Source: an uncultured Gammaproteobacteria bacterium | GTDB lineage: Bacteria; Patescibacteriota; Microgenomatia; 2-02-FULL-39-11 | Assembly (NCBI GenBank): GCA_964446235.1 | Contig: CAYUNW010000003.1 | Location: forward strand, 7,182-71,181 | Length of the DNA stretch: 64,000 nucleotides | Reading direction: 5' to 3' | Shown: positions 1 to 64,000 of the stretch, one piece after another | Position numbering within the stretch: the stretch's first letter is position 1 | Layout: each line of letters starts with the position of its first letter | Notes under the pieces: model-generated | The model's database searches: none | The model's input: only the letters and a program-made list of their open reading frames with translations | What the model was told of the DNA's origin: nothing | Translations under genes and position numbers: made by a program

Positions 1-1197
1 ATAAAAAAGGAAAATCCGCTTTTTTTTAACTTACCGGATAAACTTGAAGTATGGATGAGTCATGGGGACGAGGTCAAAAGTCCGCCAAAAGGAGCAGTTG
101 TTAGCGGTTGTACCCAAACGATAAAAGTAGCTTCATTTGCCTGGGAAGAAAAAAATTTTTATGGGGTTCAATTCCACCCCGAAGTACAGCATACCCCGAA
201 AGGGATGAAAATATTGGAAAATTTTGTATTCGGAATATGTCGGGAAATTGCCGTTGATAAAAAAATAGATATCAAAAATATTATTACTAAACTTAAAGAA
301 GATCTTAAAGGCAAGGCAGTCTGTGCATTATCCGGAGGTATAGATTCTGCTGTTGCAGCCGTGTTGTCTTCAAAGGCAATCGGTGATGACTTGACTTGTT
401 TTTATGTAGATACCGGACTTATGAGATATGAGGAAACTAAGCAAGTGGAGGATACTTTCAAAAAGCATTTCCGGCTTAATTTACAGGTAATTTATGCAAA
501 AAAAGAATTTCTTAAAGCGTTGAAAGGCGTTGTTGACCCAGAAGAAAAACGAAAAGTTGTTGGTGAAACATTTATCAGGATTTTTGAGAAAGAGGCAAAA
601 AAAATAAAAGCTAAATATCTTGTACAGGGGACGATTTATCCGGATGTGATCGAGAGCAAAGGAACAAAACATTCGGATAAAATCAAAACCCATCATAATG
701 TCGGTGGTATACCAGAATATCACAGTTTTACAATAGTTGAACCGCTTAAGTATTTTTATAAAGATGAGGTTAGAAGTATTGCCAAAGAATTATCATTCCC
801 CGAGACTATCATACATAGACATGTCTATCCCGGCCCTGGTTTGGCTGTTAGGGTAATCGGAGAAGTGACAGAGGAAAAACTGGATATACTGCGTCAGGCT
901 GATAGGATTGTGGTTGAAGAGATAAAGAAAGCCGGTATATATAATGATATTTGGATGGCTTTTGCGGTATTTAGCGGTATCAAAACTACCGGAGTCGGTG
1001 GAGATGAAAGAAAATACGGAGAAACCATTGCTGTCAGGGTTATCGAATCGAAAGACACAATGACAGCAGATTGGGTAAGATTACCCTATAAAGTACTAGC
1101 TAGAATTTCCAATAGAATTACCAACGAAGTTTTTCAGGTTGTCAGAGTAGTTTACGATATAACTACCAAACCTCCTTCAACAATGGAGTGGGAATAG
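1..1197 (+). CDS. guaA: GMP synthase (glutamine-hydrolysing), 5' end cut by window edge
   Basis: The frame is open from nt 1 (..LFFNLPDKLEVWMSHGD). It shows the GATase tail FHPEVQHTPKG, the PP-loop SGGIDS, and the conserved C-terminal end ..TKPPSTMEWE. Confidence 0.95.
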   Translation: MKKENPLFFNLPDKLEVWMSHGDEVKSPPKGAVVSGCTQTIKVASFAWEEKNFYGVQFHPEVQHTPKGMKILENFVFGICREIAVDKKIDIKNIITKLKEDLKGKAVCALSGGIDSAVAAVLSSKAIGDDLTCFYVDTGLMRYEETKQVEDTFKKHFRLNLQVIYAKKEFLKALKGVVDPEEKRKVVGETFIRIFEKEAKKIKAKYLVQGTIYPDVIESKGTKHSDKIKTHHNVGGIPEYHSFTIVEPLKYFYKDEVRSIAKELSFPETIIHRHVYPGPGLAVRVIGEVTEEKLDILRQADRIVVEEIKKAGIYNDIWMAFAVFSGIKTTGVGGDERKYGETIAVRVIESKDTMTADWVRLPYKVLARISNRITNEVFQVVRVVYDITTKPPSTMEWE

Positions 1198-1200
1198 AAA

Positions 1201-1926
1201 ATGAAAAAAATTTTAGAAATCCAAAAACTTAATAAAAATTTTAACGGTAAGAAAGCATTACATAATCTCGAGTTTTTTATAGAAGAAGGCCAAGTATTTG
1301 CTCTTATTGGTCCAAACGGTGCCGGTAAAACTACTGTAATCAAGATTATTGTCGGTTTATACCGTAAGGATACCGGTTCTGTTTTGTATAAAGGGGTGGA
1401 TATTACCGATCCTGATTCTTTGGAAAAAGCGTCAATAGGTTATATACCTGATGAACCCATTTTCCCAAATTTTCTTACCGGGATGGAGTTTTTAAACTAT
1501 ATTAGACTTGAATATAATGTATCCAAATCAGAATTTGAGAAAAGACTTAAAAATATTTTAGAATTGTATCCGATAAAAGATGTTCTTTTTGATTATCCGG
1601 AAAATTATTCCCGCGGAAATAAACAGAAACTATCAATTATTGCAGGTTTAATTCATAATCCTGATTTTTTGATTTTTGATGAACCGATTGTCGGATTAGA
1701 TCCGGAAAGTATTGAATCGACGGTAAAGCTTTTCCGGGATTTTAGTAAATCTGGGGGAACGATTTTGGTGTCATCTCATACTTTATCATTTATTGAAAGG
1801 GTAGCTTCAAAAATAGCCATTATTATAAAAGGTGAGATAGTGAAATCCGGCATGATCAAAGATATTGAAAAAATCACAAAAAACACAAATTTAACAAACG
1901 CTTATCTAAAAATAGCCAAAAAATAG
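1201..1926 (+). CDS. ABC transporter ATP-binding protein
   Basis: Walker A GPNGAGKTT, degenerate signature SRGNKQKLS, Walker B LIFDEP, H-loop SSHT. Confidence 0.9.
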   Translation: MKKILEIQKLNKNFNGKKALHNLEFFIEEGQVFALIGPNGAGKTTVIKIIVGLYRKDTGSVLYKGVDITDPDSLEKASIGYIPDEPIFPNFLTGMEFLNYIRLEYNVSKSEFEKRLKNILELYPIKDVLFDYPENYSRGNKQKLSIIAGLIHNPDFLIFDEPIVGLDPESIESTVKLFRDFSKSGGTILVSSHTLSFIERVASKIAIIIKGEIVKSGMIKDIEKITKNTNLTNAYLKIAKK

Positions 1927-1930
1927 AAAA

Positions 1931-3553
1931 ATGACTTTTTTTGATACTTCTGTAAAAACAGATTTTTATCTGATTACAAAAACATTTTTATTCCTTTTTA
2001 AAAGAAAAGACCCGGCTAGAATTTTTGTGGCAATGTTATTTTTCACACTGCTGCTGTTTTTGGTATATGTATCATACTTTGCAGGAAGTAAACTCAGTTT
2101 TTATTTTGACAGTTTCGGTAGTTTTACCGCTACATTGACGGATTATATCTTAGTGACGTTATCTACTTCTTTATCGATATTTGCCTTTTTCAGTTACGCC
2201 ATATCTTTTTATTTTATAGTAGCCGAAGAGAGTTACCGTAGTTATGTAATAAAAGGGGGTAAGAAATTAAATTTCATTTCTAATGTTTTTATCAAATCAT
2301 TTGTTTTTGGCAGTTGGCCTTATTTACTTATTTCCATTCCATTTTTCCTGCCATTTATGCTGAAAAACAACCCTTTTTATCTGGGTTTATTTCGGCTTGT
2401 ATTTTCCCAGATATTATTAGCCCTTATAGTCATGTCAATCGCTGCAATTATAGTCATAGTTACATATCCATATATACGAGTGATACTTAAGAAATATTAT
2501 TTTTTGTTTATTCCTTTAGTAATGATATTTATTTATTTGATTTTTTCAAAAATCGTTTTTCCCTATAACTTGCCGGAAATAGCCAAAAACGAAGATATCA
2601 GTATTGTGAAAATCAGATTGCTTGATACTCCTGTGTTTATTTCATACCAGCCGGCTTTGGTTTTTGTCAAAAGTCTTACAAACCGTTTTGAACTTTTTTT
2701 AATTACTTTGCAAGGGTTAATTTCATTTCTGGGATTTTTATTTATTTCAAAAAATAAAATAATTAGAATTTGGCAAGATTCATATGAGGAACGTTTCGGT
2801 TTAAGCTTCTATAAAGCCAAAAATATAAATATAAGTTACTTGACAAAAAAACTTAATTCAAAAATCAGCGTTTTGGTACTGAATGAAGTTTTGTTTATTT
2901 TAAGAAGCCCATATGCTTTCGGCTATTTAATTTTTGTATCGAGTTTATATGTAGTTTTATTATTTTTTCTTTCCAAAGCAACGATATTAACTTCGGATTA
3001 TAAACAGTTTGATAATATAGTGATGAGTGCTTCTTTTTTGTCCATAACATATTTGATACTACTTCTTAACATTCGTTTCATTTTTCCAGCTATTTCATTG
3101 GGGGAGAAATTCTTATGGAGCTCGATAACAGCCGAAAAGAAGAAAAGAAACTTCTTCCGTTTCAAATGGGTTTATAACTTTATGATATTGATATTTACGG
3201 TATATTTTCTATCGTTTTTGGCAATTATGAATAACCAAATTATCCGAAAAGCGGCTTCAGATATTTTGCCGCATCTCATATTCACCTCGATTTTGATAAT
3301 ATTTACCTCATTATTTATCGGCTCTTTATATCATAAAGCCATAAAGGATAGGGAAGTAGAAAAATTAGCAACGACAATTCCCGGTATAATAGTCACAATA
3401 GCCAGTTTGTTTTTTAGTATATTTTTCTTATGGGTTTTTTATAATCCGTGGTTAAACTGGCATTATATTGTAGTCTATATTTTGTCATTTCTTATAATGG
3501 CTAAACTATATATCTATGCAGAAAACAGATTTATCAGTGACGATTTGGGGTAA
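1931..3553 (+). CDS. Polytopic membrane protein, probable permease partner of the upstream ABC ATPase
   Basis: 540 aa, almost entirely hydrophobic helices. It starts 5 nt after the ATPase stop. No recognisable motif. Confidence 0.5.
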   Translation: MTFFDTSVKTDFYLITKTFLFLFKRKDPARIFVAMLFFTLLLFLVYVSYFAGSKLSFYFDSFGSFTATLTDYILVTLSTSLSIFAFFSYAISFYFIVAEESYRSYVIKGGKKLNFISNVFIKSFVFGSWPYLLISIPFFLPFMLKNNPFYLGLFRLVFSQILLALIVMSIAAIIVIVTYPYIRVILKKYYFLFIPLVMIFIYLIFSKIVFPYNLPEIAKNEDISIVKIRLLDTPVFISYQPALVFVKSLTNRFELFLITLQGLISFLGFLFISKNKIIRIWQDSYEERFGLSFYKAKNINISYLTKKLNSKISVLVLNEVLFILRSPYAFGYLIFVSSLYVVLLFFLSKATILTSDYKQFDNIVMSASFLSITYLILLLNIRFIFPAISLGEKFLWSSITAEKKKRNFFRFKWVYNFMILIFTVYFLSFLAIMNNQIIRKAASDILPHLIFTSILIIFTSLFIGSLYHKAIKDREVEKLATTIPGIIVTIASLFFSIFFLWVFYNPWLNWHYIVVYILSFLIMAKLYIYAENRFISDDLG

Positions 3554-3557
3554 TGAA

Positions 3558-3878
3558 TTAATTCAATTTAAAAAGAAATTGCAATATTTGCAGTATCCAA
3601 AAAGCAGCAAAAATCAGAAAAAAACCTAAAATTGCATTGGTGATTTTACCTTTTCCTACGGCTGCTTTTTTGGGATCACCCATGGCTAGCATATAGTCAA
3701 AACCTCCCCAAACAAGGTATAGAAGAAGGATTATACCGGCAATTGGAAACAGATAACCCATGGCTAAATTGACGATACTTGCTAGGTTGGTAAATTCAGG
3801 TTTCAGACCGGTTGGTCCGCATATCGGATCCTGACCAACCAAACCTACGCAATTTGGGTCTACAGCAAACACTTTCAT
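3558..3878 (-). CDS. Small two-TM protein, TrbC/VirB2 (T4SS pilin)-like
   Basis: TM - GDPKKAAVGKGKI - TM architecture. The same C-terminal module occurs in the two upstream paralogues. Confidence 0.5.
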   Translation of the reverse strand: MKVFAVDPNCVGLVGQDPICGPTGLKPEFTNLASIVNLAMGYLFPIAGIILLLYLVWGGFDYMLAMGDPKKAAVGKGKITNAILGFFLIFAAFWILQILQFLFKLN

Positions 3879-3895
3879 ATTTATATTTTAACAGA

Positions 3896-5386
3896 TTATT
3901 TGGCAAAAAACGGCAGATCAAGAATTTGTACACCAATAATATTTAATAGAAATACGGAAAATATAATCAGGATAAGTCCCGAAAGGGCAGAAACAATAAT
4001 TTCTTTGCCTTGTGTGACTTTTTCGGCGTTACCGGCGCTGGTCATAAAAAGGAAGGCTCCGTAAATAAAATACAGAAAAGCTATACCTCCGGCCATACCG
4101 ATGCCGACACCAAAAATTGCTTCGGTAAAAAACTTAGGACCTTCAACACTGACACAGCCCAAAGCGGTCCATACCTGTTCCGGCGAGCATTTTTTGCATT
4201 CACTGTCATATGGTGGTGGTAGTTTATCGCAAAGTAGTACCAAATCAGGTGCGCCTGGAACTGGAGTGTTTGATAGGATTGGAGAAGGAGAAAGGATTGG
4301 AGCAAGACATTTTGGGCATGTTTTACATTGAGAATAGTCACATCCATCCGCACGAATACACGGCTCAATTCCACAATCTGCTCCTGCTGCAGGTATGCAA
4401 CAGGCATTACTTGGTTGATTGCATGTATAGACAGTAGAGTAACTACCCGATGAACAGGCGCTTCCCATAGTCTTAGGTACACAATATAGAGGCGGTGGAC
4501 AAAATGGTAGCACCGGAGTAGGTGTTGGAAGCACTCCGCATCCTGTAGATACACAGCTTTCAAAACTGATTGAACAAGCTGTTTCAGTTTCGGTAAGATA
4601 CGCTTCTCCACCACCAGGGGATGCAATACGTCTTCCTAATGGTATTGAAGCGTTGATTTGATACTCACCTTCAATAAATTTACCGATATTATGACTAAAG
4701 GTAATATCATTGTTATAGTTATATGTAATATCCTGCGGTTTGATAAGAGTATTACCTCCTGAGTTATTAGAAATGCTTATACCCGAATCTGGATTTGCAC
4801 TAACTGCATTATTCGGCATAACTCTTAGAGTTGGATTAGGTGGATTGATATTTATAATGCCATTTAGGGTTATTGAAGTGTCAGGTTTAATGTCTGTTGA
4901 AGGATTAAGAGTCAAACTACAGCTTGTGGAATATGATAGTGTAGGACTAGGTGCTGTTAACCAGTCAGATGGTAAAATCGTATAATTGCATATTTCTGGA
5001 GGAGTATAAGTGCTATTTGTTACTACAAACTCGATAGTGCTACCAGTATTTGTACTGTCAAAACTCCAGGAGCTTTTAATTACTTCGTTTGCATCAGGTT
5101 TCCTATTTATACTGCTACAACCTAATCCTCCATGACAGACTACATCAATTTTATAAGTAAGATTTTTATCAGGAAGGTTGCCAATTTCGAAATTTATTTT
5201 TCCGTATGAGCTTGAGTTTTTCATAAAAGGCGGACCACTGTATCCATAATCATCTGTCATATTCCATGTGCACGGACCGGTGTTGGATGCAGAATATACG
5301 TTATTGAGGATGAGATTGTCCCGTTTCAAATTTATCATAAGAAAACCCATTATCAGAACGCTTATGATATAAGTAATTTTTTTCAT
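3896..5386 (-). CDS. Cys-rich surface protein with C-terminal T4SS-pilin-like two-TM module
   Basis: N-terminal signal/TM, beta-rich region, dense Cys/Pro block (CPPPLYCVPK..CCIPAAGADCGIEPC..CKTCPKC). The C-terminus TSAGNAEKVTQGKEII..LILIIFSVFLL matches the 5390-5887 protein. Confidence 0.5.
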   Translation of the reverse strand: MKKITYIISVLIMGFLMINLKRDNLILNNVYSASNTGPCTWNMTDDYGYSGPPFMKNSSSYGKINFEIGNLPDKNLTYKIDVVCHGGLGCSSINRKPDANEVIKSSWSFDSTNTGSTIEFVVTNSTYTPPEICNYTILPSDWLTAPSPTLSYSTSCSLTLNPSTDIKPDTSITLNGIININPPNPTLRVMPNNAVSANPDSGISISNNSGGNTLIKPQDITYNYNNDITFSHNIGKFIEGEYQINASIPLGRRIASPGGGEAYLTETETACSISFESCVSTGCGVLPTPTPVLPFCPPPLYCVPKTMGSACSSGSYSTVYTCNQPSNACCIPAAGADCGIEPCIRADGCDYSQCKTCPKCLAPILSPSPILSNTPVPGAPDLVLLCDKLPPPYDSECKKCSPEQVWTALGCVSVEGPKFFTEAIFGVGIGMAGGIAFLYFIYGAFLFMTSAGNAEKVTQGKEIIVSALSGLILIIFSVFLLNIIGVQILDLPFFAK

Positions 5387-5389
5387 TTT

Positions 5390-5887
5390 TTACTCAAATC
5401 CCGGTAATTGCAAAATGTCATAGCCGATTGTTCGAAGCAGGAATACGGAAAAAATAATCAAAAGCAAACCAAAAATTGATGAGGTGATGATATCCCTACC
5501 CATTTGCAGTCTTTGCGGATCGCCGGAAGAGGTCAATATTACGGTTGTCCCAAAAACCATGACCAGAAATGCTATACCGCCTGATATTCCAAAAAATATT
5601 GACAAAATTGATCGGACGAAATCGTTTGGATTTGTAGAAAAGCAGCCAAAGACAGTATAGACGTGAGGCGTAGGTTTAAGCACCCCACTTTGCATAGGGT
5701 CATAAATACAGTCATAACATTTTTGCCATCCCGGAGGAGTAGGTCCGTAAGGTCTATTACACCAACCGCAAAGATCACAGGTAGTATCATCAGTGCTTAA
5801 GGCATAGACCGGTTGGGAAAAACTCAGAAAAAAACCAAGCAAAAGAAAAAATATACTGATTAAAACTAAAAATTTTCCTTTGGGCAT
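5390..5887 (-). CDS. Cys-rich secreted protein with C-terminal T4SS-pilin-like two-TM module
   Basis: Start chosen at MPKGKFLVLISIFF.. (signal-peptide-like, ..PVYA/LS). The ORF is open up to 5950. C-terminus TSSGDPQRLQMGRDII..LLIIFSVFLL. Confidence 0.5.
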   Translation of the reverse strand: MPKGKFLVLISIFFLLLGFFLSFSQPVYALSTDDTTCDLCGWCNRPYGPTPPGWQKCYDCIYDPMQSGVLKPTPHVYTVFGCFSTNPNDFVRSILSIFFGISGGIAFLVMVFGTTVILTSSGDPQRLQMGRDIITSSIFGLLLIIFSVFLLRTIGYDILQLPGFE

Positions 5888-5981
5888 TGACTTAAGTGTA
5901 GCAAATTTGATTATAAGTATTAAGTACGAAAGAAAACAGGCGATAATCATAGCCGGGTCTGCTATAATATTTTTTACGAAA

Positions 5982-7760
5982 ATGTTTCAGAAATACAAAC
6001 AGATATTTATCATTTTATTATTACTGACAGTTTTTTTATCGGGAGCAATTTATCTAGGCAAAAATATCATTATTAATAATGTCTATGCAGGAGAGCTTGA
6101 AGATCTTGAAAAGCAGCTTTCTGATCTGAAAAGAGCTTTGGAAATGTCTGTTGCCGCCACCACTCCGTTGGAAAAAAATCTGGATAAACTGAATGACAAT
6201 CTCAATAAAATTAAAGATAGGATCGACTTGATAGAAAAAGATGTAGAAAATAAAGAAAAAGAAGTGAACGAAGGAGAAACATTACTAGTTTTTGCCCAGG
6301 AATTATTAAGTGAAAAAGTAAGAAAATTTTATAAGCATTATTATTCTACTCCTCAGCTTCTATACATTCTAACCGGTAAAAATCTGACTGACTCGTTCAG
6401 AAACCTAAGTTACCAAAAGGCAGTAATCGGTAATGACCGAGATACAATAGTCAAAGTAGTTTTGTATATCAAAGATTTGGAAGAGAAGAAAAAAAATCTT
6501 GAACTTGAAAAAGTTCAGCTGAGTAAGGTCAAAACTGAAACAGATGCTCAAGCGGCAATTTTGGATAAAGAAATTACCGGCGCCAAAAAATACCAATCAC
6601 AACTATCAAGTAAAATCGCCCAGCTTTCTGACAGACAAAAGCAGCTACTGGCTGAAAAATTATCAAGCCTAAATCTGCCTACGTCGTTGGGTGCTGGTCC
6701 GCTTTATTGTACTGACGATAGAAAAATCGACCCCGGTTTTGGAAACGCATTTGCATTTTTTACTTTCGGAATACCACACAGGGTTGGCATGAATCAGTAT
6801 GGAGCATACGGTAGGGCAAAAGCCGGACAGGATTATAAAAGCATTCTTAATGCTTATTTTAAAAATGTCAGAATGGAATGTAAAAGCACTAATAATAAAA
6901 AAATCAAGGTTGCAGGACACGGGGAAATGGAGCTGGAGAAATATTTATTGGGTATTTATGAAATCCCGGAAAGCTGGCCGATGGAATCTTTGAAGGCACA
7001 GGTAGTAGCAGCCAGAAGCTATGCTATAGCTTACACTGGAGGTGGAGAGAGAGAAATCTGTACCACCCAAAGCTGTCAAGTGTATAAGGGCGGTAACAAA
7101 GGAGGTCAGTGGGAGCAGGCGGTCAATCAAACAGGAAAAGATGCATGTTCTGATGGGAACGGGCAAGTATTGGTTTCCAACGATACAGGTGAAGTTATTA
7201 CCGCCTGGTATGCTTCCACGTCAGGCGGATATACATTCGAGTCGAGTGATGTTGGTTGGAACGGGAGGCCGTGGACGAAAAGACTTAGGGATACAACAGG
7301 GGATGTCAATAGTTTCAGTGATCTTTTTGACAAAGCATACGACAAAGAATCTCCGTGTTTTTATTCGGCACAGGGTTTTCGAAATGAATTTAACAAAAGT
7401 GCCTGGTTGAAAAATGAGGAAGTTGCCGATATTGTAAACGTTTTACTGCTTGCCAAAAAAGACTCATCTGTCCAAAGCCACCTTTCCCAAAAAGACAAAC
7501 CCAATCCTGACGGCACCGATACTTGGGATGAAGGTAGGGTTAAGCTGGAACTAAGAAATCGTGGGGTTACTCCTTACAATAGTATTTCATCGGTTTCCGT
7601 AGATTGGGATAAAGGGTTTGGTAGGACAAATACCGTGACTATAAACGGAGATGCAGGTTCAAACAGTTTTGACGGAAATGAATTTAAAAACTTCTTCAAT
7701 TTAAGAGCGCCGGCAAATATTCAGATTGTCGGTCCGTTGTATAATGTGGAAAGGCGATAA
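5982..7760 (+). CDS. SpoIID/LytB-domain protein with N-terminal TM and coiled coil
   Basis: Motifs VVAARSYA, CTTQSCQVYKG and WYASTSGGYT. ATG at 5982 avoids overlap with the divergent gene. TATAAT at 5964-5969. Confidence 0.85.
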   Translation: MFQKYKQIFIILLLLTVFLSGAIYLGKNIIINNVYAGELEDLEKQLSDLKRALEMSVAATTPLEKNLDKLNDNLNKIKDRIDLIEKDVENKEKEVNEGETLLVFAQELLSEKVRKFYKHYYSTPQLLYILTGKNLTDSFRNLSYQKAVIGNDRDTIVKVVLYIKDLEEKKKNLELEKVQLSKVKTETDAQAAILDKEITGAKKYQSQLSSKIAQLSDRQKQLLAEKLSSLNLPTSLGAGPLYCTDDRKIDPGFGNAFAFFTFGIPHRVGMNQYGAYGRAKAGQDYKSILNAYFKNVRMECKSTNNKKIKVAGHGEMELEKYLLGIYEIPESWPMESLKAQVVAARSYAIAYTGGGEREICTTQSCQVYKGGNKGGQWEQAVNQTGKDACSDGNGQVLVSNDTGEVITAWYASTSGGYTFESSDVGWNGRPWTKRLRDTTGDVNSFSDLFDKAYDKESPCFYSAQGFRNEFNKSAWLKNEEVADIVNVLLLAKKDSSVQSHLSQKDKPNPDGTDTWDEGRVKLELRNRGVTPYNSISSVSVDWDKGFGRTNTVTINGDAGSNSFDGNEFKNFFNLRAPANIQIVGPLYNVERR

Positions 7761-7775
7761 AAACATTTCATACCA

Positions 7776-8438
7776 ATGCCTGACATATTTAACCCTCAGA
7801 ATAAATTGGAAGAAAAAGAAAAAAAAGTAACACCAAGCATTGGTTCCCAATTATATTCCAAATCAGACAATGGTGGTATAAGCCATCTATTATCATCTTT
7901 TCTTTTTATGCCCCAAAATACCCGTTTTGAAACTCAGGAGGAAGGGGAAAACGTAGTACTTTTATTAAGGAAACATTGGATTACAAACGTCTCTTGGATA
8001 CTTACATGTGTCATATTTTTAGTAGCACCGATATTTATCCTACCGGCGTTATTTTTAAACGGACTGGTGCCGGTAGATTTTCCGGATAAAATTATAAACG
8101 CAGTAATAATATATTGGTATATGTCAGTATTTTCATATGCATTTGTAAGTTTTCTGATGTGGTATTTTACCGTATCGATTGTGACTGAAACGCGGGTGGT
8201 TGATGTGGATTTTATAAATATTTTGCATAAAAAAAGCGCTGAAACCAGAATCGCAAAAGTTGAGGATGTCACAGAAAGGACAGGCGGGTTTATCAGGTCT
8301 TTATTTGATTTTGGTGATGTATTTCTGCAAACTGCAGCCAAAGACGCTATGTTTCAGTTTGAAGCGGTACCCCATCCGGCCAGAATAGTCAAAATAGTCA
8401 ATAATTTGCTAGGTAAAAGCATCGAGGAGGAAGTCTAA
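7776..8438 (+). CDS. Membrane protein with bacterial PH (YdbS/YdbT-like) domain
   Basis: Two TM helices are followed by ..RVVDVDF..IAKVEDVT..FGDVFLQTA, a pattern typical of bPH_2-type domains. Confidence 0.4.
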   Translation: MPDIFNPQNKLEEKEKKVTPSIGSQLYSKSDNGGISHLLSSFLFMPQNTRFETQEEGENVVLLLRKHWITNVSWILTCVIFLVAPIFILPALFLNGLVPVDFPDKIINAVIIYWYMSVFSYAFVSFLMWYFTVSIVTETRVVDVDFINILHKKSAETRIAKVEDVTERTGGFIRSLFDFGDVFLQTAAKDAMFQFEAVPHPARIVKIVNNLLGKSIEEEV

Positions 8439-8440
8439 AA

Positions 8441-8671
8441 ATGGAAGGACTTGATAGTACTTTATTTTCAGGTCTGACAATGATGCTTTTTAAAACGTGC
8501 ATGATTACCGTGTCGTTGATGTATCTTGCATTTGCTGCTGTGGTTTTGAAACAGACGAAATTAATGCTGAAAGTGATTGAGGCAAATATGTCAGGAATAA
8601 TTTATACAATTGCTCTTCTGCATCTTTTCGCGTCCATTTTTATTCTAATTTGGGCTATACTGTATTTATAG
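8441..8671 (+). CDS. Small membrane protein, unknown function
   Basis: 76 aa with two hydrophobic helices, packed between neighbouring genes. Confidence 0.35.
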   Translation: MEGLDSTLFSGLTMMLFKTCMITVSLMYLAFAAVVLKQTKLMLKVIEANMSGIIYTIALLHLFASIFILIWAILYL

Positions 8672-8677
8672 GTTAAT

Positions 8678-10474
8678 TTGACACAGTGTATGCTGACTAT
8701 AGGTGAAAGCGCCAAAATTACATCTCAAACAGATGCCAATAATTGGAGTGGGGTATTTTCCGAGGACGGATTGTTTTTATCATTGGAAATTACTACCAGT
8801 GATTCAGATGCGCAAAAATTTGGGAAAAAGATATTTGAAGAAATTATTGATTTACTTCGAGAAGCCAGTGTTGAAGAAAGTTTACTCCCTCAAATAGTCT
8901 TAAAAATGTCACATTATGACGAAATTGTCTCTGCTGTTTTCGGTTTGGTAGGCAAAGACAAGCTATACATTGGCGGGATCAGAGAGGGTGCTGCCTATAT
9001 GTATAGAGACGGAAGAGCCGGTCAGATTTTGGATGGGGAAGAATATGCGGTTGGCAGTATCAGAGATAACGACCGGATTTTGATTTTAGGCAAAAGATTA
9101 CACGATAAAATTGGTCCTGATAATTTGATAGAGTTTTTAAAAGAAGATAATTTTGACGATGCTTATTCGCTTATTGTGTCCAGATTAAGTCAGGATGATG
9201 AAATAAAAGGGGCTGCAGCTTTGTTTTTTGCTGTTGAAGATAAAGTAATTGATAAAGATATTAATGATCAGGATTTAACTTCATCCCAAAAGAAAAAAAA
9301 TATCTTTTTAAACACTGTACTATTAAAAATAAAAAACATTACATCTTTTAGCCGTTTTAGTAATTTAAAGCAAAGGATATTGATACTGGCTGCTATTTTG
9401 GTTGTTTTGATCCTTTCAATAAATATTTTTTCCGGCATAAAACAGAATTCTCTAAACGAAAAGAGCAAAAGATTAGACGAAACGGTAAATATCGTTAATC
9501 ATCAGTATAAAGAAGCTCTCAATTTGATTGATTTAAACCCCCAACGGGCAAGAGCATTGTTGTCCGACAGTAAATTGAGTTTATCACCTTTTTTGTCAGA
9601 ATTTGCTAAAAACTCCCGGGAATACAAAAAAATATCGGAATTACTTGGAAAAATATCAGAAAGCGAGACGATCGCATATAAAATTTATAAAATTACCCAG
9701 GCACCGATATTTTTTGACATCGGTTTGATAAAACCAGAAGGCGAAGGGGTAAAAATCGCTTCATTTCGCAAGCAAAAAGCAATTTTGGATACAAAAAACA
9801 AAGTAGTTTACGCACTGGAAACGACTACAAAAAAAACCGGTATTATCGCCGGCAGCGAGATTGTTAAAGATGCTCAGAATATAGCTGTATATGATACATC
9901 AGCATATATTGTAAATTCCGATGGGATTTATGAAATTGATTTGGAAGATAAAGAAATTGAATTGGTAGTTAAAAAAGATGACGAGTGGGGTAATATCGCG
10001 GATATAGCAACATTTGCCGGAAATGTATATTTACTGGACAAAGGCAATAATATGATTTGGAAGTATATCAAGACCGATTTTGGATTGTCAGATAGGACCA
10101 GGTATCTGAATACCGGAGCAGGGCTTGATATCAGTGATTCTGTCGGTATGACAATTGACGGTTCAGTGTGGGTATATAATTCAAGTGATATTTTGAAGTT
10201 TACCCAAGGTAATTACACAAACTTTATTTTTCAGGGATTTTCTGAATCGTTTCATAATATTGCATCTGTTTCAACTAGTGATATCGATAAATATTTATAT
10301 ATTTTGGATAAGGACATGGCAAGAGTGGTGGTTTTTGATAAGGACGGATTGTATCTTTCGCAATATCAATGGGAAGGTTTGCAAGATGCAACTGATATAG
10401 TGGTAAGTGAAGATGAAGACAAGCTATTTGTTTTAGTGCAAAGCAAAATTTACGCCTTTGATTTGAAAGACTGA
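8678..10474 (+). CDS. Hypothetical protein: degenerate PP2C-like N-domain, TM, C-terminal beta-propeller-like repeats
   Basis: 598 aa. It has a mid-protein TM (ILILAAILVVLILSINIF) and C-terminal repeats of the type ..YILD..G..I. TTG start at 8678, alternative ATG at 8690. Confidence 0.4.
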   Translation: MTQCMLTIGESAKITSQTDANNWSGVFSEDGLFLSLEITTSDSDAQKFGKKIFEEIIDLLREASVEESLLPQIVLKMSHYDEIVSAVFGLVGKDKLYIGGIREGAAYMYRDGRAGQILDGEEYAVGSIRDNDRILILGKRLHDKIGPDNLIEFLKEDNFDDAYSLIVSRLSQDDEIKGAAALFFAVEDKVIDKDINDQDLTSSQKKKNIFLNTVLLKIKNITSFSRFSNLKQRILILAAILVVLILSINIFSGIKQNSLNEKSKRLDETVNIVNHQYKEALNLIDLNPQRARALLSDSKLSLSPFLSEFAKNSREYKKISELLGKISESETIAYKIYKITQAPIFFDIGLIKPEGEGVKIASFRKQKAILDTKNKVVYALETTTKKTGIIAGSEIVKDAQNIAVYDTSAYIVNSDGIYEIDLEDKEIELVVKKDDEWGNIADIATFAGNVYLLDKGNNMIWKYIKTDFGLSDRTRYLNTGAGLDISDSVGMTIDGSVWVYNSSDILKFTQGNYTNFIFQGFSESFHNIASVSTSDIDKYLYILDKDMARVVVFDKDGLYLSQYQWEGLQDATDIVVSEDEDKLFVLVQSKIYAFDLKD

Positions 10475-10480
10475 TTTTAT

Positions 10481-10918
10481 ATGAGAATTATCAACAAAAA
10501 AGCCCGTTTTGATTTTGAGATTTTGAACGAATATGAAACCGGTATTCAGTTAAACGGAGCAGAAGTAAAATCAGCCAAAAACGGTAAAATAAGTCTTGAT
10601 GGAGCATTTGTCAAAATAGTCGGTACGGAAATATTTCTTTTAAACGCTCAAATCCATCCGTATTTTTATGCCAGAACAGAAAATATTGATACCAAAAGAA
10701 CCAGGAAGCTTCTTATGCACAAAAAAGAGATTTTATCACTTAAAAACAAAATAGATACCCAGCGTTTGACCTTGGTTCCTTTGGAATGCTATAATCGCAA
10801 AGGCTTTGTGAAGCTGAAAATCGGTTTGGCAAGAGGTTTGAAGAAATACGAGAAGCGGGAAAAGATAAAAAAAGAAGATATTAAAAGACAAGTAGAAAGA
10901 GAGTTAAGAGGAAAATAA
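10481..10918 (+). CDS. smpB: SsrA-binding protein
   Basis: NKKARFDFEIL..GAEVKS..G..SL.GAFV and RKLLMHKKEI are typical of SmpB. It lies directly upstream of tmRNA. Confidence 0.95.
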   Translation: MRIINKKARFDFEILNEYETGIQLNGAEVKSAKNGKISLDGAFVKIVGTEIFLLNAQIHPYFYARTENIDTKRTRKLLMHKKEILSLKNKIDTQRLTLVPLECYNRKGFVKLKIGLARGLKKYEKREKIKKEDIKRQVERELRGK

Positions 10919-10934
10919 GTTGAAGTTTGAAATA

Positions 10935-11335
10935 GGGGATGCTTTGATCGACGGGAATGCACTTTGAAAAACAGCAAGCCGACTTTGATATACAGTCGTA
11001 AAACAAATATTGAAAAATAAATGCTAATAAAATAGCAGACAGGCTTTTTGCTTTAAACACCCTTACAGGTGGAAGGCAATTAGCTTATGCAACTGCTTGA
11101 ATAAAGTAGTTAGCATACGCTAGCAGTACTTTCTTCCGGTGAGGTAGGGCTAGTGTTTATTTAGCCGGAACGTCAGGTATCAATTGATTCGCTTGATACC
11201 GGAGAGAAAAAGAATCAAACTTTTTTTGGTTTATTTGTCGGTTATTGCCAAAAAAAGTAAATAAACCGACTAAGCTTGTAGAAGTTTTTTGAAAAGCTTC
11301 TTCGGACTCCGCCTCACTGGCGGACATCTCCACCA
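10935..11335 (+). ncRNA. ssrA: tmRNA (transfer-messenger RNA)
   Basis: The 5' end GGGGAUGCUUUGAUCGACGGG pairs with the 3' end AUCUCCACCA, including the G3:U pair. Putative tag frame 11023-11100 (ANKIADRLFALNTLTGGRQLAYATA*). Located after smpB. Confidence 0.85.
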
Positions 11336-11358
11336 GAAATTTGTAAATTGTATAATCA

Positions 11359-11384
11359 AGACAGCTTTAAAAGGCTGTCTTTTT
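11359..11384 (+). terminator. Intrinsic terminator after ssrA
   Basis: AGACAGC-tttaaaag-GCTGTCT hairpin followed by a TTTT run. Confidence 0.6.
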
Positions 11385-12050
11385 ATGAATTTATTCGATT
11401 TTATATTTCCCAAAAGGTGTGTCGGATGCAATCGTATCGGACGGTATCTTTGTCAAAGATGTATTCATGATTTGGAGAAAATTGATTTTCCGATTTGTCC
11501 GGTATGCGGAAAAAATGCAATTGGAGGATTCACGCATACAGGCTGTCATCGGCAGTATTCGCTTGACGGTTTATTTGCCGGTATAAGGTATCAGGGGATT
11601 GGTAAAAAATTGATTCATTCTTTAAAATATAAATCTGTTTACGATATATCAAAAACAATTGTCCAATTATTTTGGGAAAATGTCGGAAATGAATTGCCTT
11701 TTGTTGATTTTATTGTCCCCGTGCCGCTTCATAGAAAAAGACAGTTAGAAAGGGGATTTAACCAGAGTTTGTATCTAGGGAAAATATTATCCAGAAAAAT
11801 AAATATTCCATTGAGAAATATATTAGAAAGATCGGTAAATACCATACCTCAAGTTAGTTTTAAAAGAGATAAGCGTTTGAAAAATGTACGAAATTCATTC
11901 AAACTACGAGATAAAGCATATATCAAAGGGAAAATTATCGGTCTTGTAGATGATGTATCTACAACACAAGCTACATTATCGGAATGCGGAAATGTTTTGA
12001 AAAGAAACGGAGCCTTGAAAGTTTACGGAATGGTTATGGCTCATGGTTAG
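11385..12050 (+). CDS. comF: ComF-family phosphoribosyltransferase-fold protein
   Basis: N-terminal Zn-ribbon Cys pairs (CVGC..CQRC..CPVC) and a PRTase motif (IGLVDDVSTTQAT). The upstream part of the track ORF (11289-11384) overlaps tmRNA and is rejected. Confidence 0.8.
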   Translation: MNLFDFIFPKRCVGCNRIGRYLCQRCIHDLEKIDFPICPVCGKNAIGGFTHTGCHRQYSLDGLFAGIRYQGIGKKLIHSLKYKSVYDISKTIVQLFWENVGNELPFVDFIVPVPLHRKRQLERGFNQSLYLGKILSRKINIPLRNILERSVNTIPQVSFKRDKRLKNVRNSFKLRDKAYIKGKIIGLVDDVSTTQATLSECGNVLKRNGALKVYGMVMAHG

Positions 12051-12098
12051 AAGGTGATAAGCAAGAATTGATTTGATATAATCTGAAAGCGTGAATAT

Positions 12099-12185
12099 GG
12101 AGACGTCGCATAGTTGGTCCATTGCGAGGGTTTGCTAAACCCTTGAGCCGTAAGGCTCGCGTGGGTTCGAATCCCACCGTCTCCG
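12099..12185 (+). tRNA. tRNA-Ser (anticodon GCU)
   Basis: Hand-folded cloverleaf with 7-bp acceptor GGAGACG/CGTCTCC, anticodon loop TTGCTAA, long variable arm, and T-loop GGTTCGAATCC. Confidence 0.9.
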
Positions 12186-12206
12186 CACTTCGGCAAGCTC
12201 AGTGCT

Positions 12207-12512
12207 TTGCTTAAATACAAAATGACCTGGTATGTATATATTCTTCTTTGCGATCAGCAAACTTTTTACGTAGGCATTACTTCAGATATTGAAAAAAGAT
12301 TCCATAAACATAAATTGGGACTATCATTATTTACTAAAAAGTTTGCTGATATAAAGCTTGTTTATAAAGAAGAATTTAATAGTAAAGAAAAAGCATCAAG
12401 AAGAGAACTTCAACTAAAAAGGTGGTCACACGCAAAGAAGAAAGCGTTGATTGAGGGTAAAATACTTCAACTTCAAAATCTAGCAAGAAGCACTGGGTTT
12501 GGCGGAGTATGA
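12207..12512 (+). CDS. GIY-YIG nuclease-family small protein
   Basis: WYVYILLC..TFYVGIT..IEKRFHKH matches the GIY..YIG core. The start could be 12222. Confidence 0.8.
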   Translation: MLKYKMTWYVYILLCDQQTFYVGITSDIEKRFHKHKLGLSLFTKKFADIKLVYKEEFNSKEKASRRELQLKRWSHAKKKALIEGKILQLQNLARSTGFGGV

Positions 12513-12548
12513 AGTGGGATGAGAAGTATACAGTGAGCTCGTCGAACT

Positions 12549-12565
12549 GAATCCCACCGTCTCCG
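12549..12565 (+). repeat. Exact 17-nt copy of the tRNA-Ser(GCU) 3' end
   Basis: gaatcccaccgtctccg occurs at 12169-12185 and again at 12549-12565, bracketing the GIY-YIG ORF. Confidence 0.85.
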
Positions 12566-12687
12566 TATTTTCTGATAAAGGTTAAAAATATAGGTCGTTC
12601 CACAGTCTCAAAACTTACTTCAGGTTCTAACACTGTAACGGGTGGTGTTTTTCTATGAATTCAATTCAGATATAATATTCTTTTGTT

Positions 12688-13041
12688 ATGCATGAAATGC
12701 CAGTTATAAAAGAAATAATGAAAACGGTTAAAAGATATGCGAGAAAGAAATCGATTAGAAAAGTATCAAAAATCAACTTGGTGGTTGGTGAATTATCCAG
12801 TATCGTTGACGATTCTATGGAATATTACTTTCAAATCCTCAGTAAGAGCACAGTTGCTGAAAATGCTGTATTATCAATAAAAAGAACTCAAGCGATTGCT
12901 GTATGTAGTGTATGTAATTCAAAAATACCAACTTCATTACCTCTTCCTGATTCATGCTGTAAATGTCAGAGCAAGAATATTAAAATAGACGGTGGTTTGG
13001 AATTCTTTATTGATAGTATCGAGGTTGAAGATGAAAATTAG
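12688..13041 (+). CDS. hypA: Hydrogenase/urease nickel-insertion protein HypA
   Basis: MHEM N-terminus, CSVC..CCKC zinc site, ..IDSIEVE end. Confidence 0.85.
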   Translation: MHEMPVIKEIMKTVKRYARKKSIRKVSKINLVVGELSSIVDDSMEYYFQILSKSTVAENAVLSIKRTQAIAVCSVCNSKIPTSLPLPDSCCKCQSKNIKIDGGLEFFIDSIEVEDEN

Positions 13042-13666
13042 TATCAAAAAGCAGATATTTGAAGGTAACGATAAGGTCGCCCAAAGGAACAGGAAGATAT
13101 TTGATTCCCATAAAATTAAGGCGTTTAATATCATGGCTTCACCCGGAGCCGGAAAGACGAGTGTCATTCTTACCTTGGCAAAGCGGTTAAAACCAGATTT
13201 CCATATTGGCGTTATTGAGGGTGATATCGCTTCCCGGATAGATACAGATAAAATTATTAAAGAAGGATACCCGGCAGTACAAATAAATACAGGAGGTAAC
13301 TGTCACCTTGATGCAGTTATGGTTCAGAAAGCGATGGATAAATTACCCCTAAACAAGATCAATTTGCTATTTATAGAAAACGTAGGTAATCTCGTTTGTC
13401 CTGCTAATTTCAAATTAGGCACCCATAAAAATATTGTTATAGCATCTGTTCCTGAAGGTAGTGATAAACCGTATAAATATCCGGGGATGTTTGTTAAAGC
13501 TGATGCAATAATATTAAATAAAATAGACTTGATAAAGGTATTTGAATTTGATCTCAAATATTTTACTCATGGTTTGAATTCAATTAATCCTAAAGCTCCT
13601 TTATTTCTAGTTTCATGTAAGAAGATAAGCGGATTGAATAAAATGACCAATTGGATTACGGAATAA
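13031..13666 (+). CDS. hypB: Nickel-dependent GTPase HypB
   Basis: P-loop SPGAGKTS and ENVGNLVCP. ATG at 13031 overlaps the hypA stop by 11 nt. Confidence 0.9.
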   Translation: MKISIKKQIFEGNDKVAQRNRKIFDSHKIKAFNIMASPGAGKTSVILTLAKRLKPDFHIGVIEGDIASRIDTDKIIKEGYPAVQINTGGNCHLDAVMVQKAMDKLPLNKINLLFIENVGNLVCPANFKLGTHKNIVIASVPEGSDKPYKYPGMFVKADAIILNKIDLIKVFEFDLKYFTHGLNSINPKAPLFLVSCKKISGLNKMTNWITE

Positions 13667-13736
13667 GGACAGAAATTAAGTTTTTATATGGTGCCCAGTA
13701 GATTTTTATTTAATAAATTGGATAAGTAATTTATTA

Positions 13737-13970
13737 TTAATTTGGTATACAAGCCATCATCGTGCACATAACTCGGCCTTGTTGGCAACCGCAACTATTA
13801 CATCCGTCCGAAGCAGGGAAAGAATCTCCATCTTTATATTTTTTTCCTTCATAAACACAACTTTTAGGAATAATATTATTGATTGTTGGTATTATGTCAC
13901 GGATGAAATATCCTGATAAAAATCCAATGATAAGTGACCCTATGATGATGAAGGTAATATATTTTTTCAT
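13737..13970 (-). CDS. Small membrane-anchored Cys-rich protein (VWC-like cysteine spacing)
   Basis: N-terminal TM followed by CVYEGKKYKDGDSFPASDGCNSCGCQQGRVMCTMMAC. Confidence 0.5.
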   Translation of the reverse strand: MKKYITFIIIGSLIIGFLSGYFIRDIIPTINNIIPKSCVYEGKKYKDGDSFPASDGCNSCGCQQGRVMCTMMACIPN

Positions 13971-14100
13971 ATACTTTGTATTATATCAGATAGTTAATTT
14001 GATTTAGGCCTCATCTGAATAATTCGTAATATGAAATTCTGTTATTATATACATAATATTTTATCTGGATTTGTAATTTATTTGGTAATATAATAGGTAT

Positions 14101-14631
14101 ATGGTTTCTACTGTCCAAACATCTGCTAATTTTAAAGAGGATTTAAACGCTGTGCTATTGTTTTTCAAAGGCCCTTCCCATCCTTTCAAAAAAAGAAACA
14201 AGATTTTTTATCAGACTGTTGCTGCTATTACTTTTCTATTGAGTGTTATCGTATTTTTCATGCATGAATGGATCCTGATTGGTGTAATTTTATCGGTCGC
14301 TTTTGTCATCTATGTGATATCAACCGTGCCTCCGATAGATGTGGAACATAAATTTACTCCTCTAGGAGTAGAAAATGCCGGTGCTTTTTACCGGTGGATC
14401 GAATTGTATGCTTTCTGGTTTGAAAAAAAATGGGATTATGAGATATTAGTACTACAAACAAGATTGCCTATGCCGGCTCAGCTGAGAATTGTTTTGAAAG
14501 ACACTTCAAAAGATAAAGTGAAAGATATCATCGGAAAATACCTTCTTTATTATGAAAACCCACCAAAATCTTTCATTGACAATGTATCTGACTGGTTTTC
14601 GACAAAATTTCCTCTAGAGCCGATTACTTAA
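14101..14631 (+). CDS. Hypothetical membrane protein
   Basis: 176 aa with two central TM helices. No motif recognised. Confidence 0.4.
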   Translation: MVSTVQTSANFKEDLNAVLLFFKGPSHPFKKRNKIFYQTVAAITFLLSVIVFFMHEWILIGVILSVAFVIYVISTVPPIDVEHKFTPLGVENAGAFYRWIELYAFWFEKKWDYEILVLQTRLPMPAQLRIVLKDTSKDKVKDIIGKYLLYYENPPKSFIDNVSDWFSTKFPLEPIT

Positions 14632-14689
14632 TTACTTCATTTGGTTAAAACTAACCTAAATAATATAATATAGATTGGATTATTGTCGT

Positions 14690-14761
14690 GCGGCCATAGC
14701 TTAACGGATAGAGTAGAAGCTTGCGGAGCTTCTGGTCCCAGTTCGATTCTGGGTGGCCGCG
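14690..14761 (+). tRNA. tRNA-Arg (anticodon GCG)
   Basis: Acceptor GCGGCCA/TGGCCGC, anticodon stem GAAGC/GCTTC with loop TTGCGGA, T-loop AGTTCGATTCT. Confidence 0.85.
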
Positions 14762-14770
14762 CATTATATT

Positions 14771-14857
14771 GGAGGGATGCCGGAGCGGTTAAACGGCCAG
14801 GTCTCGAAAACCTTGGGGGATGAAAGTCCCACGTGGGTTCGAATCCCACTTCCTCCG
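14771..14857 (+). tRNA. tRNA-Ser (anticodon CGA)
   Basis: Acceptor GGAGGGA/TTCCTCC, anticodon loop CTCGAAA, long variable arm, T-loop GGTTCGAATCC. Confidence 0.85.
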
Positions 14858-14859
14858 CT

Positions 14860-15327
14860 ATGAAAAGAGAATTTTCTGCAGGTGGAATTGTTTATCAAAA
14901 AGTCAAAAGTCAAAAGTCAAAAGTCAAAAGTGACCTTTTATGGCTTGTTTGTCAGCATAGTCATCATAAAGGGTGGGTTTTCCCCAAAGGTTTAATTGGC
15001 GATCATAAAAAGGGAGAGTCAAGTGTTGATACGGCTGTCAGGGAAGTAGAGGAGGAGACGGGTGTGAAGGCAAAAATTATCACGAAATTACCAAAACCAG
15101 CTACTTATTTTTATGTTTGGGATAAAGAGAAAAGATTCAAAACTGTTATTTATTATCTAATGGAGTATGTATCTGAAGATGAAAAAAAGAAAGATAAAGA
15201 GATGAGCGCTGTAGAATGGCTCGATGAGGGTGAAATGAAAATTAGATTATCTTATAAATCAGACAAATTTGCTTTTGAGGAAGCACTGAAATTATTTAAT
15301 AATAATTCAAACGCGCCCATAGCTTAA
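14860..15327 (+). CDS. NUDIX hydrolase
   Basis: Nudix box GWVFPKGLIGDHKKGESSVDTAVREVEEETGV. The start is 3 nt after tRNA-Ser, and the last 15 nt overlap tRNA-Arg(CCG). Confidence 0.85.
   Translation: MKREFSAGGIVYQKVKSQKSKVKSDLLWLVCQHSHHKGWVFPKGLIGDHKKGESSVDTAVREVEEETGVKAKIITKLPKPATYFYVWDKEKRFKTVIYYLMEYVSEDEKKKDKEMSAVEWLDEGEMKIRLSYKSDKFAFEEALKLFNNNSNAPIA
14898..14931 (+). repeat. Heptanucleotide tandem repeat (AAAAGTC, about 4.9 copies) inside the NUDIX 5' region
   Basis: Period-7 repeat read directly from the sequence. It encodes KVKSQKSKVKS. Confidence 0.9.
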
Positions 15328-15384
15328 TGGATAGAGTAGCGGTTTCCGGAACCGCTGATGCCAGTTCGATTCTGGCTGGGCGTA
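15313..15384 (+). tRNA. tRNA-Arg (anticodon CCG)
   Basis: Acceptor GCGCCCA/TGGGCGT, anticodon stem GCGGT/ACCGC with loop TTCCGGA, T-loop AGTTCGATTCT. Confidence 0.85.
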
Positions 15385-15388
15385 CAAA

Positions 15389-15988
15389 ATGAAAAGTCAA
15401 AAGTCAAAAGTCAAAAGTCAAAAATTAGTTGATTTCATTTTTGAAGCCAGCACTTTAACCAGACTTAAAAGGACCGGTTGGCAAATTCTGGGAGCAGGTA
15501 ATTCGGAAACCATAGCCAGTCATACATTTATGGTTTCGATTATCAGTTTAGTTCTCGGGCAAATTATGAAAGCAAATATTGAAAAAGTCCTACTCATGTC
15601 CCTTTTACATGATTTTTCCGAAACAAGAACCGGTGATATTTATAAACTGGCTGATTATTATGTCAGCGCCAATACCCCAAAAGCGGATTTTGACTCCTTT
15701 TCCAATCTGCAAGATAGCCAGATATTTTTTTCACTAATTGAAGAATGTCATCTTAAAAAAAGTCTGGAAGCTCAAATTGTCAGTGACGCTGATGTATTAG
15801 CTTTAATCATAGAGCTTAAAATTTTAATCGAAAACGGTAACACTAACGCAAAAGAATGGTTAGATGCTAATCTGAACTTTTTGAAACTTGAAGAGTCGAA
15901 AAAATTAGGAATAGAAATCCAAAAAGGCAATTCTCAAAGATGGTGGGAGAAATACCGTAAACTGATTCACAAATCTACTGCAAAATAA
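15389..15988 (+). CDS. HD-domain phosphohydrolase (YfbR-like)
   Basis: H..HDFSETRTGD.. metal-binding pattern. Confidence 0.75.
   Translation: MKSQKSKVKSQKLVDFIFEASTLTRLKRTGWQILGAGNSETIASHTFMVSIISLVLGQIMKANIEKVLLMSLLHDFSETRTGDIYKLADYYVSANTPKADFDSFSNLQDSQIFFSLIEECHLKKSLEAQIVSDADVLALIIELKILIENGNTNAKEWLDANLNFLKLEESKKLGIEIQKGNSQRWWEKYRKLIHKSTAK
15392..15423 (+). repeat. Heptanucleotide tandem repeat (AAAAGTC, about 4.6 copies) at codons 2-12 of the HD gene
   Basis: Same unit as at 14898-14931. It begins immediately after the ATG. Confidence 0.9.
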
Positions 15989-16004
15989 TATAATTAAAGC
16001 CTTT

Positions 16005-16092
16005 GGAGAGGTCGCATAGTTGGTCTAGTGCGTTCGCTTGGAGAGCGAATACCACCGTAAGGTGGTCGCGAGTTCGAATCTCGCCCTCTCCG
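16005..16092 (+). tRNA. tRNA-Ser (anticodon GGA)
   Basis: Acceptor GGAGAGG/CCTCTCC, anticodon stem TTCGC/GCGAA with loop TTGGAGA, long variable arm, T-loop AGTTCGAATCT. Confidence 0.9.
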
Positions 16093-16196
16093 CACTGTTT
16101 GTTAATATTTTTGGTCCATATAAACGACATGCTTTTATTTACAGCTAAGTGGATATTATTTAAGCGATAGACAGACTCATTTAAGACATTTTATAT

Positions 16197-17198
16197 ATGA
16201 AGTTATCATCCGTTGATGTTTTGCTGACAAATTTTTGCAATCAAAGTTGCCCATTTTGTTTTGCCAGATTAGAAATGGCAAACTCCAAGAAAAAACAGAT
16301 GTTATATAAGGATTTTCGTTTTTTAGTGGCTAAACTTAGAGAAGCTCAGGCGGACTCGATAAATTTTTTGGGGGGTGAACCGACGTTGCATAAAGAATTT
16401 CCAAAAATTTTGGAATTAGCAATGAAAAATTTTATATTTGTCCGTATTTTTACAAACGGTATTTTCCCCAAAAATTCCAAACAGATAATCAGAAAGTACT
16501 TAAAAAGAATATATTTGAATTTTAACGTCAGTACACCGTCTTTTATAAATCAACCTAATATACGAGAGATTGTAATGAATAATATTTCGGAGTTTGTAGG
16601 TAAAACACAGGTTACTTTGGCTGTAACAGACGTTTTTCAGAACAATATGATAAAAAATAATGTATTTGCAAAATTTGATAGAGATATTATAAAAAAAGCA
16701 AATATCAGAATCGGCATCATGACTCCGATTGTAAATGATAAAAATCTTATTACCATAGAAGATTTCCCAAATATCGGAAACAATATCTGTCCGTTAATAA
16801 AATATTTAGAAGAGATAGGTCCTCCAAGGAGGATCGGTTTTAACACCGGTATGACTCCCTGTATGTTTAACGTTAATCAACGTAAGTTTTTGGCTGATAG
16901 GGGAATATCCATAAAACCTGATTGTCATTTGGGGTTTAATGATGTTTGGTTCAATGTGTCTACCGATTTATCGACGTTTAAGTGTTTTCCGTTATCTTCA
17001 ATAGATATTTTTAATATTACAAAAGATACTGATTTGAAGAAACTGCGTCTAAAATACCTTAATTTACAAAAGAGATACAATAAAATTCATTTATTACACT
17101 GTGAAGATTGTCCGGTAGATAAAAAAATACCGTGTAACGGGCCATGTATTGCTTTCAGAATCAATTCGCATAATAATATAATTAAGAGGGCTAATTAA
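16197..17198 (+). CDS. Radical SAM protein with C-terminal SPASM/twitch-like Cys cluster
   Basis: CNQSCPFC (CxxxCxxC) at residues 14-21, GGEPTL, and C-terminal HCEDCPVDKKIPCNGPC plus further Cys residues. Confidence 0.8.
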   Translation: MKLSSVDVLLTNFCNQSCPFCFARLEMANSKKKQMLYKDFRFLVAKLREAQADSINFLGGEPTLHKEFPKILELAMKNFIFVRIFTNGIFPKNSKQIIRKYLKRIYLNFNVSTPSFINQPNIREIVMNNISEFVGKTQVTLAVTDVFQNNMIKNNVFAKFDRDIIKKANIRIGIMTPIVNDKNLITIEDFPNIGNNICPLIKYLEEIGPPRRIGFNTGMTPCMFNVNQRKFLADRGISIKPDCHLGFNDVWFNVSTDLSTFKCFPLSSIDIFNITKDTDLKKLRLKYLNLQKRYNKIHLLHCEDCPVDKKIPCNGPCIAFRINSHNNIIKRAN

Positions 17199-17207
17199 AT
17201 ATATTAT

Positions 17208-17759
17208 ATGCGTATACTTAAAATTTCATTTTTACTGATAATTTTTATTGTAGCTTTAGAAACAGGAGTATTGATATATTTATACTATAAAAAACCTGAA
17301 ACAACATCGATTCAAAATGTTCCATTAGGAAAAACCGGTTTTGAAGCCAACACTATGAAAGCTTGGCTTTATAATGCTATTGACAGTATTCCTACCGATA
17401 CAGCAGTTCATCCAGATGCTTATGCTGTTGACAGCATAAAAGCATATTTTCACGCTTCTGCCAATTTCCGTAAAAAAATGCTATTAAGCATATCGGATAC
17501 AGGTAAGATAACCGCTCTAGATTTGGGTAAAAACATCGTTACATTACAATCTTTGGAAGGAGAAAAAATTGATACTTTTAAATTACCAACGGACGAGATA
17601 AATCAAATTACTAAGTATTATTTAATCGAGTCAAATTCCGGCAGTCAGAAAGATGCAAGTAAATCAGACATGAATATCGGTGATATAATTGAATTTAATT
17701 CAAACTATGATATGACTACGGGTAAATACACTTTAATGGATATCATAATAAAAAGATAA
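17208..17759 (+). CDS. Single-TM hypothetical protein
   Basis: 183 aa with an N-terminal TM. Coupled to the rSAM gene by a 9-nt gap. Confidence 0.4.
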   Translation: MRILKISFLLIIFIVALETGVLIYLYYKKPETTSIQNVPLGKTGFEANTMKAWLYNAIDSIPTDTAVHPDAYAVDSIKAYFHASANFRKKMLLSISDTGKITALDLGKNIVTLQSLEGEKIDTFKLPTDEINQITKYYLIESNSGSQKDASKSDMNIGDIIEFNSNYDMTTGKYTLMDIIIKR

Positions 17760-17761
17760 AA

Positions 17762-18018
17762 CATGAGAAAGAAAAAACAATATCAGAAACCTAAGGTAAA
17801 AATTCGTAAATTAAGTATCAATTTATTTATCAATGAACAGAATTTAAATTCTATGAATAGGATATTACTAGCTGCAGAACATCATTTAACATGAAAACCA
17901 AAAAAAATACCGAAAACCTAATGTTAAAATTCGTAAATTAAGCATCGATTTATTTATCAATGAATAGAATTTAAATTCTATGAATAGGATATTACTGGCT
18001 ACGGAACATCATTTGGAA
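17762..18018 (+). repeat. Tandem duplication (2 copies of about 128 bp) of the small-ORF region
   Basis: Copy 2 (17890-18018) aligns to copy 1 with scattered substitutions, one indel and a CAG-to-TAG change. The terminal MNRILLA(A/T)EHHL segment stays intact (17980-18024). Confidence 0.85.
17763..17894 (+). CDS. 43-aa small ORF, candidate precursor peptide
   Basis: MRKKKQYQKPKVKIRKLSINLFINEQNLNSMNRILLAAEHHLT. It starts 3 nt after the previous stop and is absent from the ORF track (below 60 aa). Confidence 0.4.
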   Translation: MRKKKQYQKPKVKIRKLSINLFINEQNLNSMNRILLAAEHHLT

Positions 18019-18026
18019 AAGTAAAA

Positions 18027-18872
18027 TCACTTAAAATAAATTTTTCTTGAAAGGCAACTTGGACAATTTCCACAATGAATATCAGAGTTTCTGTCGCAAC
18101 TGAAAGTTTTTGACAAGTCTAAACCGAAGTCTTGGGCAAAACGAACTAAATCATTTTTTGTATAATAAAAATTTTTAGCTTTTTCTACAGGTCCGCTCAA
18201 TTGCCATCTGTAATCACCCAATACCACGCAGAAAAACAGATTTATACTTCTAAGACATGTAAGGGTAGATTCTCTATTTACACGATTATTTTCCGGAATA
18301 AACCCGGTGAGTATTGTATTGACAGTTATACCTTTTTGATATTTCAAAAATAAGGCATATTCATAAATTCCGAATATATAATGCCCAAATCTAGCCGGAT
18401 TATTTGTGACGGAAACATAATCCTTTTTTGCTTGATGGTCGTGAATCAGATTAGGTAAGGAAGTTGGAAAATCATAAAAGATGTTTTTATCATTTTTAAT
18501 ATTTAGGAAGGAAAACAATTTATTGCCTTTTACTATAAAGACATCTTGATAATTTTTTGGAAATTTAGCTTTAAATAATTTGGAGTAATGACGTATAGAT
18601 TTTATCTGGCCGCTTCTTATATTTTTCCCAAAACAGAAATATACAGGATACACATTATAAGAGTATTTTTTCAGAAGCATATACCATAAACCGGTAGAAT
18701 CCAATCCTCCGGATAATGCTAAGATTACTGATGAGTTTTTCTTTGGCAGTTTGAAGGTATAATCTCTTTTATCAAGGAAAATTTGATCAATTTGTTTAAG
18801 TACTTTAGGATCTTCGAAATTGCCTTTTGAGCCAAATAGCACCTGATAATCCAAATTATAATTCATTTTCAT
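18027..18872 (-). CDS. QueC-like PP-loop ATPase
   Basis: LSGGLDSTG PP-loop and C-terminal zinc motif CGNCPSCLSRK, as in QueC. The rest is divergent. Confidence 0.6.
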   Translation of the reverse strand: MKMNYNLDYQVLFGSKGNFEDPKVLKQIDQIFLDKRDYTFKLPKKNSSVILALSGGLDSTGLWYMLLKKYSYNVYPVYFCFGKNIRSGQIKSIRHYSKLFKAKFPKNYQDVFIVKGNKLFSFLNIKNDKNIFYDFPTSLPNLIHDHQAKKDYVSVTNNPARFGHYIFGIYEYALFLKYQKGITVNTILTGFIPENNRVNRESTLTCLRSINLFFCVVLGDYRWQLSGPVEKAKNFYYTKNDLVRFAQDFGLDLSKTFSCDRNSDIHCGNCPSCLSRKIYFK

Positions 18873-19923
18873 AAATTACGGGATAAGATTCCTTGACAGA
18901 ATTTGGCGTGATAAATATAACTTTGGCATATTTTTTCAAATCTTCTATGTTAGTCACACCCTGATACCACATAGCTCGGGTAACGCCTGTAAGTAGTTTA
19001 CGTATAATATTTGATAAACTACCACAATAAGTAACTGATGATGTAATTCCTTCTTCAAAAACATCATTTGACATTTTTAAACGATTTGTATTTTTGGGTA
19101 AATTTGGCTTTAAAGCATTATATGTTGTTGAGCCGGCGCTTATTTTATACTTTTTTTTATCAACGGTTTTGACTTTACTACTTGCTTCATCAGTTCCTGC
19201 AAAAAGTCCACCGATCATGACTGAATCAGCTCCAAAGACCAGCGCTTTTACAATATCAGCCGGATTTCTTATCCCACCATCTGAAATAATTGGAATATTA
19301 TATTTTATAGCTACATCAGCACATTCTTTTATCGCCGATAATTGCGGTCTGCCGATAGCAGTCATGAGTCTAGTAGTACAGTGTGATCCTGCGCCTATAC
19401 CAACTCTTATGTTATCCGCTCCCGCATGAATAAGATCCAGAACTGCTTGTTTGGTAACTACCACGCCTGCAGAAATTATTGTTTTAGGATATCTTTTTTT
19501 AAATTCTTTAATAAATTGGAAAACTTCTATCGAGTGAGCTTGAGCAGAATCAAGCAATAAAATATCCGCGCCAGACTGAAGCAGTTTTTGGTATTTAGAA
19601 ATTTTTCGTATATCAAAATCAATAATTGTTGCTCCTACCTTAACATGATGCAGTTTTGTCTCAAAAATTTGTTCCAATTGTTTGTCAAAATTCTGGTAAG
19701 GATGGATAAAACCAATCCCTCCCATTTTTCCGATGGCTACGGCCATTTTGGTTTCAGTGATATTTTTCATCGGCGCTGATGATAAGGGGATATTCAGCTT
19801 GATGTTTTTGGATATATTTGTCGTAAGATCAAATTTATTGTTTTTGAAATTTTCCGATAATGTAGATTTTCTAGGTAAAAGTAAAACATCGTCAAATGTG
19901 AACTCAATATTTTTATTAATCAT
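18856..19923 (-). CDS. IMP dehydrogenase/GMP reductase-family TIM-barrel enzyme (no CBS insert)
   Basis: FDDVLLLPR start, catalytic loop GIGAGSHCTTR, ISDGGIR, GADSVMIGG. Confidence 0.75.
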   Translation of the reverse strand: MINKNIEFTFDDVLLLPRKSTLSENFKNNKFDLTTNISKNIKLNIPLSSAPMKNITETKMAVAIGKMGGIGFIHPYQNFDKQLEQIFETKLHHVKVGATIIDFDIRKISKYQKLLQSGADILLLDSAQAHSIEVFQFIKEFKKRYPKTIISAGVVVTKQAVLDLIHAGADNIRVGIGAGSHCTTRLMTAIGRPQLSAIKECADVAIKYNIPIISDGGIRNPADIVKALVFGADSVMIGGLFAGTDEASSKVKTVDKKKYKISAGSTTYNALKPNLPKNTNRLKMSNDVFEEGITSSVTYCGSLSNIIRKLLTGVTRAMWYQGVTNIEDLKKYAKVIFITPNSVKESYPVIYENEL

Positions 19924-19927
19924 AAAA

Positions 19928-21241
19928 TTATTTCATTGAATATACCGGTGCAATATCCGCTCCAAATCTTTGCGCAAGGGAATATGTATAGGCTCCCTGA
20001 TTTGTAATCATAACAATATCTCCAATCTTAAATTTTTTCGCGTAAGCATAAAATCCCCAAAGATCTAATTGCTGAGTACATAATGAACCGTATATCCGAT
20101 AATTAATTTCTGAATTTGAAGGATTTGAGAGGTTTATTATAGGAGTGTAATCATATGTTCGGCTTCCGATATTTACTAAATTAAGTGATCCATTCAATAT
20201 AATTATATTATCTTTTATATCGGCAACAGTGCATATGATATTCATCACGTCAGTAACAATTGACTTGCCAGGTTCATAAAATAATTTAATTTTATAATTA
20301 TTAGGTATATTTAATTTTATACTATCGGTAATTTCTTTAGCGTAAGTATCAATGTTTATTACGGGAGGAAAATCATACTTTTTACGAAAGTTAATATTTC
20401 CGTCAATAATACTATTTACCATGGGGGATATAGTTCCATTTAGTAATTTCCATGGATAATATCCATATGAATTTTCTGATCGAAATCCACCACCAATATC
20501 AATAAATTCAATATTTTCAATCATTTCACTTGAAAACTTATTTTTTAGATAAGATCCTATTCGTCTAATATTGTCATGATAATGACTGATGTTTCCATTG
20601 CCACTGGTATGAAAATGAATACCGCTTAAATTGAGGTAGGGAATTTGTTTAAGAAGTGTCCACGCTTGATAGAGTTCTTGAATATTTATTCCAAATTTAT
20701 CCCATGATTTCGACTTGGCATCCTTGATTCTTATTCCGACTGTGATTTTTTTATTTGACGGTTTTGTTGATTTTAATAAGTTAATTTCATTCAAACTGTC
20801 AATAATAAGAATAATATTATTTTTGAGAGAAATAATACGATTTATATCATCTAGTGTTTTGCCAGGTCCATTGATAATAATATTTTTTGCCTTGGAATCG
20901 ATTGCGTTTTGCAGTTCCCAAAGAGAACCAACCTCCAATCCATACTGTTTTTGAAGCACCTGATCCAAAATTAACTTATGATAATTAGCTTTGATAGAAT
21001 AATATCCTTGTGATAATGGGTAATATTTATGGAAAGCTTTTTGGAATTTTACTAAATTGGTTTTAAGAGCTGCAATATCCAATAAGTAGAATGGTGTTGG
21101 GTATTTTTTTGTTATGGAAAGGATTTTTTTACTTAACTTGGTGTATTTACTTATATTAAATGGAGATTGAGAATGGAAAACAGGGTCATTTATATGTTTA
21201 ACAATATTTTTAAAAGGTTTTTTTTTGTTTGAAATAATCAT
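19928..21241 (-). CDS. PLP-dependent decarboxylase, Orn/DAP/Arg decarboxylase family
   Basis: YYSIKAN (PLP Lys), HFHTSGNG, GGGF, EPGKSIV, GSLCTQQLD. Confidence 0.75.
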   Translation of the reverse strand: MIISNKKKPFKNIVKHINDPVFHSQSPFNISKYTKLSKKILSITKKYPTPFYLLDIAALKTNLVKFQKAFHKYYPLSQGYYSIKANYHKLILDQVLQKQYGLEVGSLWELQNAIDSKAKNIIINGPGKTLDDINRIISLKNNIILIIDSLNEINLLKSTKPSNKKITVGIRIKDAKSKSWDKFGINIQELYQAWTLLKQIPYLNLSGIHFHTSGNGNISHYHDNIRRIGSYLKNKFSSEMIENIEFIDIGGGFRSENSYGYYPWKLLNGTISPMVNSIIDGNINFRKKYDFPPVINIDTYAKEITDSIKLNIPNNYKIKLFYEPGKSIVTDVMNIICTVADIKDNIIILNGSLNLVNIGSRTYDYTPIINLSNPSNSEINYRIYGSLCTQQLDLWGFYAYAKKFKIGDIVMITNQGAYTYSLAQRFGADIAPVYSMK

Positions 21242-21243
21242 GC

Positions 21244-22083
21244 TTATATATTATTTAGCATATTAAATACCTCATTTTCATTTATATTGAAATATAATTC
21301 GTAAAAATCATACTTATATATGATACTGTTTAAGGTTTTTAAGTATTCAGATAAATCTTTTTTTGGATATTCAAGAAAATTTTTGTTATATGTTGTGAGT
21401 TTAATTAAATTATTTAATACAGTTAATTTATTTTTTACTTTTATTAATCTACAAACAGGTGATTTGTGGATAAAAAAAATACTATTTATGTGAATGGGAG
21501 TATTATTTTTTTTCTGATAAATATTTCTTTGAATAAATGGAGTTTGGAATAAAAAAAACTTATCTCCGATTTTTCTAATTACGGTCATGTCATCATTGAG
21601 GGGAAGATAAGTTTTTGCTAATAGTTTAGCAATCGTAGATTTGCCTGAATTGCTTTCCCCCAAAAAGACAAATGCCCCCTTTTTAGTTAAACAACTTGAA
21701 GCATGAAGCGTAAGGCCATGATTAACCAAGAGTAAAGAATTGAAAATATTCCGTAGAATGATATCAAAAAGATCCATGCTTAAATAATAAAAGGAAGTGA
21801 ATTCAAACGAATTTTCGTGTAATAAAAACTCCAATAAATATTTTTTTTCCAGGTTTATTTTTTTTATGAAAATATCATTGGGAATATCTTTGATATTTAT
21901 AATGCAATGGATTTTTTCAGGATTTTTTTGAGTTAAATAGTTTTTTAAATATTTTTTTATAATCTTGATCAGTTTATTTTTGGAAAGATTATATTTTGTT
22001 TCATAAAAGTTAATTCGGAAATTGAATTGCGCAATTCCTGCCGTAATTGTATAAATTATTCTCATCAATGGATAATTTAGCAC
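21244..22083 (-). CDS. HPr-kinase-related P-loop protein
   Basis: LHASSC..KGAFVFLGESNSGKSTIA is typical of the HprK C-terminal-like fold found next to PqqD-type proteins. Confidence 0.6.
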   Translation of the reverse strand: MLNYPLMRIIYTITAGIAQFNFRINFYETKYNLSKNKLIKIIKKYLKNYLTQKNPEKIHCIINIKDIPNDIFIKKINLEKKYLLEFLLHENSFEFTSFYYLSMDLFDIILRNIFNSLLLVNHGLTLHASSCLTKKGAFVFLGESNSGKSTIAKLLAKTYLPLNDDMTVIRKIGDKFFLFQTPFIQRNIYQKKNNTPIHINSIFFIHKSPVCRLIKVKNKLTVLNNLIKLTTYNKNFLEYPKKDLSEYLKTLNSIIYKYDFYELYFNINENEVFNMLNNI

Positions 22084-22119
22084 AAAAATATTATAGTTTT
22101 GAAGCAGAACTAAATAAAT

Positions 22120-22383
22120 CTATTCAATAACTTTTTTCTTTTTCAGAGTATTTATAAATTCTTTAACATCTTTAATTGCCTTCGTTTTTTCGACTGTATA
22201 AGATTTGGACAGTTTTTCGGCAATATTGTCAATATCTTCACCTCTTTTTAGGCAGTTGAAAATATATGATGCGGTGTCATTAAGATTCAAAAGACAGGAT
22301 TTTTCACTGTCAAAAATAACCGTTTGTTTATCCAGTTTTTGTACCAGTAACCCTTTTTTCAATTTAAACTTATTTTTTGCCAT
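22120..22383 (-). CDS. PqqD-family protein (RiPP recognition element-like)
   Basis: 87 aa. ..LLNLNDTASYIFNCLKRGEDIDNIAEKLSKSYTVEKTKAIKDVKEFINTLKKKKVI matches the PqqD size and pattern. Confidence 0.65.
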   Translation of the reverse strand: MAKNKFKLKKGLLVQKLDKQTVIFDSEKSCLLNLNDTASYIFNCLKRGEDIDNIAEKLSKSYTVEKTKAIKDVKEFINTLKKKKVIE

Positions 22384-22495
22384 AATTTATTAAAAAACAG
22401 GATAGCATTTATTGAATAAAATATAAAGCATAACACTTCATTTTTCTTTTTAAGTTAGACGTATTAAGATATAATACATTCTGTTTATTTAGATA

Positions 22496-22582
22496 GGAGA
22501 GGTGTCGGAGTGGTTGAACGAGCTGGTCTTGAAAACCAGTATAAGGGCAACCTTATCGCGAGTTCGAATCTCGCCCTCTCCG
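22496..22582 (+). tRNA. tRNA-Ser (anticodon UGA)
   Basis: Acceptor GGAGAGG/CCTCTCC, anticodon stem CTGGT/ACCAG with loop CTTGAAA, long variable arm, T-loop AGTTCGAATCT. Confidence 0.9.
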
Positions 22583-22672
22583 CAAAAAAACGTTATTCTA
22601 ATTTTAGCTATTGAATTTTTCCCGTCTTATGCTATAAGTATTTTATTAGGAAATTTATTAAGGGAGGTTTTT

Positions 22673-23491
22673 ATGGCAGAACATCATTCTTCTGACGATA
22701 TGCAAACTATAGATCTAACAAAAAATAAATTCGTCTGGATTATTGGAATTGTAGTTTTATTGGCAATAGCAGCTTTTGCGGTCAAGGCAATATTTTTTGC
22801 AGGCGGAGAATATCGGGTGACATTGATTGACGGTCCTAAAGAAGGTGCGGCTGGTAATGTCACTACTTTTACCTGGAGAGTAGATGGACCTCCGGCGGTG
22901 ATAAATCATACTTCCGTACATTATGGATTGGAATCTAATCCCGGAGAACTAGGTAAAGAAGTTAAACCTGCGGATACAAAATATACGGACTTCGTGAAAG
23001 ATTTTGCCAACGGATCATTTAATATCCCTTTGCAATTTATCGGCAACACAGTCATGCCACAGGCCGGAAAATATTATTTCAGAGTGCATGCTGTGATAAA
23101 GGATAAGAATTACTGGTCTGATGAATATACAATAGATGTCAAACCTGCAGAACATAGGGTTTCAGCTGTCAATATACCTGCAGAAATTGCTCCCGGAGTC
23201 GTAGCAACTTTCACTTGGAGAGTAGATGGACCTCCTACAAAAATTTCTTCTACGACAGTATATTACGGGGAGGCATCTGAAGCCGGTAAATTAGGTAAAG
23301 ATATCAAACCAGCCGATACGAGCTATACCGAAAGTGTCAAAGACTTTATCAAAGGGGAATATGATATTCCGCTTCAGTTTGTCGGTAACACAACCACTCC
23401 GAAAAAATCCGGTACATATTATTACAGAGTATATGCATTAGTGGGAAGTGATAATCTCTGGAGCGATGAGGGTACCTTCACTATCAAGTAA
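22673..23491 (+). CDS. Membrane-anchored protein with two copies of a roughly 105-aa beta-rich repeat
   Basis: AGGGAGG RBS and ATG at 22673. The repeat FTWRVDGPP..YYG..GKLGK..KPADT..VKDF..G.Y.IPLQF(I/V)GNT..G.YY.RV.A..W(S)DE occurs twice. Paralogue at 58577-59527. Confidence 0.6.
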   Translation: MAEHHSSDDMQTIDLTKNKFVWIIGIVVLLAIAAFAVKAIFFAGGEYRVTLIDGPKEGAAGNVTTFTWRVDGPPAVINHTSVHYGLESNPGELGKEVKPADTKYTDFVKDFANGSFNIPLQFIGNTVMPQAGKYYFRVHAVIKDKNYWSDEYTIDVKPAEHRVSAVNIPAEIAPGVVATFTWRVDGPPTKISSTTVYYGEASEAGKLGKDIKPADTSYTESVKDFIKGEYDIPLQFVGNTTTPKKSGTYYYRVYALVGSDNLWSDEGTFTIK

Positions 23492-23510
23492 TTTAATACA
23501 GTTATGTTTA

Positions 23511-23888
23511 TTAAGGTGAAGGAGTAATACTTATTACACCCCATTCACTACATATTCTGTATTGGACTGTTTTGATTTGGCTTTGAGTCATATTTGTGAC
23601 TTCGTTCTGCATTTTTTCCAGAACAGTTCTTTCTACCTCAATAATTTTTTGTGTTACAGTATCTTTTGCCGTGTTTAAAGAGCTTTGAATAGCCGCTTCA
23701 AATTCTTTTGGTTTTTCTTCAGGGTTTTGGATGGTTTTTATTATTTCTCCAAGCACACTGGGTTTTGACCCGCTATCATCTTTGGATAATTTTTCGATGA
23801 AGCGAGTTGTTATGATTCCAGCGATAAAAAATAGTAAAGCTATTGTCAGATATACAAAAATAGTTTGCGTTTTCTCTTTTTGTGCCAT
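23511..23888 (-). CDS. Single-TM hypothetical protein
   Basis: 125 aa with an N-terminal TM. Confidence 0.35.
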   Translation of the reverse strand: MAQKEKTQTIFVYLTIALLFFIAGIITTRFIEKLSKDDSGSKPSVLGEIIKTIQNPEEKPKEFEAAIQSSLNTAKDTVTQKIIEVERTVLEKMQNEVTNMTQSQIKTVQYRICSEWGVISITPSP

Positions 23889-23897
23889 AACAGTATT

Positions 23898-24659
23898 TTA
23901 CAATACTTGTTTAATATTTTTTAAGTTTTGTATCATTTTGTCATAAGCAGAATTCAAATTTTTTTTATTGTCGTATTTGTCCAATAGTTTATTCATATAA
24001 TAAGGTTTTTTTGATTTCAAATAGCTGATTTCTTCTATAAGTACAGGCATGGCTCTTGTGAGATTATCTACAATTGTGATATAGGCATTTCTGGCTGTTC
24101 TAGATAGGGGATTTAAGTCTACAGCTATTACTTTTTTACCTAGTTTTGAAAGCACTTCACATCTATCACCATCCTCAAGCGGTACAAATACCGTATCAGC
24201 TTTTTTGATACCGTTATTTAATACGATGGATCTGGGGCTTTGGATATTCGGTATGAAAGTTCTGTTTTTATAGGTACTTTGTAAAATAAATTTTCGGTCG
24301 AATTTTGATAGGTAATTTTCAATTAGTTTGACTCTTTTTTCACTTCTATGGAATAGATTGACTTCCACCTTTGAGTTAATCAGTTTTGCCAGTGTGACAA
24401 ACTCTTTGCCTGCTAAAGCAGCGGAATTGCCATTTATTGAGATGATTGGGGTTTTTGCTAAAAGCAAACATGCAGCAGCAGCTTTGATAGCCTTTATTGC
24501 AAAGTGGTTGGTTTTTTCGCCCAATAGATAGTCAAATGTTTCTCCTCTGCCGTGCGCAAGTAAACCCGCTTGGGAAGTAATGCCTTTTTTTAAACCATCT
24601 ACCAGTTTTTCTCTTATTACCAGGGAAGCATATCTTGGATGACTGGGATTGACTCTCAT
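23898..24659 (-). CDS. Archaeal-type phosphopantothenate synthetase (4-phosphopantoate--beta-alanine ligase)
   Basis: HPRYASLVIREKLV.G...GI....GLLAHGRGETFDYLLGEKT matches the conserved N-terminus of the archaeal PPS family. Confidence 0.7.
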   Translation of the reverse strand: MRVNPSHPRYASLVIREKLVDGLKKGITSQAGLLAHGRGETFDYLLGEKTNHFAIKAIKAAAACLLLAKTPIISINGNSAALAGKEFVTLAKLINSKVEVNLFHRSEKRVKLIENYLSKFDRKFILQSTYKNRTFIPNIQSPRSIVLNNGIKKADTVFVPLEDGDRCEVLSKLGKKVIAVDLNPLSRTARNAYITIVDNLTRAMPVLIEEISYLKSKKPYYMNKLLDKYDNKKNLNSAYDKMIQNLKNIKQVL

Positions 24660-25501
24660 AATCTAATTGAGTGATTTATATCGGTGATTTTTAATTTTTG
24701 GATAGGATAAGATAATTTTAGTTTGGGTTGCCGGTCTGTAATGATTACTTTTCCAAGCATATTTACCGAACAGGAAACCCCGTCTTTTTTAAGTAGTTTT
24801 ATGATATTTAACATTTCTTTATCAGTTAATATTTCCGATTTTATGGCAAATTCTAATGATTTGTCTAAAGCATCTGATAATGTTAGTTTGTCTTTATTTG
24901 CCAAAATATTACCCAAAATTTCCCGGGCAACCTTGTTTATCGTTTTAACTTTTTGATTATCGGTCAAAACGGTTGGTGTTTCAAGCTTGTCTATGATAAT
25001 TGCATACAGAAATTTATCACAAAAAGGAAAAGAGATAAATCTGGTAGGAATTCCCGGTTTGGTTTTGACCAAAAAACCACCGGTAATTTGGGTAGCCACA
25101 CTGCCAAGTCCGGTATGTTCTATAATTTCCGATTTGTGGGCAATAATGATAAGTTTTTGGGTTGATAAACCCAGCTTGAATAATTTATTGACTGCATCCA
25201 GGCTAGCAAGTGTTGCAGAGGCACTAATTCCGAATCCATAACCTAAAGGAAGCATCGAAGAGATTTCCAAACGGGTATTTTTCAGCCCGATCATTTTCAT
25301 TGCAGTTATTAAAGTGGGAAATCTGATTTTTCGTTTATTGAAGTAAATTTCCTGACTGGTATTTTTCTGGGCTAAGACTTGCACATTTTTGTCTACAGTA
25401 CAACCCATACCGATTGATCCTGCATGAACCAGATTTTTATGTGGTATGGACTGAAATATGAAACTTAAACTTGCCGGACAAACGGATATTTGACTGCTCA
25501 T
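24656..25501 (-). CDS. Archaeal-type pantoate kinase (GHMP family)
   Basis: GHMP motif LPLGYGFGISASATLA and EHTGLGSVATQITGG. 4-nt overlap with the PPS gene. Confidence 0.65.
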   Translation of the reverse strand: MSSQISVCPASLSFIFQSIPHKNLVHAGSIGMGCTVDKNVQVLAQKNTSQEIYFNKRKIRFPTLITAMKMIGLKNTRLEISSMLPLGYGFGISASATLASLDAVNKLFKLGLSTQKLIIIAHKSEIIEHTGLGSVATQITGGFLVKTKPGIPTRFISFPFCDKFLYAIIIDKLETPTVLTDNQKVKTINKVAREILGNILANKDKLTLSDALDKSLEFAIKSEILTDKEMLNIIKLLKKDGVSCSVNMLGKVIITDRQPKLKLSYPIQKLKITDINHSIRL

Positions 25502-25595
25502 TGCAGATGTTATTATACCTTGTAAGGCTTTTGCTTGTTTTCTTAAACAGTTATATTCAAATATCTGTGCTAAAATATTGTCGGATTGGGAGTAT

Positions 25596-27389
25596 ATGAC
25601 AGATATAGAGCTTATAAAATCAAAAATAGATATTGTTTCTTTTATCTCCGAATATGTTCAATTGAAAAAAAGCGGCCATAATTTCAAAGCCAGATGCCCT
25701 TTTCACGGTGAGAAAACCCCCTCATTTTATGTTTCCCCGGAGCGTCAGGCTTGGTATTGTTTCGGTGCCTGTGCTACAGGTGGTGACATCATATCTTTTT
25801 TACAGAAATGGGACAATTTGGAGTTTTTAGAAGCTTTGAAGATTTTAGCCGATAAGGCAGGAGTGCGTTTAAGCCGGATGGAACCGCCTCAAAGTACTCA
25901 AAAAAAAGAAAAAATATTTGAGATAAACCATCTGACCAGCGAATTTTTTCATTATCTGTTAACCCAGCATAAACTTGGTAAAAAAGCGATGGATTATCTG
26001 AAAGAGCGGGGAATAAGTGACAAAATTATTCAGACTTTCATGCTTGGATATGCACCTTTAAGCTGGGAAAGCACTTTGAAGTTTTTACAAAAAAAAGGAT
26101 TTTCCAATCAGGATATACAAAATTCCGGATTAATTGTATCTGGAAACCAGGGTAGATTTTACGATCGTTTTAGAGGTAGATTGATCTTTACCCTAAAAAA
26201 CGTTCATGGACAGATCATCGGATTTTCAGGTCGTGTTTTACCCGGTATGGATGAAAAGAGTGCTAAATATATAAATTCCCCGGAAACAGCGGTTTATAAC
26301 AAGGGAAGTACGCTATATGGTCTTGATGTGACACGGGATTTTATCAAAAAAGCCAACAGTGCAGTGGTAGTAGAGGGGGAGTTTGATCTTTTAAGTTCAT
26401 ATCAAGCCGGAGTTACCAATGTTGTAGCGATTAAAGGATCTGCTTTTACCGAACAGCAGGCTTTGCTTATCAAAAGGTACACTGAGAATTTAAAGCTTGC
26501 ACTGGATGCGGATTTTGCCGGAAACGAAGCTGCCAAAAGGGGCATAGAGATACTTGACGGTTTAGGTTTGGATGTTCGGGTGATCAAATTGCCTGTCGGA
26601 AAAGATCCGGCAGAATGTATAGAAAAAGGAATTTATTTATGGAAAGAGGCAGTTGAAAAACCGATACCGGTTTATGATTTCATCATTGAAAGTGCTTTTG
26701 CCAAATACAACCCAAAAGATCCGTCAGGCAAAAAAAAGATTTCAGGAGAGGCATTGGGTGTGATCTCAAAAATCAATAATCCTATCATTCAATCCCATTA
26801 TCTTCGGGATTTGGCTACTAGACTTGATGTAAATGAAGACTCTATAGTCAGTGCTATGAAAAAATTGGAAAAAGGTGAGAAGCCGCAAGTTATCAACTTC
26901 ACAAGTGTAAATAAAATCAAAAGGGAAGAGATGCTGGAGGAGCATTTGCTTGCTTTAGTCATGCAATCAGATCGTCCGAATGAATACTTGGAAGAAATTA
27001 ATCAAAGAATACAGCTTTCTGATTATTACAGTCCGGCTGTCAGAATGATCTATGAAAACCTGGTTTCATATTTTAAAACAAGGGAAGATATTGATTTAAG
27101 TGTATTCAGTAGTTCCTTATCTAAAGAAACCATTCCGATTTTTGACAAAATTTGTCTTTACGATCTGGAAAAGCTAAAAAAGGATCCAATCAGGTACAAA
27201 CAGGAGATTTTGTATACTGTTAAAGAAATAATCCGCCTTTCAACCAGAAGGAGAATTGAACAAATTACGACTAAAATAAGGGAAAACGAAAAGTCGGATC
27301 CGCAAAAAGATACAGACACACTAAATATTGAGTTGAAAGCGTTATTGGAAAGACTGAGCTTACTTGATAAAGAAAATCAATCCATGTAA
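25596..27389 (+). CDS. dnaG: DNA primase
   Basis: Zinc finger [18 protein letters not shown] and TOPRIM EGEFD..DAD.AG. ATG at 25596 (the track ORF starts at TTG 25578). Confidence 0.9.
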
Positions 27390-27405
27390 ACTAGGGAGAT
27401 TCTTT

Positions 27406-28497
27406 ATGGCAAAAATTAAACTGGACAAAGAAATAAAAGACTTAATAAAAAAAGGCAAATCATCAGGTTTTATCACTCAGGATGAGATTTTGTCAGTAAT
27501 TCCAAAACCGGAAAACAAGCTAGAAATAGTAGATGAATTGTTTGTTCATCTGATAAAAGCCGGAGTGGATGTATTTGAGACGACATCCGATGATGAAGAA
27601 CGTGAAGTTCAAAAAGCGGTTACCGAGCTAGAAAAGGAATTGGAGTCTTTGACAGTCATCCATGAAGGTGGTATTTCCGATCCCGTCAGGATGTATCTGA
27701 AAGAGATAGGTCGGACGCCTTTGTTGAAATTTGAACAGGAAATAGATTTGGCAAAAAGATATGAGAAAGGCGAACGGGCAGCCAAGCAGAAACTTATTGA
27801 GTCAAATTTGAGGCTGGTTGTTTCTATCGCTAAAAAATATATAGGTAGAGGTTTATCTTTGTTGGATTTGATCCAAGAGGGGAATCAGGGATTAATCAGG
27901 GCTGTTGAAAAATATGATTGGAGAAAAGGATATAAATTTTCTACTTATGCTACCTGGTGGATCAGGCAAGCTATCACCAGAGCTATTGCCGATCAAGCCA
28001 GAACGATCAGGATACCTGTGCACATGGTGGAAACCATTAACAGGTTTTTGAAAATCTCCAGAAAATTGATGCAGGAGCTTGGTCGGGAGCCGACTCCTGA
28101 GGAAATTGCAACTGTCATGGAGATAGAAGTATCCAAAGTCAGGGAAATTATGAAGGTGTCTCAGGAACCGACATCGCTTGCTACTCCGGTGGGAGATGAT
28201 GAAGATTCTTTTTTGGGAGATTTCATACAGGATACCAGTCAGCCGTCACCGGATGATGCCGCTTCTCGAGAATTACTCAAAGAACATCTGGAAGAAGTGC
28301 TTTATACACTTTCGGATAGGGAAAAAAGGGTATTGATATTGCGGTTTGGTCTTGAAGACGGTAAACCCAGAACGCTCGAAGAAGTTGGAATGGAATTTGG
28401 TGTCACCAGAGAGCGTATCAGGCAGATTGAAGCCAAAGCTCTACGTAAACTTCGACATCCATCAAGAAGCAAGAAACTTAAGGATTATCTAGAATAG
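27406..28497 (+). CDS. rpoD: RNA polymerase sigma-70 factor
   Basis: [55 protein letters not shown], and region 4 [18 protein letters not shown]. Confidence 0.95.
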
Positions 28498-28499
28498 CC

Positions 28500-29006
28500 T
28501 CATTTAGCCAATAGGTATATCGCTACAAGGGAAAGTAACACTCCGATAATTTTTGTCAAACTTAACTGTTCTTTTAAAAAAACTACAGCAAGCAGTATAG
28601 TCAAAGCAGGATACAAAGCAGTAAGAGGAGCAATGACAGATGCTTCCTGTTTGGCAATCAGATAATAATAGGTGATAGCACCTACAGAGCCGGTAACACC
28701 TGCTAGTATGGCTAGCATAATACCGTCTTTATTCAAATGAATATTGGCAATCAGATTTTTGGATTTAAATATCAAAAGGGAATATATAAGCACTGCCGGG
28801 ACATAACCGATGATATCCCAGAATATGCTTTGGGCTCCGATTTTGTTGGCTGCCATTTTGGCAAAAAACCCGCCCAAGCCCCAGCCTAAGAAGCATAGCA
28901 GAAAAACAAAAAAAGTGATTGCGTCCACGAATAGATTATATGTAAAAGAATTAGATTTTCCAACTGGAAACTGATAAATCAACTTTGTTTTTCTTAAATA
29001 CGACAC
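28500..29006 (-). CDS. EamA-like (DMT superfamily) small membrane transporter
   Basis: Five hydrophobic helices in a single EamA-type half. The start is uncertain because the ORF overlaps the ogt-like gene by 56 nt. Confidence 0.5.
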   Translation of the reverse strand: MSYLRKTKLIYQFPVGKSNSFTYNLFVDAITFFVFLLCFLGWGLGGFFAKMAANKIGAQSIFWDIIGYVPAVLIYSLLIFKSKNLIANIHLNKDGIMLAILAGVTGSVGAITYYYLIAKQEASVIAPLTALYPALTILLAVVFLKEQLSLTKIIGVLLSLVAIYLLAK

Positions 29007-29271
29007 CTTCCTTCATAAGCAATGTTTTCTTAGTCTTTATACCGCCTTTGCCGGAATAACCGGTCAAACTGCCGTCTGATGCCACTACCCGATGACAGGG
29101 GGTATGTGGGGCATTAGGATTGGTTCTCATAAATAATCCAACCACTCTGGCGGCTTTTGGCTTTCCAGCCAGTTTTGCCAATTGTCCGTATGTGGTTACT
29201 TTTCCGGCTGGAATTTTATTGGTCAGTTGATAGACTTTTTGTCTGAAAGAAGACATGGTATTAAAATACAA
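28951..29271 (-). CDS. ogt: Methylated-DNA--protein-cysteine methyltransferase (DNA-binding/active-site domain only)
   Basis: IPAGKVTTYGQLA..PCHRVV..G.L.GY. Confidence 0.85.
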   Translation of the reverse strand: MYFNTMSSFRQKVYQLTNKIPAGKVTTYGQLAKLAGKPKAARVVGLFMRTNPNAPHTPCHRVVASDGSLTGYSGKGGIKTKKTLLMKEGVVFKKNKVDLSVSSWKI

Positions 29272-29363
29272 TATATATGTTTCAATTGCAAAAAGAAGTT
29301 ATAATGAGATTTGTTGCAAGAAGAATCGAGAACGGTTAAAATACTCGGTACGTTAAAACATAT

Positions 29364-29435
29364 TCCCCTGTAGCTCAACGGTAGAGCAGGAAGCTGTTAA
29401 CTTCAAGGTTCGTGGTTCGAATCCACGCGGGGGAG
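29364..29435 (+). tRNA. tRNA-Asn (anticodon GUU)
   Basis: Acceptor TCCCCTG/CGGGGGA, anticodon loop CTGTTAA, T-arm CGTGGTTCGAATCCACG. Confidence 0.85.
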
Positions 29436-31112
29436 CACTAATGGATTTTGAGTCCAAATTGCCTCTAATTGTTCTGTTGTAAGGCTCTGTTTCTTAGGTT
29501 CGAACAATGCGGATGTCGTCGGTTCGTGTTTTACGATTTCTATAAAGTATTCATACGGTCGTTCCACGTCCAGACGCAATAATTTGTTGAATAATTTTAG
29601 GTTCGAACCGATCGTGATGAGAATCTCACGCTTCTCCTGTAGAGTTCCGTGTTCAAACCAATATCGTGCGTGAACGGCGAAATTAAACGCCTTTTCCGCA
29701 TCCTCCATCCACTTATCAATCCTAAGACTTGTGTTTTTCAATCGTTCCTCAAGCGCTGTCTTTTCTTGTGTCAGTGTCAATTTCTTAGCTTTGAATTCTT
29801 CGTCAGAAAGTAAGGATCCGTCCGAATTTTGTGGAGATATCTTGAGCTTCAATAAATTATCCATCTCGTTTACACAGAGATTATATGAGTTTTGGAGGGA
29901 TGATAGCGTGGCATTTCTATCAGTTACTTCCTGTTCGTTAAGCTCATTGAGATATTTGATCGCCCAATTCTTAAATTCCTCCGAAATGTTTATACGCGAT
30001 AGAATGGTATCGATTTGTGTCTCGATGTCTTTCAAGTGGACGCATCCTTGAGTACAATTCTTGTTTTTACGTTTCGTGCAATGGTAGTAGATGTAATGAA
30101 GAATAGTCGGGTCGTTCATCGATTGAATGGTCGTTTGACACTTCGGACATCGATCTCTGTTTATCGAGGCGAATTTTTGCTTACAATGAGCACAAATTGT
30201 CTGCCATTTTTCCTCTGCCGTTATCATTGCCCCGCATTCTCCGCATGCCATCACACCCGTAAAAGAGAATTCACGAGTATGTGGCTTCGGTGAACCTTTT
30301 CGCTTGAGAAACATCTGGACTCTTTCAAACTCTACTTTGGTAATCATCGGTTTATGGTTTCCTTTGAACCATAACCCGCCTCCTACCGGGAATTCGAATA
30401 GACCATAGTAGAAAGGATCCATAAACATCCTGTATATTTGACTTCTGCACATCGGCTTTCCGCCAATAGATTTTCTTACAGGAGTACGATAGCCCCACTC
30501 GTTATTTAATCTTTCAAGAATTGCCGGAGGTGTGTAAGCACCGGTAAGCATCAAATCCCAACATTTTCTGATTAGAGGGAAACGGTCTGGATCTTCCTTT
30601 ATTGTCTTATTTCCCTTCTCTGCAAACTTGTCGTTCATATAGCCGGGCTTTGCTCCGGATGGAAGCCAGCCCTTCTCCGCTTTAGTTTTCAGTCCTTCTT
30701 TCACATTCTCACCTTTATGATCATTCTCAAATTTTGCCTGCATCATAAAAAAGCCAAGCATAAACTTATCCATTGGGTTATTACGAAAAGTTTGTGTTGG
30801 AGTCCTGACTTCCAGTAGTTTTCCACTGTCCATCAATGAGATAATTGTTGCCGCATCTTGAGGATTTCTTGAGAGCCTGTCCGGATGCCAAACTAATATG
30901 CTGTTTATTTCACCCGTTTCAATGAAGCTAATGAGTTCTCCAAACCCCGGTCTGCCCAGATTTTTTGCAGATTTGGATTCCGAGATAGTGCGAACAATTT
31001 GCAGTTCGTGCTTTTTTGCGACTCCAATAAGCTCTCTTGTTTGAGATTCAATTGACAAAACTTGCCGATCTTCACTCTCCGACGATTTTCTGCAATAAAT
31101 GAAGTATTTCAT
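29403..31112 (-). CDS. Large serine recombinase
   Basis: Resolvase domain YCRKSSESEDRQ..SIESQ..DRLSRN, a recombinase domain, Zn-ribbon CGECG..CAHC..CPKC, and a coiled coil. The last 11 codons read through the tRNA-Asn 3' end. Confidence 0.9.
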   Translation of the reverse strand: MKYFIYCRKSSESEDRQVLSIESQTRELIGVAKKHELQIVRTISESKSAKNLGRPGFGELISFIETGEINSILVWHPDRLSRNPQDAATIISLMDSGKLLEVRTPTQTFRNNPMDKFMLGFFMMQAKFENDHKGENVKEGLKTKAEKGWLPSGAKPGYMNDKFAEKGNKTIKEDPDRFPLIRKCWDLMLTGAYTPPAILERLNNEWGYRTPVRKSIGGKPMCRSQIYRMFMDPFYYGLFEFPVGGGLWFKGNHKPMITKVEFERVQMFLKRKGSPKPHTREFSFTGVMACGECGAMITAEEKWQTICAHCKQKFASINRDRCPKCQTTIQSMNDPTILHYIYYHCTKRKNKNCTQGCVHLKDIETQIDTILSRINISEEFKNWAIKYLNELNEQEVTDRNATLSSLQNSYNLCVNEMDNLLKLKISPQNSDGSLLSDEEFKAKKLTLTQEKTALEERLKNTSLRIDKWMEDAEKAFNFAVHARYWFEHGTLQEKREILITIGSNLKLFNKLLRLDVERPYEYFIEIVKHEPTTSALFEPKKQSLTTEQLEAIWTQNPLVLPRVDSNHEP

Positions 31113-31130
31113 ATCTCTCCTTTCAAAATA

Positions 31131-31214
31131 AATGCCCTCACTGGGTGTGCTCAGACCTGTTAGGATCTGTCCACAATGAGGGCATTAAAAATCCCAACAG
31201 GAATATCTGAGCAC
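31131..31214 (-). promoter_or_regulatory. Interleaved inverted repeats between the HTH gene and the recombinase gene
   Basis: AATGCCCTCA (31131-40) pairs with TGAGGGCATT (31177-86). GTGCTCAGA (31147-55) pairs with TCTGAGCAC (31206-14). On the minus strand the first hairpin is followed by TATTTTG, then an AAAGGAGAG RBS and the ATG. Confidence 0.45.
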
Positions 31215-31221
31215 AAATTTA

Positions 31222-31605
31222 TTATACACCCTTTTTCAAGATCATATTGGTGTTATTTAGATGTATCAAGCCGGAGATTTCAGCCATAACCAACCAAGCA
31301 TTCAGGTTACGCCGGGCAAGTTGAAGACCAATCTTGAGAAGTTCGTGTTTCATCTCCCTCATAAATTCTTCCTCTTGCATTTTTAACCAATCCTTGAAGC
31401 CCGGAATAGCTAACCACGAATAGTAGGTATTTCGATGAATACCGATTTCATCGGCGATTCGAGTCTTCGACGATGTACGAAGCTCAATAGATTTTGCCCA
31501 CCACTTAAACATTGCAGAGGTAGGCACGAATTTGTCGTTTTTTGCACAATTTTGCACAGTTTCGCCCATTTTTGTTTCGATTTGTTCGTCACTCATAATA
31601 GTCAC
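31222..31605 (-). CDS. HTH DNA-binding protein (possible regulator or directionality factor)
   Basis: ..SKTRIADEIGIHRNTYYSWL.. helix-turn-helix, positioned next to the recombinase. Confidence 0.45.
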   Translation of the reverse strand: MTIMSDEQIETKMGETVQNCAKNDKFVPTSAMFKWWAKSIELRTSSKTRIADEIGIHRNTYYSWLAIPGFKDWLKMQEEEFMREMKHELLKIGLQLARRNLNAWLVMAEISGLIHLNNTNMILKKGV

Positions 31606-31662
31606 TGCTTACTTGGAATAGTAAATTTACTATTTATAGTTACTGTTACTATATAGTTACTA

Positions 31663-32037
31663 TCAAAACGGTATTTCATCCGGTGAAACATTTTCACCCA
31701 ATTGGTTCTTCTTGCGTTCACTACCTGTTTTTTCGCAAAAAGCATCAAGGATTGAATCCGCTAAAGTTCTCCATAAAATTTTATCGTCAATATAAAATGC
31801 TCTCTTATATCCATCCTTCCCCTTCTTTGAACGGAAGGCGGGAGGATCGACACATAGTACGGGATCTTTCAACTTATTGAACGTTTTTAGTTTTATAGTG
31901 AACCCGACGACCTTAAATATCATTTGTTCATCCTTATTGAGAAAAATTGCATCCGCAAAACCGACAAGATTTTCACTCTCAATAGCAGTTACTTTGATAT
32001 CAATTTTTTCTATATTCATTTTCATCTCAATTTGCAT
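31663..32037 (-). CDS. SpoVG-like protein
   Basis: IKVTAIESENLVGFADAIF...FKVVGFTI and a later basic segment resemble the SpoVG fold pattern. The resemblance is weak. Confidence 0.35.
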   Translation of the reverse strand: MQIEMKMNIEKIDIKVTAIESENLVGFADAIFLNKDEQMIFKVVGFTIKLKTFNKLKDPVLCVDPPAFRSKKGKDGYKRAFYIDDKILWRTLADSILDAFCEKTGSERKKNQLGENVSPDEIPF

Positions 32038-32045
32038 AGATTCTC

Positions 32046-32276
32046 CTAGTAAGAAAAAATCATTCCTTTAAGAGTTTTAATCGCATCGGCGTATTCCTTT
32101 GCATTGACTATTTCTTCTCGGAACATAAACTTTTTTTGCACCTCTTCGCATTTATGTTTTTCTTCGAAAACAAACCAACATTGTTTACCAACTCGTTCAA
32201 TATCAATCATCTTGATATGTTTGGCGTACCATAGGCTTGCTAGATAGAGATCTTTTGTTTTAGCCGTATCTTTCAT
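32046..32276 (-). CDS. Small hypothetical protein (DUF5659-like pattern)
   Basis: LASLWYAKHIKMIDIERVGKQCWFVFEEK..VNAKEYADAIKTLKGMI. Start chosen at ATG 32276. Confidence 0.35.
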   Translation of the reverse strand: MKDTAKTKDLYLASLWYAKHIKMIDIERVGKQCWFVFEEKHKCEEVQKKFMFREEIVNAKEYADAIKTLKGMIFSY

Positions 32277-32328
32277 ACTTTTATATCGATTCGCCCTTTC
32301 TATAATCACTTGAGACTTATTCTTAGCT

Positions 32329-32559
32329 TCAGGAAAATGCTTCACGCTTCTTTTCCTGAAACGTTTTGGTCTTAATAAGCGAGTTGTACTGTTGTTTGGT
32401 AGGAAAGAAGAGAAATAAAGGACATTGAGTACAAGTACAAACTTGATATCCGTCTGCGAAGTATCCGAAGCATTCAGCACATTTGAGGCGGATGAGGAAT
32501 TTGAGTTGCCTGTTTTCTTCCTTAATGCCGTAGAACTTTTTCAATTTTGCCTTTTTCAT
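32329..32559 (-). CDS. Small Cys-rich (zinc-ribbon-like) protein
   Basis: CAEC..CTCTQC in 76 aa. Confidence 0.3.
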   Translation of the reverse strand: MKKAKLKKFYGIKEENRQLKFLIRLKCAECFGYFADGYQVCTCTQCPLFLFFPTKQQYNSLIKTKTFQEKKREAFS

Positions 32560-32602
32560 ATTCGTTTTAATCTAAAATCGTTATACTTTTTATTATCCAG
32601 CC

Positions 32603-32776
32603 TCAATCCTTATTTTCCTGAGCATTGGGGATAAAGCTGGGAATAGGACGATATATTATTTGGAATAACCTGAAAAGTCTCGTTCCTTGCTCGTCTGCTT
32701 TTTCCGGAGATATTTCTTTGCCAAACGTGCGTTTATATATCCGCCGGTATTCATCTACAGCTTGCTTTGAAAGCAT
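32603..32776 (-). CDS. Small hypothetical protein
   Basis: 57 aa from ATG 32776. The longer track ORF would overlap the upstream gene. Confidence 0.3.
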   Translation of the reverse strand: MLSKQAVDEYRRIYKRTFGKEISPEKADEQGTRLFRLFQIIYRPIPSFIPNAQENKD

Positions 32777-32819
32777 AACTTTCAAATTGTATGATTGCCT
32801 GAATAGAAGGACTTGGAGG

Positions 32820-33629
32820 TTAGCTGGAGATAAGTTGCAAGTAAATTTGCAGATCACATAAACGTGGTAGACGATAGCGATCCTTTAATCTGTAGTAGCG
32901 ATCTTGGAGTTTTTTCACTTCTTGGTCGCTTGTATTCAATTTTTTATCTTCGAGAATAAGTACAATTGCCGGTCTGACAATTCCGAGTTCATCTTCTTTT
33001 TTCCTCGGTAAATTGCTTTTATTACTCTTTTCGTCTTTAATGCACTGCTGGATATTTTTCTCGATGAGTAAATAGTTTTCTATATCTCTATCTTCTTTTG
33101 CTCCTTTTTGTTGGCGAGGCTCTTTTATTGAAAAGAACTTTTTAAACATCGCTTTAGCAAATTCTAAATCCGATATCACCTCCTCTCTTTTTGTATTTGG
33201 AAATACTTGTATATAAATACCTGGTTCAATTATTGGGTTCCCCTGAGGGAATATCATTCTAACTTCGGATCCTAACGAAAAATCCTTAAGAATCATACCC
33301 GTTAGAATATATTCTTCTAGTAAATAAGGATTAAGTTTTATAGAAATAGCAATGACGTGAATGGGACGTAGTAATTCCGATTGAAATCGTTGGTGAGCAA
33401 ATTTATTTCTTTCGCTTTCGACAGTAATATAAGAGAGTTCTTTCTTTATCTGTTCAATTCTACCTTTTGAGTTTTTAAATACCCACTTTACATAGTTTTC
33501 CCGACCATTCTTCAATCCTTTCGAAGGTATTTTAAGTTTTCTTCTTAAAGCTTTAATTACTTCGATTCCTACATAACTTTTGACAAATAATTCGAATCGT
33601 ACAAGATTGTATGGTTTTTCATTTTGCAT
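32820..33629 (-). CDS. Hypothetical protein
   Basis: 269 aa with no motif recognised. Confidence 0.4.
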   Translation of the reverse strand: MQNEKPYNLVRFELFVKSYVGIEVIKALRRKLKIPSKGLKNGRENYVKWVFKNSKGRIEQIKKELSYITVESERNKFAHQRFQSELLRPIHVIAISIKLNPYLLEEYILTGMILKDFSLGSEVRMIFPQGNPIIEPGIYIQVFPNTKREEVISDLEFAKAMFKKFFSIKEPRQQKGAKEDRDIENYLLIEKNIQQCIKDEKSNKSNLPRKKEDELGIVRPAIVLILEDKKLNTSDQEVKKLQDRYYRLKDRYRLPRLCDLQIYLQLISS

Positions 33630-33722
33630 AGATATCTTAATCTAATTTGAGCGTATTATATTATACTGACTGATTATAAGCAGAAGTAGGCAATAGTATG
33701 CACGATTCGAGGCTGAATTGAT

Positions 33723-34382
33723 TTAAGAGAACTTAAGATAGTCCACTTCTTGTTCCCATACAGGATCCAGCTTATTCTCATTCCAGACGAAGCGAAATAA
33801 GTTGTATCCTTTTGAGCAACAAAGTCCCTCACTACCGACTTGATCTGTTTGAATATAAAATCCGTTACCGTCCTTTGATTGTATTATCTTTGCTCTGACT
33901 AAATCTTGGATAGTAAAGATCAGGGTATTTCCCTTATAAATATCTATTCCGTGAGGGGTATGATTCATCCCTTCATTGAAAAGTACCAAAGTTTCATCAA
34001 TACCGTCACTATCAATATCGAATTGTTCGATGGAATTGATCCGCTTTTGTGCTATGTCTCCACTTTTTGAATACTGTTCCTCAATATTTCCGGAAATTGC
34101 TTTATTCAGGTTTTGATAGTTTAATTTTGTTTCTACTTTATGCGGTTTGGATCGTGGGGAATACTGATTTGCATAAGCTGAAATGTCATCCGATCCCCAA
34201 ACTTGTTGGAGATCATCGAAATACTCTTTTGGAATATCAATAATCTCATTTTGTATAGTTGAGCTCAAAAACGACTGAGTTTTATTGAGTTTCACCAATC
34301 TGTGTCCATCATTTTTTCCAAGAGAATATCCAAACAATAATAGTAAAAAAGAACCAGATAGGATTATAAGTATATTCTTCAT
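33723..34382 (-). CDS. Secreted hypothetical protein
   Basis: Signal-peptide-like N-terminus and a DIDSDGIDE calcium-site-like motif. Confidence 0.4.
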   Translation of the reverse strand: MKNILIILSGSFLLLLFGYSLGKNDGHRLVKLNKTQSFLSSTIQNEIIDIPKEYFDDLQQVWGSDDISAYANQYSPRSKPHKVETKLNYQNLNKAISGNIEEQYSKSGDIAQKRINSIEQFDIDSDGIDETLVLFNEGMNHTPHGIDIYKGNTLIFTIQDLVRAKIIQSKDGNGFYIQTDQVGSEGLCCSKGYNLFRFVWNENKLDPVWEQEVDYLKFS

Positions 34383-34392
34383 TTACGTTGAA

Positions 34393-34620
34393 TTATTCTT
34401 TTTCTGGAAATAAGAATTTTTTTAAGTGGTGCCTCAGCCACTCTTTTATATCCTTATGAAAAACTGAATCAACCAAAATAGTCAATGATATTAAAGCTAT
34501 TACAAAAACTACAAAAAGAGATGTTCCGTTTGCGATTGCTTTATCGGCGAAGAGAAAAATACTTATAGACCAAAATATAAGAATGATTATGAGTAATAGA
34601 AGTCCGGACGATAGTTTCAT
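34393..34620 (-). CDS. Small two-TM protein
   Basis: 75 aa with two hydrophobic helices. Confidence 0.35.
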   Translation of the reverse strand: MKLSSGLLLLIIILIFWSISIFLFADKAIANGTSLFVVFVIALISLTILVDSVFHKDIKEWLRHHLKKFLFPEKE

Positions 34621-34649
34621 AAAGAAAGGGACAGCCCTCCTCTCGCTAT

Positions 34650-34734
34650 CAGCCGGTCAGCTTCAAGGTCATCGAGGAAGAGCTGCCCCTTCCGTTGACC
34701 TTGAAGCCACATAAAACGTGCAGCTGACCGGCTG
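34650..34734. other. GC-rich nested inverted-repeat element (candidate structured RNA or DNA site)
   Basis: Three nested stems: CAGCCGGTCAGC/GCTGACCGGCTG, TTCAAGGTCA/TGACCTTGAA and GGAAG/CTTCC, with a 17-nt asymmetric bulge containing CAC..GTG. It sits between divergent genes. Confidence 0.6.
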
Positions 34735-34820
34735 TGTACTTGGATTATACACCAGAAATAACATCGGGAGCATAATATTAGTCTCAAAGCAGTATAATAA
34801 GAGCGAAATTTAGCATTATT

Positions 34821-37800
34821 ATGTTGAACTTAAAAACACCAATTTCGGTTTTACAATTATTAGAATTCCTACAAGAAAAAAGCAGCGTATTCTTGCGTCA
34901 ATTTAGGTATCAAGCGAAGAAAAAAATAAGCCCTCAAGACTTTCTTTCGGGTCGTGTACAAGGTGGTAAATTCCCAAAAGTGATTCGTAGAGATAGGATT
35001 AGTGTTCTTCCACAAAGTTTATCGGATCGATTATTCTTATTCATTTTTAGTCTTTTATTTATTTTTCTGACCGATATTTTAATCAAGCAATGGTTTTCTA
35101 CAAACCTTAAAATCTATTTGGATGGGATTGGATCCTTGGGAAATTTGGGAGCAGCTGCTTGGCAAGTGCTTGCCACTGTAATTTCTGTTGGTTTAGCTAC
35201 GATCGGCATTATATTACAAGCAATTAGCCAAGAAAAAAATGAATATAAACGGAAATTACTATTGCATCATTACTTTACAGTTCAACAGCTTGACTTCAAG
35301 ATTCTTTATTCTTTTTTTGTTTTGATATTAGCTGGTTTAGTACTTCTCTTTAAGGAAAAGATGTTCTTATATCCCTTCTTAAGTGAGCATATTTTTGTTG
35401 TTTTCGCTTTAATAGTTATTTTTGTATATATTTTTGCTCGGTTGATTATAAAGAGTTTTGACTATCTGTTTCCAGAAAACCAGAGTAAATATTTCGACTA
35501 TTCGCTTCAAAATAGATTGTTGTATTTAATCCAAGAATCAGCAAGGAGTTTAATTCTAATTGACGTGCTCCAATTGCAATTAAATTCATTAGAAATGGGG
35601 ATAAGATACTTATATGATGAGCAGGATAAGAAGAAACTAAATATGGCTGTTATAGAAACTTCACAAAAAGGAAGTATCGAAGATATTGATCTTGCATTAT
35701 TAAAAAGTCTGTCTAAATTATTAGGCAAGAAATACATCAAAGAAGAAAAGGGTAAATCACCAGTTAAAGCAGAGTTGTATATTGAATACGGTAGACAAGA
35801 ACAACGTATAAAACAACCTTTAGCTATCGTCCACAAAGATAATTACTCAGATAAAATTGTTCATCTTTTCAAACAAGCAATAATACTATCGACACTTCTT
35901 CCACCTAAAATCGAATATGACTTACAAGAATATCTTGATTGGATATGGGATCAAGTTAGAGAGGATCTGAAAAATGAAAAAGTCGGGGTTATAAAAGATA
36001 ATCTTAGAAATCTATATGACTTTTTTGAAAACTCTTTGACTATTTTTGGTAGTTACAAAAAAGAGTATAAAATCGAGGATGGTGCATCCATAGATAACTG
36101 GGATTTTCTTAATAAGCTTCGTAGACAATATTTCGTAATCCTTGACTCTGCATACGGCAATAAAAGTGCTTTTGAACCGTTATTTTCACTAAATTATTTT
36201 CCGTTCGCGTTGATGCAGAGAGCTATATATCAAAATAATAAAACTCAATTTACTCAATCTTCGGAACTTATTGTTTGGGTGTATAAGTATCTTTTTAAAT
36301 TTAATCATCCGAGACAGAATGATCTAAGAGAAAACTTCTTCTTGACCAACCTTAATTTTGCTCAATTTTATTTACTTGGAGGTCGAGAAGATTTTAAGGA
36401 GAATTTTAATAAGCGGAAATTCTACCTTTGGGTGTATCTAAGAACACAAATAAATATTATTAGAAGAGCATTAGAATTCGGCGACAATAGGACTGTAACT
36501 GAGATTTTATCAATTATTGAAAAACTAATTAAAGAAACATCTTATTGGCAGGAGCAAATACCTTATATAGATCTCAAAGAAAACGTATTAACACCACAAG
36601 AGGAATTTAGGTCAAATTGGTATGCAATGATTCTTGGGGTACAAGCGTGGGTTTTTCAACAATATGAAACCGGGGGTATCGATAGAGATAAATTTAATAT
36701 TCTTGCTTCTGTTTCTTTATGGTCTGATATCTTTAGTTTAACTAACACATTTTCCGTAGCAATTGGGCAAGATCTTGAACACATTATGAGTTGGGACTGG
36801 TGGAGTTTTGAAAAGCGCTCATATCTTAATGATGGAGGTAGTTTTGGTGGGTTTGAAAATGAGATATGCAAATGGTATGTAATTCAGGCAATCAAGCTAT
36901 TATCAAAAGTTCAAGAGAGTGAGATCCCAACACAAAAGAGATTGCTGAAAGATAAAGATACATATTTTAAACTCCTTATATCTCCCAACGGAACAATTTA
37001 TGCATTTCTTGAGTTGTTAAAGAAAGATGGTGATAAATATCTATTTTTATTTAATGATCTCGATAAGAATAGTTTAAACAAAAATATCGAGAAGCTCAAA
37101 AACTACCTAAAACTGACTCTAGAAGATAATGAGGTCTCGAAGAAAAACGCTCTTATTAGCGCTTCGATTGAAAATAGCAAAATAAACAAGTTCAAACAGA
37201 GTTTTATCTCAGGATATGAAAAGAATTCAAAAATTAGAAAAATTGCCAAAACCAAGAAAATTGTTACTTTAGCTTTGAAACAAACAGGGAAACCCTTTTT
37301 TGGTATCCACGTCCTATTAGACAAAGAACCCTTTACTTCATTATCTATAATGGATTATGACACTATAGCAGAGCATTACGGTCAGCAAATGGCTGATGTT
37401 GAAGATTACTTGATTATTAAAGAAATCTTCAACTCTAAAAATCCAACTACCAAACTCTCATACAATGCTTCAAATGTAAAATTAAAGCTGGATGCATATT
37501 TATCAACGATTGATAAAAACCAAATAAAAAGCACGTATATTTTAATCTTAGGGAGTGCGACTCTTCGTCACGAACTTCATAGAGATCCTGAATATAAGTG
37601 GTCAGGAGGTAAAAGCAATAGAATCACATTCGATGAATATAAAGGTATTAAAATATATTGGACAAATATTGGTAAGGAAAACGGCGTAGTTGTGGTGGAT
37701 ATGAAAAATGCGTTTAAAGTAGTCCAGAAAAAGCCCAATATAGAGAAGGGTGAAATGATTTCAAAAGACAAGCATATAGCTTTTCTTATAGCTCAACTAA

Positions 37801-37976
37801 CGGATAATGAGGTCGATGAGATATTTAAGAATAGACCTCAAGATAGTAATAAAGATCAAATAAAAACGAATGTTCGCTTTTGGAGTTTTGTCAATGCTGA
37901 GGTTGAAATTGTAAAACCCTCTTTGGTATTTAAGATAGCGATGCAAACAGATGAGATGGTGGCTACAAAGAGTTAA
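34821..37976 (+). CDS. 1051-aa orphan protein, N-terminal multi-TM region plus large helical soluble region
   Basis: Long uninterrupted ORF. TM helices lie within roughly residues 70-215. No P-loop or nuclease motif was seen. Confidence 0.6.
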   Translation: MLNLKTPISVLQLLEFLQEKSSVFLRQFRYQAKKKISPQDFLSGRVQGGKFPKVIRRDRISVLPQSLSDRLFLFIFSLLFIFLTDILIKQWFSTNLKIYLDGIGSLGNLGAAAWQVLATVISVGLATIGIILQAISQEKNEYKRKLLLHHYFTVQQLDFKILYSFFVLILAGLVLLFKEKMFLYPFLSEHIFVVFALIVIFVYIFARLIIKSFDYLFPENQSKYFDYSLQNRLLYLIQESARSLILIDVLQLQLNSLEMGIRYLYDEQDKKKLNMAVIETSQKGSIEDIDLALLKSLSKLLGKKYIKEEKGKSPVKAELYIEYGRQEQRIKQPLAIVHKDNYSDKIVHLFKQAIILSTLLPPKIEYDLQEYLDWIWDQVREDLKNEKVGVIKDNLRNLYDFFENSLTIFGSYKKEYKIEDGASIDNWDFLNKLRRQYFVILDSAYGNKSAFEPLFSLNYFPFALMQRAIYQNNKTQFTQSSELIVWVYKYLFKFNHPRQNDLRENFFLTNLNFAQFYLLGGREDFKENFNKRKFYLWVYLRTQINIIRRALEFGDNRTVTEILSIIEKLIKETSYWQEQIPYIDLKENVLTPQEEFRSNWYAMILGVQAWVFQQYETGGIDRDKFNILASVSLWSDIFSLTNTFSVAIGQDLEHIMSWDWWSFEKRSYLNDGGSFGGFENEICKWYVIQAIKLLSKVQESEIPTQKRLLKDKDTYFKLLISPNGTIYAFLELLKKDGDKYLFLFNDLDKNSLNKNIEKLKNYLKLTLEDNEVSKKNALISASIENSKINKFKQSFISGYEKNSKIRKIAKTKKIVTLALKQTGKPFFGIHVLLDKEPFTSLSIMDYDTIAEHYGQQMADVEDYLIIKEIFNSKNPTTKLSYNASNVKLKLDAYLSTIDKNQIKSTYILILGSATLRHELHRDPEYKWSGGKSNRITFDEYKGIKIYWTNIGKENGVVVVDMKNAFKVVQKKPNIEKGEMISKDKHIAFLIAQLTDNEVDEIFKNRPQDSNKDQIKTNVRFWSFVNAEVEIVKPSLVFKIAMQTDEMVATKS

Positions 37977-38018
37977 TTTCAATGCTATTAGTAGAACTAA
38001 TTCAAAATGAGGATATTT

Positions 38019-38489
38019 TTACAGATCTTTATTGGCAAGCATATCACGAACTTTGATTCCTGCTTTTTTGTATCTCTCCCAACCTACGATTCCCTCATTA
38101 ATTTTACTCAATCGATCGTGTTCTTCTTCGGTAACAAGGTATCCGATTGCTCTCTGTAGGATTTTCTCAAGGTTATCCGGATTATCAAGTATTTCAGAAA
38201 TAAGTTGTTTTCTGGTGTAGACGTGTTCGTGTTGAACCTTACCATCCTTTTCATTTAATACTCCTTCTGATCTATACCTTATCCTATACTTTCCATTCGT
38301 ACTGTTGCCGTGGGCTTCCGTAATCTTCCAGATCATAACGGAAATGACTTCTTTTTTGTGCCGGAGGATTACGTTCTTATTCTTAACGACAGATCGGATA
38401 ACTTCGCTTGCGCTCTGTTTGGTTTTCTCTGTTTCCAGATCTTCGATATACATTTCTTTCAGACCTTTGAGCTTGGATTTATACGGCAT
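38019..38489 (-). CDS. Hypothetical protein coupled to the upstream nuclease gene
   Basis: 156 aa with conserved-looking ..VQHEHVYTRKQL.. and ..LVTEEEHDRL..GWERYKKAGI segments. 3-nt gap to the 38493-39461 gene. Confidence 0.4.
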   Translation of the reverse strand: MPYKSKLKGLKEMYIEDLETEKTKQSASEVIRSVVKNKNVILRHKKEVISVMIWKITEAHGNSTNGKYRIRYRSEGVLNEKDGKVQHEHVYTRKQLISEILDNPDNLEKILQRAIGYLVTEEEHDRLSKINEGIVGWERYKKAGIKVRDMLANKDL

Positions 38490-38492
38490 AGG

Positions 38493-39461
38493 TTATTTCC
38501 CATCTTTAGTATCTCGATAAAGAAACTTGTAAGATTCGACCGACAGCCTAACCGCTTCTGGTATTTGTGATTCAGCATTTAAATAAATGTAGCTGATACC
38601 ATTGGTCCAATGCCCCTTTTTACTGCAATCCTCGATTATTAGGGTGGATTCCAAGTATTTAACCGGGAAGCGGTAATAAATTTTCAATCCCTGTTGCTGG
38701 GGAACGATCTCAACATAATTCACCCATTCTTTCCCTCTGTGCCCGGAATACGCGATGTACTGTTTCGTGTATTTTGTGCGGGTTTCAATATTATTTTTGA
38801 GCAGTTGATTCTCAAACTCCTCAAGAAGTTCCCGGCTATCTGTCCAGCTTGGTTTCGCTACATCATCAAGGGTATATACTTTGACTTCCTTGAGTACATT
38901 TTGCGTGGTTTTGTCTTTCGAGAATTTCCCAATGGGCTCGCTAGTCCTGTATGGTTTTATAGGGTTGTAGAGAATAGTATGATTATCGTACAGTTTTGCT
39001 TCATAAAGATAGATTGGTAGATCCTTGAAGTTGATGGCGTTTTTCTGATAATTGGTGAATTCTGGGGAGACAAAAATTACACGGGATGACTCCCAATCGA
39101 TATCCTTCTTTGTGAAGTTTTTATGAAGCCTTTCGTTCAACTCAAGAACGAAATCTGCTTTGTGGTTAAGCATAGCGGAAAGATACGCAAATCCCTGATC
39201 TATAACACTAAAACTTTTGTCTTTTTTGTATTCGATGATGATAAACGACTTTTGTGCTTCATCGAAAGCGAGGGTATCGATATAGAAGTCCTGTTCTTGT
39301 GCTCGAATACTGAATTCTTGATTGAGTGATCCGCTCACAAATTTTAAACCGAAGATTGTATCGAGATTCTTTTCAGTCAGACTTTGAATGTCGTTTTCAA
39401 GATTAAACTTCTTTTCCGAAATCTCCTTTAACTTGTCATTGCTGATAGAAAAGATAGACAT
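38493..39461 (-). CDS. PD-(D/E)xK nuclease-fold protein (NucS/DUF4268-like)
   Basis: YIDTLAFDEAQKSFIIIEYKKDKSFSVIDQGFAYLSAM gives the D..ExK..Q..Y core. Confidence 0.55.
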   Translation of the reverse strand: MSIFSISNDKLKEISEKKFNLENDIQSLTEKNLDTIFGLKFVSGSLNQEFSIRAQEQDFYIDTLAFDEAQKSFIIIEYKKDKSFSVIDQGFAYLSAMLNHKADFVLELNERLHKNFTKKDIDWESSRVIFVSPEFTNYQKNAINFKDLPIYLYEAKLYDNHTILYNPIKPYRTSEPIGKFSKDKTTQNVLKEVKVYTLDDVAKPSWTDSRELLEEFENQLLKNNIETRTKYTKQYIAYSGHRGKEWVNYVEIVPQQQGLKIYYRFPVKYLESTLIIEDCSKKGHWTNGISYIYLNAESQIPEAVRLSVESYKFLYRDTKDGK

Positions 39462-39599
39462 ATAGGGTGTATTATACCCTTTTCCCTATCAGGAGACTAA
39501 GATGAGTTGAATTATTCAAGAACGTTCAACTTTCGAATAGGTAAAACTTATATAAAGACATACTAAGATTATATAAATAATTGCAATCCTTACATCAAT

Positions 39600-39827
39600 A
39601 TGGTAGAGTATCTTACGATGGAAACAAGACATTTAAGATTCAAAAGACTTGCTTTAAGGCGAACGAATATGATCTTGGAAAAATTGAGAATACTGGGAAA
39701 TCTGGCAAATAAAAGTTCTTACAGCTATTCCGATCAAGAAGTAGATAAGATATTTAAGGCGATCGAAGATCAGCTTAGAACGGTCAAGGCAAGATTTAAG
39801 CCGAGAAAAAGACGATTTAAGTTTTAA
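39600..39827 (+). CDS. Small basic protein
   Basis: 75 aa, Arg/Lys-rich. First gene of the plus-strand operon. Confidence 0.35.
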   Translation: MVEYLTMETRHLRFKRLALRRTNMILEKLRILGNLANKSSYSYSDQEVDKIFKAIEDQLRTVKARFKPRKRRFKF

Positions 39828-39853
39828 AACCTATAATTGATTATTAAATTAAG

Positions 39854-40486
39854 ATGAAAATGAAATTTCCAGAAGAAAACCTACCTCGGTGGCAAAAAAT
39901 ACTCCTTGTGCTTTATGAGTTGTCCGGAGAACATAAAAAACAGTTAAAGTTCGAAGATATTGTAGTTGCGGCATATAAACGATTCCCCGAAACATTTCAC
40001 TTGAGAGGATATAAAGAGTATCCCGATTCCGGGGATTTGATTCATAAGCCACTTTACGATATGCGACCCCGAGGTTTTTTAACAGCCAATCAAAAAATGT
40101 TCTCTTTGACGGAAAAAGGAATACTTGCGGCAAAACAACTCAATAAGGCGATTAAAAGAGGCGGAGAAGCCCATTTCAAACCTTCGAGAGAAATAGGCAA
40201 AGAGATAGAACGTATTCTTTCGACAGATGCTTTCATATTTTTCAAAGAGAAAAAGACGGATAAAATCCTCGACACCGATTTTTTGCAATATCTCGGAGTT
40301 AGCGTGCACACCAGCAAAAACGAATTCCGAAACAGACTGGATACGGTAAAATATGCCGTCGATTCAGCCAAATCATTCTATCCGACACAAACTTGTAAGA
40401 GTTTATCGGAATATCACGGGTTTATGTTGCGACGATTCGATCAGTTAATGAGAGAAATGTCGGAACAAAAGGAAAGAAACGTATGA
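39854..40486 (+). CDS. Hypothetical protein (winged-helix-like N-terminus)
   Basis: 210 aa. Its stop overlaps the next start (ATGA). Confidence 0.4.
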   Translation: MKMKFPEENLPRWQKILLVLYELSGEHKKQLKFEDIVVAAYKRFPETFHLRGYKEYPDSGDLIHKPLYDMRPRGFLTANQKMFSLTEKGILAAKQLNKAIKRGGEAHFKPSREIGKEIERILSTDAFIFFKEKKTDKILDTDFLQYLGVSVHTSKNEFRNRLDTVKYAVDSAKSFYPTQTCKSLSEYHGFMLRRFDQLMREMSEQKERNV

Positions 40487-42312
40487 GTATTCAGACATAC
40501 AAAATCGTTGAAGAGAAAAATGAAATGGACGATCATTTTCTCGATATTATCGGTAACGAGTTTAAATTCGATCACCAGAAAGGAATGGCGGAACTGATCA
40601 AAAACTCGGTTGCCGCTTATATCAGAGAAGAGATGCCTTCTGAAAAACAATTTCTCTTTTTAAGATATACGGACAGTGATAACGGTAATGCTCTTATGGA
40701 ATGTGTCGATTTTGTCGGTATGTCTTCCGATCATATCGTATTGGCATTCAAACGTTGGGGCGACCCTAAGGCGGCTTCTTATGGTTATGGAAAGAGAGTA
40801 CCTGGCGGACACGGTAACGGAGGCAAGTTTTATATGCGCCAAATGTTTAAGGAGTCTTATTTTATAACCTATAAGAACGGAAAACTGAATATATACGGAT
40901 TCAGTCCCAATAGAAAATACGGATTTGCCAATCAATTTAAAGACGTATCGATGCGTCCGATCGAGGCAATAAAATTCGCCGGGCTCTCCTCATTGCCGAT
41001 TCCGAAAGAAGTGGTTGACAAAATTTTGCAGGGGAAAACAGGTTTTACAGTTGTAAGAGGAATAGGACCCTTTCAAATGGTGAACAAAATTCAGGCTTAT
41101 CGTATTTCGGAGAAGTTGCGGAATCATCCTCAGGTCAGAAAACACTTGGAAAGAATAAACACTACGGTTATTCATAACGGAAAGGTAATTTTCGATCGAT
41201 TAGTACCAGATAAATTAGCCCCTAAGCCCGGTTTCGAAGGACCGTATGTATATGAAATACCCGAGGAATTATCTTACACCGAAGGCGGTGAAGTGAATAA
41301 AGTAGTTATGGCGAATAAAAAGTATCCTCGGGGGAAACTGATATTGCATACTTCCGATGAGGCTTTGGAACGAGGTGGAAGATTCGGAGAGTTAAATAGA
41401 ATAGATGTCTTGGGAGAAACAGGTCCCATCGCTTCCTATCATATGTATGAGTTGGGAGTAAATCTTTATCCCCAGTACGTATTTATTCACGGTGACTGCG
41501 AGTGTCTTATTCTCGAAGATCCGGACGACGATTGTGTTAAGAACGACAGATCAAAGTTGATAGCCGAAAATCCAAAAACCAAAGCGCTTTTACAGTGGCT
41601 CGGAGAAAGGGTAAACGAATTGGCGGAAAAAATCCTCGATAAAGAAAGAGAAGAACAGAAAAAAATGGAAAAGGAACAGTCTAAATCCTATAACGATTTG
41701 CTGAATCGATGGAGTGCGAAATTCTTAAATAGAATAAGAGCGGAATTATTGGTCGGACCCGGTATCGGACCGGGAATAGGATTCGGAACAGAAGGATCTT
41801 CAGGCGGATTGGGAGAGGGAAAGGGAGGCGAGAACGGGGATAAAGGTGGAGGAGAAGGAAATAAAGAAGGAGGCGGAAATACGGTAAAAAGACAGTCAAG
41901 ATCTCCTAAAGTATTATTATCAGGTATCGATACGGACCCGTTTAATCCGAGCAACGAACCTTTATTTCTTGATCCCCGGCAAGGAATTATTTATCAGCGA
42001 ATACAAGATGTTCGTGAAGGAATCTATTGGATAAATACCGCAAGTCCTTTGGCAAAGGCGGTGCTGGACAAATTTACGGAAAAATCGCAGCAATGGAGAT
42101 CGTATCTTTTTCAAAGACACGTGGATATTCTGATTAAAGAAGAAATGCGTAATCTATACAAGCGGGATTCCGAACGCTTCAACCCCGATGCCATAGATGC
42201 TGAGATATTCGGCGGTTTTATGCTGAAAATACAAGAAGCAGCCTCAAAAGACCTGGAAAGTTTCCTGCTCGCAGAACAATATGACCCAGAAAGAGAAAAC
42301 AAGAAGATATAA
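40483..42312 (+). CDS. GHKL-type (HATPase_c_3/MORC-like) ATPase with Gly-rich low-complexity segment
   Basis: N-box-like AELIKNSVAA, DFVGMS, and G2-like GGHGNGGKFYMRQMF. Residues about 425-465 read GPGIGPGIGFGTEGSSGGLGEGKGGENGDKGGGEGNKEGGGN. Confidence 0.55.
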   Translation: MSIQTYKIVEEKNEMDDHFLDIIGNEFKFDHQKGMAELIKNSVAAYIREEMPSEKQFLFLRYTDSDNGNALMECVDFVGMSSDHIVLAFKRWGDPKAASYGYGKRVPGGHGNGGKFYMRQMFKESYFITYKNGKLNIYGFSPNRKYGFANQFKDVSMRPIEAIKFAGLSSLPIPKEVVDKILQGKTGFTVVRGIGPFQMVNKIQAYRISEKLRNHPQVRKHLERINTTVIHNGKVIFDRLVPDKLAPKPGFEGPYVYEIPEELSYTEGGEVNKVVMANKKYPRGKLILHTSDEALERGGRFGELNRIDVLGETGPIASYHMYELGVNLYPQYVFIHGDCECLILEDPDDDCVKNDRSKLIAENPKTKALLQWLGERVNELAEKILDKEREEQKKMEKEQSKSYNDLLNRWSAKFLNRIRAELLVGPGIGPGIGFGTEGSSGGLGEGKGGENGDKGGGEGNKEGGGNTVKRQSRSPKVLLSGIDTDPFNPSNEPLFLDPRQGIIYQRIQDVREGIYWINTASPLAKAVLDKFTEKSQQWRSYLFQRHVDILIKEEMRNLYKRDSERFNPDAIDAEIFGGFMLKIQEAASKDLESFLLAEQYDPERENKKI

Positions 42313-43204
42313 GAAGCGGAAAAAGTCGCCGGAAGTGTACGGTTTGAATCTCGCAAGAGATGAAGAAGTAACGGCTTTATACCGAAGCGGTTTAACACTA
42401 CAACAAATAGGAAATAAATACGGAATCACAAGATCACGTATTCAACAAATCGTTTTTAGGACTCTACGCAGAAAGATTGTAAGCGAAATAAGACACCGCC
42501 TTAGAACAAACCCTGATAGAATGCCCATAAAGATCTTGGTTAAAGAGGAAATTAAGAGAATTCGAAACACGAAGCGAGAAAAGTGGTTAAAAACCAAGTT
42601 GATTGAAAAAGCGGAAAAAGGAATCGTCCCCGAAAAATTCACTTCGGAATTGAAGTTTGCTTCCGCGTTGGGTCTTCCGATTGAAATAATACGAGAATTT
42701 GCTCCGGATTTGATTACCGTGATCAAAAATAATAAAACCACGGGATATGGAGGTAGAAAATGGAGTAGACATTATTTACGTTGCAGAATGTGCGGCACAA
42801 TTAGTGTTCCTCATAAAATGTGGGGATGTTGCGAAAACTGTTATTATAAAACTGAAAATTTTAAAGAAATACAAGCTGCTTCGAGGTTAAGGAACCTGCA
42901 TAGATGGCTTCCAAAACAGCGAAAGTATCAATTGGAACATTACGATAAAGTAAACTATGGAGGAAATAGAAAAAAGGTGCTCGATCGAGACGGGTATAAA
43001 TGCATAAAATGTTCGGTTACGGAAGAAGAGAGTATAGAACGATACGACGAGAGACTAAGAGTAGTTCATTTGGGAGCGATTGAAAATAACGAATTGGACA
43101 ATTTGGCAACATTTTGTCGAAATTGTTGGATGAAACAACTGAGGAAAAGAAGGACAATCAAGCAAACCGATACGCAAAATCGTCAATCACCGGCGATTCG
43201 ATAG
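42281..43204 (+). CDS. Sigma-70 region-4-like HTH fused to an HNH endonuclease domain
   Basis: N-terminus LYRSGLTLQQIGNKYGITRSRIQQIV. C-terminus DRDGYKCIKC..LRVVHL..N..DNLATFCRNCW. Confidence 0.6.
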   Translation: MTQKEKTRRYKKRKKSPEVYGLNLARDEEVTALYRSGLTLQQIGNKYGITRSRIQQIVFRTLRRKIVSEIRHRLRTNPDRMPIKILVKEEIKRIRNTKREKWLKTKLIEKAEKGIVPEKFTSELKFASALGLPIEIIREFAPDLITVIKNNKTTGYGGRKWSRHYLRCRMCGTISVPHKMWGCCENCYYKTENFKEIQAASRLRNLHRWLPKQRKYQLEHYDKVNYGGNRKKVLDRDGYKCIKCSVTEEESIERYDERLRVVHLGAIENNELDNLATFCRNCWMKQLRKRRTIKQTDTQNRQSPAIR

Positions 43205-44195
43205 ATTCCGCCTTTATTTGTTTCTTAGACGGCTTCAAAAATCTGATTATTCTTCGTGCAATAGCTTCAACTACCGGAACGGAAACGGTATTGCCGAATT
43301 GTTTGTATGCCTGATTGTCGGAAACGGGGATTTTATAATCTTCCGGAAAGCCTTGTAATCTTGCGCATTCTCTTGGAGTAAGTGTTCTGAGTCCCAAACA
43401 GTTCTTTGCAGATTTATTCATTCCTTCCCTGTAGAAATATTCTCTGATCGGTTCTTTAATCAGATTTCTTTCCCTTCCCATTCGTCCGACTACGAGAGAG
43501 TTCGCAGTTCCGTTCAGATCGACCACTTCGTAACCCCAACCGTGACCCTTCGCTCTATGGTAGGCTTTATGTCGAGCCAAACACTCATAATATCTTTGAG
43601 ATATAAAGTATTTTACGTCTGCTTCTTCCTTTTCCAAAATATCCCCGACCTTTAATTTTTCGCCCGTCGGTTCGGGAAAATCGAAATTCACCTTTTTACT
43701 GAAACCTACAATATAAATGCGTTCTCTATTTTGCGGCAACCCGAAGTCTTTGCTGTTTATAACCTTATAAAATATATGATAACCCAATTTGTTCACCAAA
43801 ATATCTTTAATCACTCCGAATGTTTCTCCTCGATGGTGTCTCTCAAGAAACTTAACATTCTCGAGGAAAAATGCTTTAGGTATCTTATCGGTTAAAATAC
43901 GCTCGATTTGAAAGAACAAATTTCCTCTGGGGTCTTCAAACCCCTTTTTTCCTCCCGCCAAGGAGAAGGGTTGACAGGGAAAGCCAGCAAGCAGGATATC
44001 GAAATCCGGTATTTCGGAAGAAGGAACATCTTTTATATCCCTTTGATCGATATCTCCGAAATTTGTACGGTAGGTTTGACAACAATAGCGATCGATTTCG
44101 TTCGAATATGCGATTTTGAATCCCGCACGTTCGAATCCCAAACGTATCCCTCCTATTCCGGCAAATAAATCGACAGCTTTTAACCTATGGATCAT
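43158..44195 (-). CDS. dcm: DNA (cytosine-5)-methyltransferase
   Basis: DLFAGIGG, GFPCQPFS, ENV, QNRERIY, TPRECARLQGFP. Confidence 0.95.
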   Translation of the reverse strand: MIHRLKAVDLFAGIGGIRLGFERAGFKIAYSNEIDRYCCQTYRTNFGDIDQRDIKDVPSSEIPDFDILLAGFPCQPFSLAGGKKGFEDPRGNLFFQIERILTDKIPKAFFLENVKFLERHHRGETFGVIKDILVNKLGYHIFYKVINSKDFGLPQNRERIYIVGFSKKVNFDFPEPTGEKLKVGDILEKEEADVKYFISQRYYECLARHKAYHRAKGHGWGYEVVDLNGTANSLVVGRMGRERNLIKEPIREYFYREGMNKSAKNCLGLRTLTPRECARLQGFPEDYKIPVSDNQAYKQFGNTVSVPVVEAIARRIIRFLKPSKKQIKAESIESPVIDDFAYRFA

Positions 44196-44230
44196 AAAAC
44201 TATAATATACCTTAAAAATAACCAGTTCAA

Positions 44231-44665
44231 TTGACCAATTTGATTATGAGCGATATATTTTCCTCTCAAAAAAGAAGCGAAATAATGTCAAAGGTTAAGT
44301 CCAGAAATACTAATATTGAACTTCTCCTCAGACGGGCATTGTTTAGAAAAGGATACCGATTCAGATTGCATTATCGTATCTCCGGTACTCCGGACATTGT
44401 ATTGCCTTCCAAAAAGATTGCTATATTTTGTGATGGTGATTTTTGGCATGGTAAACATTTTAAACGAGAAAACATAAATTACAAAAAATTCTGGAAAAAT
44501 AAAATAAAAGCCAACATAATACGAGATAAAAAAGTGAATACCAAATTGCGTAAAGATGGGTGGAAAGTGATAAGATTTTGGAAGTCGGAAATTCTCAAGA
44601 ATCTCGATCGTTGTGTGGATACAATCGAACAAACTCTTGAGAAATTAAATAATAGCAAAGCTTGA
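44231..44665 (+). CDS. vsr: Very-short-patch repair endonuclease
   Basis: RSEIMSKVKSRNT.IE, PDIVLP..KIAIFCDGDFWHG. Confidence 0.9.
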   Translation: MTNLIMSDIFSSQKRSEIMSKVKSRNTNIELLLRRALFRKGYRFRLHYRISGTPDIVLPSKKIAIFCDGDFWHGKHFKRENINYKKFWKNKIKANIIRDKKVNTKLRKDGWKVIRFWKSEILKNLDRCVDTIEQTLEKLNNSKA

Positions 44666-44733
44666 TTAAACACGTTTATGACCTTCATTTCTTGGAATAG
44701 TATTGTTCTCAATGGTTAAAAAGAAATGTCTGT

Positions 44734-44825
44734 AAAAGTTTCGGATGTTATCCATCTCCCGGAGCTAACAAATTGGGAGCAATACAACGCTCCTTTTTTT
44801 TGTAACCCAATAGGACGATAAAATT
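44734..44825 (+). repeat. Intergenic repeat family, copy A
   Basis: aaaagtttcggatgttatcc..gggagcaatacaacgctccTTTTTTTTgt..taggacgataaaatt. Confidence 0.75.
44776..44801 (+). terminator. Intrinsic terminator within repeat copy A
   Basis: GGAGC-aatacaac-GCTCC followed by T8, downstream of vsr. Confidence 0.6.
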
Positions 44826-44999
44826 AGTTTAGTATTTTCTCACAGTTTGTTTCTTCTTCTATTATTTACCAGTGAACTTAATCACAGGAGATTTATACAG
44901 CAACATGGATGATTTCATACGAGGAAAAAAAGTACTAGTGAGGTATAATATGGTGGTTGCGATGAAGCTCGCATAATCCCAAATTATAATCTGGGTGAT

Positions 45000-45031
45000 A
45001 GCTTCTACTTTTTACGGTAGAAGCTTTTTTT
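45000..45031 (+). terminator. Strong hairpin plus T-run ending 8 nt before the dynamin-like start codon
   Basis: AGCTTCTAC-tttttacg-GTAGAAGCT followed by a T-run. Confidence 0.6.
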
Positions 45032-45038
45032 CTATCAT

Positions 45039-46772
45039 ATGCAGAACAATAAATTAGAAAATACCCTATCTTCACTATCTGATTTGCCTATTGTCAGGGA
45101 AAATTCACTCCTTTCTAAAAGAATAGACAGTTTGAAGAAAAGACTGGAAAAGAACGAATTCCAGCTTGTGATACTTGGCCAGTTTAAAAGAGGGAAAAGC
45201 ACCCTGATAAATTCCCTACTTGGCGAACAGATATTACCAACGTCAATTGTACCTTTGACTTCAATTATTACCGTCCTTAAATATAATAAAACCCAAAATA
45301 TTACTGTTTTATTTATTGATAACCATACGAAAAAAATAACCTTCTCCCAATTACCTGATTATGTGACAGAAGGAAAAAATCCAAACAATATTAAACAAGT
45401 TGAGCAGGTTATTATTGAATACCCATCAGAATACCTTAAAAATGGCATCCAGATAATTGATACACCAGGAGTAGGTTCTGTTTACCAGCACAATACGGAT
45501 GTTGCCTATGACTTTGTCCCAAAAGCTGACGCTGGAATTTTTCTCTTTACCGCTGACCCCCCAATCAGTGAATCTGAACTGAAATTTCTGACAGCCATAA
45601 AAGATTATCTGGGTAAGATTATATTTGTCCAAAACAAAATAGACCAGATTTCAGAAAAGGATAGGGAGGAATCACTGGAATTTACCAAAAAAATCATAAA
45701 AGAAACTGTAGGAGCAAAAGAGTTGGTATTTTACCAAATATCGGCAAAATTAGGCTTTGAAGGAAAAAAGGGCAAAGACAGTAAGAAACTAATGGAAAGC
45801 AAATTGCCAATGTTTGAGGAAGGACTAAACCATATTTTCACCAGCCAAAAAGCACACATAATCACAAAATCAATAACAAAAAAGTTGCTTTTAGCAGTAA
45901 AAGAAATAAATCTGATGCTTGCCATTGAGGAGCAGTCTGTCTCCATGCCAATTGCCATCTTGAAAGAGAAAATTACCGCTTTTAATAAAGAACTTACGGT
46001 AATAAAACAGGAAAAGGAAGATAATGATTATATTCTTCAGGGCAAGCTGGAAAAACTGGTCAATCAGACTTTGATTGATGACATTGAAATCCTGAAAGAG
46101 AAAGAACTTCCAGCAATACTGTGTGCATTTGAGCAGTTTTTCAAATCCCACCAGGATAAAAGCGGAATAGAACTATCCGCACTCCTTGATAAATTCCTGG
46201 AAAAATCAATCAAGAAAATATTTGGAAGCTGGAGGATAGAAGAAGAAAGGAAACTTCAGAAATCCCTTGAATCCATTTTGGACAGGTTTTCTTCCCAGAC
46301 CAACAATTTTATAAGTAGAGCAATTGAATTATCCGCAAGTCTATTTAACTTAAAAATTGGAGAACTAAAAACAGAGACCAGCTTTAAAGAAGAGTACGAA
46401 TTCAAATTTTCCTTTGACGAATATCAGGTTGACTTGGATTTTTATACTCCTGTCGTATCAAGACTGCCTAAGTTTCTTTCCCATAAACTTCTTTATAAAA
46501 ACATGAGGGATAAGGTTATCCAGGAATTTGATAAACACTCTGGACGAAGCAGGTATGATTTCCATCAGCGTGTTTTACAGAGTATAAATGAATTTAGGGA
46601 TAACCTTGACGAAAGACTGAATGAAATTATTGAAGGAATCAATATTGCTATGAAAAAGGGGTTGTTACAAAGGGAGAAAGCAGAAAGTACAGAGAAAGAA
46701 GTAGCTAAGTCCTTACGAGCCCAGAAAAGCATTCTTTCCCAGATTTCAACTCACTTATATTTATTTGGATAA
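45039..46772 (+). CDS. Bacterial dynamin-like GTPase
   Basis: G1 GQFKRGKST, G3 DTPGVGS, G4 QNKID, followed by a long helical stalk. Confidence 0.75.
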   Translation: MQNNKLENTLSSLSDLPIVRENSLLSKRIDSLKKRLEKNEFQLVILGQFKRGKSTLINSLLGEQILPTSIVPLTSIITVLKYNKTQNITVLFIDNHTKKITFSQLPDYVTEGKNPNNIKQVEQVIIEYPSEYLKNGIQIIDTPGVGSVYQHNTDVAYDFVPKADAGIFLFTADPPISESELKFLTAIKDYLGKIIFVQNKIDQISEKDREESLEFTKKIIKETVGAKELVFYQISAKLGFEGKKGKDSKKLMESKLPMFEEGLNHIFTSQKAHIITKSITKKLLLAVKEINLMLAIEEQSVSMPIAILKEKITAFNKELTVIKQEKEDNDYILQGKLEKLVNQTLIDDIEILKEKELPAILCAFEQFFKSHQDKSGIELSALLDKFLEKSIKKIFGSWRIEEERKLQKSLESILDRFSSQTNNFISRAIELSASLFNLKIGELKTETSFKEEYEFKFSFDEYQVDLDFYTPVVSRLPKFLSHKLLYKNMRDKVIQEFDKHSGRSRYDFHQRVLQSINEFRDNLDERLNEIIEGINIAMKKGLLQREKAESTEKEVAKSLRAQKSILSQISTHLYLFG

Positions 46773-46848
46773 AAAAATATAGCAAACATGAACTATTTCG
46801 TATCAAAATTTAAATATAATCTTTGAATATGAATAGAATTAATTGAAT

Positions 46849-46922
46849 AAAAGTAGTTCCTGATTTCGTACATCAGGTGGAATACAAGATTTAAAGGGAA
46901 TGTTACAACGCTCCTTTTTGTT
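46849..46922 (+). repeat. Intergenic repeat family, copy C
   Basis: aaaagtagttcc-CCTGATttcgtacATCAGG-..gggaatgttacaacgctccTTTTTgtt. Confidence 0.7.
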
Positions 46923-46944
46923 ATATTTTTGATATAATAAGTTA

Positions 46945-47496
46945 ATGAAACCGGAATTTGAAGATGCTTATTTGCCACAAGAACAATTATTGAGAAAAAT
47001 ATTGGGAGATTACAAATCTTTTACCCTTGATTTACTTCAAAGATTAGCGGATGCGGGTATTGGTGTTCAAGATTATCCAATTGACCATGTGTGTTTCAAG
47101 GTTTCCAGTATAAAGAATTACCACATTATGTTGGTTTTATTGACGCCGCATATTCAGGGAATCTGTGAGACAGTTCATCACGGAAGGCCTTTTGCAAAAC
47201 TACTATTATCAAACCCGCTTCAGGTTGATAAATATACAATTCCTGTAATAGAAATTCCAGCTCCTAAAGAAGGGGAGGAAACAAAAGATGGACTTGATCA
47301 TATTGAGATGGTTGTGGGTGATAATTACCAAAGTTTACATCAAGCTCATAATAGTTTATAGTTCGGAATTGTTGACAGTGGGCCTTTCAATAAACTGTAT
47401 TTCATTACTTTTGATAACGGGAAAACTGTCCGATTTCATGAAATGTCAATTACTGACGTGATGCGGAATGAAGGTAATAGTTTCACTGCGATTTAG
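46945..47496 (+). pseudogene. YecM-like (VOC-fold) gene interrupted by an in-frame TAG at 47359-47361
   Basis: DHVCFKV, HHGRPFAKLLL and VIEIPAPKEGEE..GLDHIEMVV lie before the stop. The same frame continues ..FDNGKTVRFHEMSITDVM, matching the YecM C-terminus. Confidence 0.65.
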
Positions 47497-47507
47497 ACAG
47501 TAATCCC

Positions 47508-47612
47508 TTAAGTAGTTCCTTATTTCATCCACTGGATCGGACTAGGTAATAAGCAAGACTAGCGGGAATCAAATTAAACGCGGGAGAAATATTTACGGGA
47601 TAATTAGTTTAT
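47508..47612 (+). repeat. Intergenic repeat family, copy D
   Basis: ttaagtagttcc..ATCCAcTGGAT..cgcgggag..gggataattagtttatt. Confidence 0.6.
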
Positions 47613-47643
47613 TACTATACTACTCTTGACTAATCGTCTCAAA

Positions 47644-48714
47644 ATGATACGATTATTGTATATGAATGAGACGATAACTCCTAGACAGGCACGAATATTG
47701 AATATTATAATTTCATCAAGCGGGATTACAAGAGATGCAATTCTATCCGATATTGAAAGAATTTATGCAATATCCAGACCAACTTTGATACGTGATTTAA
47801 ATGTATTACTAAGTCAAAAAAGGATAAAAAGTGTTGGGAAGGGACCGGTAACCAAATACGTTTCGATTGAAGAAAATCCGTTGTTTAAAAAATTTGATTT
47901 AAATGCATATTTTTCAACGGATCCGGATCAAAGAAGTGCTAAAAGGGTATTTGATTTTTCAGTTTTCAACAGACTAAAAAACCTTTTTAATCAGGAAGAA
48001 ACTGCAAGTCTTGAAAAAATTAAAAAAAGTTTCTCTATGTCCGCATCGCGACTTGATCCAGGAATTTTGAAGCGGGAGCTTGAAAGGTTTGTGATCGAGC
48101 TTTCATGGAAATCATCCAAAATCGAAGGGAATACCTATACGCTTCTGGAGACAGAATCGCTTATAAAGGAAAGGATTGAAGCAAAAGGTAAAAGAAAAGA
48201 TGAGGCTATTATGATTCTAAATCATAAAGCCGTGTTTGACGTCATTTTAAGGAATAAAGATGATTTTATTACAATGAATTTATCAAAAATAAATCAGTTG
48301 CATAATGTTCTGATAAAAGATTTGAATATTAGTGCAGGTTTAAGAAATCAGGCTGTCGGAATAACCGGCACGATATATATTCCGCTTGAAAATCATCATC
48401 AGTTAAGAGAGGCAATGGAAAAAATGACTGATTTGGTAAATAAAACAAAAAATCCATTGGAAAAAGCAATGATTATCCACATAATGATTCCTTATATCCA
48501 ACCGTTTGTTGACGGAAATAAACGGACAGGAAGAATGCTTACCAACGCAGTTCTTCTTGCTCATGATATGTTTCCGCTGTCATACAGAAGCATGGATGTG
48601 GACGAATTTAAAAAAGCATTGATTCTTTTCTATGAACAACAAAGTATATTGGCGGTAAAGAAAATATTTATTGAACAGTTCCGTTTTGCAAACGACACAT
48701 ATTTCAAGTCATAA
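47644..48714 (+). CDS. Fic-family protein with N-terminal HTH, non-canonical active-site motif
   Basis: The Fic core reads IQPFVDGNKRTGR, whereas the canonical form is HPFxDGNGRxxR. Confidence 0.7.
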   Translation: MIRLLYMNETITPRQARILNIIISSSGITRDAILSDIERIYAISRPTLIRDLNVLLSQKRIKSVGKGPVTKYVSIEENPLFKKFDLNAYFSTDPDQRSAKRVFDFSVFNRLKNLFNQEETASLEKIKKSFSMSASRLDPGILKRELERFVIELSWKSSKIEGNTYTLLETESLIKERIEAKGKRKDEAIMILNHKAVFDVILRNKDDFITMNLSKINQLHNVLIKDLNISAGLRNQAVGITGTIYIPLENHHQLREAMEKMTDLVNKTKNPLEKAMIIHIMIPYIQPFVDGNKRTGRMLTNAVLLAHDMFPLSYRSMDVDEFKKALILFYEQQSILAVKKIFIEQFRFANDTYFKS

Positions 48715-48770
48715 TAACTATAAAAATTTATGCTTTTTTCTCAACGGTAACTATTTTGATGATTATTATT

Positions 48771-48861
48771 CCTAACAGTTCGGATAATATCCACTAGGGG
48801 GAGCCAAATAATTAGGAGCATTACGACGGTCTTTTTTTGTTCCCTAGTAGGACGATAGAAC
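48771..48861 (+). repeat. Intergenic repeat family, copy B
   Basis: cctaacagttcggataatatccactagggggagcc..aggagcattacgacggtcTTTTTTTgt..taggacgatagaac. Its 5' part resembles the tRNA-Asn 3' end. Confidence 0.75.
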
Positions 48862-48899
48862 TTTTTTCATTGACTTGTATCTAATTATCTATATAATAT

Positions 48900-49223
48900 A
48901 TGAACATGGGTTCATATAATTGCTGTACTTCCAATAAAAAAGAAGAGAGAGATGTTTCTCAATTATCACCACTACTCAAACTAGTGGCAGAAGAAAGCAG
49001 ATTGAAGTTGCTTTGTGTATTAAGACAAGGAAAGCACTGTGTCTGCGAGTTGATTGAACATGGAAATATGTCCCAAAGCCTTATATCTCATCATCTTAAA
49101 GATTTGAAAGATACAGGACTAATAAAGGACGAAAAAAGAGGACAATGGGTTTATTACTCTTTAACAGCCATGGGTAAAAGAACAACGGATTTATTATTCA
49201 GGATAAACAGAAAGGAGTCTTAA
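48900..49223 (+). CDS. ArsR/SmtB-family transcriptional regulator
   Basis: CVCEL..MSQSLISHHLKDLKDTGLI...RGQWVYYSL. Confidence 0.85.
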   Translation: MNMGSYNCCTSNKKEERDVSQLSPLLKLVAEESRLKLLCVLRQGKHCVCELIEHGNMSQSLISHHLKDLKDTGLIKDEKRGQWVYYSLTAMGKRTTDLLFRINRKES

Positions 49224-49225
49224 TT

Positions 49226-49483
49226 ATGAAAATACAAGTATTAGGTTCAGGTTGCACTACATGTAAAAATCTTTATGAAATAACCCAAAAAGCTGTAAAG
49301 GAAATGAGCAATAGTGCAGAAGTGGAATATATTACAGGCGATGAAGGAATGAGAAAAATTATTGAACTGGGAGCAATGAACAGCCCTGTTTTGTTGGTAA
49401 ACGGAAAAATTGCCATGACTGGATTTACTTCTGATATAGAGAAAATAAAGGAAAAGATAAAAGTAGTTTTTGAAGAAAAATAA
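49226..49483 (+). CDS. Small thioredoxin-fold protein (Thioredoxin_3 type)
   Basis: MKIQVLGSGCTTCKNL.. CxxC motif, 85 aa. Confidence 0.75.
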   Translation: MKIQVLGSGCTTCKNLYEITQKAVKEMSNSAEVEYITGDEGMRKIIELGAMNSPVLLVNGKIAMTGFTSDIEKIKEKIKVVFEEK

Positions 49484-49486
49484 CTT

Positions 49487-50467
49487 ATGGATATATTTTC
49501 CCCGATTCAATTATTTGCTGATACTGTTACTTATAAGTGGTTGGGGATTGTCCCTAATACCTATATTGGCGATACTGTCAATTTTTTCATTTACGATATT
49601 ATAAAAATTGGGATACTTCTTATAGTTATCAACTACATTATGGCATTCATTAGGTACTACTTTCCTATGGAAAAGGTCAGAGATATTCTGACCAAAAGAA
49701 GGTGGTACGGATTGGATTATTTACTTGCAGCACTTCTTGGTGTTATCACGCCTTTCTGTTCCTGCTCCTCAATTCCGCTTTTCATTGGTTTTCTATCAGC
49801 AGGTATACCTCTTGGAGTGACTTTTGCCTTTCTTATCAGTTCACCTCTGATAAACGAATCATCCCTTTATATTTTTCCTGCTATATTTGGATTAAGAATT
49901 ACGGTTCTTTATAATCTTGTTGGGCTTGTAATAAGTGTAATTGGAGGAATGATTATCCAAAGGATGAATATGGAGAAATTTATCCAACCTGAATTCCTGA
50001 AATTCAAATCAAGAAAGCAAGTAGAGGCAAAGTATGAAGACCAGAAAGTACCATTCAATGACCTAGTAAAACACTGGTCAAGCGAGGCAATGGAAATAAC
50101 CAAAAAGATATTTCCCTATGTTGTTTTGGGTGTAGGGTTTGGGGCAATAATACATGGTTTTGTCCCTGAAGAATTGATTACTAAGTACTTATCAGTAAGA
50201 AGCTGGTATACCATTCCGATTGCAGTTATTCTTGGTATTCCGCTTTATGCTAACTCTGTTAGCATTATTCCTGTTATTGAAGCCTTAGTTGGAAAAGGTA
50301 TTCCAATAGGTACTGCGCTTTCTTTTATGACGGCAACGGTAACATTATCGCTTCCTGAAGCATTAATGCTTAAAAAGGTTATGAAGATTCCTCTACTTGC
50401 TACATTCTTCATAATTACGACATTAGGGATTATACTTATCGGATACTTGTTGAATATAGTGGGTTAA
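49487..50467 (+). CDS. ArsP_1-type permease
   Basis: Polytopic protein with the ITPFCSCSSIPLF motif. ArsR - Trx_3 - permease is a recurrent operon arrangement. Confidence 0.7.
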   Translation: MDIFSPIQLFADTVTYKWLGIVPNTYIGDTVNFFIYDIIKIGILLIVINYIMAFIRYYFPMEKVRDILTKRRWYGLDYLLAALLGVITPFCSCSSIPLFIGFLSAGIPLGVTFAFLISSPLINESSLYIFPAIFGLRITVLYNLVGLVISVIGGMIIQRMNMEKFIQPEFLKFKSRKQVEAKYEDQKVPFNDLVKHWSSEAMEITKKIFPYVVLGVGFGAIIHGFVPEELITKYLSVRSWYTIPIAVILGIPLYANSVSIIPVIEALVGKGIPIGTALSFMTATVTLSLPEALMLKKVMKIPLLATFFIITTLGIILIGYLLNIVG

Positions 50468-50483
50468 GTAAATATTGCGGTTG

Positions 50484-50537
50484 AAAAGTAGTAAAGCAGT
50501 TGCTTATGTAGTCTACCACTTTGGAGCACGATCAATG
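50484..50537 (+). repeat. Intergenic repeat family, partial copy E
   Basis: aaaagtagt..AGCAgtTGCT..ggagcacgatcaatg. Confidence 0.4.
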
Positions 50538-50999
50538 TGTATAGGTTGTTAGTTTCTGTAGCCTATCGATATAGGCATATTTCCAGAAGAGAAGGGTGGG
50601 TTTTCCGATTAACATTTTGGCAAATATTTGCAAAAGATTATTCTTGATTTGAACCTCGTTTCGGTAGATAATTCTTGTTCCGGAGGAAACTTCCTCCAAT
50701 ATAAAACTTTCATTTTCAGTTGCCAAAACAGAAGTATTAACTGATTTAAATCCTTTATTGGGTAATAATTGTGTGCTCATCAAAACATGAAACGGAATAC
50801 CAAACGTTTTTGATACGGCATCAATGGTTAAATTATTACCTTGTTTATTGATAATCTTTAATGATTTTGCCACTAATGGAAAATACTTCGGAGCATTTTC
50901 AAAATCGGTAATTATTTCATAAATTTTTTGTTGTGGAGCATTAATGATCCATGACCCTTTCAAAATAATCGATCTCATGTAATTATTATACGTTAACAA
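50532..50999 (-). CDS. SRPBCC (START/polyketide-cyclase-like) protein
   Basis: ..I.APQQKIYEIITDFENAPKYFP.. pattern. The start may be 50978. Confidence 0.55.
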   Translation of the reverse strand: MLTYNNYMRSIILKGSWIINAPQQKIYEIITDFENAPKYFPLVAKSLKIINKQGNNLTIDAVSKTFGIPFHVLMSTQLLPNKGFKSVNTSVLATENESFILEEVSSGTRIIYRNEVQIKNNLLQIFAKMLIGKPTLLFWKYAYIDRLQKLTTYTH

Positions 51000-51050
51000 G
51001 TTAAATAACTGTTAAGTAATATAGGTAAAAGAGGTTTTTTTCTTCTTTGA

Positions 51051-51100
51051 GTCGGAGTGTACGATTTTTAAAAAGAAGCGTTACAGCGCTCCCTTTTTCG
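51051..51100 (+). repeat. Intergenic repeat family, partial copy F
   Basis: gaagcgttacagcgctcccTTTTTcg. Confidence 0.45.
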
Positions 51101-51115
51101 TGATAAAATATCAGT

Positions 51116-51385
51116 ATGACAAAGTTGGAGGAGTTAGAATTGGAGATTCAGGAAATTAAAGGTAGAAACAAAAGAGTTGAATCTGATAAAGCTTGGGAGA
51201 CAAGTGGGACAAGAAGAGTGTTATTAGCAATTTTTACTTATTTGGCAATCAGTCTTTATATGTATACTATCTCTTTACCCAGTCCTTGGGTGAATGCTAT
51301 TGTGCCAAGCATAGGTTTTCTTCTTTCTACATTGACGCTTCCAACGTTTAAAAGACTCTGGCAAAGGTATATTTATAAGAAATAG
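51116..51385 (+). CDS. Small two-TM protein with N-terminal coiled coil
   Basis: 89 aa, ..RVESDKAWETSGTRR.. followed by two helices. Confidence 0.45.
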   Translation: MTKLEELELEIQEIKGRNKRVESDKAWETSGTRRVLLAIFTYLAISLYMYTISLPSPWVNAIVPSIGFLLSTLTLPTFKRLWQRYIYKK

Positions 51386-51520
51386 CCAATAAGAAGATCT
51401 CAACTTCTAATCATTTTTATATCATAAAGATAAATTCCCATTCTATTTTTAGTAGTTTGACAACACTCTTAAATTGTTATATATTTATAACATATTGTTA
51501 TAAATATTTAACTAACTTAT

Positions 51521-51949
51521 ATGATTGCAAATACTGCTTGGTTCAACAGAAGAAAATATACCGGTTGGGGGTTAACGCCAAAAACATGGCAGGGTGTAGT
51601 CTATATCTTAATAATCGCCGGGACTACCATTTTCATCCAAAGCATTTCTTTGGATGAAACCTTAAAAATGGTTTTAACTGCAGTTTGGGTAGTTTTTGTT
51701 TTGATAGATTTACTTCAAGTTATGGCTTTGATAAAACTAGACGAAAGAGAAAAGAAAATCGAGGCTATTGCCGAAAGAAATGCGTCCTGGACTATGGTTA
51801 CTTCGATTGCTTTGATACTCCTTTATGTTTCAACAATCGGAAAAGAGCTTCAAGGTCAGGAACTTATACCTTTGCTTATTTTACCTATGATTGCAGGAGT
51901 GGTAGTCAAAGGAATTTCAAATATTTTATTGGAAAAAAAAGGAATTTAA
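51521..51949 (+). CDS. Four-TM membrane protein (DUF2178-like partner of the downstream HTH gene)
   Basis: 142 aa. Adjacent to a 63-aa XRE regulator, which is a common pairing. Confidence 0.45.
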   Translation: MIANTAWFNRRKYTGWGLTPKTWQGVVYILIIAGTTIFIQSISLDETLKMVLTAVWVVFVLIDLLQVMALIKLDEREKKIEAIAERNASWTMVTSIALILLYVSTIGKELQGQELIPLLILPMIAGVVVKGISNILLEKKGI

Positions 51950-51957
51950 TTATATAA

Positions 51958-52149
51958 ATGAAAACCAGAATAAAAGAATTCAGGGCAAAATATAACTTAA
52001 CCCAGGAAGCGTTGGCTGAAAAAGTTAATGTCAGACGGGAAACGATTGTTTTTTTGGAAAAAGGTAAATACAATCCGTCTTTGAAACTTGCTTACGATAT
52101 TTCCAAAGTCCTGAAAACCACAATAGAAGAATTATTTTTGTTCGGTTAG
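51958..52149 (+). CDS. XRE-family HTH transcriptional regulator
   Basis: [34 protein letters not shown]. Confidence 0.85.
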
Positions 52150-52170
52150 AAAAATTACTGAGATTTCTAT

Positions 52171-52220
52171 ACGGATTCGATAATATCAAAACCTCTTATC
52201 TCCAGCTGATTGAAATGTTA
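52171..52220 (+). repeat. Intergenic repeat family, degenerate copy G
   Basis: acggattcgataatatc..tatctccagctgattgaaatg aligns with the 5' halves of copies A and B. Confidence 0.35.
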
Positions 52221-52341
52221 TTTATCGGAATAATTATTCGATGAATTGAAAGATAAAATATTTCTGAATTACGAAAGAACTTTTTTAAGCTTATTTAGTA
52301 AAATTTTGTATTTTATTGTTGTTTTCTTATATAGTTAAAAT

Positions 52342-52950
52342 ATGTCTGAAACCAATAAAAAAGGATTGTTTCTTTCACTTTTTACCGTGGTTTATAATTT
52401 AATCGAAGGTTCTATATCAGTAGGAGTGGGAAATATATTCGGAAGTATATCATTGGTGGGGTTTGGACTTGATAGTTTTATAGAAAGTCTTTCAGGAATG
52501 ATTCTTGTTTGGAGGTTTACCAGGAGTAATAAAAGTGCAGATGTGCATAATGATAAAACCGAACAAAAAGCAATAAGAATGATTTCCTATACGTTTTTTA
52601 TTCTCGCTTTTTATATAGTCTATGAATCCACATACAAACTTTTGAGCAATAAACCTCCACAAGAGAGTGTTTTCGGCATCATTATCGCAATGATTTCAAT
52701 TATAGTAATGACATTTCTATACAGAAGTAAAAAGACATTGGGATTTGATAAACATATCCGAAGTCTGGTGGCTGATTCCAAACAAACGCTAGCCTGTATT
52801 TGGCTGTCAATTATCATGCTTTTTGGAGTGGGACTGAATTACTTTTTTAATATCTGGTGGAGTGATGCGGTGGCAGGTTTGGTAATTGCAGGTTTTTTAC
52901 TGAAAGAAGGGTATAAGACATATAAGGAGAAAGATCTTTGCGGTTGTTAA
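52342..52950 (+). CDS. Cation-diffusion-facilitator-like membrane protein (TM domain only)
   Basis: Six helices with ..LVGFGLDSFIESLSG.. Ends in CGC. Confidence 0.4.
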   Translation: MSETNKKGLFLSLFTVVYNLIEGSISVGVGNIFGSISLVGFGLDSFIESLSGMILVWRFTRSNKSADVHNDKTEQKAIRMISYTFFILAFYIVYESTYKLLSNKPPQESVFGIIIAMISIIVMTFLYRSKKTLGFDKHIRSLVADSKQTLACIWLSIIMLFGVGLNYFFNIWWSDAVAGLVIAGFLLKEGYKTYKEKDLCGC

Positions 52951-53035
52951 TAAGTAAATCTGTTTTGAATCATTACAATATTTTACTGAAAGATTATCAG
53001 TTATTAAAATTAGAACAGCAAAAACTTTTAATTGT

Positions 53036-53293
53036 ATGAATAAACCTACAATTACCGGGAGAATTTACTTAAAAATATTTGAAATACTGGAAAAACATCC
53101 ATTGGGTATCAGATGGACGGATTTAATTTCAAAAATTATATTTTCAGATCCTAAGCTTCACCCAAAAACAGTCAATGGATGTGTTTGGAAAATAGTAGAA
53201 AAATTTCCGGATAAAGTTTATAAACCGTCCAAAGGCATTTTTCGTCTTGTAAAATTTAAATTTAGTGATAAAAGTGACACAGGAATAGATTGA
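53036..53293 (+). CDS. Small hypothetical protein (winged-helix-like)
   Basis: 85 aa with no motif recognised. Confidence 0.3.
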   Translation: MNKPTITGRIYLKIFEILEKHPLGIRWTDLISKIIFSDPKLHPKTVNGCVWKIVEKFPDKVYKPSKGIFRLVKFKFSDKSDTGID

Positions 53294-53371
53294 CTAGTAA
53301 GATATAAATTTTTTTCTTTCCATACTTAATAGTTTAGTAATTTAAAACTTGTGTAATGCTATAATCATATT

Positions 53372-53677
53372 ATGTCAAAAAACCCTTTTATAAATGCCTT
53401 TAGCGCTTCGGCTTATATAATTTTTATTGTCTCAGTGATGACATATATCACCTAACCTTTAAAAAACAAACCTGACACCTTTGCTGCTCCAATAGTATTT
53501 TTGTCCGTACTTACCTTATCTGTAGCAGTCATGGCATTTTTATTTTTTTATCAACCGCTTCTTTTCTTGATTGAGGGTAAGCAAAAAAATGCAGTGAACC
53601 TATTTGTAAAAACAGTTGGTATTTTTGCATTATTGACAGCTATAGCTTTAACCCTTCTTTTTTCGGGAATATTATAA
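53372..53677 (+). pseudogene. Small membrane-protein gene interrupted by an in-frame TAA at 53453-53455
   Basis: MSKNPFINAFSASAYIIFIVSVMTYIT * PLKNKPDTFAAPIVFLSVLTLSVAVMAFLFF..ALLTAIALTLLFSGIL lies in one frame. Hydrophobic helices occur on both sides of the stop. Confidence 0.5.
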
Positions 53678-53773
53678 TCATTGAATAATTCCAAGTAGTA
53701 TTTTTCTAAAATACTAATTCCTCGATAAGTCAAGCGGAAAGTTGGACATTTTCCATAATGGAATATTTCACTA

Positions 53774-54175
53774 TTATTGTATCAGAGGTTGGATGAAGTC
53801 CAGATAAACACCTAAAATTAAGGCTACAGCAGAAAAGATAAATATACAAATATAATTCCATTTTTCCTTGGATGATTGAAGTGTTTGAAATATATATTTC
53901 ATTACATTTCGATCATCTTCATTCAGTTCGGTAAGTTTACCTACTTTTTCTTCAAGATTTCTCTCTTTTATCAATTTTGCTCTTTTTTCCGAGATAAGAA
54001 AACGGTGGTAAAAATATATTACAAAACCTATAGTTCCGATATACCAGGCAATTATTGCTCCGGTATTGGTAAAGTGATTGAGGATGACGATGATTCGGTA
54101 AGCGATTGTGGCAATTATACCGGTGATAAAAAACAGATTTCTGATGACTGGAGAGTGAAGCTTAGGGTTTTCCAT
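53774..54175 (-). CDS. Membrane protein, unknown function
   Basis: 133 aa with three helices. Confidence 0.4.
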   Translation of the reverse strand: MENPKLHSPVIRNLFFITGIIATIAYRIIVILNHFTNTGAIIAWYIGTIGFVIYFYHRFLISEKRAKLIKERNLEEKVGKLTELNEDDRNVMKYIFQTLQSSKEKWNYICIFIFSAVALILGVYLDFIQPLIQ

Positions 54176-54229
54176 TTATAAATTATATCAGAATTTTTCG
54201 CGGTTATTATAAAGAAAATAGGTAGAGTT

Positions 54230-54952
54230 TCATTTAGGAATATTTTTTGCCTGACAAATATAAGTCCGTATTCTATTGGCAAAATGCAATATACATGCCG
54301 TGCCAAATATCACTGATAATTCTACATGATGATAAAGCATTTGATTGTAGCGAAGTGATTTGAAAAAGGGATATTGAAACGACAAAATCATGATAATTCC
54401 ATAAATAAATGAAGGTATCAACCCTATAAGCATGACGCTATTCCAGATGAAATTATGGGTATTTTTTCCCAATATTTTCATGCTGATTAAATATGCAAAT
54501 AAGGTAAAGAGAAATGGAATATAAAAGTCATAAGGATTTGATGAATTTATCGAAATTTTTTCTTGGTCTTGTGTTACGGTTTTTGTATTGTTGAGTTGAT
54601 TAATACTTGGTTGTTCGGATGGTTTTAAATCAAGATCACCGATATAATATTCCTCCAGCATGGTATAGGCTTTGCTGCTATGGTCTTTGTTCCTTCCGGC
54701 TTTGTCCTGAAAATCTTTTGTGGCTTCCTTCCCGCACCAGGGTCTGATGTTTAGCTTATCGTCATGATCTTCTAAGTAGTTACCAAGATCGTATACTTTT
54801 TGGTTGATACTCATCCAACAGTCAGCGGGCTTATTATGCTTTGAAACATCTTCTAAAGTATATGAAGACTGGCTATAAGTTTTAGACGGATACGAAAGGA
54901 GAAACAAAAAAGAAATCATTAATACAAAAAGGGGTTTGAAAATATTACTCAT
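54230..54952 (-). CDS. Cytochrome b5-like heme-binding domain protein with C-terminal TM region
   Basis: Signal peptide followed by ..VSKHNKPADCWMSINQKVYDL..YL..H.. and C-terminal helices. Confidence 0.6.
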   Translation of the reverse strand: MSNIFKPLFVLMISFLFLLSYPSKTYSQSSYTLEDVSKHNKPADCWMSINQKVYDLGNYLEDHDDKLNIRPWCGKEATKDFQDKAGRNKDHSSKAYTMLEEYYIGDLDLKPSEQPSINQLNNTKTVTQDQEKISINSSNPYDFYIPFLFTLFAYLISMKILGKNTHNFIWNSVMLIGLIPSFIYGIIMILSFQYPFFKSLRYNQMLYHHVELSVIFGTACILHFANRIRTYICQAKNIPK

Positions 54953-55072
54953 AAAAATAAATGATACTTATTGCAATTCCAATATAAATAGTATATAACT
55001 AGTACAGAAATAGTATCTGTTATAAGAGATTTGTTCTTATTTATCATTTAAATCGGACATTTCAAAAATCCT

Positions 55073-56152
55073 ATGAGAAAGATTATATTTGGTATTTTCA
55101 TTTTTTCCTTATTTTTCGGCGGGATTTTTACTTTCAGCAAATTTTCTGCAAATAAATCTAATACGTTTGAAATTGTTAAAAATTATGAGAATGAAGGCGG
55201 TCCGGATATCAATCCGCATCCTTTATCCATTGAAACCCTTAGAAACGGTGAATATCCCGGAAGTGAAATTGTATATGAACAAACATTAAGCCGTGGTAGT
55301 AATTATGGCAAATATGTTGCGTCTTATCGTTCCGAAGGGCTTAAAATATATGCTTTGTTGACTATACCGGAAGGTGAAAAGCCGGTGGATGGTTATCCGG
55401 CGGTCATCTTCAATCACGGTTATATTTCTCCTTCAATTTATAAAACGACGGAAAGATATATTGCCTATCAGGACGCTTTTGCCAGAAACGGATATGTTAC
55501 TTTCAAATCAGACTATAGAGGACATGGTAATTCCGAAGGACAGGCCAGGGGAGGATATAGTCAAAATGATTATACGATAGATATATTAAATGCCGTAACT
55601 TCAATCAAAATGCTGAAATTACCAAATCAGGAGTCAATTGGAGGTGAAATTGTTGACTCAAATAATATCGGAATGTGGGGACATAGCATGGGAGGCCATA
55701 TGACATTGGAAGCTATGGTAGTCACAAAAGATATCAAAGCCGGAGTGATTTGGGCAGGGGTAGTAGGATCATATCAGGATTTGGTTGAAAACTGGAGAAG
55801 GAATAGACCCACTCCGATAGGCGTGCCTACGGGACGTGGCAGCTGGAGACAGGAATTGATTTTGTCATACGGTATGCCTCAAGAAAATCCGCAGTTTTGG
55901 AACTCTCTTTCGGCTACTAATTATCTAAATGATCTATCCGGCCCCATACAACTGCATCATGGGGAAGCTGATACTTCCGTACCGGTGGAATTTTCCCAAA
56001 AATTATATGAAAGGATTTTAAACATCGGTAAATACGCCGAAATCTATACTTATCCGGGCGATGATCATAATATCAGTACTAATTTAAGTTTAGCCTTGAA
56101 AAGATCTGTTGATTTTTTCGATAAGTATCTGAAAGACTATCAGACAGATTAA
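55073..56152 (+). CDS. Alpha/beta hydrolase (S9 peptidase/dienelactone-hydrolase-like)
   Basis: Nucleophile elbow GHSMGG, later D and H (GDDH). Confidence 0.7.
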   Translation: MRKIIFGIFIFSLFFGGIFTFSKFSANKSNTFEIVKNYENEGGPDINPHPLSIETLRNGEYPGSEIVYEQTLSRGSNYGKYVASYRSEGLKIYALLTIPEGEKPVDGYPAVIFNHGYISPSIYKTTERYIAYQDAFARNGYVTFKSDYRGHGNSEGQARGGYSQNDYTIDILNAVTSIKMLKLPNQESIGGEIVDSNNIGMWGHSMGGHMTLEAMVVTKDIKAGVIWAGVVGSYQDLVENWRRNRPTPIGVPTGRGSWRQELILSYGMPQENPQFWNSLSATNYLNDLSGPIQLHHGEADTSVPVEFSQKLYERILNIGKYAEIYTYPGDDHNISTNLSLALKRSVDFFDKYLKDYQTD

Positions 56153-56215
56153 TATCTGCTGGCATTTTCATATATTAAATATTTATAATTTTTCAAAATA
56201 AGATATAATAAACTT

Positions 56216-56722
56216 GTGGCAAAAGATATAGAGGAAAAACCAATTCAAAAAAATGAAGCTGAAATTCAATCCCAACCATCTCAATTCACCCGGTTACGGT
56301 ATAACAGAAAGTTCAGACTGATTTTAATATTGGTTTTACTGGCTATAGTGGCAGTACTATTCGTATTTTGGAAAAAAGCCAGAATTGGATTGGTGGTAGC
56401 ATTTATTGCCCTTCTTGCAGCATTAGGTCTTGAAGTAACCCAGAATGATTGGGATTTGGGTAAACTTTGGGAAACGAAATCTTTTCAGGAGTCCAAAGTC
56501 AGCCGTGATACTCAAGGCAATATTCTTTTTGATAAGCTGGGAAATATTGTCACTGACAGTAGTATAGGGAAAAAAGCAGACGATTATAACTGTGATGATT
56601 TTTCCACTCAAAATGAAGCCCAGGTGTTTTTTGAAAAAGTCGGTGGGGTGGGGAATGATGTAAATAGATTGGACGGAGATAAAGACGGGGAAGCATGTGA
56701 AAGTTTGCCGATAAGTAAATAA
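56216..56722 (+). CDS. Membrane-anchored protein with C-terminal Excalibur calcium-binding domain
   Basis: NCDDFSTQNEAQVFF....DVNRLDGDKDGEACESL. GTG start. Confidence 0.7.
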   Translation: MAKDIEEKPIQKNEAEIQSQPSQFTRLRYNRKFRLILILVLLAIVAVLFVFWKKARIGLVVAFIALLAALGLEVTQNDWDLGKLWETKSFQESKVSRDTQGNILFDKLGNIVTDSSIGKKADDYNCDDFSTQNEAQVFFEKVGGVGNDVNRLDGDKDGEACESLPISK

Positions 56723-56771
56723 CTCTTTTTCATCTTACAAATTTAACTCTTCAGACTATCATAAACGAAAA

Positions 56772-56795
56772 CCCCCGTTAACAAACGGGGATTTT
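56772..56795. terminator. Bidirectional intrinsic terminator
   Basis: An A-run, then CCCCGTT-aaca-AACGGGG, then TTTT. Confidence 0.6.
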
Positions 56796-56953
56796 CAAGA
56801 GCTTGCTATTTTTTACGGTACGATATAGTTTATACCGGAAGCAGTATAAACACCTGCGCTTTGATCTCCAACAGCTTTTTCCATGAGTTTGACTTTTGCA
56901 TATATTCCCAATACATAAGTATTAAGTATCTGCGTTTATATCTCAAAATAGGA

Positions 56954-58468
56954 TCATCGGAAATGGATGCCGAGTTCAATAGTTTTATCATGAGTCACTT
57001 GCTGTTCTTTTTCATCCAAAAAATATTCCTCGATTGTATAACCGTTATCGAATTTTTTCGTCCATACCGGATCTTTGGTGATTTTAACGGGATTTTTACG
57101 CCACCAGTCATGCGTCATATAAGGGTCGTTTGGTGGTGGCGGGGCGGCAATAACATATGTGGTTGATTTTTTCTGATATTCAAAGGCGGGACTTTGAGTT
57201 TTTTTGAAATTATAGATCATGGCATAGCGTGGACCGTAGGCAAATGCATCGGGGGAGAACACATAGTATCCATAAGGGTTATCTTTTTGTCTGGATACTA
57301 CTTCCAAAGCTACTTTTGAAAGTCCCCGCCAGGATTCAAAATTTTTGTCCATGAAATTTCTTTCCAAAGAATTTTTATGATTATATGCAAACCGGATATT
57401 TATGATGACAATAAAAAACAAAAGAGGCAAAAGGAGATATTTTCTATTTTTTTTGAAGAAAGTTGAAAACCAGAATGTTGTTAAAGGTGATAGAAAATAA
57501 ATGAAATGGGAGAGAATGACTCCCTTATTGAAAAACGATAACAACATATAACCAAAGTAAAAGTAGATGATAGTCAGATAAAGACTTCTAAGTTTTTGAG
57601 AATACCTGATTTCTTTATAGGTAAAAAATATGACTATTAAAAAAATAAAAAATACAAATGCAAAATTACCGGTTTGCCCAACTCGTAAATCTATTGTTGA
57701 TTCAAATCTGTTTTTAATAAAAAAAGAAGTTGACAGGGGATGCCAGTATTTTTGAAATTCTGCAAAGGCTAATGCAGACTTTGTCAGTAAAAATTCATGT
57801 CGTAGGTCAAAAACGGCAAAATTTGATAAAAATACCCCAATTAAGGGAAACAGCAATAAATGTTTCCAGTTGCGGTTAAATACTATTTGAATTAAGGAAA
57901 AGATAATTGAGAGAAAAACTATCGGTATACCTACTCCTACATTCAGCTGCATGATCATTGTTGCAGTGAAAAATAGGCACAAAAGAGCATACCACTTTTT
58001 GTTTTTAAGGTAATAAAAGGCGCTAAAAAATAAAATAGGTGTCCAAAATACAGGGGCATCAGAATGAAACATACCATTTATATGAGTTAGGAAATTTGAA
58101 GAATAAGTGAAAATAAATACCAAACCGGCTGTTTTTCCGACTGTTTTATTCGCTAAATAAAAGCCAATAGTAAGGGAAATGAGGGATAAAAATATCCAAA
58201 ACCAACCTACTATCACGGGATTACCTTCAGAAATTAAATATACCGGATAATTTAAATAAGACCATAACGGTCCATGGAAAAGTCCGCTGGCATTTGAACG
58301 CGGACCAATTAACATAATCTTTTTATTATCAAGTTCTTTCAAAAGCAGGAAATCCCTGGCAACATCATTAAAAAAATATATTTCCCCCTTTAATACAGAA
58401 AATGAAAAAAAGTAAATATTTAATCCAATCAATATAATTAAAGATAAATGAATTAGCTTTTTAATCAT
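56954..58468 (-). CDS. Polytopic glycosyltransferase-like membrane protein (ArnT/PMT, GT-C fold-like)
   Basis: 504 aa with at least 10 helices and a soluble C-terminal domain. The call rests on architecture only. Confidence 0.45.
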   Translation of the reverse strand: MIKKLIHLSLIILIGLNIYFFSFSVLKGEIYFFNDVARDFLLLKELDNKKIMLIGPRSNASGLFHGPLWSYLNYPVYLISEGNPVIVGWFWIFLSLISLTIGFYLANKTVGKTAGLVFIFTYSSNFLTHINGMFHSDAPVFWTPILFFSAFYYLKNKKWYALLCLFFTATMIMQLNVGVGIPIVFLSIIFSLIQIVFNRNWKHLLLFPLIGVFLSNFAVFDLRHEFLLTKSALAFAEFQKYWHPLSTSFFIKNRFESTIDLRVGQTGNFAFVFFIFLIVIFFTYKEIRYSQKLRSLYLTIIYFYFGYMLLSFFNKGVILSHFIYFLSPLTTFWFSTFFKKNRKYLLLPLLFFIVIINIRFAYNHKNSLERNFMDKNFESWRGLSKVALEVVSRQKDNPYGYYVFSPDAFAYGPRYAMIYNFKKTQSPAFEYQKKSTTYVIAAPPPPNDPYMTHDWWRKNPVKITKDPVWTKKFDNGYTIEEYFLDEKEQQVTHDKTIELGIHFR

Positions 58469-58576
58469 AAGATGATTAACAGTAAGTATATTACATAACT
58501 AGATTTAAGGAAAAATTCGGACAAAAACGATCTCTTATATCAATAGATTTTTTATTTATATATAATACTTTCATCA

Positions 58577-59527
58577 GTGAAAATTAAGAAACGAACCTTT
58601 ATACGAATATTATTGATTTTTCCGACGATATTTTTGATTCTTGTGTTTGGCGTTTTTATCGGTTTGTCATTTGGTAAAAATGAAAAATTGGAGATTGCCG
58701 GTAAAACTATTGGATTTGGCAATCTAATAGCAAAAATTTCCATGAATGAAGGTAGTGTTTTGGGAGATGTGTTACAAAAGACGGTTAGAAATATAATCAA
58801 TCCAACTGTTACTCCTGTACCGACAATTACACCGACACCTATAGAAGATAAATTATTTTTCCTGGATTTGACAAAAGAAATAACAGAAAATGGTCAGGCA
58901 ACTTTTACCTGGTCAATCGAAGGATTACCAAAAACTATAAACAAAACAACCATATATTACGGCACAACTAGTACACCTGGGAAATTTGGTAAAGATGTAG
59001 ATCCTCAAGACACAGAATACAAGAATAATGTCAAGGATTTTTTAGAGGGAAACTACAATGTTCCTATGCGATTTATCGGTAATACAGTAATAGACATTCC
59101 TGGTACTTATTATGCCCGGGCATACGCATATATAAAAGGTGAAAATATATGGTCAGACGAAAAAGTTTTTATTGTCAATAAAATTCCCAAGCATGATATC
59201 AGAATTATCAGCTATCCTGAAAAGGTAAAAAAAGGGGAAAATGTCACAATAACCTGGGAAATACTTGGTCCGGAAACAACGACCGGTTTCACAACAATTG
59301 TGATTTCAAAAGTATCAAAACCGGGTACTTTAGATGAAACAATAGTGATTCCACAAACTCCATATACGATTTTTATCAAGGATTTTACCAACGGGACGTT
59401 CTTTGTACCATACAGATTTATAGGTAATGGTTCAATCTCAGAAAGCGGTACATATTATTTTCGAGCTTTGGCTTTTGTGAATAATAAAAATATTTGGTCC
59501 GATGAACAGACTTTCACGGTGGAATAA
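58577..59527 (+). CDS. Paralogue of 22673-23491: membrane-anchored protein with two beta-rich repeats
   Basis: FTWSIEGLPKTINKTTIYYG..PGKFGKDV.PQDTEY...VKDF..GNY.VPMRFIGNT...GTYY.RAYA....IWSDE. GTG start. Confidence 0.6.
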   Translation: MKIKKRTFIRILLIFPTIFLILVFGVFIGLSFGKNEKLEIAGKTIGFGNLIAKISMNEGSVLGDVLQKTVRNIINPTVTPVPTITPTPIEDKLFFLDLTKEITENGQATFTWSIEGLPKTINKTTIYYGTTSTPGKFGKDVDPQDTEYKNNVKDFLEGNYNVPMRFIGNTVIDIPGTYYARAYAYIKGENIWSDEKVFIVNKIPKHDIRIISYPEKVKKGENVTITWEILGPETTTGFTTIVISKVSKPGTLDETIVIPQTPYTIFIKDFTNGTFFVPYRFIGNGSISESGTYYFRALAFVNNKNIWSDEQTFTVE

Positions 59528-59627
59528 ATTAAAATCTCATTAACTCATTGTTGACAAACTGTTATCAAAATGATACTAGTTATGATATTTACTATTATCA
59601 ATAATTTTTTATTAGGAGAATCAATTT

Positions 59628-60089
59628 ATGAACTATAAAAATATCCTGTTTATAATCATTGCTTTTATAATCGTTGGGGGATTAGTAATGTTTTTTATGT
59701 CACAAAATCAATCTGTACCAACGATGTCAGATAACACAATGATGGACGATAATACTGTGACATTACAGATGGCAAAAGATAATCAAAATTCCGATCAAAC
59801 TGAAGGAATGATTCAAGACCAGGAAATTATCGTCACCGCGTCAAATTTCAAATTTGACCAAACGACAATTAAAGTAAAAGAAGGCCAAACAGTCAAAATA
59901 ACCTTCAAAAATATTGAGGGTACTCATGATTTTGTTTTGGATGAATTCAACGTCAGAACAAAAATTATCAAAGACAGCGGTGAGGAGAAAATTGAATTTG
60001 TCGCTGATAAAAAAGGTAGTTTTGAATACTATTGTTCAGTTGGTAGCCATAGACAAATGGGAATGAAAGGAACCTTGATAGTAGAATAA
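59628..60089 (+). CDS. Cupredoxin (plastocyanin/azurin-family blue copper protein), membrane-anchored
   Basis: Type-1 copper ligand pattern ..GTHDF.. and ..YYCSVGSHRQMGMKG. Confidence 0.8.
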   Translation: MNYKNILFIIIAFIIVGGLVMFFMSQNQSVPTMSDNTMMDDNTVTLQMAKDNQNSDQTEGMIQDQEIIVTASNFKFDQTTIKVKEGQTVKITFKNIEGTHDFVLDEFNVRTKIIKDSGEEKIEFVADKKGSFEYYCSVGSHRQMGMKGTLIVE

Positions 60090-60312
60090 CCCAATTCCTT
60101 CAATGTAATCCTATAGTATTGAATAATTAAGCAAGTTGTGTTATAATTAATATATAAACAGATTTAAATTTATTAATCTGTTTAAATTTGATTTTGAATT
60201 AAAAGGCTAAGAAAAAGATACCCAATATTTCTTCGTATCTTTCTTTTTCCTCTTAAAGCCATTTCTCATTTAGACAGTTTCATCACTTTAAAATCATAAA
60301 AATTATCATTTT

Positions 60313-61509
60313 ATGTTTAAACAATCATTTAATAACCAAAGTTTCAGAAAAAATAGGGTATATCCAAAATTCCGTTTCAACAAAGGAAATAATTATCCTA
60401 AAAAATCCATATCAAATTCACAATATATAAACAAAATTGATATACAATTACATAGCCAAAATAAAAATCCAAATCAAGGAAGTTTTACTAATCTGGATAT
60501 CGATCCAAGATTGAAGCAAAACATTGCCTCTCGGGGTTATCATGCACCGACACCTATTCAAAATCAGGCAATTGGATATATTTTGAAAGGAAGGGATTTG
60601 GTTGGAATAGCAAATACCGGTACTGGGAAGACTGCAGCGTTTTTGATTCCATTAATAGATAAAATTATTAAGAACCGTACTGAGAAAGTGTTGATAATAG
60701 TTCCAACCAGAGAATTGGCCATGCAAATTAATGATGAAGTTATCGAATTTGCCAAAGGTCTTAATATTTTTTCATTACTTTGTATAGGTGGAGCAAGTAT
60801 GCAAAGACAGATACATATACTTAAACGTCATCCAAGTATTATCGTAGCTGCCCCCGGTAGACTTAAAGATCTGATGCAGCGCGGATATATAAATTTAAAC
60901 AATTTTAAAAATATCGTTTTAGATGAGGTTGATCGGATGCTTGATATCGGTTTTCTGCCCGAGATTAAATATATAATTTCCTATTTACCAGAAAAACGAC
61001 AGTCTTTATTTTTTTCCGCTACAGTATCTGCTGATATAAATAATATTATCAGTACATTTACAAAGGATCATATTACAGTCAGTGTCAAAGCTAAGGAAAC
61101 TGCACAAAATATTGATCAAGATATTATAAAAGTCAGAGATAAAAAGGAAAAAATAGACAAACTAATCGACATGTTGAAACAACCCGGATACAATAAAATT
61201 CTTGTTTTTGGCCGGACAAAATGGGGTGTAGAAAAATTGGCAAAAATTCTAAAACAGAACGGTTTTTTGGCAGCGGATATTCACGGTAAAAAAACGCAAG
61301 GTCAAAGATTTAAAGCATTAAACCAGTTTAAGAACAACCAGCTTCAGGTATTAGTAGCTACGGATATTGCAGCCAGAGGTTTGGATATTGATAACGTATC
61401 GCATGTTATCAATTTCGATGAGCCTGCTTCGTACAATGATTATATCCATAGAATCGGCAGGACTGGTAGAGCACATAAAATAGGTAAAGCGCTGACTTTT
61501 GTAATATAA
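60313..61509 (+). CDS. DEAD-box RNA helicase
   Basis: Q-motif TPIQ, AxTGTGKT, DEVD, SAT, HRIGRTGR. Confidence 0.9.
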   Translation: MFKQSFNNQSFRKNRVYPKFRFNKGNNYPKKSISNSQYINKIDIQLHSQNKNPNQGSFTNLDIDPRLKQNIASRGYHAPTPIQNQAIGYILKGRDLVGIANTGTGKTAAFLIPLIDKIIKNRTEKVLIIVPTRELAMQINDEVIEFAKGLNIFSLLCIGGASMQRQIHILKRHPSIIVAAPGRLKDLMQRGYINLNNFKNIVLDEVDRMLDIGFLPEIKYIISYLPEKRQSLFFSATVSADINNIISTFTKDHITVSVKAKETAQNIDQDIIKVRDKKEKIDKLIDMLKQPGYNKILVFGRTKWGVEKLAKILKQNGFLAADIHGKKTQGQRFKALNQFKNNQLQVLVATDIAARGLDIDNVSHVINFDEPASYNDYIHRIGRTGRAHKIGKALTFVI

Positions 61510-61522
61510 AAAAATATAAAAA

Positions 61523-62500
61523 ATGAACTATAATTTTCAATTTTGTAATCAAAACTTATGGATTAAACTAGCTTCATTGAAAAAAGAAGTAGATAAAAAA
61601 AGAAAATCAGCATTAAAAAAACGAATAACCAATAATCCTTATATCAGTAATGAGGAATATATCCTTGGGGCATTTATAGAAATGTATGAGCCGCATTTGA
61701 AAGAAATCGTCAAAGAATTATTGGTAAAAGGATATATTTTGGATAAATCCAGCGGATTTGGCGGCAAATGTTTTGAATACCAGACTATTAGCGGTTATTT
61801 TACTATTGATTATGTTTTAAAAAATAAGATTGAAAAAGAAGGGGTAAAAATTCGTGACGGAAAATATTTTAAACAGCTTATATTTTGGCCGGAAAAAGCT
61901 GAATTAAAAGATATTATCAAAAAATGGAGAGAAATTGTACAGATTTTACCGAAAAAAAAGGACGTTGAAAATAATCCTATCAGAAGTTATTCTACAGAGG
62001 AATTCCGTAGAAAATATAAATTAAAAGATAAAACACTGCAAAAACAGCAACTTTTCGAAAATCTGCGCTTTAATATTTGGAAGAAAGTAAACACTAACAT
62101 AAAAAATAGAAAAGCAAGGAAGATTCTTCCGGATACGGTAGAATCTTGTTTAGGGTTATTTCTCGAGGAATTGGAAACACAGGTCAAAGATGCTGTTTTG
62201 AATCTCTATACCAAAGGTTACAGTATTGATAAATCGGGATTTACAGAAGATCCGCAAGGTCAAATGATTGAGGGAGACTTCCAATTAAGCGATAAAACGG
62301 TAAAGGATCTGCAAAAATGTGGTATAGAAGTTGTAACTAATCCAAGCGGATATACCAAAATTTAATTTTTATCAAAAGAAGCAAGTCTTGTCAATATAAA
62401 AAAAGAATGGCAGAAAGCTGTTTCCATGATTCCTTACACAAAACAAAAAGCTGCTCAATCTATGACAAGTAAGGCAAGAGAATTCAGAAATAATAACTAA
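61523..62500 (+). pseudogene. Internally duplicated hypothetical gene with an in-frame TAA at 62363-62365
   Basis: After the stop the same frame continues FLSKEASLVNIKKEWQKAVSMIP.., which parallels the first-half segment FWPEKAELKDIIKKWREIVQILP. The extended frame ends 3 nt before the convergent gene. Confidence 0.55.
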
Positions 62501-62503
62501 ATA

Positions 62504-63043
62504 CTATTTTATACAATTTTGCCAAGCATTTATTCCACCTGTTGATATTTTGAAGGCCGCGGTTTTTATGGATTCTTCAGGATTGAACCTTAGGTCGGGA
62601 TTTTGATCTAAATTCATTGTTCTTCTGGTGTTTATCCAGGTATTGGTAGAAAATTGGTAAAGTCCTCCATAATCCAAGCTTCTGGCATATGGATTAAGTT
62701 TGGATTCGCATACCGCTATTTTAACAAGCATATTGCGGTCAATGCTGAAAAGATTGGCATATTTAGAAAACCAGTTATCCAAATCTGTATTTGATACTTT
62801 TATGGGGGTAGGCGTTTTTGTTGGTGTGGCAGTCGGTTTTCTGGTGGGAGTAGGAATAGGGGTTGAAGTAGGAGTGAGTGAGGGGGTGGGGGAGCTGGTA
62901 ATGAGAATATATGTAATCGGCAGAGATTTAGGGTGTTGTGGATATTGTATGAACTGGGGATAAAAATCTGATTTTAAAAAGATTTTTGTTATAAGAAACA
63001 GACTGATTAAAAAGGCAGATATGAGAAATATCTTTATTTTCAT
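62504..63043 (-). CDS. Secreted transglycosylase-like (Rpf/SLT-type) protein with Pro/Thr linker
   Basis: Signal/TM, PTPSLTPTSTPIPTPT linker, IAVCESKLNP..YGGLYQFSTNTW. Confidence 0.7.
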   Translation of the reverse strand: MKIKIFLISAFLISLFLITKIFLKSDFYPQFIQYPQHPKSLPITYILITSSPTPSLTPTSTPIPTPTRKPTATPTKTPTPIKVSNTDLDNWFSKYANLFSIDRNMLVKIAVCESKLNPYARSLDYGGLYQFSTNTWINTRRTMNLDQNPDLRFNPEESIKTAAFKISTGGINAWQNCIK

Positions 63044-63130
63044 CTTTCCGGCAGAAGTATTATAGTGTTTATATTAAAATATCTAAAATATAATAATCAT
63101 AATTAGTATCCGGTATTTATCAATCCATAA

Positions 63131-64000
63131 ATGAACACTCAACAATATAACAGAAAGTTACTGAAAAAGTTATCCGATATAAAAATATTGGATACTATAT
63201 ATAACTTAACCCATGTTTTTTATGATGAGCCGAAAGCATACCATTACGGTGCAAAAATCAATATACCAAAAGGGTTTACTGACGGTTATAAACAAACCTC
63301 TGATGTGACAGCGGGTGGAGTATCATTTTTTTCAAAAAACTCCGCTTTATTAAAATGCCTAGTAGAAACAATTGAAAGATTTTCTTTTTATACTTACAAA
63401 AATCACCAATTGGAATTTGCATCTTTCAGTCAGCTTCAGAAAAAAAACAGAAATCCGATTGATTTAAAGCCTTACGGAATTGAAGCGAGTTTCCATGATT
63501 TGAAAATCGGTTGGGTAATGGGGCGTAATCTTATTGAAAATAAAGATTGTTTTATACCGGCTCAACTGGTTTATGTAAATTATAAGAATACTAAAAACGA
63601 AAAACATTTATCACCGATTATTACCACAGGCGGGGCAGCCGCAAATACATTGACGGAAAGCTTAATTTCAGGAATTTATGAATTAATAGAAAGAGATGCC
63701 TATATGACAATGTATCTTACAAGTTCGATGCCTCAGCTTATCAACACGAAAACGATAAAAAATCAGAAAATTAAAGACATAATTAGTTCGTATGAAAGGT
63801 ATTGTCTTTTGCCTTATGTTTTTGAAATCACCAATGATTTAGAGGTTCCGGTTATAATGACGATCGTGATAGATAGTACCGGTTTAGGGCCACGTATAAC
63901 TGTAGGTTTGAAGTCAAACTTTGATAAAGATATTGCTATAATCGGGAGTCTTAACGAGGCGTATGCGACAAGGACCTGGTTAAGGGAGGAAATTATGGAG
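63131..64000 (+). CDS. YcaO-domain protein, 3' end cut by window edge
   Basis: ATG at 63131 and open to nt 64000 (290 codons). ALLKCLVETIERF and GGAAANTLTESLISGIYELIERDA are YcaO hallmarks. Not in the supplied track. Confidence 0.75.
   Translation, partial: MNTQQYNRKLLKKLSDIKILDTIYNLTHVFYDEPKAYHYGAKINIPKGFTDGYKQTSDVTAGGVSFFSKNSALLKCLVETIERFSFYTYKNHQLEFASFSQLQKKNRNPIDLKPYGIEASFHDLKIGWVMGRNLIENKDCFIPAQLVYVNYKNTKNEKHLSPIITTGGAAANTLTESLISGIYELIERDAYMTMYLTSSMPQLINTKTIKNQKIKDIISSYERYCLLPYVFEITNDLEVPVIMTIVIDSTGLGPRITVGLKSNFDKDIAIIGSLNEAYATRTWLREEIME

Follow-up and report, generated by a model that had tools for sequence, protein, structure and literature searches.

The region described here lies within a 64,000-nucleotide stretch of DNA (the window) and consists of genes on both strands that are flanked by two tRNA-Ser genes (Table 1). 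The eight open reading frames that an earlier note had claimed for this region are all present where it placed them, and so is the tight spacing of the minus-strand genes, with gaps of 36, 2 and 4 nt and one overlap of 17 nt; the gap between the PqqD and P-loop genes is 36 nt if the latter starts at GTG and 54 nt with the ATG start used by JGI. The cluster is low in G+C, and repeat analysis of the window showed that a perfect 29-nt direct repeat brackets it. Within the window this 29-mer is confined to two sites, the 3' ends of the two flanking tRNA-Ser genes, and the remaining two tRNA-Ser genes differ in the corresponding stretch. The three available copies of the exact cluster (window, L007 and L008) come from three independent assemblies and are all identical.

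Table 1. Features of the cluster and of its flanks, in window coordinates
Feature	Position	Strand	Basis or description
tRNA-Ser(GGA)	16005..16094	+	ARAGORN and Rfam
Left direct-repeat copy	16066-16094		final 29 nt of tRNA-Ser(GGA)
Radical SAM enzyme (rSAM) with SPASM-like C-terminal domain	16197..17198	+	Pfam Radical_SAM, 52.4 bits
Single-pass membrane (single-TM) protein	17208..17759	+	family travels with cassette
Type-1 precursor peptide, 43 aa	17763..17894	+	peptide HMM
Precursor pseudogene (degenerate tandem copy)	17895..18026	+	DNA identity to copy 1
QueC-family PP-loop ATPase	18027..18872	-	Pfam QueC, 46.4 bits
CBS-less IMPDH/GMP-reductase-family protein	18856..19923	-	Pfam IMPDH, 328.6 bits
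Fold-type III PLP-dependent decarboxylase (Orn/DAP/Arg family)	19928..21241	-	Pfam Orn_Arg_deC_N, 85 bits
ScmC-family P-loop protein, HPr-kinase/PEPCK fold	21244..22083	-	precomputed PF27840
Stand-alone PqqD-like RiPP recognition element, 87 aa	22120..22383	-	Pfam PqqD, 53.6 bits
tRNA-Ser(TGA)	22496..22584	+	tRNA search
Right direct-repeat copy	22556-22584		final 29 nt of tRNA-Ser(TGA)

The 43-residue peptide has a lysine-rich N-terminus, the leader motif Y7-Q-K-P-K-V12 and a C-terminus that reads ILLAAEHHLT. YxxPx[L/V/I] is the experimentally validated motif by which leaders of lasso peptides and of linear polyphosphorylated peptides (LPP) bind the RiPP recognition element, or RRE (PMC13381572). 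A peptide HMM found homologues of the type-1 precursor in 19 loci, at E 1e-12 to 1e-19 and exclusively next to QueC-like genes, and two small-ORF families that share the lysine-rich N-terminus and YxxPx[ILV] are found only beside genes of the cassette described below. The tails of the type-1 precursors are hypervariable, and most related loci encode a second, short (type-2) precursor ending in T-D/G/S-Y. The tandemly duplicated 43-codon ORF described earlier is borne out as duplicated DNA (120 nt, 88% identity; 88-89% over the copies) but not as a second intact ORF, as in the second copy an A8 run has lost 1 nt, the homologous frame offers no ATG, and a CAG has become an in-frame TAG. The second copy is a pseudogene, its sequence is identical in the three independent assemblies, and it occupies the place of the second, shorter precursor gene of the relatives.

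Several of the other proteins fit a peptide-modifying system. The PqqD assignment holds above the Pfam threshold, the protein comes closest in NCBIfam to lasso PqqD chaperone models, whose cut-offs it misses at 46 and 42 bits, and PqqD homologues adjoin ScmC-like genes in related loci; judged by sequence, the stand-alone protein is a predicted RRE, that is, a peptide chaperone. For the P-loop protein, which had been called HprK-like, no model passed in our local copies of Pfam or NCBIfam, yet the fold assignment stands: an identical database protein has a precomputed match to PF27840 (ScmC), the Walker A motif is GESNSGKST, the profile matches PEPCK and HprK, and the AlphaFold model matches solely PEP carboxykinase and HPr kinase/phosphatase structures. 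We regard it as a probable peptide kinase. The rSAM half of the rSAM/SPASM claim passes its Pfam threshold, and although the Pfam SPASM model finds no match, the C-terminal part has a SPASM-like pattern: its seven cysteines (C222, C243, C263, C302, C305, C313 and C317) do not vary among 10 homologues, and neither does the CX3CX2C motif. The rSAM family profile matches the structures of GDGT-MAS, SkfB, SuiB and CteB, and the enzyme is probably a peptide maturase. The single-TM protein may act in export, immunity or anchoring. By eye, it shares with a family of the related loci the transmembrane segment at the N-terminus, which contains a conserved Glu, and the C-terminal motif D[LM][KN][VI]GD; BLAST at E 1e-5 gave no link between the window protein and this family.

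The hallmark of the cassette family is its QueC-family PP-loop ATPase. The window protein passes the Pfam threshold, carries the SGGLDS loop and a C-x8-C-x2-C-x2-C zinc motif, and its AlphaFold model (pLDDT 80) finds QueC (3bl5, 2pg3) as the best structural matches, so the QueC-like assignment of the earlier note is confirmed. The family comprises 22 distinct lineages, the window included. Most members bear a C-terminal extension of 130-160 aa that hhalign identifies as a PqqD/RRE domain (98.6%, E 8e-16), fused to the QueC-like protein in about 15 of the 20 complete lineages and also matched by Pfam PqqD in the protein of L013; the window protein is without it.

By sequence profile the top PDB match of the QueC-like family is Cap9 of type IV CBASS, which raises the question of an anti-phage defence island, in which a Cap9/QatC-like protein, a viperin-like rSAM and a P-loop NTPase would act during infection by modifying a protein or nucleotide. 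QueC fold, SGGxDS loop and zinc motif are indeed common to Cap9, QatC and the window protein, PADLOC gives 54 bits for its QueC model, the N-terminal half of the rSAM reaches 55 bits with the pVip models, and the low G+C, the two flanking tRNA genes and the 29-nt repeat would suit an island. Nevertheless, we consider this reading exceedingly improbable. The partners CD-NTase, TGT-like Cap10, QatA, QatB and QatD are absent, the viperin similarity does not extend beyond the generic rSAM core (54 bits, cut-off 180), the seven-cysteine C-terminal domain is not viperin-like, and the viral contigs searched held no homologues. Of the residues by which QueC and Cap9 bind 7-deazaguanine, P-D/E is retained, whereas I, T or V stands in place of the stacking Tyr of the YPDC/Y115 motif, a pattern that speaks neither for nor against a nucleobase substrate. 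The targeting device here is an RRE or leader peptide, and the RRE domains, the peptides with leader motifs and the YcaO/dehydrogenase partners of some relatives all point to peptide maturation.

Comparison with 27 related loci other than the window, representing 21 other lineages at <80% identity, defines what is conserved. Homologues of the rSAM adjoin the QueC-like gene in 14 of these loci, ScmC-like genes are present in 15, single-TM proteins of the window type in 16, PqqD in at least 13 and NTP_transf_5 in 12. As many diverged loci repeat this set of genes, the cluster is more than a chance assembly, and the conserved unit appears to be a rare RiPP-type cassette of QueC-like enzyme, rSAM, stand-alone PqqD, ScmC-like protein, single-TM protein and lysine-rich precursor. 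The recurrence of genes, precursors and RRE fusion thus upholds the view of a peptide-modification cluster, and the term "orphan" has to be given up, since the cluster belongs to a definable family. Additions in the relatives are either a fusion of NTP transferase and S24/S26-like peptidase or a pair of YcaO and dehydrogenase, and in some of them YcaO (170 bits) and nitroreductase (88 bits) accompany Cys/Ser-rich precursors; such module swapping is typical RiPP modularity. So far the family is found only on metagenomic contigs of small-genome (candidate-phyla-type) bacteria. The window version is atypical, with no RRE on the QueC-like protein, no type-2 precursor, no NTP transferase/peptidase, no exporter and one precursor copy reduced to a pseudogene, and it could be decaying.

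The co-occurrence of QueC-like genes with rSAM, PqqD, ScmC-like and precursor genes, together with the fusion to a PqqD domain, shows a genuine link between the QueC-like enzyme and peptide recognition. Our literature search found no description of a QueC-like enzyme linked to peptide recognition or to a RiPP system, so that this enzyme type is newly linked to modified small peptides, in a bacterium of tiny genome. We consider it probable that the region is a RiPP biosynthetic cluster of this rare QueC-like-defined family, into which the IMPDH-like and decarboxylase genes were inserted in one lineage.

The family assignments of these two genes stand, both above their Pfam thresholds. The IMPDH-like protein falls below every NCBIfam cut-off; it retains the Cys loop GSHCTTR, and the Arg-Tyr flap dyad of IMPDH is missing from it and from 10 relatives. 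It belongs to a family of CBS-less proteins of ~370 aa from candidate-phyla bacteria and DPANN archaea. The decarboxylase scores 121 bits with LysA (cut-off 297.9) and 83 bits with FslC, it shares 36-38% identity with its closest representatives, and in several relatives an ATP-grasp ligase is fused to the decarboxylase. In the co-conservation test specified beforehand, both genes were absent from all 21 other cassette lineages (27 other QueC-like loci), and the proposed coupling to "purine-type enzymes" and a decarboxylase was not sustained. Three neighbourhoods of the IMPDH-like family contain HAD, methyltransferase or glycan genes, with a different decarboxylase in two and peptide genes in none. 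As the genes are missing in 21 lineages and their orthologues lie in non-peptide contexts, they are best read as a lineage-specific insertion into the operon and not as a conserved pathway.

The alternative is that all five minus-strand genes form one pathway, in which the decarboxylase and IMPDH-like protein supply a purine or amine block that the QueC-like ligase joins to the peptide, yielding a peptide-nucleobase or peptide-polyamine conjugate. Such a product is possible. The genes share a strand, and the 2-4 nt gaps and the 17-nt overlap between the IMPDH-like and QueC-like genes argue for co-expression, so that they may be functionally integrated. Cap9 shows that enzymes of the QueC family are able to link the carboxylate of a nucleobase to an amine on a protein. 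The ATP-grasp (amide ligase) fusions and the match to FslC, an N-acyl-ornithine decarboxylase and the second-best NCBIfam match, suggest a ligate-then-decarboxylate logic, and the lack of the RRE domain may mean that the role of the window QueC-like protein has changed. Elsewhere, in the modules of decarboxylase, IMPDH-like and HAD phosphatase genes at L038-L040 beside MT24-GT2-Wzy_C glycan operons of candidate-phyla genomes, an orthologous IMPDH-like gene (47% identity, the same GSHCTTR, no Arg-Tyr dyad) directly adjoins an Orn/DAP-type PLP decarboxylase. The decarboxylases are non-orthologous, being only 25-26% identical to that of the window as against 40% between L038 and L039, and this recurrence suggests that the pairing itself may be functional. 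However, those modules lack peptide-maturation genes (for L038 also by tblastn), and the window lacks their HAD, methyltransferase and glycan genes. Besides the absence of both genes from the other cassette lineages, the IMPDH-like family is very large (1293 matches below 1e-60), an XMP-type product offers no carboxylate for QueC-type activation, and in the papers searched neither the IMPDH family nor fold-III PLP decarboxylases had a precedent in RiPP tailoring. We thus find the single pathway unlikely; the two genes are best seen as passengers unrelated to the cassette or, with lower probability, as enzymes for additional tailoring or for the supply of a co-substrate.

For the RiPP cluster that we favor, the analysis shows which genes it contains, their families and folds, which of them occur together, the fusion to an RRE and the conservation of the precursors; every chemical step that follows is inferred. 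The 87-aa PqqD protein would bind the precursor through YQKPKV and hand it to three enzymes. The SPASM-like rSAM would perform radical chemistry, for example a cross-link, on the C-terminal part, and the ScmC/HprK-fold protein may phosphorylate Ser or Thr, by analogy with LppK and PadeK. QueC-family enzymes adenylate a carboxylate and then hand it over to ammonia or, in Cap9, to a protein amine, and peptide C-termini are amidated or nitrilated by PP-loop asparagine-synthetase-like enzymes (PMC13060819). By analogy, the QueC-like enzyme would adenylate a carboxylate, most simply the peptide C-terminus or Glu39, and a nitrogen nucleophile would displace AMP to give an amide, perhaps onward to a nitrile. 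The single-TM protein would accompany the system.

Alternatively, rSAM/SPASM and PqqD might process a precursor with C-terminal Tyr into a redox cofactor or other small molecule, as happens for mycofactocin and PQQ, instead of a bioactive peptide. In most related loci the short second precursor does end in Tyr, an LPP-like spacing of 16 residues from the leader Tyr would leave a predicted core of 3-6 residues (TDY, TGY, ASY, LTGY), the combination recalls MftA/B/C, and there are weak NCBIfam matches to PqqE and mycofactocin maturase. Yet the mycofactocin/PQQ models score 25.8 against a cut-off of 265 and 28.6 against 381, equivalents of MftD, MftE and MftF are absent, the hypervariable type-1 tails are unlike cofactor precursors, and the window has no Tyr-ending precursor, all of which makes a cofactor very unlikely.

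Several known systems share parts of this RiPP-type cassette. In chemistry, TsrC, ScdTA and PesC (nitrilobacillins, PMC13060819) would offer the parallel of peptide carboxylate adenylation to an amide, with an optional second ATP to a nitrile, and amide-then-nitrile is the reaction pair of QueC on its own substrate; those enzymes are asparagine-synthetase-like with a glutaminase domain, whereas QueC-type enzymes use free ammonia. Cap9 sets the precedent of a protein amine attacking a QueC-type adenylate. The trio of PqqD-like, ScmC-family P-loop and rSAM/SPASM proteins recurs in SynChlorMet (SCM) systems (ScmC, ScmD, ScmE/F; TIGR04248-TIGR04251; PF27840), and the closest ScmC homologues (L001-L006) are arranged PqqD-ScmC-small ORF-rSAM/SPASM, with small ORFs that also carry KKYxxPx[LI]. 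However, none of the window proteins comes near the SCM equivalog cut-offs (15.4 against 125, 17.1 against 100 and 27.7 against 400), QueC-like genes and the single-TM family are missing from SCM loci, and SCM precursors are Cys-rich, unlike the Cys-free window precursor.

The closest described relatives are LPP and paeninodin-type lasso clusters. The earlier note was right in drawing a parallel between the PqqD and HprK-like pair and phosphorylated lasso clusters, and also in stating that lasso cyclase and leader protease are absent. Paeninodin/pseudomycoidin clusters share the YxxPx[L/V/I] leader motif, HprK-like kinase and NTP-transferase tailoring genes and a PP-loop ATP pyrophosphatase as core enzyme, and lasso PqqD chaperones are the top, if sub-cut-off, NCBIfam matches of the window RRE. 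In contrast to them, the PP-loop enzyme here is of the QueC family with a zinc ribbon instead of an asparagine-synthetase-like cyclase, an rSAM is present, and there is no transglutaminase-type B2 protease, leader Thr at -2 or in-register Asp/Glu at core positions 7-9. LPP clusters, described in Bacillota (Popov et al., Nat Commun 2026, PMC13381572), whereas the hosts here are of the candidate-phyla type, differ in having no QueC-like enzyme, rSAM or YcaO, and their leader continuation VLxHQxIxFET is not seen here; their peptidase is free, in contrast to its fusion with the NTP transferase in the window relatives, and the window cluster itself has neither of these nor an MsbA-type exporter. 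Common to both are a discrete PqqD-type RRE with an HprK-like kinase, precursors whose N-terminal YxxPxV leader is conserved while their C-termini vary, a frequent location within glycosyltransferase or capsule loci and, for the relatives of the window only, an NTP transferase with a signal-peptidase-type (S24/S26) serine peptidase.

The QueC-like protein retains the SGGxDS loop, the C-x8-C-x2-C-x2-C zinc motif (QueC motif definitions from PMC13082051) and the QueC fold, and its Pfam match lies chiefly in the C-terminal zinc-ribbon region and the SGGLDS loop. Its AlphaFold model, well supported with a pLDDT of 80, finds the QueC structures 3bl5 and 2pg3 as best structural matches, while Cap9 is its top PDB sequence match. 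Canonical QueC is excluded both by the NCBIfam cut-off and by the motifs, as the QueC equivalog TIGR00364 scores 39.8 versus a cut-off of 150.3, and among the QueC substrate motifs YxQxHxxE, VPxRN and YPDC, the Tyr of the last being essential (PMC13082051), YPDC has become [ITV]P[EDN][DN] and YxQxHxxE is not recognisable in the QueC-like family. A word-indexed search of 5.8 billion proteins returned only 10 relatives, and a genome and metagenome pattern scan built on a five-sequence alignment raised the QueC-like loci to 27 (L010-L036). As these represent 21 further lineages (<80% identity), the cluster is not the orphan that the earlier note took it for. The cassette family is very rare and appears confined to small-genome uncultured bacteria.

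Of the 20 complete QueC-like proteins, about 15 are longer by 130-160 aa at the C-terminus, and profile-profile comparison identifies this extension as a PqqD/RRE (RiPP recognition element) domain (98.6%, E 8e-16); in the protein of locus L013 PqqD is also detected by Pfam. This fusion is strong evidence that the substrate of the QueC-like enzyme would be a peptide with a leader. No other member of the set is as short as the window protein, which ends 8 residues past the zinc motif, and if it depends on any such domain, it would be on the stand-alone PqqD.

The genes that recur around the QueC-like gene are collected in the table. The membrane protein of the window shares both motifs of its family and has no BLAST link to it. 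At the N-terminus of the NTP_transf_5 protein there is often an S24/S26-like peptidase domain; in three proteins it scores 18-23 bits, slightly short of the cut-off, and in L011 it has a GESMRP-type motif. Analogous fusions, of B2 with a nucleotidyltransferase, are reported for lasso clusters of Firmicutes, and a further analogue is the SpI-like peptidase of the clusters for linear polyphosphorylated peptides (LPP), where it is a separate protein. In some loci a YcaO module is found, and since at least one of these (L036) has the rSAM gene as well, the QueC-like-RRE enzyme is joined to more than one core chemistry.

Recurrent genes and gene arrangements in the related loci. Partner genes were counted by tblastn and all-against-all clustering in the QueC-like loci other than the window; as many contigs are short, these counts are lower bounds.
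Feature	Number of other QueC-like loci	Locus and coordinates
rSAM homologue	14	
ScmC-like protein	15	
Single-pass membrane protein family	16	
PqqD	at least 13	
NTP_transf_5 protein	12	
DUF4330-like protein	7	
YcaO (170 bits) and nitroreductase-type dehydrogenase (88 bits)	5 each, together in six loci; rSAM too in some	
YcaO cyclodehydratase (C-terminus PHP[LF]P) and SagB-type nitroreductase variants		L016 659-2769; L028; L030; L031; L032; L036 8482-9561
NTP_transf_5 with N-terminal S24/S26-like serine-peptidase domain		L011 6873-8144; L036 854-2107; L020 3472-4680
Type-2 precursors with C-terminal Tyr		L010 9730-9816; L011 12564-12695; L012 10942-11010; L014 2622-2714; L022 8920-9018; L025 9701-9811; L026 1640-1750; others
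IMPDH-like, HAD, methyltransferase		L037 407-2149
PLP decarboxylase, IMPDH-like, HAD phosphatase, divergent from an MT24-GT2-Wzy_C glycan operon		L038 5873-9763; L039, L040 4710-7767

Small ORFs adjoining the QueC-like genes fall into two families, both with a lysine-rich start followed by YxxPx[I/L/V]. Type 1 (39-53 aa) continues with a [D/E]xx[L/F][L/F/M][L/A]A motif and ends in a short tail that is hypervariable. It is present beside QueC-like genes at 19 loci, with the N-terminal YxxPx[ILV] conserved and the tails variable, and when its HMM was run on 3,079 small ORFs, every match (E 1e-12 to 1e-19) was next to a QueC-like gene. The window has a type-1 precursor only, MRKKKQYQKPKVKIRKLSINLFINEQNLNSMNRILLAAEHHLT, in which the YxxPx[I/L/V] motif, present in all relatives too, reads Y7-Q-K-P-K-V12. 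The sequence [Y/W]xxPx[L/V/I/F/A] is the binding site of discrete RREs in lasso and LPP leaders, as established by structures and mutagenesis (PMC13381572). A variant seen in YcaO-type loci has a GG[T/S/C]CSRxEKxC C-terminus; three of these loci (L028, L031 and L036) have Cys/Ser-rich peptides that read ...VWGG[TSC]CSRxEKxC. Type 2 (22-46 aa) has the C-terminal end ...T/S-D/G/S-Y, the ends seen being TDY, TGY, TSY, ASY and CSY, and, with a spacing of 16 residues from the leader Tyr, cores of just 3-6 residues are predicted. These short peptides are reminiscent of mycofactocin- or PQQ-type precursors. The window does not pass as a pathway of the mycofactocin/PQQ type, as a Tyr-ending precursor is absent from it and the pathway models score far below their cut-offs.

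All eight ORFs that the earlier note had placed in the cluster were found, with their positions and spacing as it described them, and five of its family assignments lie above Pfam's own thresholds (Radical_SAM 52.4 bits, QueC 46.4, IMPDH 328.6, Orn_Arg_deC_N 85 and PqqD 53.6, the last versus a cut-off of 23.4, so that a stand-alone RRE is present in the window). None of the cluster's enzymes reaches an NCBIfam equivalog cut-off, and thus all of them are divergent members of their superfamilies. Two descriptions stood in part. The SPASM domain ascribed to the rSAM enzyme is missed by the Pfam SPASM model, and what is present is a SPASM-like arrangement of seven C-terminal cysteines, invariant across ten homologues. 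Likewise, the tandem duplication of the 43-codon ORF is real at the DNA level, and its second copy is degenerate rather than an intact ORF: it is 88-89% identical to the first, has a 1-nt deletion, an in-frame TAG and no in-frame ATG, and reads the same in three assemblies. That the second copy serves as a functional type-2 precursor is ruled out by the missing in-frame start and the in-frame stop, and no type-2 ORF was found in the window by the peptide HMM. The frameshift of this copy falls within eight consecutive A residues (A8; A_AAA_AAT as read from the ATG; window 17891-17965), at which a -1 slip would yield MKTKK(K)YRKPNVKIRKLSIDLFINE, ending 3 residues past the predicted leader end and close in length to the short type-2 precursors of the relatives, a likeness that is probably a coincidence or that of a pseudogene.

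The whole cluster is flanked by tRNA-Ser(GGA) and tRNA-Ser(TGA), whose identical 3' ends form a perfect direct repeat of 29 nt (window 16066-16094 and 22556-22584, 6,490 bp apart), and G+C within the repeat-bounded cluster drops to 0.27. The other two tRNA-Ser genes of the window differ in this 29-nt stretch. No integrase is present. The repeat could mark an old island insertion or a recombination between tRNA genes. A phage origin is rejected, as no relatives lie on viral contigs. Promoter and terminator scans gave no signal above shuffled expectation. The window cassette is a stripped-down version that may be decaying. Nearby, among the tRNA genes, the neighbouring ORFs at 14833-15327 and 15389-15988 contain near-identical KSQKSKVKSQK-coding repeats made of AAAGTCAAAAGTCAAAA-type DNA (window 14833-15420), and an ordinary tmRNA gene (Rfam, 120.6 bits) is located at 10935-11335, upstream of a ComF-like gene.

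The P-loop protein passed no local model, and its assignment to the Pfam ScmC family (PF27840) comes from a precomputed match on a database protein identical to it. In its AlphaFold model, confident only for the C-terminal half (residues ~120-279), all Foldseek matches with E <= 0.001 were PEPCK or HprK/P structures, and the family profile matched the HprK structure 1ko7 with E 0.003. With the HprK/PEPCK fold and the Walker A arrangement found in this manner, the relation to HPr kinase noticed earlier holds, and the protein is a predicted kinase. A word-indexed search of 5.8 billion proteins gave only 11 relatives. Two of their loci (L007 and L008, from JGI) belong to the same organism, are 100% identical to the window cluster and do not count as independent evidence. 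The longer contigs examined (L001-L006) have the order PqqD - ScmC - rSAM/SPASM, and one group of them has an additional small ORF that separates ScmC from rSAM. Of these genes a short contig (L009) shows just ScmC and PqqD; IMPDH, QueC and decarboxylase genes are absent from these seven. The layout of L001-L006 is an uncharacterised SynChlorMet type. Loci of this type hold small Cys-rich ORFs with KKYxxPx[LI] (L001 5404-5586; L002 8990-9118 and 11042-11224), and an RRE-binding leader motif seems common to the ScmC-associated peptide systems.

As the IMPDH-like and decarboxylase genes are both missing from the other QueC-like loci (27 loci, by tblastn and clustering), the proposed coupling of the cassette to purine-type enzymes and a decarboxylase did not hold up. 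The case for the purine-type enzymes is weak, and the central part of the cluster probably does not include these eye-catching genes. Below E 1e-60 there are 1,293 relatives of the IMPDH-like protein, typically CBS-less, of ~370 aa and 40-56% identical, which are called IMP dehydrogenase or GMP reductase (the latter by NCBI) wherever the source supplies a name; their organisms, as far as given, are Shapirobacteria, Pacebacteria, the Microgenomates group, Woesearchaeota, Pacearchaeota and one Methanoperedens. It is from this taxonomy and from gene content only that the organism of the window is predicted to be of the candidate-phyla type. The catalytic Cys loop, which includes an invariant His, is kept as GSHCTTR. 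The flap of true IMPDH carries an Arg-Tyr dyad that serves in water activation, and this dyad could not be aligned in the IMPDH-like protein or in any of ten relatives aligned. Canonical IMP dehydrogenase is excluded by this missing dyad and by the equivalog score (TIGR01302, 294 against a cut-off of 481.5), and canonical GMP reductase by the NCBIfam cut-off (204 against 397 for NF003470, the best such model). For the decarboxylase ~85 representative relatives were found with E below 1e-30, and among them are several fusions to ATP-grasp ligases; its own N-domain passes in Pfam, whereas the C-domain reaches 18.7 bits versus a cut-off of 23. Canonical LysA is excluded by the NCBIfam cut-off (121 against 297.9), and no equivalog is reached.

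The neighbourhoods of the IMPDH-like orthologues (47-50% identity) are of two kinds (table), and among the gene calls of these four loci (L037-L040) there are no peptide-maturation genes. A module of an Orn/DAP-type decarboxylase, IMPDH-like and HAD genes is recurrent in candidate-phyla genomes; in L038 a methyltransferase gene separates the decarboxylase from the IMPDH-like gene, and in L039 a nucleoside hydrolase and a diphthamide-synthase-like gene come next. The decarboxylases of these modules are 40% identical to one another and 25-26% to the window enzyme. A joint move of the two genes from a glycan-adjacent locus is rejected, since the IMPDH-like proteins are orthologous and the decarboxylases (25%) are not. 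In L012 a QueC-like-PqqD pair (9340-11292, compared with L039 4009-7125) occupies the position that decarboxylase-IMPDH-like has in L038 and L039, adjoining an orthologous MT24 (Methyltransf_24) gene of 52-55% identity. Both modules thus tend to adjoin the same glycan operon, which suggests a variable slot beside a conserved operon. We read the IMPDH-like and decarboxylase genes of the window as an insertion into the cassette operon that is specific to this lineage. Because of their tight packing, which includes the overlap of 17 nt with the QueC-like gene, it is conceivable, albeit unlikely, that they have a role in tailoring or as suppliers of a co-substrate.

We propose that PqqD would bind the YQKPKV leader and hand the peptide to the enzymes. 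The rSAM enzyme, for which the profile places the structures of SkfB, SuiB, CteB and GDGT-MAS closest, would perform radical chemistry on the C-terminal part of the peptide, and the HprK-fold protein would phosphorylate a hydroxyl, as do LppK (PMC13381572) and the paeninodin kinase. The QueC-like enzyme may adenylate a carboxylate and transfer it onto a nucleophilic nitrogen. With free ammonia, QueC itself turns a carboxylate first into an amide and then into a nitrile, and Cap9 joins 7-carboxy-7-deazaguanine adenylate to a protein N-terminal amine. Asparagine-synthetase-like PP-loop enzymes, in turn, amidate or nitrilate peptide C-termini (PMC13060819). As the QueC-like family has I, T or V in place of the deazaguanine-stacking Tyr and retains the adjacent P-D/E, we predict that a peptide carboxylate is activated and consider this likelier than a nucleobase transfer of the Cap9 kind. 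A broader reading would have QueC-family enzymes with an RRE make a new class of peptide natural product in candidate-phyla bacteria, by joining either, in a reaction like that of Cap9, a carboxylate of a nucleobase-type or other small molecule to the peptide or a peptide carboxylate to an amine, with the decarboxylase and the IMPDH-like enzyme of the window supplying the partner for a peptide-nucleobase or peptide-polyamine conjugate; that all of this applies together we consider quite improbable.

The 2026 survey of the QueC family makes no mention of peptides, RiPPs, radical SAM or PqqD, the 2025 RRE survey makes none of QueC, and the nitrilobacillin paper (PMC13060819) treats QueC only as a nucleobase nitrile synthetase; nothing was found in the literature on SynChlorMet. 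If QueC-like-RRE enzymes act on peptides, they would constitute a new enzyme family for RiPP biosynthesis and a third context for the QueC scaffold, after tRNA/DNA base synthesis and anti-phage protein modification, and the authors of the Cap9 work predicted the existence of further such systems. The cassette is a compact system, consisting of 5-6 genes and a peptide of ~43 aa, in small-genome uncultured bacteria, whose specialised metabolism is, to our knowledge, almost unknown. A peptide-acting amide or nitrile synthetase of the QueC type would, if true, be of interest to biocatalysis, and a peptide joined to a nucleobase would represent a natural product of a new kind.

Partners of Cap9 and Qat (CD-NTase, the TGT-like Cap10, QatA, QatB and QatD) are found neither among the eight proteins nor in the related loci, which excludes type IV CBASS and QatABCD. 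A viperin-like or defence reading is rejected too, its likeness being confined to the generic rSAM core with no defence partners. Of SynChlorMet (SCM), only the broader Pfam ScmC family is matched, all four equivalogs scoring below their cut-offs (TIGR04249 15.4/125, TIGR04248 17.1/100, TIGR04250 24.9/400 and TIGR04251 27.7/400). The earlier note had seen neither a lasso cyclase nor a leader protease, and indeed no asparagine synthetase model is matched, the sole PP-loop enzyme being of the QueC family, and a transglutaminase-type B2 domain is in none of the eight proteins; in place of the lasso B2 protease the cassette relatives have the S24/S26-like domain. The YxxPxL-type leader motif of lasso clusters is present in the window precursor, and B1-like recognition is predicted.

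The closest described relatives of the cassette are the LPP family and the paeninodin-type lasso clusters. The LPP core set comprises an SpI-like peptidase, a discrete RRE, a kinase of the HprK-like type, an NTP transferase and an exporter of the MsbA-like type (PMC13381572). Only the RRE and the HprK-fold protein of this set are found in the window; the peptidase and NTP transferase are absent from its 64 kb and present in related loci, and the MsbA-like exporter is not in the cluster. With the related loci taken into account, the likenesses to the LPP family extend to the RRE, the HprK-like kinase, the NTP transferase, the signal-peptidase-type leader peptidase, the YxxPxV leader and the glycan-locus context. 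The two general features of RiPP clusters, a precursor with conserved leader and variable core and an RRE, are both present, and a modified product is predicted. Unlike the LPP and paeninodin-type lasso clusters, the cassette has a constant QueC-family member, usually fused to an RRE, an rSAM or YcaO module and, in its relatives, two precursor types, and from its genes we predict a RiPP cluster whose new hallmark enzyme is a member of the QueC family.

Follow-up and report, generated by a model that had tools for sequence, protein, structure and literature searches.

The window, i.e., the whole analyzed stretch of 64,000 nucleotides, contains two convergent operons (16197-22383) that together form a cluster and that meet at a tandemly duplicated small open reading frame (ORF). 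The features of this region are, in order of position:

16197-17198, plus strand: radical SAM enzyme (rSAM), SPASM-like, 333 aa, with Pfam Radical_SAM and Fer4_12 matches and the motif CNQSCPFC, without a fused RiPP recognition element (RRE)
17208-17759, plus strand: membrane-anchored protein of 183 aa, encoded between the rSAM gene and the predicted precursor gene, with no Pfam or NCBIfam family
17763-17894, plus strand: copy 1, the predicted precursor-peptide gene, an intact ORF of 43 codons for the 43-aa product MRKKKQYQKPKVKIRKLSINLFINEQNLNSMNRILLAAEHHLT, matched by the peptide HMM
17781-17798, plus strand: putative leader recognition motif Y7-Q-K-P10-K-V12 (YxxPx-hydrophobic) of copy 1, preceded by a Lys/Arg-rich N-terminus
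17865-17891, plus strand: conserved LLA motif (L35-L36-A37) and six-residue tail AEHHLT of copy 1, the probable modified (core) region
17891-18024, plus strand: copy 2, apparently an inactivated paralog, repaired reading MKTKKKYRKPNVKIRKLSIDLFINEQNLNSMNRILLATEHHLEK
17900-17907, plus strand: A8 run with a 1-nt deletion in copy 2, which parts the copy 2 ATG (17891) from the homologous frame
17965-17967, plus strand: in-frame TAG in copy 2, at the position of CAG (Gln26) in copy 1
18027-18872, minus strand: QueC-like PP-loop ATPase, 281 aa, with a Pfam QueC match, the motif SGGLDS and a C-terminal CxxC zinc motif
18856-19923, minus strand: IMPDH/GMP-reductase-like TIM-barrel enzyme without the CBS insert (Pfam IMPDH, E=5e-98)
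19928-21241, minus strand: PLP-dependent decarboxylase of the Orn/DAP/Arg type (Pfam Orn_Arg_deC_N)
21244-22083, minus strand: HprK/ScmC-like P-loop protein, assigned from a weak TIGR04249 (ScmC) match and family conservation
22120-22383, minus strand: discrete RRE of the PqqD family, 87 aa (Pfam PqqD, E=2.9e-14)

The rSAM enzyme belongs to a rare family, with 365 representatives at E<=1e-30 among 1.84 billion proteins; a word-indexed protein search yielded 56 homologs, and the respective loci come mainly from Patescibacteria-labelled MAGs and also from metagenomes. In addition to C14, C18 and C21, seven Cys residues (C222, C243, C263, C302, C305, C313 and C317) are invariant across 29 sequences, a complement of the SPASM type. 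The Pfam SPASM model itself (PF13186) gives no match, Radical_SAM and Fer4_12 being the only Pfam models detected at E<=0.01, and the protein scores below every curated NCBIfam cut-off. The best PDB fold matches of the structure model (pLDDT 88.5) are SuiB, SkfB, ChlB, BlsE and anSME. The adjacent 183-aa protein has one homolog, in the related cluster L004 (39% identity, E=5e-29), and returned nothing from an index of 5.8 billion proteins.

According to the ORF list, copy 1 starts with the ATG at 17763 and ends with the TGA at 17892-17894. Scans of both versions of the peptide against Pfam and NCBIfam revealed no family, and in the 5.8-billion-protein index the copy 1 peptide matched only itself; most assemblies evidently leave such small ORFs unannotated. 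The rSAM, rather than the peptide, was used as the anchor for the comparison of loci, all of which are metagenomic. The loci with the closest rSAMs (L003, L004, L005 and L007) each contain a small ORF of the same architecture that adjoins the rSAM gene; across the family, the products of these ORFs begin with a stretch rich in Lys and Arg, continue with the motif Y-x-(K/R)-P-x-hydrophobic and, towards the C-terminus, an LLA-like motif, and close with a short tail of variable sequence. An HMM derived from 23 of the peptides picks up members outside the seed (L031, E=3e-11; L034, E=3e-8) and, in a leave-one-out version with the window sequence excluded, detects copy 1 with E=3.9e-10 among 31,950 six-frame segments. 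Matches to the peptide HMM are present in 31 of the 47 rSAM-family loci in which 400 nt or more of sequence flank the rSAM gene on either side, 21 of them no more than 300 nt from that gene; in the other 16 of these loci, the scan detected no peptide. Conserved small ORFs within or beside maturase genes are a general criterion for precursors of RRE-dependent RiPPs, and their occurrence beside the rSAM gene in orthologous clusters supports the initial annotation, which had put forward the duplicated ORF as a candidate precursor next to an rSAM/SPASM gene.

From the family peptides, 37 unique sequences were picked by the pattern [YFW]..P. The first motif residue is Y in 37/37, an invariance of Y and P that arises partly by construction given that the regular expression used for the HMM seed demanded a [YFW]x[KR]P core; K or R occupies the third motif position in 29/37 and a hydrophobic residue is found at P+2 in 31/37. 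An LLA-like motif is present in 33 of the 37 peptides, and the tail that comes after it is usually 4-10 residues long. These tails vary strongly by locus (EHHLT, VMTE, ATKV, DQYVWDAY, TCAWEEY), with a C-terminal Tyr in 15/37, and are rarely Cys-rich (e.g., L017). The (E/V)HHL tail of copy 1 is common to L003, L007 and L024, with differing codons. Related loci also encode a second, shorter peptide type that ends in ...TDY or ...GY, which was looked for in the window and is not present there.

The leader of copy 1, with Y7-x-x-P10-x-V12, fits the published signal [Y/W]xxPx[L/V/I/F/A] that is bound by discrete lasso-type RREs and is essential for RRE binding (PMC13381572). The Lys-rich stretch that had been proposed as the leader makes up only a part of it, and the information lies in the Y7-x-x-P10-x-V12 motif.

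The operon on the minus strand, in which the QueC-like gene is convergent on the predicted precursor genes, combines the RRE with four putative enzymes. The best NCBIfam matches of the PqqD protein are lasso PqqD chaperones, and its best PDB sequence matches are TfuB1 (1.9e-6) and TbiB1 (3.3e-4). The HprK/ScmC-like P-loop protein is probably a peptide kinase. The window protein has one weak match, to TIGR04249 ScmC (E=0.0089, 15.4 bits); within its family, the matches, all below cut-off, are to ScmC, the commonest one (14/17), HprK_rel_A (12/17), HprK_rel_B (9/17) and HPr(Ser) kinase (7/17), and H127, S129, G142, G147, T150 and D164 are invariant, with K148 and D165 nearly so. Searches of PDB sequences with this protein or its profile produced mostly generic P-loop matches and, weakly, HPr kinase. 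The QueC-like ATPase scores 39.8 bits against TIGR00364, mainly through the C-terminal zinc motif, compared with an equivalog cut-off of 150.3; 13 of 17 aligned homologs carry a C-terminal PqqD/RRE domain, a fusion that marks the enzyme as a putative peptide modifier. The literature that was searched contained no RiPP pathway with a QueC-like or QueC-RRE enzyme. The IMPDH-like protein, with the Cys loop GIGAGSHCTT, is below all NCBIfam equivalog cut-offs, and in L003, the closest locus, the ScmC-like gene is likewise followed by an ortholog of the PLP decarboxylase. Of 70 family loci, 34 have PqqD, 39 the ScmC-like gene and 20 the QueC-like gene, whereas any of the three occurs in only 1 of the 23 loci that served as controls and have unrelated rSAMs; the PLP decarboxylase occurs in 1/70 and the IMPDH-like gene in 0/70. 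No recognizable leader peptidase or exporter is encoded in the window cluster, and every match of the cluster enzymes to curated RiPP families is far below the cut-off of the respective family.

Sequence comparison thus establishes a family of peptides with shared motifs that is linked to rSAM, PqqD, ScmC-like and QueC-like genes. On this basis, 17763-17894 is very likely to be the precursor (A) gene of an uncharacterized RRE-dependent rSAM RiPP cluster (16197-22383), with copy 2 as its recently inactivated paralog. The genome that carries the cluster probably belongs to Patescibacteria (candidate phyla radiation), to judge from the labels of the relatives. The 43-aa peptide would be translated probably in a coupled fashion with the upstream gene, the stop codon of which lies 3 nt before the copy 1 ATG. 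The leader, consisting of the Lys/Arg-rich N-terminus and Y7-x-x-P10-x-V12, is predicted to be bound by the discrete PqqD-type RRE in the same manner as lasso B1 proteins bind YxxPxL leaders; we infer that the RRE then delivers the peptide to the SPASM-like rSAM, which has no RRE of its own, and presents to it the C-terminal LLA motif along with AEHHLT. Further processing would fall to the HprK/ScmC-like kinase and to the ATP-dependent QueC-like enzyme, and the PLP decarboxylase and IMPDH-like enzyme may contribute as well.

Several characterized systems share some of these components. The lasso B1 systems (TfuB1, TbiB1) similarly employ a discrete PqqD-family RRE and a Y-x-x-P-x-hydrophobic motif towards the N-terminus of the leader. 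In contrast to these, the maturase here is a radical SAM enzyme and the tail appears too short for a lasso fold; neither an Asn-synthetase-like cyclase (C) nor a transglutaminase-like B2 protease was found by Pfam and NCBIfam among the genes of 16197-22383. The clusters for linear polyphosphorylated peptides (LPP) and those of the paeninodin type (PMC13381572) resemble some related loci, which encode NTP_transf_5 (6/150 ORFs scanned) and S24/S26-type peptidases (4/150). They differ in the leader, YxxPxVLxHQxIxFETxxS, of which only the YxxPxV part is present here, in the absence of the rSAM and the QueC-like enzyme, and in their origin from Bacillota, whereas the present loci are mainly from Patescibacteria-labelled MAGs; furthermore, the SpI-like peptidase, the NTP transferase and the MsbA-like exporter of LPP clusters (PMC13381572) have no counterpart in 16197-22383 or among the flanking genes.

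The trio of rSAM/SPASM, PqqD and ScmC-like P-loop protein is also characteristic of the SynChlorMet (SCM) cassette. The scores of the window proteins are far below the respective equivalog cut-offs (ScmC, 15.4 versus 125 bits; ScmD, 17.1 versus 100; ScmE/ScmF, 24.9 and 27.7 versus 400), and to our knowledge no SCM precursor is defined in the TIGRFAM description; a literature search for ScmC and SynChlorMet matched only unrelated acronyms. With SuiB (streptide), SkfB and anSME, the best structural neighbors of the rSAM model (Foldseek E of about 1e-9, TM 0.6), the window enzyme shares the CX3CX2C motif and seven auxiliary Cys, but the identity is 14-17%, the N-terminal RRE is missing and the substrate motif is different. 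Neither copy encodes Cys, i.e., the core Cys residues that act as thioether donors in sactipeptides and ranthipeptides are lacking. The initial annotation regarded this as atypical for a SPASM substrate, an objection that loses its force given that the closest structural neighbors include SuiB, the substrate of which is cross-linked without Cys. Finally, the ATP-dependent enzymes that turn carboxylates into nitriles or amides (QueC/ToyM, and PesC of the nitrilobacillins, PMC13060819) offer the parallel of a PP-loop ATPase that is encoded in a RiPP cluster; PesC is asparagine-synthetase-like, not QueC-like, and demonstrates that carboxylate-to-nitrile/amide chemistry can act on the C-terminal carboxylate of a peptide (PMC13060819).

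Tentatively, and with the odds rather against it, these parallels could be extended to a specific RiPP class in which the QueC-like ATPase would activate a carboxylate of the tail (the C-terminus or Glu39) to yield an amide, nitrile or amine conjugate, acting together with the SPASM-like rSAM and the HprK-like kinase under the guidance of a lasso-type YxxP leader; in the window variant, the PLP decarboxylase could supply the amine. If true, this carboxylate-activating reading would establish a class of RiPPs that is new and is represented here mainly by loci of Patescibacteria-labelled MAGs. RiPPs of candidate-phyla-radiation bacteria have been recognized only recently, and our search of the literature on Patescibacteria, QueC or HprK together with RiPPs retrieved no description of the present family. 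Apart from this specific chemistry, the predicted precursor would pin down the substrate gene for a rare rSAM family, with a peptide that no curated Pfam or NCBIfam model covers, and would open the pathway to heterologous co-expression. The lasso-type YxxP/RRE recognition code appears to be reused here with a different set of enzymes, and the QueC-like-RRE fusion suggests unexplored ATP-dependent peptide chemistry.

The most serious alternative is that copy 1 encodes a sacrificial scaffold, the last few residues of which become a cofactor-like small molecule, as in the case of PQQ, mycofactocin and pearlins, with small-molecule chemistry on the tail carried out by the PLP decarboxylase together with the IMPDH-like and QueC-like enzymes. 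The brevity of the variable part (4-10 residues after LLA), the frequent C-terminal Tyr (15 of the 37 peptides), the enzymes of small-molecule type embedded in the operon and the lack of an exporter or protease in the window cluster are all compatible with this possibility, and the action of an rSAM with PqqD on a peptide C-terminus parallels the established MftB/MftC and PqqD/PqqE pairs. However, the MftC and PqqE models score 25.8 versus 265 and 28.6 versus 381 bits, respectively, far below the equivalog cut-offs, and the PLP decarboxylase and IMPDH-like enzyme are not conserved across the family. The precursors of mycofactocin and PQQ are invariant at the reacting residues and carry a C-terminal GVY or E-x3-Y, whereas the corresponding tail here is AEHHLT and differs strongly between loci. 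We therefore consider the scaffold unlikely, compared with the precursor of a peptide natural product.

Copy 2 conforms to the same assignment. The tandem duplication of 127/128 nt at 17760-18014 is recovered by Tandem Repeats Finder as one array (period 127, 2.0 copies, 88% matches, score 405), with a mean column identity of 90% in the pairwise alignment of the copies, and the copy 2 ATG (17891-17893) overlaps the copy 1 TGA (ATGA overlap); the duplication with its overlap was therefore correctly recognized in the initial annotation, as were the breakage of copy 2 by an indel and a CAG-to-TAG change and the ATG-initiated ORF MNRILLATEHHLEK at 17980-18024. The copies are 128 nt apart from start to start and 127 nt apart after the A-run, which implies a 1-nt deletion in the A8 of copy 2 with respect to the copy 2 ATG. 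Read in the homologous frame, from 17890 onward, copy 2 has no start codon and its codon 26 is TAG. Both lesions are present in two independent JGI metagenome assemblies, L001 and L002, which match the window at 100% identity along 6.1 and 3.4 kb, respectively, and, being the same in three assemblies, are not errors of any one of them. TAG closes 8 of the 51 long ORFs in the window and hence is a normal stop codon here; an alternative genetic code with TGA or TAG as sense is ruled out because both terminate long ORFs in the window.

With the full peptide HMM, the top-ranked window segments after copy 1 are the copy 2 leader fragment (E=2.8e-4) and C-terminal fragment (0.13), only the former being significant; in the leave-one-out version, these rise to 0.0038 and 0.61, with one unrelated segment ranked in between, and the repaired copy 2 scores 31.5 bits. 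Over codons 7-42, the copies differ by 7 synonymous and 4 non-synonymous changes (dN/dS 0.10, binomial P=0.0015), and strong divergence is confined to the first six codons. The claim that the C-terminal 13-14 codons are selectively conserved does not hold: dN/dS is 0.13 in the leader (codons 7-25) and 0.07 in codons 27-42, i.e., the leader is equally conserved, and the ATG of the 14-codon mini-ORF is the internal Met31 codon, also present in copy 1, so that this ORF is incidental. To judge from these substitutions, copy 2 is a tandem paralog that was long under purifying selection on the protein and was recently inactivated by the 1-nt deletion in the A-run and the CAG-to-TAG change, the combination of low dN with two disabling lesions being the pattern of recent inactivation.

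Retention of function by copy 2, either through slippage on the A8 run or as a leaderless 14-aa MNRILLATEHHLEK peptide translated from the ATG at 17980, would account for the intact C-terminal segment and the few non-synonymous changes, and A8 is a potential slippage site at which one extra A restores MKTKKKYRKPNV... Nevertheless, even with slippage, the TAG would limit the product to 25 residues that include neither the LLA motif nor the tail, and the mini-ORF lacks the YxxP leader required for RRE recognition; given also the origin of its start codon and the look of recent inactivation, a functional copy 2 seems very improbable.

Still less credible is the possibility that the repeat acts at the nucleotide level, as an RNA, terminator or protein-binding site centered on the AGAATTTAAATTCT palindrome, with the ORFs being incidental. 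The repeat occupies the whole gap between the convergent genes, and each copy contains the perfect 14-nt palindrome (17839-17852 and 17966-17979), but the latter consists entirely of A and T except for one outermost G-C pair. The differences between the copies are concentrated at third codon positions (3/1/8 by position) and, being mostly synonymous in the leader and the tail alike, point to selection on the protein, not on RNA. At E<=1, the Rfam scan gave no match that overlaps the repeat, its only match in the scanned stretch being a sub-threshold SmY at 18502-18577; folding predicted no stable structure, with an energy in the usual range (z=-0.81), and the terminator scan revealed no terminator-like site in the region. 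Alignment of the orthologs, the check suggested at the outset, argues in the same direction: the frame and the C-terminal segment are conserved as amino acids (LLAAEHHLT / LLLTMEHHL / MAMEHHLP / LFAAVHHLAEGY) and not as nucleotides, with E-H-H-L retained in different codons and the palindrome missing.

That copy 1 is open by chance, or encodes a small basic protein with no connection to the cluster, as its AT-rich, Lys-rich sequence and lack of database homologs might suggest, can be dismissed with near certainty in view of the leave-one-out score, which none of 2000 shuffled sequences reached (best shuffle, 11.4 bits), and the physical linkage to homologous rSAM genes in many loci. The duplication of the predicted precursor gene has counterparts in the family, where multi-copy precursor genes recur, with two intact tandem copies in each of L010 and L045.

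By every criterion that can be applied to sequence, the intact 43-codon ORF (copy 1) at the meeting point of two convergent operons is a predicted RiPP precursor gene, and the precursor reading, in which the window encodes a putative radical SAM (rSAM) RiPP system dependent on a RiPP recognition element (RRE), is supported. The cluster consists of the following genes.

16197-17198, + strand: rSAM gene, opening the + strand operon
17208-17759, + strand: 183-aa membrane-anchored protein, followed by the two peptide copies
17763-17894, + strand: copy 1 peptide ORF, encoding MRKKKQYQKPKVKIRKLSINLFINEQNLNSMNRILLAAEHHLT
18027-18872, - strand: QueC-like PP-loop ATPase of the convergent operon, its stop codon 2 nt from that of copy 2
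18856-19923, - strand: IMPDH/GMP-reductase-like enzyme, convergent operon
19928-21241, - strand: PLP-dependent decarboxylase, convergent operon
21244-22083, - strand: ScmC/HprK-like P-loop protein, convergent operon
22120-22383, - strand: PqqD protein, convergent operon

Two tRNA-Ser genes (16005-16093 and 22496-22583) bracket this cluster exactly, and housekeeping genes (SmpB and tmRNA, HypA/HypB, primase, RpoD, coenzyme A pathway genes) flank it.

The initial annotation described the region exactly as re-reading of the sequence and ORF calling show it. The TGA of copy 1 overlaps the ATG (17891) that opens the adjoining disrupted duplicate, copy 2; Tandem Repeats Finder detects one array of two copies (17760-18014; period 127, 88% matches, score 405), and mean column identity in the pairwise alignment is 90%. 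The copies are 128 nt apart start to start but in a 127-nt register downstream of an A-run, which indicates that one A was lost from this run in copy 2, now A8 (17900-17907), so that the copy 2 ATG is out of frame with the remainder of the gene; the homologous frame of copy 2 (from 17890) contains no start codon. At codon 26, the CAG of copy 1 is replaced by TAG (17965-17967) in copy 2. Repaired in silico (one A restored, CAG), copy 2 reads MKTKKKYRKPNVKIRKLSIDLFINEQNLNSMNRILLATEHHLEK. The standard genetic code applies in the window, where the 51 long ORFs end in TAA (33), TGA (10) or TAG (8). Contigs from two JGI metagenome samples match the window at 100% identity, one over 6.1 kb and the other over 3.4 kb, and both share the lesions, which are thus not artefacts of one assembly.

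Over codons 7-42, the copies show 7 synonymous and 4 non-synonymous differences (dS 0.47, dN 0.05, dN/dS 0.10; binomial P=0.0015), distributed 3/1/8 over the codon positions, which points to purifying selection on the encoded peptide in both copies for most of the time since duplication. The proposal that the C-terminal 13-14 codons were selectively conserved, with copy 2 as evidence for a preserved core, does not hold, because constraint is equally strong on the leader half (codons 7-25, dN/dS 0.13) and on the C-terminal half (codons 27-42, 0.07); copy 2 is a paralogue that was inactivated recently. The alternative of nucleotide-level conservation, as an RNA, a terminator or the palindrome AGAATTTAAATTCT present once per copy (17839-17852 and 17966-17979), failed throughout: the repeat has no Rfam family match at E<=1, its fold energy is unremarkable (z=-0.81), the terminator scan places no site within it, and the palindrome is absent from the orthologous peptide genes. 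The sole Rfam hit in the stretch is a sub-threshold match to SmY (18502-18577).

Protein searches found no database relatives of the window peptide or of the 183-aa protein. Homologs of the rSAM were recovered in a word-indexed search (56) and among 1.84 billion proteins (365 representatives at E<=1e-30), and every contig of the closest homologs carries a small ORF adjoining the rSAM gene, e.g., in the related loci L003 (MKKKKKYHKPVIKQKKIKARLYQDPFHFKNPMDFNPQEDLLLTMEHHL), L005 (MNIIKKKKYQKPKIITRLLVIKLRKGGKNFDDLIDLFAANYYLVDY) and L004 (MRNHRRINKKRKPYQKPRDTVKLLDVNLSSLAMQHYLFGY). The expectation that orthologous loci would keep the small ORF is therefore borne out; the (E/V)HHL tail type of the window peptide recurs, with different codons, in L003 (MEHHL), L007 (MEHHLP; a Gottesmanbacteria MAG) and L024 (VHHLAEGY). 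A further 89 loci came from scans of genome and metagenome collections that used the rSAM alignment; where record titles are informative, they mostly name Patescibacteria MAGs (Gottesmanbacteria, Microgenomates).

In the peptide family, recovered first by motif scanning and then with an HMM of 23 sequences, the N-terminus is rich in Lys/Arg and is followed by a Y-x-(K/R)-P-x-hydrophobic motif; about 20-30 spacer residues separate this from an (E/D/N)-x-L-L-A-(A/T/M) motif, after which comes a variable tail, typically of 4-10 residues. The HMM finds non-seed members (L031, E=3e-11; L034, E=3e-8) and has a match in 31 of the 47 adequately flanked loci, in 21 of them no more than 300 nt from the rSAM gene. 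Built without the window sequence, it recovers copy 1 among 31,950 six-frame segments (E=3.9e-10, 40.6 bits; best of 2000 shuffles, 11.4 bits), which, together with the rSAM-adjacent small ORFs, supports the precursor interpretation; the copy 2 fragments rank top or nearly top among window segments after copy 1, only the leader fragment being significant (E=0.0038). Two precursor genes are present in several loci, and L010 and L045 each have an intact tandem pair; tandem A-gene duplication thus recurs in this family.

Peptides of a second, shorter class (28-36 aa) share the K-rich/YxKP leader but terminate in ...K(I/V)xT(D/G)Y, ...NSY or ...SGY, and they are often encoded in one locus together with an LLA-type peptide; the window has none of them. 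The sites of this class are:

L004:15778-15879
L007:8969-9064
L014:6980-7090
L016:7522-7623
L035:1686-1787
L037:2963-3055
L039:6986-7096
L042:6962-7072
L064:1755-1841
L065:8479-8589

Two variants with Cys-rich tails (L017:1432-1647, ...CWNYICQPCSQPACGSDCAC; L017:6074-6250, ...SGYCTGICAYCL) each adjoin their own ScmC-like gene. Many loci (L004, L007, L024, L027, L030, L031, L033) contain two paralogous family rSAMs side by side, some of them with PqqD and ScmC-like genes likewise in two copies, an arrangement suggestive of maturation-module duplication.

The leader of the window peptide contains the motif Y7-Q-K-P10-K-V12. In the 37 unique family peptides, picked by a pattern that demanded an aromatic-x-x-P core so that only the remaining motif features are independent evidence, the aromatic is Tyr in 37/37, position 3 is K/R in 29 and a hydrophobic residue occupies P+2 in 31. 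According to a 2026 study (PMC13381572), the signal recognised by discrete lasso RREs is [Y/W]xxPx[L/V/I/F/A], and RRE binding requires YxxP in a second family, the linear polyphosphorylated peptides (LPP), where the RRE is paired with an HprK-like kinase. The best NCBIfam matches of the cluster PqqD are lasso PqqD chaperones, and its best PDB sequence matches are TfuB1 (E=1.9e-6) and TbiB1 (E=3.3e-4). The rSAM begins directly with its CNQSCPFC motif and hence has no fused RRE; seven more of its cysteines are invariant, it does not match the Pfam SPASM model, and the nearest folds to its AlphaFold model (pLDDT 88.5) are SuiB, SkfB, ChlB, BlsE and anSME. The 17 aligned ScmC-like homologs show sub-threshold matches to ScmC (14), HprK-related kinases A (12) and B (9) and HPr(Ser) kinase (7); the window protein has a single weak match, to ScmC (E=0.0089). 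In this family, the His/Ser and GxxGxGK(S/T) positions expected from the fold vary little or not at all.

The QueC-like ATPase gene is found with the rSAM gene in 20 of the 70 family loci, and 13 of 17 aligned members (L009, L010, L012, L013, L014, L016, L020, L022, L037, L039, L042, L059, L065; e.g., L022:7270-8541) have a PqqD/RRE domain fused at the C-terminus (best E=8e-13), which marks the enzyme as peptide-acting; the short window form would rely on the discrete PqqD. No description of a QueC-RRE enzyme, or of the peptide family, was found in the literature searched, whose coverage was incomplete. Only 1 of 23 control loci with unrelated rSAMs has any of the PqqD, ScmC-like or QueC-like partners. 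L003, the closest locus, also has the decarboxylase, and the IMPDH-like enzyme occurs in the window alone among the family loci; lying between conserved members of a tightly packed operon, both probably tailor the window variant. The IMPDH-like enzyme lacks the CBS insert and retains the catalytic Cys loop GIGAGSHCTT.

The leader motif, the PqqD similarity, the rSAM without an RRE, the QueC-RRE fusions and the specific linkage suggest an order of events in which the RRE would bind the YxxP leader and hand the LLA-plus-tail region to the rSAM, after which the peptide would be modified further by the kinase-like and QueC-like enzymes. A precedent for a reaction at the C-terminal carboxylate is PesC, the AS-like enzyme of nitrilobacillins (PMC13060819); such a reaction here is only a hypothesis. 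On sequence grounds, the cluster fits none of the RiPP classes tested. Unlike lasso peptide clusters, it has no cyclase or B2 protease; the peptide lacks the Cys required in sactipeptides and ranthipeptides; the SynChlorMet, mycofactocin and PQQ models are missed by wide margins; and the extended leader motif, SpI-like peptidase, NTP transferase and exporter of LPP are all absent, whereas some related loci have LPP-like NTP_transf_5 and S24/S26-type peptidase genes. An unstudied CPR pathway and an unusual QueC-like peptide enzyme are made testable by this finding.

The cluster also occurs in MAGs labelled 'uncultured Gammaproteobacteria' (L009, L012, L014, L015, L017, L022); the other titled records are Patescibacteria/Microgenomates only, and the Gammaproteobacteria labels may be wrong. 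A 10.5-kb part of the window (12099-22583) contains four tRNA-Ser genes (anticodons gct, cga, gga, tga) and two for tRNA-Arg, interleaved with NUDIX (14833-15327) and HD (15389-15988) genes; HD homologs also adjoin the QueC-like gene in L013, L020, L056 and L059. The SmpB gene (10481-10918) is directly followed by that for tmRNA (10935-11335), whose 3' end is overlapped by a mechanical ORF (11289-12050). A phosphopantothenate/pantothenate synthetase-family gene (Pfam PPS_PS; 23898-24659, - strand) adjoins a GHMP-kinase gene (24656-25501, - strand), a pairing that represents the archaeal-type coenzyme A route.

Follow-up and report, generated by a model that had tools for sequence, protein, structure and literature searches.

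Which enzyme placed about 15 kb of DNA directly behind a tRNA-Asn gene, and how could it do so while leaving the tRNA intact? The question arises from a window of 64,000 nucleotides (the whole stretch of DNA that was analysed), for which an earlier note had proposed that a large serine recombinase inserted an element of about 15 kb at tRNA-Asn. Both junctions, the sequences obtained by rejoining the ends, and relatives that lack the element bear this proposal out. We conclude, with a probability of roughly 0.85, that a Gottesmanbacteria-like genome of the candidate phyla radiation (CPR) contains, at 29433-44763, an integrative element of 15.3 kb, placed at tRNA-Asn by a large serine recombinase (LSR). 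The anatomy of the element, the geometry of its attachment sites, a family-wide pattern and the absence from relatives carry this reading.

The recombinase gene ends inside tRNA-Asn

The host gene for tRNA-Asn(GUU) lies at 29364-29436 on the forward strand (ARAGORN; 63.6 bits against Rfam over 29364-29435) and forms the B arm of the attachment site. Convergent with it, a gene for a protein of 569 residues (29403-31112, reverse strand) has its 3’ end within the tRNA, which encodes the last nine residues (PRVDSNHEP) of the C-terminus ...LPRVDSNHEP*. The overlap is 34 nt with the stop codon, or 33 nt, the length given earlier, if the Rfam end of the tRNA is used.

Sequence profiles and the predicted fold identify the product as a large serine recombinase. 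The Resolvase domain is found by Pfam with an E-value of 3.9e-27, and the Recombinase and Zn-ribbon domains, which had also been recognized from the letters, score slightly below the Pfam cut-offs. An AlphaFold model (pLDDT 77.5) has zinc-ribbon strands and a long helical hairpin at residues 389-488, and matches the full-length SPbeta integrase (9dxd/9dxh; E about 1e-20, about 550 columns). R8 and S10 are invariant in the alignment of the recombinase family, and the protein is presumably an active recombinase.

Junctions and attachment sites

The only sequence common to the two junctions is GGAGC, at 29432-29436 (attL) and 44761-44765 (attR). The crossover dinucleotide is most likely the GA within it (29433-29434 and 44762-44763), corresponding to tRNA positions 71-72, and the integrated element measures 15,329 bp. 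To the right of the attL core, the P’ arm (29437-29462, reverse strand) lies within the last recombinase codons (..IWTQNPLV). At the other end, the segment 44667-44760 (reverse strand) comprises the P arm (44737-44760) and, by reconstruction, a 31-codon tail, REMDNIRNFYRHFFLTIENNTIPRNEGHKRV, which would complete the recombinase ORF in an excised circle. The B’ arm (44766-44804, forward strand) is the native tRNA trailer, with a hairpin at 44775-44794 followed by T8 in a terminator scan.

A P-arm profile was built from the sequence 3’ of the recombinase gene in 15 other, tRNA-less loci. Its best match in the entire window is 44764-44737 (reverse strand), the predicted right end, with a score of 23.7; in 200 shuffles the maximum was 20.2 and the mean 12.5. 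The right end therefore falls inside the 44.7-44.8 kb that had been guessed earlier. Rejoining the ends yields an attB with an intact tRNA-Asn and the hairpin and T8 terminator directly after it, and a palindromic attP, ATCCAtctcccgGAgcactaaTGGAT, in which the attL core is the dyad centre of ATCC/GGAT and the recombinase ORF is open to 591 aa.

We propose that the recombinase joined an attP overlapping the 3’ end of its own gene to an attB in which the tRNA trailer follows the T-arm and 3’ acceptor strand of tRNA-Asn. Strand exchange would take place at the GA of GGAGC, so that the tRNA sequence is unchanged and no long direct repeat is formed. One recombinase subunit would read the T-loop motif TTCGAAC, 15 nt from the core in the tRNA arm and 20 nt in the attP arm, and this 5-bp shift would distinguish attB from attP, as in known serine integrases. 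Because attP lies inside the ORF, the protein encoded by a free circle would have 591 residues, including a 31-aa tail of its own; the integrated copy encodes the 569-aa recombinase with its tRNA-encoded end. We infer that the element has a route of excision and may pass from cell to cell, and that the tail, and the 57-aa partner described below, may each have a role.

The recombinase family at tRNA genes

Among 80 metagenome loci of the recombinase family, at least 41 adjoin a tRNA in one fixed register. A convergent tRNA stands at the 3’ end of the recombinase gene in 35 of the 80 (Asn 14, Gln 12, Ser 4, and one each of Trp, His, Glu, Met and Arg), and six further loci lie at tRNA-Asn genes split by a group I intron. 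The T-loop motif TCGAAC is located at offset 15 from the core in 31/31 tRNA-joined loci and at offset 20 in 13/15 tRNA-less loci (attP arms), and is thus 5 bp nearer the core in the tRNA arms. These offsets match the 5-bp shift of the ZD motif between attB and attP that is a known rule for large serine recombinases (PMC3783163). P-type arms in the correct orientation were found at the far end in L009, L010, L021, L080, L087 and L045.

Within the P’ arm, ARTCC-N5-TGC is invariant across the family at the DNA level. The Asn codon in the ARTCC motif is always AAT (27 AAT, no AAC), versus 733 AAT and 613 AAC elsewhere in the same genes. Judged from these sequences, the ARTCC half-site inside the ORF is under constraint as DNA. 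Among the 120 closest proteins, 57 have a T-arm-encoded peptide as their C-terminus, and 40 terminate two codons inside the acceptor stem. Since the number of tRNA-encoded residues varies among family members from 2 to more than 13, the C-terminal extension is probably not selected as protein.

The same variability would suit an overlap of ORF and tRNA that reflects a chance lack of stop codons, with entry of the DNA by another route, for example a since-lost tyrosine integrase. We consider this exceedingly improbable, as the family data contradict it: the register from the last conserved recombinase codons to the tRNA 3’ end is identical in 31/31 loci with at least eight tRNA species. Moreover, a search for a tRNA-derived direct repeat at the element ends found none, Pfam detected no tyrosine integrase ORF in the element, and the arm at the far end is the one that the recombinase family predicts.

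Relatives and occupancy

Three relatives (L093, L094 and L096; 86% identity in RpoD) have the same genes in the same order on the left as far as rpoD. In L093 and L094 tRNA-Asn comes just behind rpoD, as in the window, and the element is absent; in L096 the tRNA is on the opposite strand at a distance of about 7.6 kb. All three genomes lack every part of the 15 kb, which places the element outside the core genome. An empty tRNA-Asn site, the comparison proposed earlier, cannot be aligned at single-base level, because the nearest relatives in which this tRNA is unoccupied have none of the right-flank genes. The distinct composition claimed for the island is real but small, with a GC content of 36.8% against 34.7% and 32.9% in the flanks and one cargo gene at 32%. 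Between 27.5 and 42.5 kb the tetranucleotide distance to the flanks is elevated, as it also is in the dnaG/rpoD window.

Searches for an empty site, an attP circle or an excision junction found none: the three public contigs with these exact proteins are all occupied and 100% identical, and viral contigs do not contain the attP junction. In addition, the window P arm (CCGAAA) agrees with TCGAAC at four of six positions and departs from this family motif at two. These observations would fit a fixed relic, a single integration whose recombinase no longer excises and which has become ordinary chromosomal DNA. We regard this as distinctly unlikely, because the recombinase ORF is intact with R8 and S10 present, both arms and the shared core are intact, and the ORF in its attP form is still open. 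As a single population was sampled, the absence of empty sites says little.

Cargo of the element

Next to the recombinase gene lie a 127-aa HTH protein (31222-31605, reverse strand; Pfam HTH_Tnp_1_2, E 2.7e-7) and a DUF5659 protein (32046-32480, reverse strand; Pfam E 1.7e-6), homologues of which also occur near the recombinase in L011 and L092. A conserved helical protein of 57 aa (32603-32776, reverse strand) travels with the recombinase family: tblastn matches are present in 40 of the 75 loci with room upstream, and in 28 of these 40 it lies immediately upstream of the recombinase gene, in the same orientation. It has no match to known families and is a candidate accessory or directionality factor.

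The region 32820-37976 encodes orphan proteins of 269 aa, 219 aa (signal-peptide-like), 75 aa (membrane) and 1051 aa (membrane), none with matches in Pfam, PHROGs, PADLOC or NCBIfam. It is followed at 38019-39461 (reverse strand) by a 156-aa orphan and a 322-aa PDDEXK-like protein (38493-39461), which matches the PADLOC candidate PDC-S18 (PDLC04945, E 5.5e-87) and HSDR_N_2 (E 4.6e-6). A four-gene operon (39600-43204, forward strand) encodes proteins of 75, 210, 609 and 307 aa, the first two of them orphans. The 609-aa protein has a weak match to the BbrUII/HgiDII restriction family (E 0.0015) and none in Pfam; the 307-aa protein (42281-43204) combines a sigma-r4 HTH with HNH and matches PHROG 8446 (E 9e-7) and ZorE (E 5e-4). 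The last pair (43158-44665), identified by Pfam and by NCBIfam dcm and vsr, consists of a Dcm C5-cytosine methylase (43158-44195, reverse strand; Pfam E 1.6e-96) and a Vsr mismatch endonuclease (44231-44665, forward strand; Pfam E 1.3e-25).

Dcm, Vsr, HNH and the PDDEXK-like protein agree with the nuclease and methylase modules that the earlier note had seen among mostly orphan genes; the ATPase it had listed was not confirmed, the 609-aa protein being without a Pfam match. Its description as a defence island holds for about 6.5 kb, comprising PDC-S18 and a second defence-type module (Dcm/Vsr/HNH plus the weak BbrUII/HgiDII-like match), and not for most genes, to which no function can be assigned. 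The element would accordingly be a carrier of such defence-type genes, possibly including a restriction enzyme, together with orphan genes.

Pfam, PHROGs, PADLOC and NCBIfam revealed no capsid, portal, tail, large terminase, lysis, replication, relaxase or T4SS genes in the 15 kb, consistent with the earlier view that it is not an obvious prophage, nor an ICE. The lack of virion and replication genes makes a decayed prophage, or a phage satellite packaged by a helper CPR phage, an unlikely alternative to a self-contained defence island. Such an origin is suggested by a 43.5-kb contig (L026) with the same recombinase family in attP configuration and head-protease and terminase-like genes, by a weak Terminase_2 match near the L092 recombinase, and by distant relatives on IMG/VR contigs ending at tRNAs. 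The 127-aa neighbour of the recombinase also weakly matches PHROG small-terminase families (E about 1e-6), but over residues 44-98 only, a likeness confined to an HTH of about 50 residues.

A second attR-like site

A second attR-like site is located at 48776-48868 (forward strand), where a P-type arm is followed by GGAGC and by the same trailer in decayed form. Its PWM score of 16.4 is the third best in the window. It resembles the first site (attR1) on both sides of the core (17/24 identical positions on the P side, 48/64 on the B’ side), which a simple one-element model does not predict. Between the two sites, Pfam identifies a block of dynamin-like GTPase, YecM and Fic genes (45039-48714, forward strand).

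In view of the second site, the island may be a composite of 19.4 kb, in which the mobile unit is or was the DNA from the tRNA to 48.8 kb and the dynamin-like GTPase/YecM/Fic block may be an older, recombinase-less cassette pushed outward, as in tandem SCC arrays. We rate this as possible, though less likely than not. The P-type arm has the correct 20-nt spacing and the trailer after GGAGC is 73% identical to that of attR1; tandem P arms also occur in L021 and L080, and true tandem arrays of two recombinase elements at tRNA-Asn in L091 and L092. In relatives, the dynamin gene is found in unrelated contexts, once directly after tRNA-Ser. However, the block has a host-like GC content (34.0%) and no recombinase, and a plain tandem predicts the P’ arm of the older element to the right of attR1, not a copy of the host trailer. 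The site may alternatively stem from a former second tRNA-Asn copy or from insertion by homologous recombination.

Comparison with known systems

Like the phage large serine integrases (phiC31, Bxb1, A118/LI, SPbeta SprA), the recombinase of the 15.3-kb element has a catalytic domain, a recombinase domain and a zinc ribbon with coiled coil, in this order, and its predicted fold matches the SPbeta enzyme over the full length; sequence identity to the solved enzymes is only 13-20%. The att sites of both are short, imperfect palindromes around a 2-bp centre and lack a long repeat, and in attB the distal motif stands 5 bp nearer the centre than it does in attP (PMC3783163). In contrast to the phage enzymes, which target a protein-coding gene or an intergenic site, the window family targets tRNA 3’ ends, and uses many different tRNAs by reading the shared T-loop. 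Also unlike in phages, attP is inside the 3’ end of the integrase ORF, and therefore the C-terminus changes on integration.

In SCCmec (CcrAB/CcrC), an LSR also inserts its island at the very 3’ end of a conserved housekeeping gene, which stays undamaged, and composite SCC arrays likewise occur in tandem and include units without a recombinase. SCCmec differs in its target (rlmH rather than a tRNA), and the island described here has a single recombinase gene. The weak NCBIfam matches to Ccr (44-54 bits against cut-offs of 700-900) imply that the window recombinase is no Ccr equivalog.

Islands and prophages with tyrosine integrases (P4-type, many ICE/IME) share the insertion at a tRNA 3’ end, an integrase gene adjoining the tRNA, accessory and defence cargo and possible stacking at one tRNA. 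They differ in enzyme family and chemistry, and leave a tRNA duplication of 15-50 nt, whereas the ends of the window element share only 5 nt. Where streptococcal elements target tRNAs, the enzymes are tyrosine integrases (PMC5357655). Mycobacteriophages BPs and Brujita also have attP inside an ORF, and integration swaps the encoded C-terminus (PMC3694055). There the gene concerned encodes the repressor, integration depends on a tyrosine recombinase, and the tail that is lost has a demonstrated function as a degradation tag; here attP lies in the serine integrase gene itself, and its tail has at most a putative function.

What the earlier note had missed is that the overlap with the tRNA is family-wide. 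The ORF running into the tRNA appears, across the loci compared, as a signature of the whole recombinase family and not a local oddity, and the recombinase apparently belongs to a large, undescribed family that docks at the conserved T-arm of tRNA genes.

The recombinase and its overlap with tRNA-Asn

The tRNA-Asn(gtt) gene at which the element is inserted lies on the plus strand at 29364-29436 (ARAGORN; 63.6 bits in Rfam). The recombinase of the element is encoded on the minus strand at 29403-31112 (569 aa), and its C-terminus (...QNPLVLPRVDSNHEP*) is read from the tRNA gene. The two genes share 34 nt including the stop codon, which confirms the claim of the earlier note that the reading frame runs into the tRNA 3' end.

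The N-terminal part of the protein matches Pfam Resolvase (E 3.9e-27), and the Recombinase and zinc-ribbon domains score 20.9 and 20.6 bits, marginally below the Pfam cut-offs. In an alignment of 36 family members R8, S10, R79 and R82, the nucleophilic serine and active-site arginines of the catalytic domain, are invariant; the family alignment also contains eight invariant cysteines. In the PDB, the family profile hits SPbeta SprA and the recombinase domain of A118. An AlphaFold model (pLDDT 77.5) comprises the catalytic domain, helix E, the recombinase domain, zinc-ribbon strands (288-345) and a long helical hairpin at 389-488 (helices 389-424 and 437-488), with the final 11 residues disordered. 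Foldseek matched the model to the full-length SPbeta integrase (E ~1e-20), and to phiC31, Bxb1 and 4KIS as well. Sequence and predicted fold identify it as a true large serine recombinase (LSR), with a catalytic domain, a recombinase domain and a zinc ribbon carrying an inserted coiled-coil.

Junctions and reconstructed attachment sites

The left and right junctions, attL (...GGTTCGAATCCACGCGGGGGAGC|ACTAATGGATTTTGAG) and attR (...GGATGTTATCCATCTCCCGGAGC|TAACAAATTGGGAGCAATACAACGCTCCTTTTTTTT), have GGAGC alone in common (29432-29436 and 44761-44765), which gives the element a length of 15,329 bp. A direct repeat of the tRNA 3' end was ruled out as the right boundary, because the window contains no second copy of that end with up to three mismatches allowed; this is as expected of a serine recombinase. 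A weight matrix for the element-side P arm, made from 15 tRNA-less loci of the recombinase family and scanned over both window strands, has its single best match at 44764-44737 on the minus strand (score 23.7; in 200 shuffles the mean was 12.5 and the highest score 20.2). This match sits at the expected right end, in the orientation that the model requires.

Reconstruction of attB and attP, suggested in the earlier note, was successful. The attB site, rebuilt from the tRNA and the right part of attR, is an intact tRNA-Asn followed directly by a hairpin and T8, and a terminator scan called this trailer hairpin at 44775-44794. The attP site, rebuilt from the left part of attR and the right part of attL, is an imperfect palindrome (ATCCAtctcccgGAgcactaaTGGAT) with GA at its dyad centre (29433-29434; tRNA positions 71-72). 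The att sites are short, with a central dinucleotide, and the element ends have no long direct repeat. The predicted junction strings are ...GGATGTTATCCATCTCCCGGAGCACTAATGGATTTTGAGTCC... for the excised circle and ...GGTTCGAATCCACGCGGGGGAGCTAACAAATTGGGAGCAATAC... for the empty site; the former was not found in IMG/VR. The reading of an LSR-driven element integrated at tRNA-Asn proved essentially right.

Landing in tRNA genes is classically associated with tyrosine integrases, and serine integrases are usually described at protein-coding or intergenic sites. The tRNA islands of tyrosine integrases have a duplicated tRNA 3' segment and a tyrosine integrase, whereas the element studied here has neither; a Phage_integrase (tyrosine integrase) domain was not found by Pfam. 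In streptococcal elements, it is to tyrosine integrases that tRNA targets belong (PMC5357655).

Flanking regions and related loci

The left flank holds dnaG, rpoD, an EamA transporter and an MGMT-like gene, and the right flank holds genes for a dynamin-like GTPase, YecM and Fic. For these flanking genes, the nearest homologues are found in Candidatus Gottesmanbacteria (CPR, Patescibacteria). Three related loci (L093, L094 and L096) encode an RpoD 86% identical to that of the window and keep the gene order GHMP kinase, PPS, dnaG, rpoD. The tRNA-Asn gene follows a few hundred bases downstream in L093 and L094, and farther off on the opposite strand in L096. None of the three has a recombinase there or any gene of the 15 kb; the same 15 kb in synteny without the recombinase, which the earlier note had raised against its own reading, thus does not occur among them. 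As these relatives have tRNA-Asn after rpoD without the element, the tRNA being part of the element was also ruled out.

L093 and L094 have tRNA-Asn after rpoD without the element, but a base-level empty site was not found in the three loci because their right flanks are not shared: the sequences 3' of the tRNA differ mutually and from the window. In exact-protein look-ups with the recombinase, MGMT-like and dynamin genes, every public contig was identical to the window and occupied. The dynamin gene was dropped as a syntenic marker of the right flank in the genome collection, since its contexts in relatives are unrelated.

Several other features of the window were observed. A promoter-like TATAAT followed by a strong terminator with a 10-bp stem (45000-45025) lies at 44940-45030, directly upstream of the dynamin-like gene; it may represent a small RNA or leader, and Rfam returned nothing for this segment. 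The region 17000-22400, between tRNA-Ser(GGA) and tRNA-Ser(UGA), has a very low GC content (0.24-0.31) and contains PqqD-like, ScmC-like, Orn/Arg-decarboxylase-like and FMN-dehydrogenase-like genes, and may represent a further island or a cluster for peptide modification. The whole window has seven tRNA genes, and a tmRNA gene (10935-11335; Rfam, 120.6 bits) is followed by five of them (three Ser, two Arg) at 12099-16093.

A second attR-like site and tandem arrays

A second attR-like site (site 2, 48776-48868) is located 4 kb beyond attR1, the right junction of the element, and combines a P-type arm and GGAGC with a degenerate copy of the trailer, the native sequence 3' of the tRNA. Compared with attR1, 17/24 positions are identical on the P side and 48/64 on the trailer side, and the trailer copy is 73% identical; the dynamin-like, YecM and Fic genes (45039-48714) lie between the two sites. 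The two trailer copies were considered as a dispersed terminator repeat, which was rejected because only one further 16-nt match exists, at 46904.

Tandem arrays at tRNA-Asn are present in loci L091 and L092, where a second element is located between the tRNA and the element of the recombinase family. The second LSR, a different and shorter enzyme of 496 aa (L091, 18467-19957; L092, 16802-18289), likewise ends in tRNA-Asn (..LPRRDSNSQHPL*), with SpoVG, HTH_17 and RM or Erm-like cargo in its element. In both loci the reading frame of the family recombinase continues into the P arm of the newcomer; non-tRNA tails (e.g. LVDxFRNREIEF) were therefore discarded as a mark of free elements, since in these arrays they come from the second element between recombinase and tRNA. 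Simple tandem insertion does not account for the trailer duplication in the window, with homology on both sides of the site 2 core. Site 2 is possibly the end of an older cassette that mimicked the trailer; derivation from a lost second copy of tRNA-Asn, or from an insertion by homologous recombination, is possible too.

Cargo and type of element

The cargo includes five genes of defence type. Dcm and Vsr are certain (Pfam, NCBIfam), and a PDDEXK-like protein matches the PADLOC candidate system PDC-S18 (E 5.5e-87). A protein with HTH and HNH domains and a 609-aa protein are candidates for the cognate nuclease; the latter has a weak BbrUII/HgiDII-type match (E 0.0015), one hypothetical plasmid match, and no sequence match in Pfam or the PDB. 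The remaining proteins, including a 1051-aa membrane protein, are orphans, and about half of the genes cannot be assigned. The label of a defence island, given in the earlier note, is tentative. The composition of the element does differ from the flanks, as had been claimed, although the difference is modest.

The view that the element is neither an obvious prophage nor an ICE held up. PHROGs and Pfam searches of all ORFs of at least 57 aa detected no capsid, portal, large terminase, tail or lysis genes, and Pfam and NCBIfam gave no match to a relaxase, coupling protein or T4SS in the 15 kb. No gene for a packaging ATPase was detected either. The only phage-type matches are an HTH likeness to small terminase and a holin match (E 0.007), and near-identical DNA was absent from the phage and plasmid collections. 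The ends and the recombinase of the element are intact, but transfer genes were not detected. It may be a satellite or decayed prophage. At one attP-form family locus (L026), the 43.5-kb contig also encodes head-protease and terminase-like proteins, and some family members are therefore phage integrases. The recombinase family serves more than one kind of element, of which the integrated ones that could be delimited are small (7-15 kb), and the island itself is an ordinary small cargo carrier.

Only the recombinase, a DUF5659 protein (2 loci) and a 57-aa helical protein are common to other loci of the family. The 57-aa protein (window 32603-32776, minus strand; consensus LSxxAIxEFKxIYxxEFGxxLSDxEAxExGxxLLxLFxxIYRPIP) occurs in 40/75 loci, in 28 of them directly upstream of the recombinase. 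It has no match in Pfam, PHROGs, NCBIfam or the PDB, and is an obvious candidate for an accessory or directionality factor.

tRNA targeting across the family

Database searches with the recombinase gave more than 4,700 matches at E 1e-20 or better, some of which will be other serine recombinases; most relatives come from CPR bacteria. The best 120 relatives are 51-67% identical and mostly end in LPRVDSNHEP, LPREDSNLEP, LPRLDSNQQP or similar, in which DSN is encoded by GATTCGAAC, the T-loop read in reverse complement. Their C-termini are a T-arm peptide in 57 cases, stop two codons into the acceptor stem in 40, and have other tails in ~17.

We retrieved 80 metagenome loci using the family alignment. 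A convergent tRNA is present at the 3' end of the recombinase in 35 of them (Asn 14, Gln 12, Ser 4, and Trp, His, Glu, Met and Arg, 1 each), and at six further loci the recombinase enters the 3' half of a tRNA-Asn with a group I intron in the anticodon loop. At another 15 loci the recombinase runs on into a conserved non-tRNA sequence (consensus ..GGAYnnnGTTCGAACCT), which we interpret as the P arm of an intact attP. A single geometry seems to be common to thousands of relatives.

The intron-split tRNA-Asn(GUU) genes were missed by ARAGORN; they were observed in L020 (11729-11965) and L086 (2255-2517; Rfam RF00028, 86 and 80 bits) and in the CPR contigs L010, L067, L071 and L083, with recombinase elements still at their 3' ends. 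A weak homologue of the recombinase C-terminal region enters tRNA-Ser(tga) (16125-16214) in L003 (16152-16730, minus strand), a relative of the window's genome whose dynamin-like gene is directly 3' of tRNA-Ser(GGA). No close relative of the recombinase itself was found in viral contigs. Distant relatives on IMG/VR viral contigs, with 33-40% identity across the first 380 residues, have a convergent tRNA shortly downstream, often at the contig end (L098, L106, L109, L113, L124, L126, L130 and L131), and tRNA targeting may extend past the studied clade.

Geometry of the att sites

The distance from the first core base to the start of the motif TCGAAC is 15 nt in 31/31 tRNA-joined loci and 20 nt in 13/15 tRNA-less loci; it is likewise 20 nt in the attR arm of the window and in site 2 (48.8 kb). 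It has been established for the A118/LI integrase, and proposed for other LSRs, that the zinc-ribbon-domain (ZD) motif sits closer to the centre by 5 bp in attB compared with attP (PMC3783163). The offset between tRNA arms and P arms differs by the same 5 bp, in agreement with this rule.

The other attP arm lies within the recombinase coding sequence, where ARTCC-N5-TGC is invariant at the DNA level. The codon at the ARTCC half-site is AAT in 27 cases, AGT in 19 and AAC in none, with T as the third base in 51/51, whereas the remaining Asn codons of these genes comprise 733 AAT and 613 AAC. Therefore, the protein motif QNP is largely an image of the DNA half-site. With the P-arm weight matrix, correctly oriented far-end arms were located upstream of the recombinase in six loci (L009, L010, L087, L045, L021 and L080), with two P arms each in L021 and L080; element sizes are 7.6 kb for L009 and 8.7 kb for L010. 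Translated in the recombinase frame, all far-end arms give open tails of the form L..[VLM][DN].[VFI]RT.

Predicted exchange of the recombinase C-terminus

In the rebuilt attP form the recombinase ORF has 31 more codons (REMDNIRNFYRHFFLTIENNTIPRNEGHKRV), with a stop that adjoins the vsr stop codon. The protein is then 591 aa long versus 569 aa when integrated, and the same kind of change is found at other loci. The first 9 residues of the tail coincide with the DNA half-site, and the 31-codon tail is well conserved in one subclade only (VRTWIxENxxxFxxPSF). Because attP lies within the integrase ORF, integration would exchange the C-terminal tail of the enzyme. Integration-dependent truncation has been described for mycobacteriophage repressors, with tyrosine integrases (PMC3694055); here, in contrast, the ORF that holds attP is the serine integrase itself.

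That the recombinase is active and the element excises, what the tail does and how the element is transferred are all matters of inference. We hypothesize that the tail exchange could act as a built-in sensor of the free versus the integrated state and help to set directionality, and that retargeting to other tRNAs would require related enzymes to alter only their reading of the acceptor stem. The complete model, a CPR-wide LSR clade with the conserved tRNA T-arm as attB motif, acceptor-stem retargeting, the tail swap as state sensor and the 57-aa protein as directionality factor, is tentative, and we give it a probability of roughly 0.3.

Implications

Full-text literature searches turned up no account of a tRNA-targeting LSR family or of comparable integrases in CPR bacteria. 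The family is a variation on a known type of enzyme, marked by three features: the tRNA T-arm serves as attB, the att sites conform to the LSR geometry rule, and attP is located in the recombinase gene itself. Serine integrases are in wide use for genome engineering, where a family that recognizes a motif shared by almost all tRNA genes might find practical application. For work on how specificity changes, its members are a useful natural set of serine integrases whose short targets (Asn, Gln, Ser and other tRNAs) resemble one another without being the same. Mobile elements of CPR bacteria are poorly known and closely related genomes for comparison are rarely at hand; the family provides sequence rules for locating the ends of integrated elements in CPR genomes.
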